This document shows positions 1 through 53,626 of a DNA stretch of 53,626 nt, in pieces; positions within the stretch are counted from its first letter, which is position 1, and the number at the start of each line of letters is the position of its first letter. The stretch is from Girardia tigrina (taxonomy: Eukaryota). The notes under the pieces were generated by a model. That model was not told the DNA's origin. It saw only the letters and a list, made by a program, of their open reading frames with translations, and did no database searches. Both the position numbers and the translations under genes were made by a program. The stretch is from positions 8,984 to 62,609 of the forward strand of contig MQRK01185036.1 in assembly GCA_001938485.1 (NCBI GenBank), read 5' to 3'.

Positions 1-1249
1 AAATGTGGTTCCAATTATTTCATCATTAATTCTCGCATTTTTTATGTATTTGTTTTAATTAGTAAATATATTTTTGGGAAACGAAGTTATTGTGCAATTC
101 ATATTAAAAACTAACACTTTTAAAATAAAATTAATTGTACATCATTAATTAATATATTCATATTTATATTTAGCATTTTAAAAATCTGGTTTATGAAAAT
201 TTAAAATAGTTTTCCTCATAAATTTGTTTGTAAAATGTAATTTGTGATAGAAAGAATTTTTTGTTCATGAATTCTTTTCTTGATCAAAGACCTAACACCA
301 CCCATTCTAAAGAAGCCTAGCAGACCTGATACGCGGTCGTCAGCTTTCCGTTTACGAGCTCTCTTTGGAACTCCTGTAAAGAACGACTAACCATGTTCAA
401 ATGTTCCATGGTTTCGCTTGTTTCTGGCTCATCCAATGAATGTTAGTTTGATACATTTGAAAACTGGTTTGAGCTTTCTGAGCAAAAATCTGCCAATTTG
501 TATTCTAATTCGCATGTTTCGATTTCTAGTGCTATCTTCTGCAAATAACGATCCTAGTAAGTTCAGTTCGCTCATCTATTCAATATCAGCATCGAGAATG
601 ATCTTTGCTATCCGATTTTTTCTACTCCTTTTAGATTCATTAATTTTCTTTTACGTACATTAATTTTCAAACCCATACAATTAAACATTTCATCCAGTAT
701 TGATATGTTAAGTATAAATTTTTCTAATTAAATAAATAAATTAACACTCATGAATGCTTTTGTCAATAGTTTAATAATTTCTTTATTCATCCATATCACA
801 AATCAGAATGAATATTGACTTGATGATGAGAATAAAAATGTCTTGAAAAACTTTGTCTGATTAAAATTCCGATTTTAGAAAAATTGCTTCTTAAGCAGGG
901 TTTCTATTCATTCTATAGGATCTGAATTTTAATTACACCAAAGAGTGTATTTACACAAACTCTTTTATACATTTATGAAAATATTATTAGTATTTATAAG
1001 ATAATATTGAAGGAATAATAACTTTCTAGCGACTAGGATGACCAATATATCTCTACTTTTATTTCTGTATCGACCAGCGTGACAAAAGATAATGAGAAAA
1101 ATATACTAATAGCGACCATAGCAACCATAGAAGAATGTAATACATGACGCAGAACAAGACATTATTAACTGAAATTCTTATATTAATATTAAGTTGATTT
1201 TTTCAAAATTTCAGGGAATATAATTCTATTTTTATGTTTAAAATGTGTG

Positions 1250-2260
1250 TCAAGAATGAGTGACAAATTAGTTAAACAAAAGATTAACATCACATTTCTG
1301 ATTAAACTAGATAGAAGAACATCTGAAATGATTCAATGCATGAAATTATTGCTGCCAAAAGAGTCGGTTTATAATAGATCGAAACAATTTGCTTGAGAAA
1401 GAGGATCAGTGGATGATTACAAGAGATTGGAGCGACCGTTTGGTATTAGGATTGATACCAACTTTGAAAAAAATCTTGAAATTATTATCCATGATTGACA
1501 TTTATCAGTTCGACAAATAACAGATATGTGAGGCATCAACGGAGAGACAGTTTGACTTATCTTGATAGAAAATTTAGGAATGAAAAACGCTTATTGTTAG
1601 TTGTTGCTAAGAAATCCAACAGAAGATCAGACCTTGCGCACGACATAAATCTGTACAGATCTCTCTAAATCCGGGGAAATGAATAGCTAACTTTTAAATA
1701 CCGTTATTATCATTGATGATACTTAAATGTTTTCATTTTACTCTGCAATGCAGATAGATAATGTCAGGAATGAACACATTCATTATTTACTAGGACTAAG
1801 AATGCATACATGTTGAAATACCAAATGAACTCTCTCTTTATCTGCTTTTTTTCCTTAAAAGGTATAATTCATAAGGAGGTCGTTCCTAATGGTCAGATGA
1901 TAAACCAGCAATTTTATCTTTTAACTTTAAGAAGGGTATGATCACGAACTATATCTGACAAATTAATTTTGCATTATGATAAGATTTAGTTCAGAAAGTG
2001 CTATCCGTACATTACTTTTACAAAATATCATATCCAAGTAATCTACCAGGTTTATATTCCAGGAAACATCCCCCTCTATTTTTATTTTTAAAATTAAAAT
2101 AAAATCTGATGGGTGTTATTTTTGCATCATTTAGCACGTTCAGAAAGCCATGGTTGATATATTACAGAATCTGACAGAAAAGAATTTCTACAACATGAAA
2201 TTTAGAAAGACAAAAGAAATATCTATATAGAAGGTGCGGATTATTAATTTGAGGGGTTAA
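1250..2260 (+). mobile_element. Heavily decayed mariner transposase remnant
   Basis: Fragments read MSDKLVKQKINITFLIKL, RLERP, DRHLSVRQI-like, LICFFSLKGIIHKEVVPNGQMINQQFYL and LHYD, with many stops and frameshifts. Boundaries approximate. Confidence 0.75.
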
Positions 2261-2364
2261 ATAACTTTTACAATATCACACTGGTATATAAGATTCTTAA
2301 TATCTTTGTACAATCAAAATTCTTTTATCACATATTTAATTTCAATTCAAAAAGAAATTGTACA

Positions 2365-2900
2365 CAGGATGATCCTGATGTTGGAGGACATTGAAAAAAA
2401 TGCATCATTCAATTATTCTCCTACACATGCAACAAGCGCTGAGATTATTACTATTTATATCTAGCTTGTTTATTTATACTGTTTCGATTAAATTTAACTT
2501 GTTTATATCCACGTGCGCAGTTTGAAATGATAAAATGATATTTTCATTACAATTTAACTCTTACCTTAAAAATGGAAGAAATAACTCAGCGACTGAACAA
2601 AGATCAAAAAGTCTTCATCGTCAAAATGTTTTTTAAAACTTTGAATAAATCCGAAACTTGTCGTGTATTTAAAAGGAAATTTAAAAGGAATATCAAGTGT
2701 GATACTGTTTTCAAGCTTATTATACGGTTAGAAGATACAGGTTCAACAGATGACTTCCTTAGACCTGGACTACTCGTCACCATTCACTGTACAGCAAATC
2801 GTGAAATTATTAGAAGTGAATTTTCTTTAAGTCTCAAAAAGTCGACAAACCTGCATCGATGAACTGAATATTTTCACAGCCTCTATTCGTCGATTGCTTA
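2365..2900 (+). mobile_element. 5' fragment of Tc1/rosa-like DNA transposon (HTH region)
   Basis: ORF 2572-2862 resembles a Tc1/rosa N-terminal HTH (KVFIVKMFF...FKRKF...LEDTGSTDDFLRPG). CAGG-type start near 2365. Confidence 0.6.
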
Positions 2901-3019
2901 TATTTTGTAGAATAAATCTGTGTTTTATGGTTGAAATATATTTCAATCTTTATTTTTGTACTTAACTTTTTTCTAAAAAAAATTGAACTTCATTTTTTAA
3001 TATTTTATGTAATTAATTT

Positions 3020-5020
3020 CTTTGATCAGAGGGTGTTAAACATTCAAAATCATCTATTTTGAAAAATCTAAATCCAAATACTATGAACTTAAAAATGATT
3101 TCACAATCATATAAAATTTGTGATATATTCAGCAATAAGACCTCAACTCCTCTCAGCTTTTTATTCCGATCTTATTTATAAATATACTTGTAATGGGTGT
3201 AACGCCGCATACATTGGAGACATATCTCGTCTTCTCTGCAAAAGGATCAAAGAGCATAGTCGATTGGATAATGGAAGCAATATTGCTGAAAATAATTTAA
3301 AATGTAAAAAGAAAATTGTAGAAATAGATTTTCAAATTCTGTGCAATCGATTTTAAAATTATTCGGAAAGTAACGTTGGAGGCCTTATCTAAAACCTCTA
3401 TGTATCTTAAAATTAATACTCAAGTTTGACACTGAACTTCTCCGTTTAACATTTTCAAATAGAGCTTTTATGAACCGTTAATTACATAATCATTCTTTTC
3501 ATATACAGTGCGTTCAAAAAGTAACTATGCACCTACAATTTCAAAACAAGAACAATCTCCTGTGTTCTAAAAATCAATAACAAAATATTTTGAATAGTCA
3601 ATTTTATGTGAAGAACAATGACCGTCTCTTAATTTATTAAAAATAAGAAGAAAAGAGTCACAACAACTGCTGGAAATGCCCCCCAAGTTCGTGAATACAA
3701 ACGTTAATTCGACGTTTCAAGTTTTCGAATACTCGATGAATTTCCTCTTGGGTGATGGCTTCAATTTGGTGTAGGATGTTATCACGTAGGTCTTGCAAAG
3801 TNNNNNNNNNNNNNNNNNNNNNNNNNNNNNNNNNNNNNNNNNNNNNNNNNNNNNNNNNNNNNNNNNNNNNNNNNNNNNNNNNNNNNNNNNNNNNNNNNNN
3901 NNNNNNNNNNNNNNNNNNNNNNNNNNNNNNNNNNNNNNNNNNNNNNNNNNNNNNNNNNNNNNNNNNNNNNNNNNNNNNNNNNNNNNNNNNNNNNNNNNNN
4001 NNNNNNNNNNNNNNNNNNNNNNNNNNNNNNNNNNNNNNNNNNNNNNNNNNNNNNNNNNNNNNNNNNNNNNNNNNNNNNNNNNNNNNNNNNNNNNNNNNNN
4101 NNNNNNNNNNNNNNNNNNNNNNNNNNNNNNNNNNNNNNNNNNNNNNNNNNNNNNNNNNNNNNNNNNNNNNNNNNNNNNNNNNNNNNNNNNNNNNNNNNNN
4201 NNNNNNNNNNNNNNNNNNNNNNNNNNNNNNNNNNNNNNNNNNNNNNNNNNNNNNNNNNNNNNNNNNNNNNNNNNNNNNNNNNNNNNNNNNNNNNNNNNNN
4301 NNNNNNNNNNNNNNNNNNNNNNNNNNNNNNNNNNNNNNNNNNNNNNNNNNNNNNNNNNNNNNNNNNNNNNNNNNNNNNNNNNNNNNNNNNNNNNNNNNNN
4401 NNNNNNNNNNNNNNNNNNNNNNNNNNNNNNNNNNNNNNNNNNNNNNNNNNNNNNNNNNNNNNNNNNNNNNNNNNNNNNNNNNNNNNNNNNNNNNNNNNNN
4501 NNNNNNNNNNNNNNNNNNNNNNNNNNNNNNNNNNNNNNNNNNNNNNNNNNNNNNNNNNNNNNNNNNNNNNNNNNNNNNNNNNNNNNNNNNNNNNNNNNNN
4601 NNNNNNNNNNNNNNNNNNNNNNNNNNNNNNNNNNNNNNNNNNNNNNNNNNNNNNNNNNNNNNNNNNNNNNNNNNNNNNNNNNNNNNNNNNNNNNNNNNNN
4701 NNNNNNNNNNNNNNNNNNNNNNNNNNNNNNNNNNNNNNNNNNNNNNNNNNNNNNNNNNNNNTTAAAACGCTCAGTGTCAAGGTCAAAGTGTGTAGGGTAT
4801 GTTTTTTGTTCACGAATCTATTTCATAGTTCGATTTCATAGAAATTTGCATTTAAAAAGTCTGCTACAACGCTGATTATCTAAAAATAAACCAGACAATG
4901 AAAGGTGCACAGTGACTTTCTGAACGCACTGTATAAGCTACGAAAACTAATGCTAATTTAGTCTGAAGATGGTAGGGAATCAACCAATATTTATTACAAT
5001 AGATTTTAAAAAATTATGTT
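3020..5020 (+). mobile_element. Penelope-like element 3' remnant (GIY-YIG endonuclease plus 3' region), split by a Tc1 element
   Basis: IYKYTCNGCNAAYIG...RIKEH motif. The 3' region resumes at about 4934 and matches the copy at 21180-21245. Confidence 0.8.
3506..4931 (-). mobile_element. Tc1/mariner (rosa-like) element with TIRs; interior mostly gap
   Basis: TIRs CAGTGCGTTCAAAAAGTAACTATGCACCT / AGGTGCACAGTGACTTTCTGAACGCACTG flanked by TA. Minus strand encodes a ...CIHELGGHFQQLL C-terminus. Confidence 0.85.
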
Positions 5021-5696
5021 CATTTTTTAGTGATATTTCTCCATTATTTTTTAAATTCCATACGTATTTTTATGTTAAAACTCCTTCAGAAAATTGCTAA
5101 CACCATATAACTTTTTAATCCTTACTAAACATTTGAGGGGCGGCAATTTACTACTTGATATAAATTATTAAAAATGAGTTGTTTCAACACATAATTGTAA
5201 AACCAAAACGTAAAGAAGTTAATCTTCGTCATACAAATTTATTTATTTTCGATAAATTTTTCTTTTCTAATATTTATTTCATTATTTTATATATCGAATT
5301 AAATACAAATTATAATTAATCTATAATTTATTATTATTTGTAACATATTCAATGCGAATTTAATATGAACAATTTAAAATGGTTTTCGTTTCTAGTTTTC
5401 TGAAGGAAATCTTTCATATTCTTTTTCTCATAAAATAAATAAATAAATAAAAGACTTGAGTACTTTTAAGTTCTTAATTTCTTCTAGAATACTGGTATTT
5501 TTCATGAGCAATGCTTAAAACGATAAAAACGAATACCCAATGAAGTGCTTCCAACACGTATAATGGACCAGCATATGGTGTCAAATGGCTTTTCATTACC
5601 GAGGAAATTACATTTTGTTTCACCAACTCCATTTATGCCCACATTTGAGAAACAGGTTGTCAAATGTCGCGACCGGGCATCGGTAATCAAGCTATA

Positions 5697-5704
5697 CCAC
5701 GTCA
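5697..5704 (-). promoter_or_regulatory. UPRE-type motif (TGACGTGG) upstream of the calumenin-like gene
   Basis: CCACGTCA about 75 bp upstream of the ATG, in a locally GC-richer patch. Exact match to the XBP1/ATF6 UPRE consensus. Confidence 0.45.
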
Positions 5705-5778
5705 CTAATAAATGAGTAATTTATTGGTATTTTTTATATATAAAGAAACAATAATTGCTGGCAGCCACTAAATTAATC

Positions 5779-6152
5779 ATGGTTTCTAAAACGATGTTTA
5801 TAATTTTCTTTCTAGTTTCGATAAATCTAACAACACGAGTTTCATGTTCCGAAGAAAGTCACCATGAAACAGAAGAACATCACGACGCTGATGAGCATCA
5901 TGAGACAGAAGATCAGCACAGAGACGATTTCACAGAACCATTTCATGACCATTACGACAAATCAGGCCACCATGAAGAGTCCTATGATCATGACGCAGTA
6001 ACAGGGTCACATCATGAATCAGAAGAGTTCAAAGATCTGGAACCAGAAGAAGCCAAAAGACGATTGGGTTTGCTTTTCAACAAGATTGATACAAATGCAG
6101 ACTTAAATATCAGCCGAAATGAATTGTTCGACTGGATGATCAAATCTTTTAA
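5779..6152 (+). CDS. Calumenin/reticulocalbin-like (CREC family) exon 1
   Basis: Signal-peptide-like N-terminus, His/acidic tract, YDHDAVTG...EEAKRRLGLLFNKIDTNADLNISRNEL EF-hand. GT donor at 6153 (phase 2). Confidence 0.93.
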
Positions 6153-6811
6153 GTTAGTTCTTCGGACAAAAGATAATTAATTATTTTATTCTTTTTTATT
6201 TGATTCTCTACAAAATCAAAAAAAAATTATAATTAATTTATTAAATTTTTATTTCAAAAAAATATTGGGAGATTTTTACTTTATTCTCCAAATAATAAGA
6301 TAAAATAGAAACGTCTCTTCGACAGAAATGGGAAGGAAATAGTTTGTCAGATGACAAAGATTTTATATATAAATATATTTTATATATTATCAGTTATCTT
6401 TTTGGAAACATTAAAAAAATATTATTTATTTATCTATTAAAATAATCTTAGAGTTTGATATTTTTCTCTATTTATTGTAATAAAGGATTTATTTTGTTTT
6501 ATAAAATGAAAAATTTTTTTATCAATATTCTTCTTTTAAATTGCTTTGGAAACCCTTCAGTATTATGGAAAATTATTTAATGAAACCGCACATTTTTTAT
6601 ATTAATACCTCACAGAACGACTGTTTCATTTTAATTATCTAATGGATCGTCAGGAAAATAAATCCATCAGATTATTTTCTTTTCCCCCCTTACAAAGTAA
6701 AAGGATAATTATTCTAATTTAAGTATCAATTTATGAGATTTGATATTAGATGTAAAATGAACGTAAAACTCAGTGAAGTATAAAAAATATATTAATAATT
6801 TCAATTTTCAG

Positions 6812-6977
6812 AAATCTCGACATTGAAGATGCCACTTCAAAAATCCAGGATTATGATGATAACAATGATAAAAAGGTTTCTTGGGGAGAATATGTGACAA
6901 AGATGTATAGTCATAGTGAAAAGGAAATCGACGAGATACTCAAATCCAAAAACGATGATATGAAGTCTTTCATATAT
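6812..6977 (+). CDS. Calumenin-like exon 2
   Basis: ttttcag acceptor; in frame NLDIEDA...YDDNNDKKVSWGEY EF-hand; GTGAG donor (phase 0). Confidence 0.92.
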
Positions 6978-7039
6978 GTGAGATTAAAGATTTTTCCTTT
7001 ATTTTTTAGGAAAAAATATAATATAAAATTATATTTATT

Positions 7040-7205
7040 TATATAATAAATATAACACGCAATATATAATATAATATTATATAATATAATATAATATATT
7101 ATAATATAATATATTATAATATAATATAATATAATAAACTATAATATACTATAATATATTATAATAATCTAATAAATATTATGCAATATATATAATATAT
7201 TATAT
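7040..7205. repeat. (ATAAT)n low-complexity tract
   Basis: Seen directly; (TA)n tracts also at 8331-8368, 21295-21334, 43716-43743 and 44395-44430. Confidence 0.9.
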
Positions 7206-8328
7206 AAAATTATATTTATTTCTTGAAAACAATATTTTAGAATGAAATCACATGCAAATATTTTATAAATAATTAAAACAAACATTTAGAAAAAAATAAT
7301 TTCGTTTAATTTGTTAAAATTAATTTTTTTCCCTTCTAAATTAAAATTTTTTAACAGTTCCGGATTTAAAATTAAATTGAAACAAATAAATATAAAAATC
7401 ATTAATTTAGTTAAAGTGCATTACGGTTTTTTTGTTTCAATTGACCCTCTGTGTTTTAATTGATCAACTTTAATGGAATAAAATTGTAATTACTCATGTA
7501 TTTTGTTGTTTAGTCTTGAAAATAAGATTTTAATGAAATATATTTTTATTTCTTGAATAAAAAATGAAAACAGGGTGTTTAGATTTATGTAAAGGTTTTA
7601 ACCAGAAGGTCGGGATCTCATTTTTATATAATTATGTTTATGTCAATAAAAACTGCTTAAAAATCTTCATAAAAATCTTTTGGTAGGGAGTTCGACAGAA
7701 AAGAAATTTTGGAAGTTTCGTTTCAAACAATACGATTAAAAAATGTTTTGTTTTAAATGTCGTTATATTTTGACCAATTCTAAGCCTAATTTAAAAAAAA
7801 TAATAAGTTCAAAGATTTTTAGTTTTTAAAAAAATATGAAAAAGAAAACTATTCAGTTGTAAATATACTTTGTTTTATATTTAATATAGTAACTAGTAAA
7901 ATTAAAAAAAATATATCCATTCTTTATGTTGGCGGAACTCTTTTTTGCCAAAAGAACATTTTTGTTATCTTTTGTAGAAGGGAAATTCGCTATTACATTT
8001 TTTATTTAATTTATATTTTTCGTAACTATCAAAATCTTTTGTATAAGAGAAAATTTCACAAAAAACTTTACAACTCCTTTTTCCAAAGCAATACTAACTA
8101 ATAACATAATAAATTTATTATAAAGCATGGAAGGAAAAAAACCAAAACATTTCTATTTAATACAGTTTAAACTTTTGTGGATAATCGTAAAACGTATTTT
8201 TGCAAAGAAAATTTTTGATTTATTAATTTGATCAAATTTTCACATTATAATTTATTGTCAAAAAAATGAGTAAGTGTGCAAAAAATGATTGAGTAACAGG
8301 CCTTCCAAATTAGGTTTCTAAATTCCAT

Positions 8329-8372
<44 letters not shown>

Positions 8373-8724
8373 ATAAATAGTGAATTATTTATTTAGGNNN
8401 NNNNNNNNNNNNNNNNNNNNNNNNNNNNNNNNNNNNNNNNNNNNNNNNNNNNNNNNNNNNNNNNNNNNNNNNNNNNNNNNNNNNNNNNNNNNNNNNNNNN
8501 NNNNNNNNNNNNNNNNNNNNNNNNNNNNNNNNNNNNNNNNNNNNAAATCATGTTATTGAAATTATTTTCCTCTGAATTTGATTCATGTATTCATTACATA
8601 CAAATTATTCAAAATAATAAATTTATTAAAAGAAAACAAAAGATAATTCCATTTTATTAATTCTTATAAAACAAAATAAAATAATACAATGACTCATGAG
8701 TATAATTGATACGAATACTTATAG

Positions 8725-8920
8725 GGAATCAATATGGACAGAAAGAAATTTCTCATAGCGGATAAAAATAATGACAGCGCTCTGGATCTCCATGAATTCA
8801 CGGTGTTTACCCATCCTCATAATTATCCAGAAATGGCTTCTTACGAAATAGAAAAAACTTTAGAGGATTTTGACAAAAACAAAGATGGAGGAATCGATCT
8901 GAAAGAGTATATCGGAGATG
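8725..8920 (+). CDS. Calumenin-like exon 3
   Basis: tatag acceptor; GINMDRKKFLIADKNNDSALDLHEF..FTHP..DFDKNKDGGIDLKEYIGD (two EF-hands); GTAAAT donor (phase 1). Confidence 0.95.
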
Positions 8921-10098
8921 GTAAATTATTTATATTATATTATATTATATTATATTATATTATATATCTTGAAAAATTTAATCAAATGATTATAAAAAAA
9001 TGAATTCAACAAATTTATAAAAAAATAATACCCGAAATTGTCATTAGCAATTATTTCAAATTAATATAGACACAGACAATACCAATTAGTGAATTATTAA
9101 AAATTTCTCATTTTTTTTTCAAAAATAAAAATTCTTATTGGAATAGGAGGAATATAAATTTAACAAATAATATTAAAAAATAATATCACATATTTTATTA
9201 TGTTTTCTTTTAATTTTCTTTTCCTTTATTTTTAAAGGAAAATTGTTATTATTAATGAAAGAAAATTTTAATTTATTAGAAGTAATTTTTCAAGAATCTT
9301 ATATTGTATCCCAAACCCACTCGAGACGTTTTGAAAGAGATACGTTTCCAGGAATAAGAGATAAATTGACTAAGTCTCAGTTTTTTCTACATAAACCATA
9401 ACTACAAGAAAACAAAAAAATGTATTATACATATTTCAAACTTCCTTCATAATTTATTTTATATTTTGGTGAAGATTATAATTAAACATTAAGATAAATC
9501 TTAAAATCTCAGGTCTTTTTCTGCAATATTTTCATATAAATAGTCAAAATTATGGTTAAATGTTTTCACAGTACATAAAAATGTTTTACTATACTGATAT
9601 AATTAAAACAAAAATATTTTAATTTTTGGTTTGCAGTTTATTTGGTAAATGAAGAGCGAATAAATTGCAGTTAACGACACTTCTTTAGCTATCATAAACA
9701 GCTGTCGAAAGCGATCTTATAACTAGACTCAATTTCCATATCTTTTGCTTAATAATTGATATATTTATATTTATAAATATTAATTTTATATAATTAAAGA
9801 GTTCCAAACGCTTTATAGACATTATGATAATAAAAATACTGAAATTTCATATTTTTATTTATTTTATTTATATTGCAAGGAATTTTGGAAATTATTTTTT
9901 TAATCCTTCATTTATTTCTTTAATTTCAATAATCACATTAATGTTTGAAAAACATAATTTTGAAAATTAACGAAAACAATAAAAAAAATATTAAAATCTT
10001 TTTTCTTATTTTAAGTAATATTTTAAGTTAAAATTTAAGTAATAAAGAATAATATTTTTTAAGAAATGGAAACAAGATAATTTGATGATATCCTTTAA

Positions 10099-10362
10099 CC
10101 ATTTGGGGACCTCGAGCTTCAATAAAGACTCGAGCTACGTCTCTTGAACACGTTAAGATACTTTAATTCAGTTATTTTTACATAAAAGAACTCATTTATA
10201 AAAGTTTGAAATAATTTTACTATTAGTTTTATTTAGTTTTTATTATTTAAATAAAATATTTTTCAAATAAATTAAAACATAAACTACGTAATTTTTTTGT
10301 AACATACCAAATATATCACCCAATCGATTTTTAAGAACGTCGAATATCCGACCCTCAAAGAG
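10099..10362. mobile_element. Non-autonomous piggyBac-like MITE
   Basis: TTAA on both sides; imperfect TIRs CCATTTGGGGAC / GACCCTCAAAGAG. Confidence 0.5.
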
Positions 10363-11699
10363 TTAATATCATAAATTTGAATGACAATTTTTTTACCACC
10401 TGTTAATAGCCCTGACATAATTATTATTAAAGTGTTTATTATTATTGCAATTAGAGTAATCTCCGAATCATAATTCTAATTAGTGTTATTTGTGGATTTT
10501 TTTAATCAGGATTATTCGACCAAATTTCCTCATTTCTCAATAACATTCATTATTTATTTAATTTTATAATACAATCAATGAATTAATTTTAATTTACATG
10601 AAAAAAATATCATTTAAATTATGAAAACTAATTAAAACTAATATTAAAATTATTTCAAACCTCTAAAATGTCTTTAACTAATAGATTAAAAATATTATTT
10701 ATATTAAATTTTTATCCTAACTTTTTACTTTTTATATTTTAATTTTATCGATTTATTAAATTTTTATTAATTTTAAAAATGTCAATTCTGTTTGAATAAT
10801 CATTTATCGCAAATTCCTCATTCGATTAATTTATAAAATTTTAATTTAATTCTTTAACCGAAAAGAAATTTCCAAAAGATAATAAAACAAGAACAATTTT
10901 ACCTTCTTAGGTTATCTCATATCCGAAAAAATACTCTCCATTCACGAACCCATCTGAGTATTTGTGTTAGGAAAGCTTGACCTAACAATGAACCAGTGGT
11001 GGATCATGGTTACATCATTGATTACATCATATGAGTTTTAATAATATTGGTTCCATAAATGTTATGTTTCACTTTTGTGCTAATTAAAATGGTTAAAATA
11101 GATTTATCAAACTTCCTTTATATTTAATATTTTTTATATGAAAATCGTCTTGATTTAAATATTTAATTGAGTATTCTCAAATCAAATTTGTGTCGTGACG
11201 AAACTTATTTTTATTAAATTAATTAACTCCATTTAGGAAACAGTTTAATATGATATTAGATTATTTTGATAAAACAATTAAATTGTTTTTTATTAATTTT
11301 AATTTTAATCATTTAATTCTTTTAAACTTCTATAAATTATCTTAATTTAATGAAGAAATTATTAAATTAAAAATTTTCAATTAATTCATATTAATATTGA
11401 TAATCTACTCAGAATATTCATTGAAACACGCAAAATGCTTCAAGGGATTATTTAGTAAAAATTATAGTTAAATAAAAATCTCATTTTGAAAAGATTAATA
11501 AATAAAATAAAATTTATTTTCATAAATTGAGAACCAATGTCCGTCTGTCTGTCTTCAATATCAATAATTATTCCGAGAAAAGTAAATTCGAAATCGTGAC
11601 AATACGGAGGATAATATTAATATGTAAAATAAATAAATAAATCTAGTTTTCCTATGCTTAAAGAAGTTACCCAGTCATTATTATTATTATTATTATTAA

Positions 11700-12181
11700 T
11701 AAGAACATTTAGACAAATCTCGTTTGAATTTTTATTACAATCAAATTTAGAGTCATTACAACTCTCCGAAAGTCTTTCATCGTTCTAATTGGTTTTCTTA
11801 TTTCTATTTTTAATCATGATTATTCGAACAATTTTTCTAAGTTATTTTTTAAATATATTAATTAATATTAATTAAAAATAATAAAATTTACCATTTCTCA
11901 ATAAATCCCAAAATAATAAAAATGTCATCAAATTATTAAAAATACATTTAATTTAAATTTTACTAAAAATTATTAAACTTAATTTTAATTTTGAAATTAA
12001 AGATATGAACTTATAAAATGATTATTTTAATTATGTTCGAATAGTCCATCACTTTAAATTTAAATAAAAAATACCAATTTCCATCTGGGTGGGAGAATCA
12101 CCATTCTAAATTCAACATACTTAAATCAACATACAGCATCCATACATTTATACATTCAAACAATTTAAAATATTCCTCACA
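11700..12181 (+). repeat. Dispersed repeat family, copy 1 (core CCATCTGGGTGGGAGAATCACC...CCTCACA)
   Basis: Near-identical inverted copy at 18592-19093; shorter cores at about 31761-31845, 40075-40150 and 40969-41000. Confidence 0.85.
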
Positions 12182-12301
12182 ATTATTATTATTATTATTA
12201 CTATTATTGTTTTTATTATTATTAGGATTCTATAATTATTATAAAAAATTATTTTTATTATTTTTTTATTATTGTTATTATCATTAATAATGATATTTCA
12301 G

Positions 12302-12412
12302 AGAAAATGGATAACGAAACTGAGCAACACGAAAAGAAATCTTTTAAAGAACATGATAAAGACAATAACGGTCTTTTGCAAGGGTCAGAAATACAAGATT
12401 GGATGATGCCTG
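12302..12412 (+). CDS. Calumenin-like exon 4
   Basis: tttcag acceptor; EKMDNETEQHEKKSFKEHDKDNNGLLQGSEIQDWMMP EF-hand; phase 1-1. Confidence 0.93.
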
Positions 12413-12790
12413 GTAAATTTATTTATTTATTTATCATTAAATACGAATTATATAATGAATTCCGTGTTATAATCAGTTATTAAATTGTAAAATTAACCGT
12501 CAATGAAAAGAAGACAATAATTTCTGTGAGGTAAAAGGGAATTGTTTGAATTAAGATTGAGCATATTTGCTCAACCTAGTAATTAAAAGCTCATAATTTA
12601 TCGTTAAAAAAAGAAATGTAATCGGATAATTAAAGAATGCAACAATGACATTTACTAATTTTCAATTATTCCACAATTCCTCTTCAATTTCAGAAATGTT
12701 CATGCTATAATTATTTCCTCAAACAAAATCGAAATTGCAAATTTATTGATTTTTTATATAATTTAAACAAATAATTTTCCATTAAAAATA

Positions 12791-12822
<32 letters not shown>

Positions 12823-12839
12823 TAAATATATTTTTGAAA

Positions 12840-13420
12840 AATACATTTGTTAAAAGTTTTATTAAAAAATCAATATTGTACATGTTTCGGAACTTCTTTT
12901 TCCATTATCAGCAATTATATTAATTAGTTATAATGTACCTTTGTTATAAAGTGAATTTAAAAGGGATAATTTATTTATTTATCTTAATTTAAGATATTAT
13001 TGGATAATAATGACAAGATTCTTAAAAAAAATTTAATTACAAATTTTGAGATTTGAAACGGTTTTACTTAGTTCATTTTGAATATTTATTAATGGGTTGT
13101 AGTGATTCACAAAACTGTCGCTCATAGTGTGAATCAAAGTCCTTCCGTAAAACAGAAAACTCAAACAGAAGAGAATCTATTTTTACAGTGTAACCAATGA
13201 TTAAAAATCTTATTCGATTGACTTGATTATGAATGTTCACTAATCCGGGTTTTGAGATGAGGATTTGTTTCTCCAGTGTACCAGTTATTACACCATAACA
13301 ATTGCACGTATAAACAATTATATTCTCGCCAATACTCTTCTTATGTCTTAAATCCTTAAGAATATGGTATTTTGATGATTTTTTTGTGCTCTTCATTGTT
13401 TTCGTCTTTATCATTTGCAA
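12840..13420 (-). mobile_element. Penelope-like element 3' remnant
   Basis: FSVLRKDFDSHYERQFCESL resembles the PLE GIY-YIG C-terminus (same peptide at 44682-44805), followed by a hammerhead-like motif. Confidence 0.7.
12875..12915 (-). ncRNA. Minimal hammerhead ribozyme motif (G8 mutated to A)
   Basis: Minus strand: ATTG-CTGATAA-T-GGAA aaagaag TTCC-GAAA-CATG-TA-CAAT. Confidence 0.7.
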
Positions 13421-13634
13421 ATTAGTTTCTTTTATTATTATTATTATTATTTGATTTAAATCTGTCTTTTTTTGCTAGAAAAACAATTTCTCTTTTGCAA
13501 AATGAAATGAGATTATACTTGATTGTCAAAATTAAAACACGTTGTTATTTTTAGCAAAAAACATGTAAATATTTTGAAATAAATAATTTATGAATCGAAA
13601 ATAATACTAAACAACAATTTTTCTTTTTATTCAG

Positions 13635-13810
13635 GTTTTGATAGAACAGCTTCAAGCGAAGTGGAACATTTGTTCAAGGAGAGTGATGCTAATAAAGATA
13701 ATCTACTCAGCAAGGAAGAAGTGATCGATCAGCACGAGCTGTGGGTAGGAAGTCATGCAACTGACTATGGCAAGCATTTGGATGATATGAAACCACATGA
13801 AGAGCTGTAG
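13635..13810 (+). CDS. Calumenin-like exon 5 (terminal, ER-retention HEEL)
   Basis: attcag acceptor; EVEHLFKESDANKDNLLSKEEVIDQHELWVGSHATDYG...HEEL* matches the CREC C-terminus. Total CDS 1023 nt. Confidence 0.96.
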
Positions 13811-14521
13811 ACATTTTCTAACTCATTCTTTTATTTACGTGTGTAATAATCTGTAGGAGTCTTAGCTTTGTTACATGGTTAATTAAATTGTTCTTTTTAT
13901 TAGAAAATTTTTGTAGCTTAAAATGTTATTTCTATCACGAAAAAAATAATTTTCATTTGTTTATTTATACAAGATATTAGAAAAACATACATTTAATGGT
14001 AGATTAACACATAGTAATACTATAGCTATTGATTATGTAACAATAAATATAATAATAATAGTAAGTTATAAATTAAAAATAAATCATAGGAATAAGAGGA
14101 ATAATTATGAGGGGTTTCGACAAATGAGGAATAACAATATTTTAAATTTATCTTAAAAATATTGTTCAGGATTCAATTATAGTTTTTTTTAGTTTTATTT
14201 AAATTTTATCATTATTTATATCATGAAAATATCGAAAACATTTCCTTTCAAAGAAAAAAATGAATGACAATTCCTTCTAATTTATTCGTCTTTTTGTTGA
14301 TATATATTGGATATGTATAAATTGAATGATTTTTGGAAAAAAATAATAAATAAATTAAAGATAAAAAAATTTATTAAATAACTTTGAAAAAAATCGAAAT
14401 TTGATTGTTTAAAAATTAGGAGAGTAAATTGTTTTAAGTTTGAATTGAATATAAATCCTTATTATTTTCGATCGATTATTCAAATAAATTTTTCTGACCA
14501 GTCATTTTTATGAGGATACTA

Positions 14522-16087
14522 CAGGGTGACGCAAAATAAACTCCAAGGTACTTTTCTATTGGATCTTTTTATCCACCTACTTTTTTATAGGTAAAGTATA
14601 TATTTTTAGAATCCTGAGCGTCGCCAAAATCTTATGGTGTATAAAAAAAATCAAAAAAATTAAAAAAAATTTTTGAGACGAAAAATTTAACAAACGTTTT
14701 TTTAAATGAACTTAGAAAGTTTTACCCTAAAATTTGATTCAAATGACGTATACGGATCAGCAAAAAGCTCATCTCGTTTTGATGCTTGTTGAGGAAGCCT
14801 ATGATTATGCGCAGCTCAAAACTCGATTCTGAAGTGAAACAAGAAATGGTCGAGCGAAGATTCCGGAAAAAAGAATCATTGTAAAATGGATTGACGATTT
14901 TCGAGCGACTGGAAGTGTCCATGGAAAGAACAAGCCAAAACGTGTTCGCACCAAAGAAGTCATTGAAGACGTCCGTGAAGCCTTTACTGCAAATCCTCAT
15001 CTATCAACTCAACGCAATTTATTTGTTTCAACTGGCGACACTGACAGCGAAGAAGACGATCACGGAACAGTTCGTATGTCACAAAGAAGCTTGCAGCGAA
15101 TTTTGAAAGAATACTTACAAATGCATCCCTATCATTTGAAAATTGCTCATGCCTTGGAGGAAACCGGCTATGCCGCTCAAATTGAGTTTGCTCGAACCGA
15201 ATTGGATCGATTGGATGAAGATGCAAACAGACTCAACAATCTTCTTTTTACGGATGAATCCCACTTTCATTTGGACGGAAGCGTCAATCGTCAAAACTGG
15301 ATCATGTGGACCGATGAAAATCCTCATTGGTTTGATGTTCGTCGACTTCATCCTCAAAAATTGACAGTTTGGATGGGAATTGGTGTCGAATGTGTTGTTG
15401 GCCCATACTTTTGGGAGCGACAAGGAAATGAGCGCGGAATCAATGGTCGTTGGATGACTGAATTGTATGAAGAGCACGTTATTCCGGAGCTTCATACTTG
15501 GCAGAATTTCAATTCTCTCATTGAGCAGCATGACGGCGCTCCGCCACACATTCTTGGAGATTTTCCTGAATTGTTGGGTCAACAGTTTCCAAATCGATGG
15601 ATAGGTCGCAGAACACGGGCGTATCCTGCTCCAGTTACATGGTCTTCTCGCTCGCCAGATCTTACAGCATGTGACTATTGGTTGTGGGGCTACATGAAAG
15701 GTCGAATTTATCATCGCGAACAACGTTCAAGCACACTCGAAGAGTTGAGAGCAGCGATTGAAGGAGTTACCAATGAAATCCGTGGAGACGGCGTACTTCG
15801 TGAATGCGTTGTGACCGACTACAGACGACGTTTGCATGAATGTTTTCTTAGAGATGGAGGACAAGTTGAAATTCGATAATTAATTGTTGTTATGCTTTTA
15901 TGGAATCAAAAGCTTGTTAAATTTTTCGTCTCAAAATTTTTTTTTAATTTTTTATGTTTTTTTTCGATTTTTTTATATACCATCAGAATTTGGCGATGCT
16001 CAGGATTCTAAAGTAGGTGGATAAAAAAGTAGGTGGATAAAAAGATCCAATAGAAAAATACCTTGGAGTTTATTTTGCGTCACCCTG
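14522..16087 (+). mobile_element. Long-TIR rosa-like Tc1/mariner transposon with frameshifted transposase
   Basis: TIRs of about 180 bp starting CAGGGTGACGCAAAATAAACTCCAAGG with TA TSD. ORF 15076-15879 has FTDESHF, HDGAPPH and SPDLTACDYWLWG; the N-terminus from about 14743 is frameshifted. Confidence 0.95.
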
Positions 16088-18343
16088 TACATCTATATTT
16101 TGTTAATATCAAATTGACACTTAACATTTCTGTCGCCGCACGATTTTCACTAAATATTCGCTCAAATTATCGTCCGATAGTTTCAATTAAACGATTTTTT
16201 TTGCGCCTAAAACTTATCAAATAATTTGAAAAATTTATCGAGCAACAAACAGAAATTTGAATTATCGATCAGATTTATTATTTCAAAATGGAATCTTTTT
16301 CACTCGAGATGAATTTCGCCAGGAATATTTTGCTGGGAATCATGTCCAGCAGTTATTTAGTGATCACAAGTCCGTTTATGGACGCGATCGACACGGTGAA
16401 GATTTGCGAGATTATTTGCGAGTGATCAGAGAACTGATATGTTTAAATCTGCAAACGAATCAAACGAAAAATTTTCAATGGACCCATCAAAACTACAAGA
16501 ATCCAATGGGTAACTCTGCTGCCACCGTCCGATTCTCGGGTAACCTGAGGGTTGCGCGGAATAAATATAATTAAATAAGATATTTCATAACTTAAATTTA
16601 AAATTATTTTTATTAAAATATTTGGTAAAATATTTTCCATAATCTATAAAAGAAAAAATAATGTGAATGTTAACAACTGCTTTATTATTATGAACATATT
16701 CATGTTTCAAGTCGTTCAAGAAATAAAATTTTAAAATAAGATTTCAAAGTAAGTTAAAAGGAAAGTTAATTTTCTGTAGCTGTATAAGATTCCCTTCTCT
16801 TTATCGTTAAAAAAATAACTAAATACACTTTTTAAAGTCATTCTACTCGTTATATCTTCTTCATCGTCTTTTCTCTTTGTCTTTGAAAAAACTTTTTCTT
16901 GTGTACTTTTAAAATTATTATCCTTTATTTACTTTCAAAACTCTTTTCCTTGTAACTACACAATGAGCAAATATCCGACTTCTTTCAAAGGGTTCTTCCA
17001 ACAATCTATTAAAATTTTCCTTTAATTATCTTTATCGCACTAAACAAGTTCAAATAATAATGACAATCTCGAAAAATTTTCAATTATTTATTTTAACTAA
17101 AATCGCAACTCAAAATAATTACAAATCCATTTGATAAAATGGAAGAATCTTTTAAAATTTTGAAATAAATTTTTTAATTTGCTTAATATTAAAAAGTAAG
17201 GGGTATTAATACCCAAAAAATTTTATTAATATTTATATTTTTAAAAACAAGAAAAGTTTAATTACAAATATTAAAAAAATAATTAAAAATTTTAAATATT
17301 TTTCGAAACATGTTTATATATTCCGTTTATATATTATTACACATGTTTATATATTATATATATATATTATAATTTATTAATATTAATATTTCTTTATTCA
17401 TTATTTTTCATTAATTATTGAAGAATAATTTTGATACTAAATCAAGAACGATTAACAAATAAGGAAAATATATAATTTATGTATTATAAAGTACATTAAC
17501 GGTCTTGTTATACAAATGAATAATATAAATATTGTGTCCTGTTAAGATTGAAACCCAATTTAGAGACAAAATTGGGAAAATAATGAATCCAAAAATCATC
17601 AATCAAAGTTATTTCAAAAAAAGATAATTCAAATTTTATTCTTTAAAAATGAAAAAATATTATTGAATATTATAATTATTATTTCTTTGTAGGAAAATAA
17701 ACTATCTGGCGTTACGAAACATTTGTTTCTAGTTCATTAAGATATCATCTAGATTTCTGTATAGCTTTATTTTAGTAATATTATTTTTTTCATAAAACTT
17801 TTGAGTAAAAATAAAATAACGCAAAAATCGAAAGTGACTCTACATTTCTTTTGTACTTCTTAATGTTTTGGATTTGGTTTTTAAATCAGATTTCAGATAA
17901 GATTGCAATGTAGAACATTCCGTGACAATAATTGTTTTATCTAGATCAATCTTCTGTTTATTTTTGTATTAAATTTGATATTTTTTATAGTTTTTTTATA
18001 TTTTTTTATAGTTCTTTCCATCAATCCGATCTTCATCGACGTGTTTGCCGAGTGATCTATCGCTTAAAGTGGTATACGTTATATACAGATGCTTTTTATC
18101 GCGATCTATATTCAATTGTAGATCAATCTATTACTATTACACACTCATATATATATATATATATATATTTGTTAATAGTTTTCTAAGTTGTGCGGCGCAT
18201 CCACCTAGAAGTTCAAGGCTGTTTTAAAAGAGTTTCTAACTTAAAAAAAAGAACACTCAGAAGTGCCAAAGTCTTGAATCTTATTAGTGATACAAGCGAA
18301 GCAAAAGTATTTTTGTATTGTTTTGTTTAAAAAACGTGACAAA

Positions 18344-18548
18344 CAGCATAATCTCTAAATTTGGCCAATTCTAAAATTGGCCATTTTCCCATTTTGGGTA
18401 GTTTATATTAAAGCAGATTTTTAAAATACTACGCAAGTAGATAAAATGATACATTGTTGGAATTTGAAATTGGAGAAAATGGAAATAGAGATGCTAACAA
18501 CTGTGACTTGGTGTTCCCATTTTTCGGCCAAATTTAGAGGTTATACAG
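18344..18548. mobile_element. Small MITE (Tc1/pogo-like)
   Basis: Imperfect TIRs CAGCATAATCTCTAAATTTGGCC / GGCCAAATTTAGAGGTTATACAG. Confidence 0.6.
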
Positions 18549-18591
18549 TACATATTAAAAATAATTTAGTTAAAGCATTGTTTATTGAACC

Positions 18592-19093
18592 TGTGAGGAA
18601 TATTTTAAATTGTTTGAATGTGTAAATGTATTGAGGATGTATGTTGTTTTAAGTATGTTGAATTTAGAATGGTGATTCTCCCAACCAGATGGAAATTGAT
18701 ATTTTTTATTAAATTTAAAGGAATGACTTATTCGAACATAATTAAAATGATCATTTGATAAGTTCATATTTTTAATTTCACAATTAAAATTAAGTTTAAT
18801 AATTTTTAGTAAAATTGAAATTAAATGCATTTTAATTAATTTGATGATATTTTTTATTATTTTGGGATTTAATGAGAAATGGTAAAAATTATTATTTTTT
18901 AATTAATATTTTTTAGATGTTAAATATTTTAAAAAATAACTTAGAAAAATTGTTTTAATAATCATGATTAAAAACAGAAATAAGAAAACCAATTAGAACG
19001 ATGGCAAACGATGAAAGATCTTCTGAGAGTTGTAATAACTTTAAATGTAATTGCAATAAAAATTCAAATGAGACTTGTCTAAATGTTCTTAAT
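18592..19093 (-). repeat. Dispersed repeat family, copy 2 (inverted relative to 11700-12181)
   Basis: Reverse complement aligns along about 480 bp with 11700-12181. Confidence 0.85.
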
Positions 19094-19223
19094 AGAACCT
19101 TAGTTTAAATTTACTTCTTAAAATAAATAAATATTACCCTTAATATTCAATGATATGAAGAAAAAATATATAGTTTAAAATCTTTCATTAAAACTAATAT
19201 TCAAATATTTGAGAAAATAAATT

Positions 19224-19271
19224 ATTATTGTTGATGATAGAATATGACACTTTCGAAACATGTTCAATAAT
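19224..19271 (+). ncRNA. Degenerate minimal hammerhead ribozyme motif
   Basis: ATTATTG-TTGATGA-T-a GAA...TTC-GAAA-CATG-TT-CAATAAT: 7-bp stem I, C3>U change, weak stem II. Confidence 0.6.
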
Positions 19272-20719
19272 CAATATCTTAAAAAAAAGATTTACGTTTA
19301 AAAAACAAGAACCACTGTAGTATTACAATACTGAAACTTAACATTGTAAAACATTTATTATTTGGAAGATGAAGAAAATCTCTTTTGCTTAGTGTTTCAT
19401 TTCTATTTTGGCACTGTTTCTCGGTCTCAAGGGATTACCTTCGCAGAAATATTTTCATTTTACTGATTTTTTTTTATATTAATGAAATTTACACTGTTAA
19501 ATTACATTGAATTTTATCAAATTTCAAATGTATAATATTTTATTATTATACAACAACAAAAATTATTAAAATCAAAAAAGGATTCTTGATTACAAAATTA
19601 TTAGAAAAATATATATTCAATAAATATAATTTTATTTTACGTCATATTGAAGAAAATAATTATAATTAAAAAATAATTATTAAAGTAATTATTTTAACTG
19701 AAAATTATTCCGAAAACCTTTTTTTCGGGATCTTCTAAATATATCAAAAATATAAAATTTTTTACATTATATACAAAATTAAATTATTTATTTTTAATAA
19801 AATGAAATTTTTGACTTTTAGTTGTGTTGCTTATAAAAATGAAGGAAATAGCTTAACTAAGTAAAAGGTGAAAGCACCAATCAATTGGTGTGGCTTTAAA
19901 AGTAAAAAAATTTCAGGATTTTGAATGGTTTAAATTATGTAATTTATAATAAAAATAATAATTTTTTTTATAAATTCAAAAGATCTACACTTGAAAATAG
20001 TTTTTAAGTATTATATTTTGACAGTTTCACCACCATCATCAGACCTCTGATTATGTGCTTTTATCGTTTTTATATGAGAAATCTATGATAATACAATATA
20101 TTAAGCATTGAAATCTCACATTCTTCTTTAGATCATAAGATATTTGTAACAATAATAATTTTTAAAATCCTTACCAAGAGTCTTAAAATCATTGGGACTA
20201 ATAACTCTTACCCTGTACTCTTTACGACTGTACTCTTGCACTTGTTTGCTAATGAGATGACAGGTAAAAAACACATAATTATCTGAAAATAGCAGTCATA
20301 TAAAATTATATTATTATAAAATATATTATCATTTACAATTTAAGTTATATTATTACTGGATTTTGGAACTATTATTGTATTGTTCAAATTGTGAGAAATT
20401 GAAAAGTTTTAAAAATCATATGTTTTTTTATAATTTTTTAACGACCACAGAAACAAAAAACAAAACTCTTCATGACTATTTTTTTCTTACACATTTTATT
20501 ACATTAAATATAACTAAAAAAGTATAACAAAAGGAGCAAGTAATATTATAAACGAGATCCTTCTGATCCAAATTTTGTTACATATTATAAAAGTAGGGTA
20601 ACAAATTGGTCAGGTAATTTCAATCAATAAACCCGCTTTACTAAAAAATAAAATAAAATGATATATTTTAGGTAATTAAGTTGAATAATCTTCTATAAAT
20701 TAAACTAGGTGAATCAGTA

Positions 20720-21250
20720 AAACAGTCTCAATAATTTAGCACAAATAGCAGACTTTAAAATTCTTAAGAAAATAAATGCCGAAAATACATTGCCTCTAAT
20801 ACTTTATAAATTCATGCTCCGATCCTGTTTATAAGTATACTTGTAATGGGGATAATGCCACAAATATTGGAGAGACATCTCGTCATCTCTGCAAACAAAT
20901 CAAAGAGCATAGTCGGTTGGATAATGGAAGCAATATTGCCGAACATAATTTAAAATGTGAAATGAAAATATAAGAAAAGTATTTTCAAATTTTGTGCAAT
21001 CGATTTAAAATCTATTGGGAGACAGTAACGTGTGAGGCCTTAGTAATAAGATCCATGGATCGAAACTTAATAATCAAGCTTCACACTCAACTTCTCTGTT
21101 AAAAATTTTCAAAAAGGACCTTTTTGACATGATTAATTGAATATTCATTACTTTCATTTAAAAAAATGCAAAAAGTAATATTAATTTAGTTTGACAATGG
21201 CGAGGAATCCGCGAAAATTAATTACAATACATTTTAAAAAATTGCGTCCA
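20720..21250 (+). mobile_element. Penelope-like element 3' remnant (paralog of 3020-5020)
   Basis: VYKYTCNGDNATNIGETSRHLCKQIKEHSR GIY-YIG motif; degenerate hammerhead at 21189-21225. Confidence 0.85.
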
Positions 21251-21292
21251 ATTGTTTTTAATATTATAATATATATTATTATTTATAATAAC

Positions 21293-21336
<44 letters not shown>

Positions 21337-21338
<2 letters not shown>

Positions 21339-21880
21339 GGGTCCGCCATAAGTAAATATAAATTTTTTCTTGCTTGTATTTTGTTGATTCTTATTCAATT
21401 TTTCATTTGAAAGCTGAAATCTTATATTTTGATTTTATCTTTAACATGTAATGTTTTATTGACTTTATTCACCCAATTAAACAAAGAGCGAAAAATTGCG
21501 GTTTTGAAGTGGTTCTGGAAAGCCTAGAATGTGACATTCGTCCAACGAGAATTTCGAAGGAAATTTAAATCCAATGTTCTCATATATCCAGCGATTATTA
21601 GTCTCCCAAAACTCTGCTGACCTTAAGGAACAAATTTAAGCTGTGATTGCTAAAGTACCGTTGCAGTTATACGCCAAAGTATGCCACGCAGTCCTTGGTA
21701 GATTAGTAAAGGGCATTGCGCTCCACGGAAAGCACATGGAGCTTTAATAAACATTTCGTTTTATGCTGCAACAAACTTTAGTATACCCTTTGTTAGTTTC
21801 TGTATTGTAGTAGCTTATTTCTTCTATGTTAAATTTATTATATTGAATTAAAAATATATAGTTACTTTTGGCGGACCCTA
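21337..21880 (+). mobile_element. Internally deleted Tc1/rosa-like element in a (TA)n tract
   Basis: TIRs CAGGGTCCGCCATAAGTAA / TTACTTTTGGCGGACCCT; N- and C-terminal transposase scraps joined. Confidence 0.8.
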
Positions 21881-24830
21881 TATATATATTTACCCGTCTT
21901 TATTTAAAATAATATAATACACAATAAATGAAAACATATTAATGACAGAAACATATTTTGATCCAAATTTTGTTACATATCATATAAGTTTTCTTCTTCG
22001 TTATTAAATTTTGCTTCTTTTGGTATATTATTTGATCTGTATCATCTTTCAATCTTCTATCGATGTGTGAGAAACAAAATCCTAAAAACAATCTACCAAA
22101 CAATAAACCCAATTCGAAAATATTCTTGAAAAATTAAGAATATTATATTTCATTAACAAATTTACTAAAATCTCATTTTAAAAGCAAAAGATTTGACTAA
22201 TTGTTTTTTTATGAAAGAAAAAAATGAAGAATTATAAAATAAATCTGGCAGAATGAAATAAAATCAAAATATATTCCGATTAAATGGAATTAGAAATTCG
22301 AAGAGTAAAGGTATTTTTTCATTCTTTTCTATTCTTCAAAATAGAAACCAAATCAATTTGTTCAATCGTCTTTCGCAGAAGATAATAAATATAAAAAAAT
22401 CCATCTAAAGATGGTTAAAAGATGAAAACTTTATGATGGGTCATTAAAATTTTATCCATAGCCCGTTCATTTTAAGATCGTTTTCCAAAATAAAAAAAAT
22501 CCATTAATAATTTCATCATCACGAACCGTTATAAGAGATTTTATCACGCAATTCAAATCAGTATTTTAAATTATTCAGCAGAAAGAAAATAAAAAAAAAT
22601 GTTTCATACTTTTAACAAAATGAATAAATAGCACTTCAAGTGGAAAACGTCTACCGGCATCGAAAGATTCTAAAAATCAACAGAATTTCAGAGTTTAATT
22701 AATTGAAATTAATGCGAGCACGGAATACACCATTAAACAGAAAGCCTCAATTTTCCTAAAATAAAAGTTTTGCTTAGTTTTGCCGAAAAAAATGTCTAAT
22801 CGCATACATCAAAGTCACATCGTTGATTGAATTCTCCAAATCCATTCATTAATCAGTGAACTTGAAGAAAATCTAATAATATATTACATAACCAATTTTT
22901 CCCTATTTTACATTCTTCATTGATAATTTTTTTTTCTCTCTCTCTCTTTCTATCTTTCTCACATAAAAATTCCATCTGTTACAAAAATAATATTATAAAA
23001 ATTAAAACAAAAAATACGGAAAAAAATAATTAATAAAAAATATATTACAATACACATTATTTATATTTTTTTCGAATTCATTCAAAAATAAATAAAAAAA
23101 TAGACAAAACGCTTTTTTTCATATTTAACAAAAAAATTATTTTTTAAATTTCTATTTTCAATTTTTAAAATATCTTAATAATAAATTAAAAAAATTTTTT
23201 TTTGTGTTTTGGAATCGTCTTTTCTGTTATCAGTGAGAAGAGAGCTCTTTTAATTCTATGTTTCGAGCTTGAGTTATACACAGCAAAATGAATCAATACT
23301 ATTTTAACACAATGAAAAAAAAACGTTACTTTCTTCATTGATGAGATACATGCAAATTCTAGAAGAACAGCATTCCGCAATTTACCTGTATATTCCAACT
23401 GTACTGAGACTGATTGCTTTTAGCAAATTCATTTCGAACGGTTGATGAGCAGATAACACACATGCAATTTTGGTAAAACACGAATTAACGGTCGAGGAAA
23501 AGGTTAATTTGATATATGCTTTTACCATACAAATACCGCATTTGTGTTTTCGTCAAATGGAGTGGATCGATAAATTCTTATAACTTGCATTGCAGTTGGG
23601 CAAATGCAGAATAATACAGAGCTACCAAAACAGTACTTAAGTAATTGACTCATATTTCTCCTGAAGACGACTTGCATGTCTACAGACTCGTCGATTTGAG
23701 CACAGCCTCAAGACTACACACTGTCAACAAGGATAATTGTCAGCAAGAAAAAGGATACGCATACACGCATGCAATTGCTAAAACCGGCCGACTATATTCG
23801 ATATCTATCATGCATCAATGTAGTGGTATAAATAGCTTGAAATTCGCTTTCGCTTTACTTTTCGACCAGAAATGAAAATTGAGTTCATAATTTAAGGTTT
23901 TTTTTGCTGTTTTAAGATAATTTGAATTTTCTTTTTTTTACTTTTTAAAAATAAGTATCCATGAAAATTTGCATTTACAACGTGTCTTTAGTTCATTCGA
24001 TACTAAGGCACGCGGTGAATGCTGAATTAAATGGTTGATCGTTCTAGAGTCAATTTTATTTATTTTTTTTAAAAAAATCTGATTTTATTTTAAGATTAAA
24101 AAATTTAATAATGCTCAAAAAAGGTATGTAAAATGTGGAGTATTTTTTTGTATTACTAATGTTTTTTATTTAGGAAAACAAATCAATCAGAAACCTGACA
24201 GAAAATGAGAAAAATAGAAAAAAAACAATTATTATTTTGGAGATTATGTTGCATCATTTCGTTTTTGTAAATTAAAATTATTATCGGTTTTAGTTTTGTT
24301 TTACTTACTGTTGATGGAAATATTGAAAAAAATGAAAATAAAATCGTAATTAATTATAATAAATTATAATTTCAATGATTTCAGAATAAATTTAGTACAT
24401 TACTTTTTTATACATTTTATAACAATAAATCAAAAATAATTATTTTTAATTTAAAAAAAAATAATATTAATATTACATCATAAGAATTTCTTTTTCATCT
24501 TAATAATAATTCAAATACGTTAAGTAAACTAAAATTTGTAGACATTTCTTCTATAAAATACTAAATTCCAACTGTGATGTAAAAATATTTTTTACAAATT
24601 TATATTTAAAATTATTTAATTCAACACTCATAAAATTCTACAACAATAATTCGAAATGAAAAAGCAAACAAAATAAAAACAATTACCCATATCGTAAATT
24701 ATTATTAAAACGCTAAAAAACATTTGTTTTAATGCATCATTTTTCGTATTTATTCGCGACAATTTTAAACTCAATTCTCATTTTCGGAAAGTGATTTTTT
24801 TATACCGTCTGATTTCTATTATATACCGAA

Positions 24831-25085
24831 ATGATTAAATCTGTGGTTTTCAATGAATTCCTACGCCGATCACTCAGAATTCGATTTTCCAGCACTCTAG
24901 TCATAGCAGATCACGCCAATGGCAAATTGAATCCGATTACATTTAATGTGGTAAATGCTGCATCGAAATTCCAAAATGAAATTCACGCGCTCGTCGTTGG
25001 AGACAACTGCAAATCCGTGGCGGAAGAAGTCGCGAAGATCGCTGGTGTGAAAGTCGTCCATTTGGCGGACAGTCCCGTGTTCCAA
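24831..25085 (+). CDS. ETFA: Electron transfer flavoprotein alpha subunit, mitochondrial, exon 1
   Basis: Arg-rich targeting peptide, then STLVIADH...EVAKIAGVKVV; GT donor at 25086. Confidence 0.96.
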
Positions 25086-25133
25086 GTAGGATCGATATAG
25101 AGAGAGCCGAGCGAATACCGGGTCGTGTTGCAG

Positions 25134-25358
25134 GGCCAGCTGGCGGAGGCGGTGTGCGCGCTCGTGCAGCAGGTCCAGGCGCACAACAACTACTCGCATA
25201 TCGTCACCGGGGCAACATCCAGCGGCAAGAACGTGATGCCGCGACTGGCCGCCAAGATCGGCACGAGTCTCGTGTCCGATATCATCGGGATTCACGGCCA
25301 CGACACGTTCACGAGGCCGATATACGCCGGCAACGCACTTCAGACGCTTCAGAATGAC
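25134..25358 (+). CDS. ETFA: ETFA exon 2
   Basis: Follows a 48-nt GT-AG intron; GKNVMPRLAAK...SDII...TFTRPIYAGNAL. Confidence 0.96.
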
Positions 25359-25665
25359 GTAAATGCATTTTTATTGATCTTTATAATTAGTTTTATGCAC
25401 TTTTTATTATTATTTTAATCTTTCTATCAACCTCTATCGACTTTAGCAACCATTTTAGTCAGTAATTTAGAAAATATCTTTGGACAGGTAATGTTGGTGA
25501 ACGCAATGTGATCGATCAAGTTGAGTGTCGTGAATTGCTGTGTCCCGCCCCTTCTGATGTTCATTTCTTTTTAATAATGAGTCGTATAGACAGACTGATG
25601 GTGCAGCAATCGGTTCTCCATTAGCTCCAAGGCTGGCTTCAGTATTTCTGTCAAGTATTGAAGAT

Positions 25666-26515
25666 CTAGACGATGTTGGAATAAACTGCGGAGGAACAAG
25701 AATAACCGATCTACGACTTGCTGACGACATAGACCTAATCGGCAAAGATGAGGCAGAGATTCAGGAACTCACAAATAGATTACACAAAGCATCAAACAAT
25801 TTCGGAATGGAAATCCACAGACAAAAAAGCAAAGTAATGGTTTCAGGAAACCATAACAACGAGGTTAAACTGGAGATTTTCATTGAAGGAGAGAAGCTGG
25901 AACAAGTAAGGAGTTTCAAATATTTAGGCTCTACTATCACAGAGAATGGGGGAAGCGAAGAAGAAATCAGAAGCCGGATTGGTATATCAACAAGCGCAAT
26001 GATTAAGCTTAACACAGTTTTTAACCTCAAAGAAATCCATCTCAAGAGCAGATTAAAGATCACTAAGGGCAACACTCCTCTATGGATGCGAGAGTTGGAC
26101 AATAAATCAGAAGAGTATGAATAGGCTTAAAGCGTTTGAAATGAAGTGCTACAGGAGAATGCTGAAGATCACGTGGAAAGAAAAGAAGACAGGCGACTTT
26201 GTTTGGAGGAGAGTGACAGAAATACTAGGTAAAAGACCGGAATCAATAGAAGAGATCATCTAGAGAAGGAAGCTGAAATTCTACGGTCATCAAATAAGAA
26301 AACAAGCACTAGCAAATGTTATGATTGAGGGAAGAGTGGAAGGAGAAAGACCAAGAGGAAGACCAAAGAGGCAATGGATGGACGATTTAAAAGAATGGAC
26401 TGGACTGAGTATGGAATGTCTGAGAAAAGAAGATATAAATAGACAGATGTGGCGAAGGCTTGTTTATAATTGGGTGCACCCACGGCCCAACGACTAAGGT
26501 CAAAAGAAGAAGAAG
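25666..26515 (+). mobile_element. 5'-truncated RTE-type LINE
   Basis: RT C-terminal part (LRLADDIDL, FKYLGSTITE, GRPKRQWMDD); (AAG)n tail; 9-bp TSD ATTGAAGAT at 25657-25665 and 26516-26524. Confidence 0.92.
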
Positions 26516-26831
26516 ATTGAAGATAAGATCGATTTGTATCCGGGTCAAAAACCTCTCGCGTTTAAACGCTATGTTGATGACAATTTTCTTATTTTCGGTA
26601 ATCAAATTGATTTAGATCCATTTTTAGTGGGAACTGATCTTTTTGGCGCCGATTTTTTGTGCAGTAGTATTTTGAATTTTGTTGAAAGAAATTAAAGAAT
26701 ATATATACATATGTGTGTGTGTTATGCCAAATGAAAAATTATCGATTTAATATCAAAAAATATCGATGTAATATGAAAAAACGAAGTCCGGATGAAAATC
26801 TTCTTTTAATAACAACACTCATCCATTTAAA

Positions 26832-26868
26832 AATATATTTCGACGGATCTACCGTCATCTTCAGGTCC
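26832..26868 (-). ncRNA. Hammerhead motif; core intact but 3' strand of stem I missing
   Basis: Minus strand: GGAC-CTGAAGA-T-GACGG tagat CCGTC-GAAA-TATA-TT-ttt. Confidence 0.7.
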
Positions 26869-29216
26869 CTAATTAATAATCAATTCACCTGTATATAAAT
26901 ACAAAAATGATGATTATGTAATCGATTGCATGAAATCATGCTAATCAAAAATTCTCAATAAGCTGTTTGAGACTGCCGATTGAACATTGATTTTAGAGCA
27001 ACGTGACCTAATTAACAATGCTTCACACGACACTCTCTCCCAATAACTGTCAAAATGCTCACACAGAATTTTGAAATTATCAAAATTAACATCACATTTA
27101 CATTTTTTTCTATGTCCTGCAATATTACTCTTACTCTCTTTTCGACCATGTTCTTGAATTCGTCTACAGAGATGACGGGCAGTCTCTCCAATGTATGTGG
27201 CATCGCACCCATTACATTTATATTCATAAACAATATCAGAACAAAGTGTCAAAGGTGTAATCGATTTATTTCTGAATATATTTTGAATTTTATGAGATCG
27301 TGATATAATTCTTAAATTTAATTCATTGTTAGTTGCTTTTAACAATGCATTTTTAAAGTTTTTAAATCCTTCAGAATAAGGTACAATTAAACAATATTTA
27401 GGCATATTATTAATATCTAATGATCCTTCGATTTCTTTCTTAGATCCATCAGGAGAAGCCAAACTCTGATTTTTCGATAAATCTTTCAAAAGTATTTTAT
27501 CTACTGTTTCCTTTAATAATTTGTCTAGAAAAGATTTAGAATAACCATTCTGATTTAACAACGACCTTTCTACAGATTTAACAAAAGTGGAAGACAACGA
27601 CCAGGAGCGATAAATTAAACCTTTAATCATGTTTCTTTTATACTTAAGTTCACAAAAACTATCTGGTGAAGTATATAAACCTGTATCAGTTTGCTTCCTA
27701 TAAATTCCAGTCTTGTAACTATGATATTTTCTTTCAACCAAAAGATCCAGAAAAGGTGACTCCATTCTTTTCATTTTTAACTGTAAAAGTAACGTTTGAA
27801 TGTAACGAATTCATGAAATTCAAAAATGGAAGTACATCAGCCTGATTTTTAAAAACTAGAAATATATCATCAACGTATCGTTTATATACTAAAGGTTGAT
27901 TTCCATCAAACAGTTTAATTTTATTTTCAATCTTTGAAAGAAAAACAGAAGCTAACGTTGGTGCTAACGGTGAACCCATAGCAATCCCATCAGCTTGCTT
28001 ATACCACTCATTATTAAAAAGAAAATGAACATTTGATGTTGCAAAGCTCAATAACTCTCGAAACCCAACCTCGTCGATAATATGATGTTCTGAATTATTA
28101 TTTTTCCATAGATCACAACACAAATTCAAAGTTTCAATCAAAGGAACATTTGTAAATAAACTAGAGATGTCAAAAGAAACCATAAATTCACCTTCATTCT
28201 GTACTTTATAAGTAGAAATGAAATCAACAAATTCAAAACTCTCAAGACACAAAAATTTCAGATGATAATAGAATGTTACTTTTACAGTTGAAAATGAAAA
28301 GAATGGAGTCTTACCTTTTCTGGATCTTTTGGTTGAAAGAAAATCTCTTAGTTACGAGACTGGAATTTATAGAAAGCAAACTGATACAGGTTTATATACT
28401 TCACCAGATAGTTTTTGTGAACTTAAGTATAAAAGAAACATGATTAAAGGTTTAATTTATCGCTCCTGGTCGTTTTCTTCCACTTTTGTTAAATCTGTAG
28501 AAAGTGTTAATACACTAAGTTCGCTGTTAAATCAGAATGGTTATTCTAAATCTTTTCTAGAAAAATTAATAAAGGAAACAGTAGATAAAAATATTTTTGA
28601 AAGATTTTTCGAAAAATCAGAGTTTGGTTTCTTCTGATGGATCTAAGAAAGAAATCGAAGGATCATTAGATATGAATATGCCTAAATATTGTTTAATTGT
28701 ACCTTATTCTGAAGGATTTAAAAACTTTAAAAATGCATTGTTAAAAGCAACTAACAATGAATTAAATTTAAAAATTGTATCACGATCTCATAAAATTCAA
28801 AATATGTTCAATAATAAATCTATTACACCTTTAACACTTTGTTCTGATATTGATTATGAATATAAATGTAATGGGTGTGATGCCACATACATTGGAGAGA
28901 CTGCCCGTCATCTCTGTAAACGAATTCAAGAACATGGTCGAAAAGAGAGTAAGAGTAATATTGCAGGACATAGGAACAAATGTAAATGTGATGTTAATTT
29001 TGATAATTTCAAAATTCTGTGTAAGCATTTTGACAGTTATTTGGTGAGAGTGTCGTGTGAAGCATTGCTAATTAGGTCACGTTACCCTAAAATCAATGTT
29101 CAATCGACAGTCTCAACCAGCTTATTGAGAATTTTTGATTAGCATGATTTCATGCAATCGATTACATAATCATTATTTTTGCATTTTTATACAGGCAAAT
29201 TAAATTATCACTCATT

Positions 29217-29255
29217 GACCCGAAGATGACGGTAGATCCGTCGAAATATATTGTC
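29217..29255 (+). ncRNA. Minimal hammerhead motif (U4>C)
   Basis: GAC-CCGAAGA-T-GACGG tagat CCGTC-GAAA-TATA-TT-GTC. Confidence 0.72.
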
Positions 29256-29497
29256 TTGAAATATATTTTTAAATGGATGAATTTGGTTATTAATATGAAA
29301 AATTCTTTCAAAAATACAAAAGTTTGCAATTCAGTTTGTCACCAAGGAAGAAGTTGTTATCAATATGATTAAAAATTGACATCTGGAGTCTATTTTGCAT
29401 AATAAATCGATATTTTTTCATATTAAATACATAATGTTTCATTTTAAATTGAGAAATTTTCATTTTAAAATAATATCACACCAAAAACATTTTTGGT

Positions 29498-29860
29498 GTA
29501 CAAGCTTTTATAATTTGTCAGATGTTTGCGGTTCTGTGTCTATTTCACCCACTTCCCACATTTTTTTGACTGAATTATCAAAGCCTACTAGGCGAAAACC
29601 CGCTTTCAATTTGCATTTAGATGTAGCAAATTTCAAAGCCTACTACTGAGGAAAACATGAGAACGACACTTTAATTACTTTTTGCGGCTAAACTAAAGGC
29701 GGTAGATGAGCAGTGACAGTGAAAAAGTGTATTGTCACCTAGAATACATCAGTCCTGAAAGTTTCATGTCGCTAGGTGAACGGGAAGTGGGTGAATTTTC
29801 GATCGCAAGATTTGATGCATCCAGACATACAAACAAATGAAACGTAATAAAAACTTGTAA
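29498..29860. mobile_element. Small non-autonomous element (possibly Helentron/DINE-like)
   Basis: Terminal IR TACAAGCTTTTAT / ATAAAAACTTGTA and inner IR TTCACCCACTTCCC / GGGAAGTGGGTGAA. Confidence 0.5.
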
Positions 29861-30322
29861 TAAAAATTTTTCATATAAATATTGAAATCGGTAAAAATTG
29901 ACTAGTTCGTGAATTCTGCAACAGTTTGCTGAAATATTGTAATTGCCTAATTCATGAACTAGTCAATTTTCGCCAAATTCACCAACGATATGAAAAATTT
30001 TCATTTTAAAATGTAATAATTATGTATTTAATATAAAAAAATATCAATTTAATATGTAAAAAATCTCAATTTAATATGCAAAATAGACTCCAAAAATAAA
30101 TTTTTATTCATAGTTATTTAAACTTCTTCCTTGGAGGCAAGCTGAATTGCAAACGTTTGTATTTTAAATGCATTTTTTCATACTAAATCGATATTTTTTC
30201 ATATTAAATTGATATTTTTTCATGTTAAATACATAATTGAATTAAAATTTTGTTAAAAAAATTGCCGAGTTCGTGAATTCGGCAATTTCACAAATTCAGA
30301 ATAATATATATATATATATATA

Positions 30323-31542
30323 TTAGGTTGGTCGAAAAATATTGGCGGTTTTGGGACACAAACTTCAAAGACGTGCAAATTCACAGAAACAATCGTTTAT
30401 TAATCAAAATATGAACCGTTGGCATCAATACATTTTTGCCAATGAGAAACAAGTTGTTTTATTCCATCAGCATAAAATGCATCGATTCTCGAAGCGACGA
30501 ATTCTTGGAAGGCATTTTGAGCATCATTTTGGTTTTTGAAAATTTTTTCACGTAGGAAGTTGTACAAATGCCTGAAAAAGTAGAAGTTCGTTGGCGAGAG
30601 GTCTGGTGAATATGGTGGATGAAGCAGGGTTTCATAGCCAAACTCATTAAACTTTTGAAGAGTCACTTTTGAAATATGAGGTCTAGCGTTATCATGAAGA
30701 AGGATGGGACTTTCTCGATTGACCAATCCCGGACAAAGGGTTTTCAATTTTTTATGCATTTCATCAATTTCATGACAGTACCCCTCCACTGTGATTTTTT
30801 CACCTGGATTGAAGAAACTATAGTGGATGATTCCAGCATCACACCACCAAACTGTCACCATAACCTTACGGGGTGTTAGTTTCGGTTTTGGAAAGTGTTT
30901 CGGTACTTCATCTTTGTCCTACCACTGTGCAGATCGACGTCGGTTATCATACAGGATCCATTTCTCATCACAGGTAACAATACGATCAAGAGATGGATCG
31001 TTTTTATTGCGAAGATGATTAGTAGAACAAATTTCATAGCGTAGGTTCTTTTGATATTCATTCAAATCATGTGGAACCCATTTATCAAGTTTCTTGATTT
31101 TTCCAAGTTGTTTTAAATGATCCACGACTGTTGAATGACTAATGCCCAACCCATCTGCAAGTTCTCTGATTGTTGNNNNNNNNNNNNNNNNNNNNNNNNN
31201 NNNNNNNNNNNNNNNNNNNNNNNNNNNNNNNNNNNNNNNNNNNNNNNNNNNNNNNNNNNNNNNNNNNNNNNNNNNNNNNNNNNNNNNNNNNNNNNNNNNN
31301 NNNNNNNNNNNNNNNNNNNNNNNNNNNNNNNNNNNNNNNNNNNNNNNNNNNNNNNNNNNNNNNNNNNNNNNNNNNNNNNNNNNNNNNNNNNNNNNNNNNN
31401 NNNNNNNNNNNNNNNNNNNNNNNNNNNNGGCATAAGATTTCAAATAATATCTAACACTAATGCATTTAAACTTATATACATATCAAAGTAGATAAACAAA
31501 TTATAAAGCTCAAAAACCGCCATTATTTTTCGACCAACTTAA
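30323..31542 (-). mobile_element. Mariner element (Hsmar1/cecropia-like), disrupted transposase
   Basis: TIRs TTAGGTTGGTCGAAAAATATTGGCGG; TA TSD; WVPHDL, TCDEKW, HDNARPH and YSPDLSPTN motifs. Confidence 0.95.
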
Positions 31543-32571
31543 TATATTATATTATATTTTGGCTCTGATTTTTTTAAAATAAAAAATATAATATTAAAAT
31601 GTCAAAGAAAAGAATGTAAACAATAGAAAAATTTATTAACTTTTAATGCATTTCATAATTGTGTGCTGAACCGCGTAACCAATTCAATGGTTCTGTTTGA
31701 GCAAATCGTTTAAAATTCTTTAAATTTCTTTCATTTAAAATTCTTTTTATATATTTAAGACTGTGAGGAATATTTTGAATGTTTGATGTTTTGTGTTTGA
31801 ATGTGTATGTTGATTTTGGATTGTGTCTCTCCTACCCAGATGGATGATTAATATTTTAATTCTTATTATCCAAAATATGGTATGTTTAAATTTATTTTTA
31901 AATTCAAATAATTTTACAATTTTAAATTAATTTTTACAATTTTTAATAATAAATCAAATTAATATTTTTAAAATAATTAATAATCATTTAAATTTCTATG
32001 CAATAAATTTTGAGTAAATATTTTAATAAAATATTTATTTCTCCATTTGCTAAAACAATAATAAGAATTACTTCATTAATCAATTTAGTTTAGAATACAC
32101 TCGTACGAAAGCTTTGACAAAGATTGTCTTAAGGACAATCAAAGTTGTTGTTTAAATAAAAATAACATCCAAGGAGACAAAAGCGGATAATTTCTGCCAT
32201 TTCCTCTTCTTATTGACCACCCAACATAATTATCTTCAAACCAATACAGCAAGGAACTTAGTTCTTGTCGTAAATCTTCAGACAGAGCACTGATGTAGTT
32301 TTCTAAATGATCAATAGGTACAAAACATAAGGTAAAAAATCATTTTAACATTCAAAGCAAATTCAGGGTTTAAATTATATACACTCTGTAATCCAATCCG
32401 TTTTACTTGTTTCTGCACATTATGAGCTAAATGAAAAAAGCATCCCTGAATTATAACACCTGGAAAACATTCTTACATTGCAAAATTAGCCCCCGATTCA
32501 AATTCACAAGAAAATGCTGTGGGATTCAAGCCAGGAACTGCATCGCAAATCATATGAAACAAACGTACATA

Positions 32572-33179
32572 CAGGTCAGTCCAGAAAGTTTTGACCGATG
32601 GTTTTCTATAAGTATCAAGTGAACGCATTGAGAAACGTCTATGATTTTTACAGTATAGATAACATATACATATGTGAATGATTTTGTAAAATATAATTCA
32701 AAAATAATCAATTTTTTCTATTGTAGGAAAACTAATTTCAAAATATCAGTTGATGAATTGTTTTGAAAATAAATATTATTTTGCAATATTGTTTGACAGT
32801 TGTATTTTTATTGCGTTAAAATGAATTTGAGTCAAAGTGATATTCGAATGATGATATATTACTGCTGGAAACGTAATTTGGATCCCCCGCTACATGTAAA
32901 GAGATGAATGCAGCACCCAGAAGTGGTGCTGTTAATGAGTGCACTTGCCGTCGATAAGTAACACAGCGGAAGACGTTCATGTGGTGTTAGAGCGTTGGAT
33001 TGAAGAGAAACCTCGCAGTTTCTTCACCAAAGGAATTAGAAAACTCCCAGAACGGCGAGAGAAGTACGTGGCTCACAATGGGCAATACTTTGAACACATT
33101 AGAGATGATGATGAAAATAACGATAAATGCTGATCTTTCACTTGTCTATAAATTGGTCAAGACTTTCTGGACAGACATA
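32572..33179 (+). mobile_element. Internally deleted mariner inserted in the MULE transposase
   Basis: TIRs CAGGTCAGTCCAGAAAGTTTTGACC / GGTCAAGACTTTCTGGACAGAC; C-terminus FFTKGIRKLPER...NGQYFE. Confidence 0.85.
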
Positions 33180-34301
33180 TATGTTCTTTTATTAGGAAGC
33201 AATGCATATCTAAAATGATGGACTCCTCCATGTTTTCGTGCAAGAGTGACATAAACCTGCTCAAATAATGGAGATGCCAATTACAAATTTGGTGACTGTA
33301 AAACTAACATAAAGCTCAATTATGTGAACCTGAAGTTACCTTTACGTTAAATGTAAAAAGTGGATAAAAAATAAACTGAATAAATATAACGATAAAATCA
33401 GATTTAACTAATATTTAATTGTAGAATTCTAACGTATTAACACAGTTATGAAATGAATAGTAACCGTCCGTGAATAGTTTCTTCTTGTCAGGCAAAACGC
33501 GACGAAATTATTAAATCAGTTACAGTTGACTATACGTTTGAATCATAAATTTGGGTTGGATTATTGATAAAACAGACTAGATATTGATTGCTTGTAGTAA
33601 CCTTCAGTTAATTTGTCACTGGTCATAGTAAAAATAAAAATGAGATAACCGTCAAAGAATAAAATGCCAAAGCTAATGTCAAAAAAAAACAAATCATACG
33701 GCTAATTTCTAACATTTGAAATTTTTAATTTTTAAATTGATTTTTTGTTATTTAAATATTCAATATTGCTATGGAATATTTGAATTGTAAATTAGCAATT
33801 CTATTAGATAAAAAATAATAAAATAAATATAAAAATAATCACAGATTAAGCAAAAATAAATAAAAATAATTAAATTACTAAATTAATCACGTCATAAAGT
33901 TAAAAATTAAACAACTTATTCGACACTAAAAATAACATATACCCACTCACACACAAAAGAAAACATAAATAAATGACAGTCGCAACACAAACGCAATCAA
34001 CAAAGAGTGTACAAAAATGGAAAAAGGCATTAAAATACAACAAACATGTTGTCGTCAGTAGACAATTGCAGCTACAATAAACTTAAATATATTTCAAATT
34101 ATTTATTATTAGTCTAAACTTTTTTTAAAATAAAATATAAAAAAAGTCAAAACATCCTAAGTTACATGACAAAAATTATCAGCTAAAAAATACGTCACCA
34201 AGTATGGAGCCACAAAAAACGGCGCCAAAACGATCTGTACCCATTTTATGATACTTAAATTCTCTGCATCCGAATATTAATTTTACAACAAAAACAGAGA
34301 A

Positions 34302-35192
34302 TATTAATTTATTATTTCGATTACGAGCCAGGGAGAGGACGTAAAACTGAGCTGGACATTGACGCATTGCAAGCACTGGTAGAGTTGGACCCGAAAAATG
34401 GCAGAGACATTAGCGACATCTCATACGAAAATCCGAACCCATTTGGAACGACTCGGAAAAGTGCATAAGTTTGCTGTTTGGGTTCCGCACCAACTTTCGG
34501 AACAAAATATGGCTCAAAGGGTGACCATCGCTTCATCTTTACTCTCTCGAAACACTCGTGAGTCGTTTCTGAACCAAATAGTGACCGGGGACGTAACATA
34601 GGTTTTATACTTAAATGTCAAACTCTGCAAACAATGGCTTAGTAGTGACCAGACACCGCTCCCGACGGCTAAACCTGGTCTCCAACCACAAAAGATAAAG
34701 CTCTGTATCTGGTAGGACGTGAAAGGAGAAGTGTACTGGGAACTCTTTGACACTAACCAAACCGTCACTGCTAAAGTCTATAGTGTCCAATTGGATCGGC
34801 TGAATAAAAATCTGAACAGGAATAGGCCATCCCTTATCAATAGAAAAGTTGTCATTCTTCATCACGATAACGTTCGGTCACATGTTGCAAGAATGACAAC
34901 AAAAGATCAAAAAGTTGCGGTGGGAGGTCTTGTTTCACGCAAAATATAGTTCAGACACGGCCCCATCGGATTACCAACTGTTTTGATCCCTGTAAAATTT
35001 CTTAGTGGGAAAAGAGTTCGCAGATGAAGAGGATGTCAAACGGGCTATCACTTCATTATTGCCTCAAAGCACCCGAAGTTCTGTAATTGATAATGAGGGT
35101 CAATACATAATTGATTAAATAATTGTATTCATTAAAATATTATTGTATTAAAAACTTTACTAATAGCGGACATTAATTTCTTTCCACTCTAA
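34302..35192 (+). mobile_element. 5'-truncated decayed mariner
   Basis: WVPHQL, IVTGD, HHDNVRSH and SDTAPSDY motifs; right TIR ...TTTCTTTCCACTCTAA-TA. Confidence 0.9.
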
Positions 35193-35197
35193 TATTA

Positions 35198-36987
35198 TTA
35201 AGTGTATAACTTAGTTTTTTGGATTTTTTTGCAGAACAGACAAGTTTATTTATATGACATAATAAGTTTTATTCTAATCAAAATATTTTCCATCGTTAAT
35301 TATGACTTTCGACCATCTTTCAGGCAAATTATGAATTCCATCGAAAAAAAGTTTTGGTCTTTTGATGAGATCCATTGTTCCAGCCATTTTTTATATGTTC
35401 CTGGTTTCTGAAGTGCTGGTCCCGAAGAGCGCTTTGCATTGATCAGAACAGATGATAATCTGATGGGGCACAATCTGTTGAATAGGCAGCATGCGGTAGA
35501 ATTTCTGATTTAAGTGCTTCCAACGTGTTTTTTACTTGTTTTGCGTCATGTGGCCGAGAATTGTCATGGAGCAAAATCACTGTGCGCTGTTTATTGGCTG
35601 GAATAGGACGTTTTTCCTTCAATGCATCGTTCAATTTCATTAACTGTTGTTGGTAACGTTCTGCATTAACAGTTTCATTCGAATTCAGCAGCTCATAGTA
35701 CAGTACACCTTTCTGATCCCACCAAATGCACAACATAACCTTGCTTCCATGAATGTTTCTTTTTGCTGTTGACGTGGACGGCTCGCCGGGATGAACCCAC
35801 GATTTCTTGCGTTTAGAGTTAACATAATAAATCCAATTTTCATTTCCAGTCACAATATTATGCAAAAACGACCATCTTCGTTGTCTTGTAAGCAATGAAT
35901 TGAATATCAGTAATCGACTTGATTCAATTCATGTGGTATCCATTTTCCTTCTTTTTGAATCACTTTCATAGCATGTAGACGTTTACTTATGGCTGCTTGG
36001 GTAACATTTAACTGTTTTGCAAGCTCTTTCTCTGTTTGAGTAGAATCTTCCTTCAGTAATGATTCCAAATCTTCATCTTCGAATCTTTTTGGTTGACAGG
36101 ACCGCTCTTTGTCACTTACGTCGAAATCTCCACTTTTGAAACGTTTATACCAGTTCTCGCAAGTCTGTTGAGTTGGTGCATGTTGACCATAAGTTTCTTC
36201 AAGAAGCCGAAAACTGTCTGCAGCTTTTTTCTTTTGATTAAAGCAAAACAGTAGTGCTTCCCGCAAATGCTGTTTGTTGGTATGAAAGTTGTCATGCTAA
36301 AACGTGATTAAAAATATGTTTATGACGCATTTGAGGTCAATGACCTACTTAATTTTAATGCGTCGATTTCAGCACTTTAAAAATCTGTACGTACGACTGT
36401 AAAATAATGCTTATTACAAACTAGTAAATAACCCGTCATGTATGACGGATATAATTATATAGAGTTAAAATTTCAAATAAATTTTCAAGACATTTTTTTT
36501 TAAATTCATTTGTTTTCCACATTTAATCATTAGAAATAAGTGTCTTCACAAAATTTCTTTATAAACTATATTTTTGGTAAATACTCGTTCATTATTCAGT
36601 AAATTACCCTTTTGAGAAGTTGCCATTGTTGAAAATCCTACCGAAAAATATAATGAATGAAAAATGTTGCATTCCAAAAGGCCAACCCAAAATTTGCTTA
36701 AAATGTCAAAATTAAGAATGTTCATATTATCTACTTACAATTGTAAGTAGATAATTATATTAATAATAATTCATATGGAAAATTATCATGAATAATTCTG
36801 CTAATAATAATTTTCCATATGAATTATTATTAATATAAATATCTACTTACAATTGTAAGTAGATAATATGAGCGTTCTTGACAGCGTTAGTGAGGCAGTG
36901 AGGCAGGCAGTGAGTGACTTGGGTTTTTATAAGATAAGATGTTACACCATCTCTTAGAAAATCCAAAAAACTAAGTTATACACCTAA
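35198..36987 (-). mobile_element. Mariner (Mos1/mauritiana-like) with a Helitron insertion in its 5' region
   Basis: TIRs TTAAGTGTATAACTTAGTTTTTTGGATTTT / AAAATCCAAAAAACTAAGTTATACACCTAA; ORFs 35907-36266 and 35443-35895 (WIPHEL, HDNSRPH, APSDYHLF). Confidence 0.95.
36421..36939 (-). mobile_element. Non-autonomous Helitron
   Basis: Minus strand begins A|TC (TCTTATCTTATAAAAA), has a subterminal hairpin CCGTCAT-AC-ATGACGG and ends CTAG|T; no TSD. Confidence 0.85.
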
Positions 36988-37103
36988 TATTAAAATATAT
37001 GAAAATGACATTCTTATTTTTATATTTCGAATAGATATTTGTCAAAGCACTTTAATTATATAGCATTTAATTATTATTAGAATATTTAATTATCGACTGA
37101 CAG

Positions 37104-37325
37104 GAGAAGGTTCACTGCATCACAGTGAGGGGAACATCATTTGAACCAGCGGAATCAACCGGAAACTCAGCGGAGGTAAAAACGATTGCTATCGGACCGG
37201 AGTTTCAGAATAATAAGAGTCGGTTTGTGAAGCAAGAGATGTCCAAGAGCGATCGACCGGAGCTCGCTAGTGCCAAAATTGTAATTTCCGGTGGTCGTGG
37301 GCTCAAGAGCGGAGATAATTTCAAG
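37104..37325 (+). CDS. ETFA: ETFA exon 3
   Basis: ctgacag acceptor; EKVHCITVRGTSF...SDRPELASAKIVISGGRGLKSGDNFK; GTACG donor. Confidence 0.97.
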
Positions 37326-37671
37326 GTACGATGAAATGATAATTACAATCGATTTTGATTTTAAATATTTTCATTATTATTATTAATTATTATTATTTAT
37401 TATTTATTATTATTGTAAGGAAGGATGTTATTATGAATTAATTGCTATTCAAATTTGTTATCATTCAAATGTGTAATAATTTATCGAATATTAATTAAAT
37501 ATTCTTTGAATAAATTCAATTTGTCTAATGGCACTTTTATTAATAAAAAACCATAAAGCCATTTTAATTTGAAATTTTTATTGGAAAACATGTTTCAGCC
37601 TGTAAAGAACGCAAATTAGATAATAAAATTTATTATATAAAATATCTTAATAATCAAATTCATCCATTAAA

Positions 37672-37709
37672 AAATATATTTCGACGGATCTACCGTCATC
37701 TTCCGGTCA
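37672..37709 (-). ncRNA. Degenerate hammerhead motif (U4>G, stem I 3' strand missing)
   Basis: Minus strand: TGAC-CGGAAGA-T-GACGG tagat CCGTC-GAAA-TATATT. Confidence 0.6.
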
Positions 37710-38894
37710 CTAATTAATAATCAATTCACCTGTATATAAATACAAAAAGGATGATTATGTAATCGATTGCATGAAATCATGCTAATCAAAAATTCTCAAT
37801 AAGTTGGTTGAGACTGCCGATTGAACATTGATTTTAGGGCAACGTGACCTAATTAGCAATGCTTCACACGACACTCTCTCCCAATAACTGCCAAATGCTT
37901 ACACAGAATTTTGAAATCATCAAAATTAACATCACATTTACATTTTTCCTATGTTCTGCAATATTACTCTTACTCTCTTTTCGACCATGTTCTTGAATTC
38001 GTTTACAGAGATGACGGGCAGTCTCTCCAATGTATGTNNNNNNNNNNNNNNNNNNNNNNNNNNNNNNNNNNNNNNNNNNNNNNNNNNNNNNNNNNNNNNN
38101 NNNNNNNNNNNNNNNNNNNNNNNNNNNNNNNNNNNNNNNNNNNNNNNNNNNNNNNNNNNNNNNNNNNNNNNNNNNNNNNNNNNNNNNNNNNNNNNNNNNN
38201 NNNNNNNNNNNNNNNNNNNNNNNNNNNNNNNNNNNNNNNNNNNNNNNNNNNNNNNNNNNNNNNNNNNNNNNNNNNNNNNNNNNNNNNNNNNNNNNNNNNN
38301 NNNNNNNNNNNNNNNNNNNNNNNNNNNNNNNNNNNNNNNNNNNNNNNNNNNNNNNNNNNNNNNNNNNNNNNNNNNNNNNNNNNNNNNNNNNNNNNNNNNN
38401 NNNNNNNNNNNNNNNNNNNNNNNNNNNNNNNNNNNNNNNNNNNNNNNNNNNNNNNNNNNNNNNNNNNNNNNNNNNNNNNNNNNNNNNNNNNNNNNNNNNN
38501 NNNNNNNNNNNNNNNNNNNNNNNNNNNNNNNNNNNNNNNNNNNNNNNNNNNNNNNNNNNNNNNNNNNNNNNNNNNNNNNNNNNNNNNNNNNNNNNNNNNN
38601 NNNNNNNNNNNNNNNNNNNNNNNNNNNNNNNNNNNNNNTATTGCAGGACATAGGAAAAAATGTAAATGTGATGTTAATTTTGATAATTTCAAAATTCTGT
38701 GTAAGCATTTTGACAGTTATTGGGAGAGAGTGTCGTGTGAAGCATTGTTAATTAGGTTACGTTGCTCTAAAATCAATGTTCAATCGGCAGTCTCAACCAG
38801 CTTATTGAGAATTTTTGATTAGCATGATTTCATGCAATCGATTACACAATCATCATTTTTGTATTTATATCCAGGTGAATTGATTATTAATTAG

Positions 38895-38935
38895 TGACCT
38901 GAAGATGACGGTAGATCCGTCTAAATATATTGTCG
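38895..38935 (+). ncRNA. Minimal hammerhead motif (G12>U)
   Basis: TGAC-CTGAAGA-T-GACGG tagat CCGTC-TAAA-TATA-TT-GTCG. Confidence 0.68.
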
Positions 38936-40149
38936 TAAAATATATTTTTAAATGGATGACTTTGGTTATTAAAAGAAGATTTTCATCCGAACTTCGTTTT
39001 ATCAATATAAAATATTGATCAGGGTTTACTAACCATTTAAACTTGGAAATCTTCCCCTTTTATATTAAGGCAATGTTTTATAATATTATATAATATGCCC
39101 CGGGGTCAGTTGATGCAATTGAAATTGACCTTGCAATTGAATATTCCGGTGATATCATGACATGAAATCACCGGAATTTGAAATCTAGTGATGTCATGAG
39201 ATTTGACATCATTGAAGTTCGATATTACTGAATGTGGTGAGGAATGACATCATCACACAACCCTTCTGTACCATCGTCAGTTCTGTAAGAAAGTAAATCG
39301 TTGTTCTATTTATATTCGGAACACCATTACGTCACCATATCTTACATCATAATACTCTAATATGATTGGATGAATCGCTTTGAACGTTTAAACAAGGTTA
39401 GTGATTCTTAATTAACAGTGCTTCAGTAATAATCATTTCATAGTTTCAGTCACAATTACTAATTAAAACCCGAAAATCATTCTCATTTACTCTCTTGTGA
39501 GTTCCATGACAACCGTTAATGTGATCTAAAATAGAGCTTTTCTACTTGATTGGGTATGAAAATTCAAATTGGTGTTCTTAATTGTCTCTTATCTTGGAAC
39601 ACCCTTTTTGTTACATTTGCGTGATTTGATCTAATCTCCTTGTATTCACTGTCGTCATTGTATTCATCGATTTCACTATTAAAAAACATGTTTTCGATGG
39701 TATTAACAACATCACAATTTGAATGCAAACATTTATTTACAACACAAACAGATTCTTCACAACAATTTTCATAGGTCATCTTTCTTTGATTGATATAGTT
39801 TTTTATTAAATATTCAAATATGAAAAAATCAATGAAGGAGAAATTTTAATATTACATTTTAATTTCTCATAATTTTATTGGATAAAAAGACATTATGTAA
39901 TTTTTTAAATAAACATTAATTTTTAAAATATATTAAATTTAATAAGTTAAAATCGTTTACTGAAAATATTATTAAAATTCATAATTATCAAACTTTAATT
40001 AATTAGTACTTAAAATTAATATCATTAAATTAATTTCATTAGATTCAAATAATCAATCAAATAACATATCAACCCCATCTGAGTAGCAGAGTCACAACTC
40101 TAAACAGCATACAAATAACAAACTAACAACATTCCAAATTATCCCTCAC

Positions 40150-41207
40150 AGATGGTAAGCGAAATTTCGCTGCAGCAATACACATCGTAAAGACGAAAAG
40201 CGCTCCACGTGCCTAACAACCATTGATAAACAAGCGCTTGCCGTTTCATTGAAGGGGATCCAAGCCAAATAACACTTGAACTGGCTACTGAACTGCAAAT
40301 TTCCTATATAATCATTCTTCGGAACCTTCACAAAAATTAACGTTGTGCGTTTGGTAGATGGTATCGCGACCTGTTTACTGGAAAATCCTTCCACACGGTC
40401 AAACCATCACCTCTGAAGTTTTCTGCACTCAATAAGACCGTGTTCAGCCGGCTTTGCTTGTAAGAGAGGTATCAACGCGGCTCGTGTTTGTTTTCAACAA
40501 AACAAGGCCAGTCCTCATCTTTCACGCCGGACGCGCCAAAAACTTGAAGAATTGGGTTGGGATTTTCTTAAGCACGCACCATGTAGCCCAGACGTTGTCC
40601 CATCTGATTATCATCTTTTAGGGTCACTGGAACTTCCTTCGCGGACGCCACTTCATTGAAGATGAACACGTGGAACAGGCCCTTCAACAGTTTTTCGACT
40701 AGAAAACGCCAAAGTTTTGCAGCTTGTGCAGCCTCGTTGGAGAAGAATAATCGAAATTAATGGTAATAGTTAACGGAAAAAACATTACAGGACAAAATAT
40801 CACAAATAACTTTATAGTTAGGGTTAGGGTTAGAGTTTAAAGTTTACGTTAGGATTAGGGTTAAGGTTAAGGGTTATTGTTAAAAGTTAGAGTTAGAGTT
40901 CTGTAGCGTATGAAATCTACATTTGAATTAAATTTGTTTCACATAATACGAATTTAAATATTAATCAACCATCTGGGTAGGAGAAACACAATCCAAACAT
41001 TTCTCTCAATCAACATTTAGATTTTAAATATTTGAAATATATTGCAATAATTTCATTTGTAATAATTGGCAATTGTAATATTTTGTCCTAGTGATGTATT
41101 GCCCTAGAACCAATGGTGATTACATTAATGAAAACGACTTTCGTTATTGTAAAAATTCGCTTTTAATAAAATGTTAATTTACTGAAAAACCTTTCGTTCC
41201 AACCAAA
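40150..41207 (+). mobile_element. Decayed mariner 3' half, interrupted by a MITE
   Basis: LKHAPCSPDVVPSDYHL motif; C-terminus EING|DYINE split at 40765-41111; right TIR ending at 41207. Confidence 0.8.
40765..41111. mobile_element. MITE containing degenerate (TTAGGG)n
   Basis: IR ACATTACAGGACAAAATATCACAA / TTGTAATATTTTGTCCTAGTGATGT; AATGGT duplicated on the flanks; telomere-like repeats at 40818-40900. Confidence 0.7.
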
Positions 41208-41274
41208 TACTTAATCTCAATTTTCTTCCGCAATATTTAATTATTGTTTATGCATCTGGTTTCTATGTCATGTA

Positions 41275-42864
41275 CAGGGTGGTCTAATGGTTATGCAATG
41301 TGATTTTTTTGTAGATGGAATCATCTCGCCATGACGAACATTTTGATATATAACTTGGGGAGGGGGATCGGTTTATAAATTACGCAATTAAGGTTTACGT
41401 AACTCTGAATTTTAATGCAAATGAGGTGTCATTTGAAGGATAATTTTATACTGATTACAAATATGTAATTTTTTTTAATGTGAGATACATATTTTAGAAG
41501 TTATAAGAGTTTACAAAGGTTTAAAACTTACATAATAATTAGAAAATAGGTATTTATTGTTTACAAAGGTAAGAAAAATTAATAAAGAAGATTTTCGAAG
41601 TGATTTTCACTTGAGTTGATAACATGACGCGGCCTCGTATCGAAGGGCAATGTCCTTGATTTCGCGTTCGACAGCGTTTCTCAGGTCGTCCAACGTCTTT
41701 GGCTCCATCCGAAACACCCGGTCCTTTAAATATTCCTATAGAAAATAACCGCAGGCGTTTAAATTTGGTGAATATGGTGGCCAATCGATACCTTCACTGG
41801 TATATTTCATAGAATCAAGTCCAATAATCCTGTTTCCAAAGCGCTCGCCCAATAATTCGAATATTTGAGATCTTTCATGAGATATAGCGCCATCTTGTTT
41901 TTGTTGAGACCACCAAGATAGGGGATGACCTCGTTATTTAATATATTGAAATATTTTGCGTAATAAACACCAATCATCATTTCCGCTGAAATCGCGCACC
42001 GAACTGTAAACTGAACGGGATGTAATGGCTTAATAATCGAATAATGAGGATTTTCACTTATCAAGATCCGCTAATTCTGCTTATTTGCGTAACCTTGCAG
42101 ATGTAAATGAGCTTCGTCGCTGAACCAAATCCGTTTAAAATCAACTTCTCCACATTCAGATGAGGTGATCATTTTATTCGCAAGTTCAAATCTTTTGCTG
42201 CTGGTCATTTCACTAATCGGCTGCTTGACTTGAATTTTGTATGAGAATAGACGAATATCAATTTTTAAAATTTGATGAATTGATGTTTTGCTGATGTTTA
42301 AAACTCGTAATGCTTGTCTTTCCGATGTACAAGTACTGTCTTGATAATATTCTCGAACTTTCTCAATGTGTTCCTCCGTGCTTAGAGTTTTTTCTTTAGT
42401 TTTCTTGCCTTCGTTGTCATCGAATATTGAGCCATTTGACTTGAACATTTCGAATGTCCGTAAAATTGTTGATGCGTAGATGGTATGGATGATCTCAAAT
42501 TGTTATTTTAAAGGCTTTAACTGTTTCCGAAAGATTTTCGAGCTTGTTGTAGGTCAGAACCATGAAGATACGATGATCAACTGTATATTTCGACATTTTT
42601 ATCACAGTTTAAATTAATTTAAAATAAAAATAATGCACTAGAAAATTAAAAAATGACTAAAAAAACTAATCTCACAATAAAACAAATTACATATTCGTAA
42701 TCAGCATAAAATTATCTTTCAAATGACACCTCATTTGCTCGAAATTCCGAGTTACGTAATTATGTCTTAATTGCGTAATTTGACCCTGATGCTATACGTT
42801 CATCCCCCAAGTTACATATCGAAAAGCTCGTCTTGACGAGCTGATTCCATTTCTGCAAAAAAAA
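41275..42864 (-). mobile_element. Long-TIR rosa-like Tc1/mariner, decayed; right TIR tip lost
   Basis: TA-CAGGGTGGTC start; about 200-bp IR; WFSDEAHLHLQGYANKQN and DWPPYSPNLNAC motifs. Confidence 0.9.
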
Positions 42865-42907
42865 TTTGAGTGATCATATTTCAAACTAATCAATGAATAC
42901 AAATCAG

Positions 42908-43138
42908 ATCCTATATGAATTAGCGGATAAAATGAATGCTGCCGTGGGCGCCTCTAGAGCGGCAGTAGACGCTGGATTCGTGCCGAATGACATGCAGGTT
43001 GGTCAAACGGGTAAGATAGTGGCCCCTGAGTTGTACGTGGCTGTGGGCATTAGCGGAGCAATTCAACATCTAGCTGGTATGAAGGACAGCAAGATAATCG
43101 TTGCAATCAATAAGGATCCAGAGGCACCGATATTCCAG
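42908..43138 (+). CDS. ETFA: ETFA exon 4
   Basis: [55 protein letters not shown]-binding signature. Confidence 0.98.
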
Positions 43139-43206
43139 GTTTTTTTCATCTCGTCGTAATCGATCAATTATCACGTGTATCTTTATATTCTGTCTCGCAC
43201 AAACAG

Positions 43207-43275
43207 GTGGCCGATTTCGGTCTGGTGGAAGATCTGTTCAAAGCAGTGCCGCAAATGACTAAATTGATAAAATAA
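43207..43275 (+). CDS. ETFA: ETFA exon 5 (terminal)
   Basis: aacag acceptor; VADFGLVEDLFKAVPQMTKLIK*; AATAAA at about 43292. Total 333 aa. Confidence 0.96.
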   Translation: MADFGLVEDLFKAVPQMTKLIK

Positions 43276-43712
43276 ATCCAATTGTCACTAAATAAAAACG
43301 TTTCTTAAAGTTGTCTTTTGTTTTTTTATTATTTGAAGAGACAAATTTCGATGAGTGTTTTGCCGAAGATATTTTCGTTTGATTGTTGTTATTATGAATG
43401 TCTTTCGATCAAATTCATAATTTGTTAAAATTAATTTTTGAAAGGAGTTTTTAAAATATTTTATACAATAAAATAAAAAAATTGAACACGATTTTTCAAA
43501 ATTTATTTTTGGTTTTGTAATTTGTGAGGTGGTCGAGATAATTTACATCTTGATCAAACTTAAGCCGAATTAATAAAAGAAATATGTTTTTAACAATAAA
43601 TTAAATAAAGTAATTAATTAGAAATTTTAGTAAAGTTAAAATTATAAGTTAAATTTCTAATGTGAATGATTCCGAGAAAATATATATTCGGTGTGATGGA
43701 CAAATGTAAATA

Positions 43713-43742
<30 letters not shown>

Positions 43743-43746
<4 letters not shown>

Positions 43747-44391
43747 GCCCTACCAAAAGTCACCGACCACCGGTGTGTTCGCAGTAATGAGAGATTATGA
43801 GAATTTTTAAACGAATGATATATTTACAAANNNNNNNNNNNNNNNNNNNNNNNNNNNNNNNNNNNNNNNNNNNNNNNNNNNNNNNNNNNNNNNNNNNNNN
43901 NNNNNNNNNNNNNNNNNNNNNNNNNNNNNNNNNNNNNNNNNNNNNNNNNNNNNNNNNNNNNNNNNNNNNNNNNNNNNNNNNNNNNNNNNNNNNNNNNNNN
44001 NNNNNNNNNNNNNNNNNNNNNNNNNNNNNNNNNNNNNNNNNNNNNNNNNNNNNNNNNNNNNNNNNNNNNNNNNNNNNNNNNNNNNNNNNNNNNNNNNNNN
44101 NNNNNNNNNNNNNNNNNNNNNNNNNNNNNNNNNNNNNNNNNNNNNNNNNNNNNNNNNNNNNNNNNNNNNNNNNNNNNNNNNNNNNNNNNNNNNNNNNNNN
44201 NNNNNNNNNNNNNNNNNTTCAGGAAGAGTGGCGCAATATTCCTCTGGACTTCCTAGCAAGTGTCGTCAACTCGATGCCAGATAGAGTGAAAGAGGTTATA
44301 AAATGCAAAGGACACTGTACAAAGAATTAAAAATTCTCATAATCTCTCATTACTGCGAACACACCGGTGGTCGGTGACTTTTGGTAGGGCG

Positions 44392-44394
<3 letters not shown>
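43743..44394 (+). mobile_element. Young Tc1 element in (TA)n; interior mostly gap
   Basis: About 65-bp essentially perfect TIRs; Tc1 C-terminus EEWRNIP..LASVVNSMPDRVKEVIKCKG. Confidence 0.92.
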
Positions 44395-44435
<41 letters not shown>

Positions 44436-44439
44436 GAGT

Positions 44440-44805
44440 CTTGTGAACGAAGTTTAGTATTTCGAAAATATAATTTGATTAAAGCTTTTTTTATATAATT
44501 ATTGGACATGTTTCGATGTTTACATACATCATCATCAGCAATTTTCGGATGTTTAGTAAATGAATATTGAATAGTTTGAATAATGCAATTTTAATAAATA
44601 TAATTTACTTTAAAAGGTGACGAAGAAATTAAACATTATTATTTATGAAAATATTATTGGGTAATAATAGCAAAAAATATTTTACTTAAAAATTTTAAGT
44701 ATTGAAATGACCTTACTTTGCTCATTCTGAATGTTAATTGATGGGTTGTAGTGTCTTATTAGTAGAGATTCACAAAACTGTCGTTCATAATGTGAATCAA
44801 ATAGA
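44440..44805 (-). mobile_element. Penelope-like element 3' remnant
   Basis: FDSHYERQFCESLLIRHYNPSINIQ GIY-YIG C-terminus, followed by an intact hammerhead. Confidence 0.82.
44501..44542 (-). ncRNA. Minimal type-I hammerhead ribozyme with intact catalytic core
   Basis: Minus strand: AUUG-CUGAUGA-U-GAUGU auguaa ACAUC-GAAA-CAUG-UC^-CAAU; GUC cleavage triplet; palindromic ACAUGU stem/loop III. Confidence 0.88.
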
Positions 44806-45976
44806 TTCTTCCACCTTTCAGGTAGCTTCATTATTCCTGATTCATAAAAACCTTTGCCTTTGTCAGCAAAAAAGCCGTCTAGGAACGATTTCATATCATA
44901 ATCACTGGCGAATGTTTTTTCTGTTTAAGGAATTCTGCAGTGATCTAAATAAGTGAAAATCCGATGGGGCCAAGTCTGGAGAATACGGTGGGTGCGGCAA
45001 AACCTCCCAACCCAATGATAAGACTTTCTGGCGAGTGGTCAAACTTGTATGCGGTCTTGCGTTATCATTCTGAATTACAACTCCTTTCGATTTGCCAATT
45101 CAGGACGTTCCTGTTGAATTGAATGAGCCAATTTCTCCAGCTGACCACAATATCTGTCTGAATTGATGGTTTCATTCCTCGAAAGGAGTTCAAAAAACAC
45201 AATTCATTTAAAATCCCACCAGACGGAAAGCATAACATTCTTTTGGTGAATTTCTGCTTTTAGGATCGTTTTGCCAGACTCACCACATTTTGTCCATGAT
45301 CATCAGTGTTCCACATTGTTGTAAACAATCCATTTTTCGTCACCCGTAATCAAGCGCTTCAAAAATGGATCACTTTGTTCTAACTTCAAAAAGGAATCGT
45401 AAATGTCTATACGTTTCACCAAATTAATTTCTTTCAGTTCATGTGGTAACCACATATCGAGTTTACTGACGAATCCAAGTTTCTTTAAATGACTTCTAAC
45501 ACTTGATTTTGATATTCCCAGAGTCTCTGCAACTTCTCTTGTCGTCATATGTGGATTAGATTTGATCAGTGCTGTTATTTTGTCGCCATCAACTTCAACT
45601 AGTCGACCGGAGTTTGGTGCATCTTTCAAATGAAATTTTTCAGAACGAAATTTAGAAAACCAGTATTGACACTCTCGAAGTTTTAAGGAGTCACTACCAT
45701 ATACAAAAAATATCTTCTTATGAGCTTGCACAGCGGTTTTCCCTTTGCGAAAATAATGCAAAAAAATATGACGAATATGCTCATTTTGATTTTCCATTTC
45801 GAATTGAAGGTAAAGTAATAAATTAAAACAAAATCAATTAATATTTAGTATAAACATAGTCTGAAAATTAAGGTTTCAGAATATATAATTGAATTTAAAT
45901 TTTATCACATCGTTTTATATTTTCAAGCTTTTATTAGGATGTACTCAAAAACGCAATGACTTTTTGGCCAACCCAA
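44806..45976 (-). mobile_element. Mariner (mellifera-like), 3'-truncated
   Basis: 5' TIR TA-TTGGGTTGGCCAAAAAAGT; ORF 45303-45797 with WLPHEL and TGDEKW; YSPDLAPSDFHLF downstream. Confidence 0.95.
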
Positions 45977-45978
45977 TA

Positions 45979-46715
45979 GAAACTTCTTTCCGAATAAGAA
46001 ATGTTTGAAGTTTTGGGTAAAGTAATAGATTGCCAATAATTCTTTTCTTGTAATACAGTATACAAGTTCGTGTTTGTTCATCTTGTGGGATCCATATGCA
46101 ATTACTCTTTCCCTTCCGTATTCATCCTTCTGTCCAAGTACTGGCTCGATTGTATCAAAACTGGCATCTGTATCCAGTATAAACTCCTTTTCGAAATCTG
46201 GATATGCTAGGATCGGTGTTTTTGTCATTTAATCTTTTAATGTCTGAAATGCTTCGTCACATTGCTTTGTCCATGTCAATTTTTTGTCTTTATTTTTTCC
46301 ACATAGCCCTTCCAGTATTTTTGAATATTTTACATAATTCTTTAAAAATTTTCTATAATAGTTCGTTAACCCCAAGAAACTTCTTAAATGTTTAATGCAT
46401 GAAGGATTTTGAAATTTGTCGATTACTTCAATTTTCGTTTTATCCGTCTCTATACCATCTTTGCTCACGACATATCCTAAAATTATGTCTTTTCTACCAT
46501 GAATTGACACTTTTCAGGGTTTATCCGAAGGCCCGATTCTTTATTCTTTTGAAATATGTGTTTGACTCGTCTGCACTGTTCTTCTTTGTCTTTTGCGAAG
46601 ATAAGAATATCGTCCAGGTATATAACTGCTTCTTTCCAGTTTAATTCTCCTGTCACTCTTGTCATTAGTTCTTGAAATGTCGCTGGAGCAGCTGCAATTC
46701 CGAATGGCATTTGTT
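45979..46715 (-). mobile_element. Ty3/Gypsy pol fragment (RT-RNase H)
   Basis: MPFGI..APATFQ, IYLDDILIF, LRSFLGLTNYYRKF, PILAYPDFEKEFILDTDAS and KELLAI; frameshifted. Confidence 0.95.
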
Positions 46716-47265
46716 ACGACATGAATATGATTATATAATTCGCCGAAAACCCTTCTCCAGACCCAACGTCCCGCATGCATGAAAGCCTTATTGAGAGTTT
46801 GTGGGGATAATCAAATTTGGTTTTAAATAGGCTCCGAGCGTTCTGAAACGAATGGCAGGAGAAGTACTCTTCGAACTTTGCCCCGTGTCTTTCCCAATTG
46901 AGTACAACCAGCGGAGGATCCTTCTGATAATACAATCATGTCTTCACTCCTTTCCTCCTTCCTGTCATGTAAACAGGATGACAATAGTTTTTCGAGATTG
47001 TGCATGTGACTGAAACATGCATACAGGATACCCGAGTGTGTCGGGTGAAGTATGCACAAACCATCAGATATAAATACCGATGTGTTTCCTGCCAATCTCG
47101 CACAATTTTACGCATATTTTTGGCACACAAATTACCGTTTTTGTGACTTTATTATTTTAATTTACGTATAATCGCAATTCACACAATTTCAAGAAGATTT
47201 TCCTAGTATTCATAATTTTACAGGTACGGGTTATCATTGATCGATGATTATTTATTTATGCCTAT

Positions 47266-50200
47266 TAGGGTGCATCAAACCCCCCGAAATTTTTTTTTTA
47301 GATTTACTACATGTACTTATTATAATTTTTTACAAATAGTATATAAACTTCCCATAAATTTTTTTTTGAAATTGAGTGTTGTTTAGGGGGTCCACCGTGG
47401 ACATTAAATTTTATATAATTTCGGTAATACATAAATTTTCTATTATGCTATTTTTATTACTGAATTTGGTTTTAATTTGTTTTAGATGTTTAAAAAATAT
47501 TGTTATAGTTTATTTTATTCAAATACAACTACTTGTCACACGGAAAGATCTTACTAAAATTAAATTCTGAACACAATTCATTCCAAAAAAATATATTTAA
47601 CAATATGGGGTTTGGTTAATCATGACTAATGATGTTACAAAACAATGTTTTTATTCGGTTGTATTCTTCTACATCAAGCTGCTATTTCGGGCAGCGAAAA
47701 GAGGAAGATGAGCGAGACATTAGTTCTGGTGCAATTGTTTTAGTCAAAATTGTGGACATTTCAATGCTGTCATCATCTCTAGAAGTGGGCCACTGAAAAC
47801 TAAAAAAACATAGATAGATTTATATTAGGTATGTTTAATGTTTATGTACTGAGTACTTACTTATTTTCACATATTTCTCTCATGTAACTGATCATAATTC
47901 TATCATTAACAACATGAATGACTTTTCCAAGATACCATTGATCATTAACACAATCATTGTATATAACAGCCACACAGTCTTGTGGATTCACAATTGACAG
48001 TAAAGGACATTCAGGTGCCAATTTTGCAGTTTTAGTCTTCTGGAGATGGATATCATTGCTATCCTTAACCTTATTGACCTCAAATTTTCTTCTCAAATAG
48101 GGATACTGTTTTCTGTTATCTTCCACTACTTGTAACACATTTTGGTAGTGATGCTCGCTTCTGGACGTTCCAACAAAATCACAGCTCAATTTCACTCCGC
48201 TTTCGGCAGTATCATTGACCACAGAAATTGATTGTATATTTTGAGCTGACAAATTATATGCATCTGATTTATCCCATTCATATGTATCCAATTCCATGAA
48301 AGCTGAGTCAATCTTCAGCAATTTAATTGTGAACCAAGCATCGCTTCTAACCAAATCTTCAAGATTACATGCATCAAATACATCAGGAAACTTTGGCTTG
48401 CCATATCCTGTACCAAAACGATATTTTGGTTGACAAATTTGAACATCATGGGGCTTGTTAATCAAGATTTGGTGTGCTAGATTTTAGCGTGTCTGTGCTG
48501 GTGTTTTTCTACTGAATAACGCGAGTGGTACCATTTCAGATGTCAGATACCATAGATGTCGACTGAATGCTTTGACTGCAACATTTGATATTAGTTTGTT
48601 GACGCATTCGTACTTCAAATTTTTCAAAAACATCAGATCATTCCATGGGGCATCTACAGCAGATGAGCAACTTAACCCCCAGCTGCAATATACATGAGAA
48701 ACAAAAGTTGAAAATTGTTGCAATTTCTCCATAACATGTGAATTAGTAATTGGATTTGAAGGCAGATTGAGTATTTCTTTCTGTAGCAAGCACATTTTTA
48801 TTGAATAGATAATCTTGGCCATCCAGTGTGCTTTATGCAAGGCACCGGGCTTCTTGAATGTAATTTTCTTTAATGAATCATTTTTACCCAAAAATATATT
48901 GCCCAAATCCAGTAACTCCTCATAATCATCTCTTACTTGTTTCTGCGAACATAAATTGAGCTGTTGAAAAAAATGTCTCAAGGACGACAAAAAAGTGTTG
49001 GCATCAGTATTTAGTTCACTGTAATCAGAGCATGATAAATTATTGACATCAATATTACTGTGAGGAATACTAGAAAAGAAGTGACGAAATCTAGTAAACA
49101 CAGAAATGTCTGGTGATTTGGAGGTTTCAATTTGCAAAGCACTGAACACATGGCTCAATATAACTTCACCAATATGATGACGACATCCTGACCACAATAA
49201 GGCTTTGTCAAGCTTGGTTTGTATACTGATGCAGGCTGCACTGCTGTGCCCAGAGTTTGAAGCAGTGGTGTCAAAAGTCATATTTACAATGTTTTCTGTG
49301 CAACGCCAAGAATGTAATAAGTTGACTGTAAGAGAGGATACTATGTCATTAGCTGATTGATCTGTTCCAGTTTTATATGATGGCGTTCCAAGCAGCTTTG
49401 TTTCATTTTGATTGCCAACCAGAACTGCTAATCTCTCTTCACTTTCATATTTATTGTATAAAAATGAAACTGACTTGGAATCCCAATGTACTGTTGCTAA
49501 TGATGGACATTTCCATGTTTCTTTGATATTGTCAGCCAACGTTTTAGTACTGCTTCTCCTTGATCGATCAGCAGTTGAATATGATGTGGACAACTGTGCC
49601 AAAACTCCACCTGATTCTTCTACCAATGCATTGACAAAAGCAGATTGCTGAGTGGGTGTAATTTGAAGCCTTGTTGCAATAGATACCACCTTTTCGCGTT
49701 TTAAGATATCGTGAGGTATGAAAGCATGCGTTCCAGTTCTTCTTGATCTATGGTGATGGTGAGATTGTACAGAATCATTTTGCTCCAATAATTGATCATT
49801 TTCATAACTTGTTGTTGAGGAATTGGAATCAATTTCAATGTGGTCCAGTATTTTATTACTAAAACTTTCATGTGTTGCTAAATGTTTTTTCCTTCTTTTT
49901 ATCTCTTGCTCTTTACGTTCTGTCGTTCTGTTTATTTTATCACTGAAAGTTTTATCATGTGAACCAAAANNNNNNNNNNNNNNNNNNNNNNNNNNNNNNN
50001 NNNNNNNNNNNNNNNNNNNNNNNNNNNNNNNNNNNNNNNNNNNNNATAAGCAGAATGTCTTTTCCAAGTAATTATTCATAACTTCAACTTTTTTCATCGC
50101 ATTTGGCATTTTTCTTCTTTCCATTGGAATTTCTCTCATTTTTGCATTATCTGCAACAAGTTTTAATATATTTTCAATACATTTTTTGTCTGATATCATA

Positions 50201-50887
50201 GACAAATTAGCCTTTTGGTGGAATGGAATAATTTTTTGCAACACCAAATTGCCAGACTGCCACTTTGTTTGGTTGGAATTCTCAGGGTTTTGTATGTGCC
50301 ACATTGTGCATCTTATTATCTGTCGATTCAAAGGCAACTTAGAACAACGAATCTCAGCATCATCTTCACAGATTCCACTGCCTAGTCCATAAATTTTGCT
50401 TCTTTGTCGTGTGGATGAATTGCTGTTGTTCATTAATTTCTCTATTAAAAAATACAAAAAAAGGTAATATAATATATATTATATATTTGTCAAGTTGTTA
50501 CATGCAAAAACAAAATTATTGATAAAACAGAAAGATCAAAGGGCTAAATAATGTGTGCGATTCTTTTCTGCTGCTTCAATCCAGAATTTAAATTACTTTG
50601 CTTTTTATGTCTAAGGCAGAAAATTTATATGTAGAAAAACTGTTTTAATTTGATTATGGTACACCAATACTAATTTTAGACTGTTTTAAAATTAGCCCTT
50701 AAAATATTCAATATTTTGAAAAAACGCACTTTTTTACGTTACATGTAATTCTTGACTTGTACTGTGGACCCCCTAAACAATATTTAATTTTGCTGAAATT
50801 TCACGTGAAACATTTTTACATGATTACTAAAAAAATTAGAATAGGTACAATAGAATTCTCAACTATGAGGGGGTTTGATGCACCCTA
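47266..50887 (-). mobile_element. hAT-superfamily (hATm-like) transposon, near full length
   Basis: TIR TAGGGTGCATCAAACCCCC at both ends; exact 8-bp TSD ATGCCTAT; transposase motifs HWDSK, FDTTASNSG, WSGCRHH, HLWYL and VVNDTAESGVK. Confidence 0.93.
47682..50433 (-). pseudogene. hATm-like transposase with one in-frame stop (48484-48486) and a predicted 61-nt intron (47800-47860)
   Basis: ORFs 48484-50457 and 47857-48465 share a frame; the GTAAGT...TTTAG intron joins in frame to FQWPTSRDDD. Confidence 0.8.
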
Positions 50888-51509
50888 ATGCCTATAGCTG
50901 TATTGTAATTTATATAATTTTGAAATAATTTTGCTATAATTTTCGTCATTTATAATGTTATATTGATCTAATATATCTTAAAAATACTCGTGTTGTTTTC
51001 GATTACGATAATATTATAATGGATAATAATATTTAATCAACATACAAGGCATAGACTTCTTCAGAACTACATATTTCCGTGAGTCAGTTGTTTATTATAT
51101 TACGACGGATGCCAAGTTAGCCGGGCTAACCTACTTATTTTGAAGTAAAAAGAGAGCTTCGTCAGTTAATAACAAAGTCTCAAGAGAGAGGAAAGTTATA
51201 AAAGCTGGTTTCTGATATCGTTTCCGACCAGGCAGCGGAATACTCGCTAGCATGTAGTCAGCTCGGCCTTTGTAAATAATGTATAGATAATGATTTAGTC
51301 TATCTCTTTTGTCCGTATTTTATTTTATTTTTTTTTGATATACTTTTCTTCTTTTATTATTTATTTTTTGATGACTGCAAAGATAAATAGATATTATCAA
51401 ATATGCATGGTCAGGTTTAAAATTCAAAGTTTAACGGTGAATTGGTGTAATTAATTAAAAGAGATAAATGTGACCATTGATGTTAAATCAATCCGTAATA
51501 ACAACTGAC

Positions 51510-52867
51510 ATTACGCGATGATAGGATCACATGGAAGATGTTGCGTCAGCTTACAAATAGGAAGTAGTTTTAAACGAGTCATATAAAAGTAAAGAGAGAA
51601 GTCAGGTAACGATGTCACATTGATTAGCGGAGATGAAGAGTCGGTCGAAACATACAAAGGTTGTAACTCGGTAGGACCACAAACAAGGGTTTCAATTTGA
51701 GTCCAAATTCGAAGCATATATTCTAACCACGTAGGGATCTAAAATAAAATTCCAGTTCACGAAAATGACAGAGTGATATGGAATAATTAACCTCGAATTA
51801 TAGAAAGTTCTTAGTAGTAGACGATTGAAAGCTGAGACCCACGAATGAAACAATGAAAACTTTTCAACTATTGTTTTAGTATTGAGGAAGGAAGTCTTTA
51901 TATGAATGTAAATAGACTCCGATAGGACAGTGAAGGTGGAGATCGAATATGAAGAAGCGACTTCTAAATAGGCTTATTGGAGTTACTCTGTTAATTATCA
52001 CAAGTTGGTCGACCGAATTGACAATTGGATTGAGATGTAGGTAAGATGAGAGACTCATATTTGCGAGGAGTCGAGTAGAGTGATTATTTCGTAGTGATTA
52101 GTCAATTAGAACTTCATTAAGCAAAATATCATCAGAAAGTAATTCTTGGGTCAATCACGCGAATCTACACGCATGAATAATGCCGTAAATAAATAATCGA
52201 AACAAAAACAAACTGAAATGTTAAAATTTACTAAAACAGTTGTCATAATGAAAGGTCTGAGTAATAATACTGTGTCATAAAGTTTTCTACAAAAATCTAT
52301 AAGCATTAATATCAAGTGATGCAAGTGAAATAAATAAATAAAGTTTAAACTCGTATCTAAATCATTTTAAAGAGTTGTCTAAAGGAGGAAGTTCACATAC
52401 TGTCGATAATATTGTGAGAAAGATAAAAGACTCAGTAGGTTGAGAAGTAATAATATATGAGTAAGAATCGTTGTCGATTGCGAAGAACCTTCTGGAGGTG
52501 ACGCAGGCCAATCGCAATATGCGAGGGGAATGCGGTTGACCGACGTTTGTTTCCTTGGGGCTCTCTTCGTCCGGTTTAATTTATAAACTAGTACAATAAA
52601 ATATTTGAACATAATGTGAAACAATATCAACCCCATCAGACATTGATACCACCAGTCGGGCAATACCCGTTACTGGTTCGAACCCGAAGGTGCTCCAAAG
52701 CACACATAACTTGTTGATGTGCGTTGAGGAGGCGCATCTGTTCCCTTAAACAATGAATGACTATCGAGAGGAATACAAAGTACTTGGGAGTTGCCGTTGA
52801 ACTCAAAAAAAACGGATGGGGTCTCTGAGTCAACAAAAATGTTGTTAAGAGAGGGGAACACGACACA
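51510..52867. repeat. Possible solo LTR or other repeat-derived non-coding block
   Basis: Higher-GC block without a credible ORF, ending ...ACACGACA (TGTCGTG on the - strand). No TSD established. Confidence 0.25.
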
Positions 52868-53626
52868 TTCTTTTAAAACAATATTGGCCGTTCTTTGTCG
52901 AAAATGCAGTTTTTATTTTTGAATCGTTCTACAATTCAACTTTATGATATGCACGCCCCAAATCGATCGTGCTGAAGTATTTCGCTCCATTTAATGTATT
53001 TAGCATTTCTTCTACATTTGGCATTGGAAATGCTGGTCTGATTGTGACTTTATTTAATTGTCGAAAATCAAAACATACTGTTGGGGAATGATTTAAATGA
53101 GGTTAAAAAAAATAATAAAAGAAAANNNNNNNNNNNNNNNNNNNNNNNNNNNNNNNNNNNNNNNNNNNNNNNNNNNNNNNNNNNNNNNNNNNNNNNNNNN
53201 NNNNNNNNNNNNNNNNNNNNNNNNNNNNNNNNNNNNNNNNNNNNNNNNNNNNNNNNNNNNNNNNNNNNNNNNNNNNNNNNNNNNNNNNNNNNNNNNNNNN
53301 NNNNNNNNNNNNNNNNNNNNNNNNNNNNNNNNNNNNNNNNNNNNNNNNNNNNNNNNNAAAAAAAATAATAATAAAGAAAAAGATGCTTTACCCACTCCTG
53401 GGGTATCCTCGGGAATGGAGCATAATCGATGTTCCATTCCTCTGGACATTCCCGGAGTCGGGCATATTCTTCTTACCTGTTTTGTTGTTTTTGAAATATT
53501 GTTTTTAAAAAAAAATGAAAAATAAAAAAATGAAAAATTCTTTAGGCCAACTGGCCTATGAGTCTATCCTCCAATAGGGAGGATAGACATTGTTTAAATT
53601 AGCCGTTAAGGGCAGAAAAGAAAATT

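Follow-up and report, generated by a model that had tools for sequence, protein, structure and literature searches.

Minimal hammerhead motifs of decayed PLEs in a Girardia tigrina contig, and loop III palindromes common to several families

Introduction

The closest described relatives of the motifs considered here are the minimal hammerheads (min-HHR) in the pseudo-LTRs of metazoan Penelope-like elements (PLEs). These are type I ribozymes with a short helix I, an extra base between positions 9 and 10.1, a G10.1-C11.1 pair and a palindromic 15.2-16.2/loop 3 segment, sited 3' of the RT-GIY-YIG ORF (PMC4209133). Several families occur per genome, mostly with one motif per truncated copy; pairs on opposite strands are found, and a U3-A8 variant is known (PMC4209133). 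By our hand count of the alignment of Cervera and De la Peña (2014), ACGU is present in 29 of 56 motifs, and a palindrome recurs between families in 8 of the 11 species that have several (PMC4209133). In the double hammerheads of avocado sunblotch viroid and of the newt satellite, an unstable stem III is rescued by two palindromes (PMC4209133, PMC6155905, PMC6466107), and the same rescue by palindrome pairing is reported for PLE dimers (Lünse et al., PMC5785218). PLEs with a C-terminal endonuclease carry RT followed by GIY-YIG with conserved Cys/Cys/His/His (PMC8557442; PAc, PMC11167929), arms that are inverted and truncated, a tail on a single end, and a hammerhead in the terminal repeat (PMC8557442, PMC11167929).

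The window, a stretch of 53,626 nucleotides from Girardia tigrina contig MQRK01185036.1, shares all of these min-HHR and PLE features, and the dimer proposed below resembles these rescued stems. It differs from the published min-HHR in its 6-nt palindromes (4 nt in most published rows) and in the damaged cores of most copies. ACAUGU and AUUAAU are absent from the 56 published rows as read, whereas AUAUAU is present as the word of Drosophila Penelope (PMC4209133). Unlike double-hammerhead dimers, the window motifs are single or in opposite-strand pairs, with no same-strand tandem, and pairing between them is predicted. Unlike the described C-terminal-endonuclease PLEs, all window copies are broken; they are probably Penelope/Poseidon.

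An initial annotation of the letters alone had proposed about nine hammerheads from three PLE lineages, and a loop III palindrome that could confine dimerisation to transcripts of the same family. If true, such a selected pairing key would mean that retrotransposons recognise their kin through RNA base pairing, and would bear on what PLE hammerheads do. The present analysis extends a described ribozyme class by a few members and by one common 6-nt palindrome, ACAUGU; it is also a first rough test against the family-code idea.

Hammerhead motifs in the window

All nine proposed motifs are hammerhead-like sequence. A covariance model (R2) whose training set was 20 outside motifs, with zero window sequence and with the two closest relatives left out, recovers six of the nine at E<=0.005, the 37672 motif at 0.063 and the 4961 motif at 0.21 (E-values rough), and misses the 21189 motif at E<=5. 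Its ten best matches are eight of the nine plus 812-862 (+) and 20002-20050 (-). Because R2 is free of window sequence and recovers most of them, the nine are not chance matches; a second model (R1) includes window motifs, and its matches there were not counted as independent. The covariance models replaced a first descriptor score, which placed only the best few motifs above shuffles. The Rfam models, which evidently miss minimal PLE variants, returned no window hammerhead at E<=1, and a viral_contigs search gave no PLE. Single-strand folding of 10 motifs was no better than that of shuffles (z -1.4 to +1.0), as expected because such motifs would not fold alone.

Eight of the nine motifs have the end of a PLE endonuclease about 75-150 nt to their 5' side, on their own strand; the 4961 motif is counted among them after removal of an inserted transposon. 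The R2 matches and endonuclease neighbours bear out the annotation's view that these hammerheads are real and PLE-linked. Judged by sequence, the nine are PLE minimal hammerheads, mostly damaged. The order CUGANGA...GAAA...UH of the type I core is found, yet the claim that every motif fits CUGANGA-U-stemII-GAAA fails an exact-core scan, which retains two of the nine (44501 and 26832), and the 44501 motif alone is complete. The extra nucleotide between 9 and 10.1 is U in all nine. The G10.1-C11.1 pair stands in seven, and the palindrome between 15.1 and 16.1 is kept in eight.

The ACAUGU group comprises hammerheads A1, A2 and D:

44497..44546, minus strand: hammerhead A2, complete; stem I AUUG/CAAU, exact core, U insertion, stem II; ACAUGU at 44506-44511, C17 at 44505
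44685..44807, minus strand: 3' end of the A2 PLE GIY-YIG endonuclease, 97% over 38 aa to P0006 (locus L003)
12871..12919, minus strand: hammerhead A1 (12875 motif); G8A, stem I AUUG/CAAU, ACAUGU at 12880-12885
13036..13409, minus strand: remnant of a PLE endonuclease, frameshifted, lying upstream of the 12875 motif
19223..19272, plus strand: hammerhead D (19224 motif); U3, A.C mismatch at 10.1-11.1, 7-bp stem I, damaged stem II, ACAUGU at 19258-19263

The A2 motif is near-identical to the motif in L003, and its stem II is unlike that of A1 (GGAA/UUCC). Hammerhead D lies in a multi-copy segment (contig depth at 19200-19349), and tblastn found no endonuclease upstream of it. The flanks of the three ACAUGU copies are 56-68% alike.

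The family B loci carry AUAUAU:

26824..26872, minus strand: hammerhead (26832 motif); exact core, AUAUAU, 15 nt holding the stem I 3' strand missing
26941..28351, minus strand: frameshifted RT + GIY-YIG ORF remnant (Pfam RVT_1, GIY-YIG)
28272..29142, plus strand: inverted ORF remnant; 91% identity between this arm and the one on the minus strand
29212..29260, plus strand: hammerhead (29217 motif); U4C, AUAUAU, stem I GAC/GUC
37665..37713, minus strand: hammerhead (37672 motif); U4G, AUAUAU, the same 15 nt with the stem I 3' strand missing; endonuclease end at 37785-38037
38891..38939, plus strand: hammerhead (38895 motif); G12U, AUAUAU, stem I GAC/GUC; endonuclease end at 38640-38819

In family B, RT precedes a C-terminal GIY-YIG with invariant C199, C202, H221 and H233, as in EN+ PLEs, and no Cys motif was seen in the linker. 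Core changes are private to single copies. The four motifs belong to two inverted-pair insertions, each with one longer end (truncated arms and a one-end tail), so the nine motifs represent about seven insertions. A subfamily of the two arms short by 15 nt was rejected, since no informative site groups them and two set them apart. No model match was found downstream of an endonuclease remnant at 39350-39541.

Family C and two candidates absent from the initial annotation complete the inventory:

20815..21113, plus strand: family C endonuclease remnant, ~80% aa to P0001
21183..21231, plus strand: decayed hammerhead C (21189 motif); U3/A8 and G12A as it stands; in aligned contigs G12 at 21214, AUUAAU at 21217-21222, U17 at 21223
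3026..3505, plus strand: second endonuclease remnant of family C, with a 3' end that resumes beyond an inserted DNA transposon
3503..4932, no strand: TA-flanked, Tc1/mariner-like TIR element splitting this family C copy; interior mostly an N gap
4955..5003, plus strand: family C hammerhead remnant (4961 motif); GAA lost, with AAU in its place, palindrome broken to AUUUAU
20002..20050, minus strand: candidate; CUGAUGA core, G12A, AUAUAA
812..862, plus strand: weak candidate; U3 core, stem I GAC/GUC, non-palindromic AACUU

The family C contigs carry G8 and G12 as majority letters, and the G10.1-C11.1 pair of the 21189 motif is recovered among their majority letters as well. The AUAUAA of the 20002-20050 candidate is one change from AUAUAU, and its stems I and II are unlike those of family B. 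No endonuclease was found for either candidate. The three lineages first proposed hold as palindrome groups but are an undercount: ACAUGU motifs have three different stem IIs, so stem II, said to differ between lineages, also varies within one of them. The window copies are largely dead, and cleavage and dimer formation are predictions.

Register and pairing of the palindrome

Between 15.1 and 16.1, the palindromes are the 6-mers ACAUGU, AUAUAU and AUUAAU. The first had been read correctly, but the 8-mers AAUAUAUU and AAUUAAUU given for the other two take in core A14 and U17. For family C, the aligned contigs place G12 at 21214 and thereby define AUUAAU, which shifts the register of the 21189 motif relative to an AAUUAAU/AAUUAAUU reading.

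Nearest-neighbour computation predicts +3.5 to +7.7 kcal/mol for cross-group pairs versus -3.6 to -18.4 for self pairs with stem I, so the three window groups are not expected to cross-pair. Any two unlike palindromes mismatch automatically, however, and incompatibility alone is therefore no proof of a code. The three ACAUGU motifs (A1, A2 and D) are predicted to be fully cross-compatible, A1 x A2 being equal in stability to either self pair (-11.8).

Among 27 aligned motifs, 88% of cells pair versus 57% after shuffling, and the innermost palindrome pair shows seven two-sided changes, counts that kinship between the sequences inflates. The innermost bases are adjacent and cannot pair within one strand. 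Stem I is more variable than the palindrome.

Palindromes and families

Outside loci were drawn from one seed pattern, YIGETxRHL, and 80 of 136 were kept. A palindrome-free descriptor found motifs in 33 of these 80, 25 of them palindromic as parsed, versus 0-2 matches in each of 10 shuffles. Window and metagenome loci were grouped into 24 families with limits set by hand. These use 11 palindromes, and ACAUGU occurs in 10 of the 24, a share inflated because the single seed favours one PLE subclade.

The palindrome is shared in all 37 pairs with at least 70% endonuclease identity (one broken copy left out), and sharing falls with distance, from 120/152 pairs at 50-59% identity to 11/84 at 20-29%. 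The palindrome is thus constant within a family, as lineage specificity requires, but one word is common to many families. Set against the endonuclease, the comparison first suggested as a check on the code, the same ACAUGU recurs in families only 27-31% identical. Stem II follows endonuclease clades, whereas ACAUGU is found in no fewer than seven clades or lone branches. A palindrome common to so many distinct families is likely not a family-specific code.

A code predicts fewer sharers within an assembly, and an excess was seen: 7 of 18 same-assembly family pairs share their palindrome versus 3.2 expected from shuffled labels (P(<=7)=0.97), the same assembly not being proof of the same host. 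With the window ACAUGU motifs merged, the figure is 4 of 11 versus 1.5; among different-assembly pairs it is 42 of 258. The three Ga0126343 families (57-64% endonuclease identity) all have ACAUGU. The remaining 11 same-assembly pairs differ, including window A, B and C; in the three ERZ1740067 families all palindromes differ, as they do between B and C, which are sister families with 53% endonuclease identity. The palindrome is a clade trait that drifts slowly and is likely needed for the known dimer fold.

Proposed mechanism and alternatives

The probable reading is that the motifs are mostly damaged type I minimal hammerheads at the 3' ends of several decayed PLE families, in which the palindrome was likely kept for pairing and not as a family label. 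The data show motif sequence, position, covariation and sharing; from these we infer a dimer fold, its cleavage and a role in transposition. In an active ancestor, a transcript across tandem pseudo-LTRs would carry two motifs. A single A15.1-xxxx-U16.1 segment is unable to form a stable hairpin, so a 6-bp stem III would arise from the pairing of two palindromes. The topology then implies that each core would draw CUGANGA, stem II and GAAA from one copy, and UH plus the 3' strand of stem I from the second. The palindrome would be kept because the two copies need it to pair for cleavage. The partner would be chosen mainly through location on the same RNA, possibly with help from an element protein. 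Since the palindrome can change only by paired substitutions, it drifts slowly and a small set of words is reused, so it marks broad clades, recurs in distant ones and is common to families of one genome. That unlike palindromes exclude each other would be a by-product.

The motif could instead be a protein-assisted single ribozyme or a protein-binding element, dimer cleavage being incidental. The Anolis PAc hammerhead cleaved only with protein, and in vitro its insertion did not depend on cleavage (PMC11167929). Dimers of minimal hammerheads showed weak cleavage (PMC4209133), and two family B arms are without the stem I strand. This is nonetheless unlikely, as the two-sided changes at the innermost adjacent pair demand a second strand and palindromy is kept in 11 different words.

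Since partners would form stem I between them as well, palindrome and stem I together might make up a composite key under selection that excludes other families and keeps co-resident ones apart. Stem I does vary more than the palindrome, and 37 of the 42 different-assembly palindrome sharers fall short of 3 bp in one or both of the swapped stem I helices, as do 3 of the 7 same-assembly sharers. However, 4/7 same-assembly sharers pass versus 5/42 elsewhere, the reverse of exclusion and explained by kinship, and the numbers are small and the families hand-set. We consider such a key quite improbable; that the palindrome and the two exchanged stem I helices block cross-cleavage, families like B and C having switched palindromes under selection, is very doubtful.

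The palindrome as a code by itself is scarcely credible: three unlike words in one window with unstable predicted cross-group pairs, constancy within families, and the differing B/C and ERZ1740067 families speak for it, but it is largely refuted by sharing across families, from ACAUGU in 10 of 24, the same-assembly excess and the Ga0126343 trio to the stable A1 x A2 pair, the published prevalence of ACGU and the recurrence of AUAUAU in Drosophila Penelope.

Hammerhead Motifs and Their Genomic Setting

The initial annotation placed nine hammerhead stretches in the window, named here by their starts (4961, 12875, 19224, 21189, 26832, 29217, 37672, 38895, and 44501). All are present, but its claim that all fit the CUGANGA...GAAA core is true of only two in an exact scan (44501 and 26832). 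Each of the remaining seven carries at least one core change, and of the two exact matches, 26832 is missing its 3′ stem I strand. A covariance model of the hammerhead (R2) was trained on 20 motifs from outside metagenome loci of Penelope-like elements (PLEs), with all window sequences and their closest relatives (loci L001 and L003) excluded because circularity had to be avoided. Its top 10 window matches include eight of the nine motifs, six at E≤0.005 and two more weakly (37672, E 0.063; 4961, E 0.21), such E-values being rough; 21189 gave no match in this search of the window. The top 10 also add two hammerhead-like motifs absent from the initial list, 812-862 (+) and 20002-20050 (-). The latter lies one change away from AUAUAU, its stems differ from those of family B (26832, 29217, 37672, and 38895), and it is possibly another family using that word.

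In tblastn searches with the window ORFs and nine database relatives, eight motifs have the end of a same-strand PLE endonuclease about 75-150 nt upstream; the same searches found no endonuclease for 19224. The Pfam domains of the window PLEs are RVT_1 and GIY-YIG. Motif 4961 fits the layout after removal of the first of these features:

3503-4932: DNA transposon with inverted repeats and TA flanks, lodged in a PLE 3′ end
39350-39541, minus strand: end of an endonuclease from another PLE family, 75% at the amino acid level to protein relative P0005

The CUGACGA core word occurs downstream of the second feature, where the covariance model found no hammerhead; the relative L002 carries ACGCGU. 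The window motifs share their architecture, inserted base, and palindrome with the PLE hammerheads of Cervera and De la Peña, who also describe, in the available text, multiple families within one genome and dimers that cleave weakly (PMC4209133). The nine motifs are real, of an already known kind, and mostly fossil.

Family B's four motifs terminate two inverted pairs whose members are 90-91% alike, the same layout as that of PLE insertions described in the accessible part of PMC8557442. In both pairs the minus-strand arm (26824-26872 and 37665-37713) lacks 15 nt present in 29212-29260 and 38891-38939. The missing segment is bounded by 10-nt direct repeats, and the end of the first repeat coincides with the predicted site of cleavage. 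This loss tracks neither substitutions nor tail, which makes it look recurrent, and it may stem from slippage at the cut or from template switching there. L001 also has the short form, with a matching stem I of its own.

Palindrome Register and Distribution

In hammerhead numbering, the A15.1-U16.1 segment is ACAUGU in 12875, 19224, and 44501 (A1, D, and A2) and AUAUAU in family B. For family C (4961 and 21189), contigs of four sequencing runs were aligned at 80% likeness. Their majority letters, 88-97% of summed depth in run X1 (24-39 contigs), differ from the window at 21196, 21203, 21205, 21213, and 21214, and bring back G8, a 5-bp stem II, and G12 at 21214, giving the palindrome AUUAAU and U17. 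At 21217-21223 no differing letters occur among the rows listed, where minor variants may still exist. The palindromes first annotated hold in their 6-mer part, while the 8-mers also took in core A14 and U17. Stem II is different in each of A1, A2, and D, with paired changes between A1 and A2 that are not expected from decay; stem I AUUG/CAAU is common to all three. An AT-rich alignment gives 56-68% likeness for their flanks, compared with 93% between A2 and L003. The preferred reading is of two or three families within one clade.

A metagenome contig scan, whose seed pattern favors one PLE subclade, yielded 136 PLE relatives, of which 80 were used. A hammerhead descriptor without a palindrome requirement matched 33 of the 80 loci, 25 of them palindromic as parsed (0-2 matches in each of 10 shuffles), and with relaxed settings, a scan of the sequence 3′ of the endonuclease recovered 37 loci. 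The tree, made by a quick method on 141 columns, holds 36 of these (L061 was too short) plus four window rows, and leaves 17/36 inner branches open. Stem II agrees with its well-supported clades. ACAUGU is spread over seven or more clades or single branches, some pairs being only 27-31% identical; ACGCGU, AGCU, and ACUAGU each appear on two different branches. Palindrome sharing declines with distance: 37/37 pairs at ≥70% identity, 29/36 at 60-69%, 120/152 at 50-59%, 41/123 at 40-49%, 15/261 at 30-39%, and 11/84 at 20-29% (pairs not independent; broken L038 and 4961 excluded). A U3-A8 core variant occurs in L012, L013, L014, L075, and L005, from four separate families whose palindromes are all other than ACAUGU.

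The Proposed Family-Specific Code

The palindrome had been proposed to let ribozymes dimerize only with their own family's transcripts, a code that would predict a deficit of sharing within assemblies. The 24 families were delimited by hand, some from sequences outside the tree (window A1, window D, and L005). Between them they use 11 palindromes, and ACAUGU serves 10 of the families. Same-assembly family pairs share a palindrome in 7/18 cases, against 42/258 for other pairs, although a single assembly may contain several hosts. Shuffled labels expect 3.2 same-assembly sharers (P(≤7)=0.97), and with A1 and D left out the figures are 4/11 observed and 1.5 expected. With no deficit, the code is not borne out. 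The code was to fall if loop III did not track PLE families, and by that criterion it fails at the family level; from these sequences, the palindrome follows broad clades only. Counting against a shared-palindrome reading, 11/18 same-assembly pairs have different palindromes, and all three families of assembly ERZ1740067 differ.

A hand count of Fig. S3 of PMC4209133, from extracted text with the GAAA column displaced, finds ACGU in 29/56 motifs and a palindrome reused in 8/11 species with several families. AUAUAU appears there in five Drosophila species. A literature search, judged at listing level, found no published proposal of a family-specific palindrome code, and the available part of a 2026 retrozyme preprint does not mention palindromes.

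Predicted Pairing

In an alignment of 27 motifs, 88% of the cells in the three helices are paired, compared with 57% after shuffling and 27-42% after sliding. The innermost palindrome pair consists of adjacent bases that cannot pair within one strand, and its seven two-sided changes therefore favor pairing of the palindrome between two copies. The dimer topology would exchange the stem I strands between copies too. In nearest-neighbor sums that ignore junctions, A1 with A2 is predicted at -11.8 kcal/mol, the same as either self pair, A2 with D at -15.1 kcal/mol, and between-group pairs at +3.5 to +7.7 kcal/mol. Unlike palindromes are thus predicted not to pair, as originally stated; in this model, such exclusion follows from any palindrome difference whatever. 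Palindrome and stem I might together keep families apart as a composite key, which does part most of the distant families (37/42 different-assembly sharers fail). However, only 3/7 same-assembly sharers fail, so that these data give no sign of selection for exclusion. Isolated palindrome helices are predicted to be weak (-4.6, -0.8, and -0.2 for the three words), which favors pairing inside a single tandem transcript over free exchange. Reviews, in their available text, state that dimers need both the palindrome and a tandem arrangement (PMC6765202, PMC6466107, PMC6155905). The Anolis PAc hammerhead is described, in the accessible part of the source, as requiring protein and as dispensable for insertion in vitro (PMC11167929).

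Other Features of the Window

The window has a GC content of 28%, seven N gaps, and abundant transposon remnants, many of them mariner/Tc1-like (e.g., 14520-16089, 30400-31480, 35440-36300, and 45300-45830). Further features are:

5755-6180, plus strand: likely host exon, His/Glu-rich stretch with an EF-hand-like motif at its end and no Pfam match
25101-25418, plus strand: likely host exon, Pfam ETF domain
25478-26124, plus strand: RT fragment, beginning like the family B RT

Between 21400 and 29400, 17-25% of words occur in runs labeled as three other organisms, and contigs from two of these three runs cover the family C endonuclease; this overlap may reflect close relatives or shared PLE families. 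A mir-124 precursor, indicative of an animal genome, lies at 23963-24030 (+), with an Rfam score of 34.4 bits (below the gathering score of 49), E 0.0006, and a hairpin z of -5.4.

Follow-up and report, generated by a model that had tools for sequence, protein, structure and literature searches.

A minimal hammerhead motif in a truncated Penelope-like element of Girardia tigrina overlaps the likely start codon of its family

Introduction

Minimal hammerhead ribozymes reside in the pLTRs of metazoan Penelope-like elements (PLEs), as described in the available sections of Cervera and de la Pena 2014 (PMC4209133), and an intact motif of this kind in a genome raises the question of whether it can still cleave and what a cut would do to the element that carries it. 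We investigated this question in a 53,626-nt stretch of Girardia tigrina DNA (contig MQRK01185036.1; hereafter, the window), which is AT-rich animal DNA crowded with transposon remnants. An earlier note, made from the letters of the window, had placed an intact minimal hammerhead on the minus strand at the 3' end of a PLE remnant and ranked it as the motif in the window most likely to self-cleave. The account that we consider probable builds on the observed motif, element, truncation and tail, and on the match of the reading frame beginning in the hammerhead palindrome to the N-terminus of the family protein: an intact minimal hammerhead resides in a truncated PLE copy, a cut dependent on dimer formation or on protein would sever the start codon in the active family, and the solo copy in the window would rarely cut.

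The hammerhead motif

Direct reading of the minus strand gives a minimal type-I hammerhead motif at 44542-44501, with the predicted cut at 44505/44504. Stem I joins 5' AUUG (44542-44539) to CAAU (44504-44501) over 4 bp, the core letters CUGAUGA and GAAA occupy 44538-44532 and 44514-44511, respectively, and C17 is at 44505; an extra U follows A9 at 44531, and stem II comprises 5 bp (44530-44526 with 44519-44515) capped by a 6-nt loop. All the core nucleotides that the earlier note had called intact, as well as its 4-bp stem I, 5-bp stem II and extra U after A9, agree with this reading. CUGANGA, GAAA and UH are all present in type-I order, and the motif shares further features with the PLE minimal hammerheads described in the available text of PMC4209133, namely, a U (44531) between positions 9 and 10.1, a G10.1-C11.1 pair (G44530-C44515), a helix I of 4-5 bp, a palindromic 15.2-16.2 region (ACAUGU), and location in a PLE pLTR, the motif lying here between the last and the first codons of the ORF. 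Helix II, in contrast, is 5 bp long here and 7-8 bp in the Schistosoma families of that text.

A strict descriptor (CUGANGA, stem II of at least 4 bp, GAAA, palindromic helix III, UH, and stem I of 4 bp) matched the window once, at this motif, and had no match in 60 simulated windows generated with an order-3 Markov model, both strands being searched. Rfam hammerhead families share the catalytic core letters. None of these models, however, gave a match in the window (E up to 5) or scored the motif when 44400-44700 was searched (E up to 10), and the folding energy of the hammerhead region is ordinary (z -0.91, with 36/200 shuffles folding equally well). Neither result is unexpected because the third helix is unable to form alone. 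The motif search that the earlier note had proposed was productive with the descriptor and came back empty with Rfam. A chance arrangement of short motifs in AT-rich DNA would fit the Rfam miss and the folding energy, but is extremely improbable given the empty simulations, the position of the motif in a PLE pLTR below a peptide that matches a PLE protein, and the homologous motif at 12.9 kb, which has a compensatory stem II.

The self-complementary hexamer ACAUGU (44506-44511, minus strand), which contains an AUG at 44509-44507, had been described as a tiny palindromic stem and loop III. The palindrome is indeed present, but as a hairpin in the monomer it amounts to 2 bp closed by a 2-nt loop, which the energy model rejects; folding of the monomer and the dimer suggests that ACAUGU would make helix III only between two copies.

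The host element

Judged from its sequence, the host of the hammerhead is an approximately 370-nt, 5'-truncated, non-coding PLE copy of the Penelope/Poseidon type, located at 44801-44430 on the minus strand. The upstream portion (44682-44801, minus strand) comprises the last 39 codons and the stop of a GIY-YIG endonuclease domain, recognized through homology to the protein P0006, with the 5' truncation at 44801 marked by loose contig ends. This frame ends at TAA (44684-44682), and an AT-rich pLTR spacer of 139 nt (44543-44681, minus strand), present at family-level depth in 4/4 sequencing runs, separates the stop from the hammerhead; accordingly, the distance of about 140 nt from the GIY-YIG stop given in the earlier note stands, the GIY-YIG C-terminus being known through homology. 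Downstream, the PLE "tail" (44430-44509, minus strand) carries the first ~27 codons of the family ORF, counted from the palindrome AUG and matching the protein P0023, and loses the frame beyond codon 20 because one base is missing near 44450. The copy ends 3' in a (TA)n tract (44394-44431), likely the insertion target; a (TA)n end is likewise seen in the decayed relative located at 12.9 kb. Thus, the motif is a PLE minimal type-I hammerhead, as the earlier note had proposed, but what it took for the 3' end of the remnant includes at 44509-44430 the start of an ORF rather than plain 3' flank, an overlap with the 5' end of the element's ORF that it had missed.

The 41-aa peptide preceding the stop had no Pfam match by itself, and a search with it returned 2 proteins out of 2 candidates. 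P0006 (536 aa, with an RT domain) is 97% identical to the C-terminal codons of the copy over 38 aa; it is an RT+GIY-YIG protein and belongs to a cluster of 15 members. P0006, P0021 and P0023 display RVT_1 (E 2.1e-11), a DKG motif and the residues CxxC-YIGET-R-EH-H-C, and combine RT with a C-terminal GIY-YIG, CCHH and the R/H/E/N residues, the features of EN+ PLEs (PMC8557442); the window copy at 44801-44430 keeps only the ends of this RT+GIY-YIG ORF. The Pfam GIY-YIG model gave no score for P0006 at E 0.1, and a related ORF at 27 kb of the window scored 5e-05. By eye, P0006 and P0023 show no CX2-5CxxC linker zinc finger between RT and EN; Neptune, Nematis and Naiad do carry one (PMC8557442). 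An RT followed by a C-terminal GIY-YIG without this linker zinc finger is likewise described, in the accessible portions of the report, for the Anolis carolinensis Poseidon element PAc (Frangieh et al. 2024, PMC11167929). By its ORF and motif features, the family falls with the EN+ PLEs of the Penelope/Poseidon type. Its DNA was not found in viral contigs or in prokaryote genome contigs, where only 2 loci of one distant PLE were detected.

Contigs from 4 (X1-X4) of 23 listed runs, which carry three organism labels, were aligned to 44330-46100. The segment 44450-44801 is a high-copy repeat in 4/4 runs examined, the summed contig depth of the family reaching 1.5-3.4 million in X1 and X2. At 44801, 214, 234, 35 and 29 contigs from the four runs continue into element sequence that matches the decayed relative at 13.1 kb, indicating that the PLE copy is 5'-truncated at this point. 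At 44450, loose ends were present in 60, 71 and 11 contigs of X1, X2 and X4, respectively, with the family extending to about 44430 and then giving way to TA-rich sequence; boundary loose ends were therefore seen in 4/4 runs at 44801 and in 3/4 at 44450. Six listed positions (44573, 44585, 44669, 44685, 44709 and 44722) distinguish the copy from the majority of the family, and no variant falls within 44501-44542 among the 40 variant rows listed, to which 177 further rows are to be added. A single contig of X3, a run that is RNA only by guess, spans the cut site (44458-44565); as contigs cannot show ends, it counts neither for nor against cleavage.

A search at up to 3 mismatches gave one match in the window, and no tandem unit was found. 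Non-LTR retrozymes (bioRxiv 10.64898/2026.07.22.740005, available text) likewise carry a type-I hammerhead related to those of PLE pLTRs, but they are tandem non-coding repeats with a hammerhead in each unit, whereas the window copy stands alone and includes the two ends of a PLE ORF.

Just upstream of stem I, 44556-44543 (minus strand) is a near-copy of the stem II 3' strand plus GAAA, possibly what remains of a short duplication; 12 contigs of X3 are missing about 18 nt at this place. We considered this near-copy as an inhibitory partner of stem II and rejected it at a pairing probability of 0.03 or less. A promoter scan with a bacterial model, which is not meaningful in this case, found 4 candidates against 4.9 expected.

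Genomic neighborhood

The truncated 5' end of the PLE abuts a broken mariner transposase gene (44806-45978, minus strand; HTH_48 E 4.5e-19; loose ends at 44806 and 45978) that is missing its last codons and right end. At 44806, 64 and 103 contigs continue into mariner's own end, identifying the neighbor as a mariner with its last codons lost. Across 44906-44685 (minus strand), the mariner transposase frame runs in frame into the end of the PLE endonuclease; no fusion protein is expected because the mariner gene is broken upstream. Beside mariner's left end lies a broken gypsy-type RT/RNase H fragment (45923-47107, minus strand; RT_RNaseH_2 E 4.2e-23). On the other side, directly downstream of the PLE tail, 43707-44430 holds an element that has inverted arms of ~100 nt (96%), is bounded at either end by (TA)n and contains an N gap; it looks like a MITE inserted in the TA tract. 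Long reading frames without a Pfam match at 47857-50478 (minus strand), accompanied by inverted arms at 47264-47398 and 50761-50889, have as Atlas neighbors (score 0.96-0.97) unnamed proteins of 590-730 aa from eukaryotes, mostly arthropods, and possibly encode an undescribed DNA transposase.

A second PLE family occurs twice in the window, at 26806-29293 and 37647-39004, as inverted pairs of 5'-truncated copies, the second pair with an N gap. Its minus-strand copies, with cores at 26864 and 37705, share the loss of 15 nt between short direct repeats, and with it the loss of the stem I 3' strand; at 26864, the deletion leaves the frame from the stem II AUG open. On the plus strand, 21191-21240 is hammerhead-like, with a weak stem II and with C3U and G8A changes that correspond to the U3-A8 core variant in the available text of PMC4209133; in its relative at 4963, C3-G8 is present and G12 is lost. 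A mir-124 precursor (23963-24030, plus strand), which has an Rfam E of 0.00058 with a score below the gathering value and a hairpin z of -5.4, is the one host RNA gene clearly recognized in the window, and an EF-hand pair at 8725-9000 (plus strand; E 5.7e-09) is likely an exon of a host gene.

Relatives of the motif

Sequence comparison revealed an older, decayed relative of the same PLE family at 12791-13473 (minus strand), with 72% DNA identity over 162 nt. Its hammerhead (12915-12875) carries G8A and has the same stem I and palindrome, while stem II differs in sequence, with 4 bp kept and 3 pairs changed on both sides. Covariation, which the earlier note had named as a check on the stems, is accordingly supported for stem II, where 3 of 4 pairs are compensatory, but not for stem I, where there is none, in a comparison of 2 copies only.

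A metagenome scan using the core letters only yielded at least 136 distinct motifs in at least 109 loci, the sequences being related and in some cases overlapping. Among the matches listed, stem I had at least 4 bp in 86/134 (64%) flanked motifs, against a mean of 16% for swapped partners (maximum 27% in 1000) and 0-4.5% for shifted partners, and stem II had at least 4 bp in 113/134. By blastn, only the core matched, these motifs belonging to other families. With 2, then 2, then 49 protein queries, no PLE ORF was detected in the flanks of the matches listed (0/100 upstream, 0/113 downstream), so that the metagenome motifs support the fold of the class and not its link to PLEs.

Many of the metagenome motifs are arranged in close inverted pairs with a spacing of 120-270 nt (L016, L021, L027, L037, L050, L069, L070); with no PLE ORF nearby, these are likely short non-autonomous derivatives in host DNA. 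Locus L110 contains a full-length PLE in tandem, each repeat carrying a hammerhead with the palindrome ACUAGU (2359-2400 and 5442-5483); its contig is filed in a bacterial MAG and is likely animal host DNA in that assembly.

A likely start codon inside the palindrome

The frame from AUG 44509 is open, and 18/20 of its residues are identical to residues 1-20 of P0023, the longest member of the family (836 aa). Upstream of 44509, the frame reaches a stop without a further AUG, and P0023 has its next Met at residue 287. P0023 carries its FLxxC motif at position 55, 54 residues after Met 1, which is in the common range of 49 relatives (mode 57) and indicates that this Met is at the usual start, the annotated start of P0023 being a gene caller's choice from one record. 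The 836-aa ORF of the family thus appears to start at the AUG inside ACAUGU, the likely start codon, and we infer that AUG 44509 would be used in cells. Together with a cut after C44505, this start places the predicted cut in codon 2. PLEs may carry an intron in the ORF-start region (PMC2377424 and PMC4209133, available text).

This arrangement resembles that of PAc, in which, according to the accessible portions of PMC11167929, the ORF start codon also lies within the hammerhead and upstream of the cut, and genomic copies also end in a "tail" inside the ORF start, at AT-rich targets. The two differ in detail: the PAc start is at stem II, 26 nt before the cut, whereas the AUG in question is in the helix III palindrome with the cut in codon 2, and the tail ends about 80 nt into the ORF here, compared to 111-118 nt in PAc. 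The sections of PMC4209133 available do not place an ORF start codon in the palindrome. Several other PLE remnants in the window are open for 36-47 codons from a stem II AUG, the placement known from the anole element. For the anole PLE, a start codon located upstream of the cut is already published, and placement in the palindrome is an added detail that is not general.

Indeed, we rejected the general rule that the ORF starts inside the hammerhead, given that, among the metagenome motifs listed, frames were open for at least 25 codons from the stem II AUG in 4/81 and from the palindrome AUG in 2/81. The tandem PLE of L110, whose ORF begins downstream of the core at a distance of about 135 nt, also argues against a general palindrome placement, and the N-termini of 40 relatives showed no enrichment of hammerhead-encoded peptides. 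Phe at position 2 in 11/31 relatives (P about 0.01 vs positions 3-12) fits AUG-UU, but was not counted because positions 10-12 hold equally many Phe.

Folding and the likelihood of cleavage

Among 10 hammerhead-like motifs in the window, 44542-44501 alone passes the strict descriptor; in the other nine, a core letter is altered, GAAA is lost, stem II is weak or a strand of stem I is deleted. The ranking of this motif as the most likely in the window to self-cleave consequently holds, but does not make cleavage itself likely. In the monomer, where helix III cannot close, the hammerhead fold with helix III open has -2.2 kcal/mol, compared to -6.4 kcal/mol for a fold that pairs the core with the palindrome. 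Folding of the whole element gave a probability of about 0.05 for stem I and about 0.43 for stem II, and stem I remained at 0.04-0.09 in longer contexts. An active dimer can be drawn at -10.2 kcal/mol, whereas two misfolded monomers reach -12.8 (2 x -6.4) and the dimer optimum is -15.4, in a model without Mg2+ or tertiary contacts; with the active dimer falling short of the predicted optimum, support for the dimer step comes from the literature. According to the available text of PMC4209133, a tested PLE monomer did not cleave, and dimers and trimers cleaved at a low level; the review PMC6765202, in its available text, says the same of the PLE minimal hammerhead class. In the accessible portions of PMC11167929, cleavage by the anole PLE ribozyme required the element's protein and depended on C3 and G8.

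It is very unlikely, in our estimation, that the copy yields transcripts, either through its own pLTR promoter or by mariner read-through, and cleaves measurably in cells through family RNAs or protein acting in trans. All core letters are intact, the listed variants spare the motif, the high-copy family could supply partners, and an internal promoter is described for the corresponding part of Penelope (PMC2377424, available text). However, the copy is solo, the nearest same-family motif lies 31.6 kb away and carries G8A, stem I is rarely predicted to pair, and even dimers and trimers are weakly active in print. The contigs of X1-X4 cannot show RNA ends.

Discussion

The motif class described here is published and common, and the window copy is a dead fragment; the added value is in the geometry. 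In the account that we favor, two family RNAs would pair through ACAUGU, or the element's protein would fold them; in the dimer, each core would cut its partner's GUC site, after C44505, and in the active family the cut would leave an RNA without the likely start codon. At an AT-rich (TA)n target, reverse transcription would have set out from a point about 80 nt inside the ORF and ended at 44801; initiation within the ORF, at AT-rich targets, is how the accessible portions of PMC11167929 account for the "tail". The resulting solo copy (44801-44430) would likely cut rarely.

The motif might, alternatively, be kept mainly as a passenger or in a non-catalytic capacity, as start-codon context or for protein binding near the start of reverse transcription, with cleavage playing no part in the life cycle. 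Several observations point this way: ribozyme mutants of the anole element insert normally in vitro and no RNA-seq reads ended at the cut (PMC11167929, available text), Naiad PLEs thrive without hammerheads, their authors raising parasitism by the ribozyme (PMC8557442), and two copies of the other PLE family in the window share the 15-nt deletion of the stem I 3' strand. Nevertheless, we find this alternative quite unlikely, given that the whole core is kept and the stems remain paired with varying sequence across families, which start-codon context alone would not require, and that the anole motif does cleave.

A more specific function, the hammerhead as a dosage-sensing translation switch in which pairing hides the AUG and the codon-2 cut removes it, is an idea that we advance tentatively and consider unlikely. 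No translational role for PLE hammerheads was found in the titles or abstract openings of the literature matches listed, the word "translation" is absent from the main text of PMC11167929, and the available text of PMC13725137 describes self-cleavage that promotes translation in RNA viruses, the opposite geometry. If the switch were real, no in-frame AUG would be left before residue 287, and abundant element RNA, or RNAs joined by the protein, would turn the messenger into an untranslatable template, limiting the element. This would provide a directly testable function for PLE hammerheads, with the many intact truncated copies as possible trans partners. Because the start codon lies upstream of the cut in both the palindrome and the stem II placements, a simple reporter test is possible, and such a test would address the question of why PLEs retain a slow ribozyme when insertion in vitro can proceed without it.
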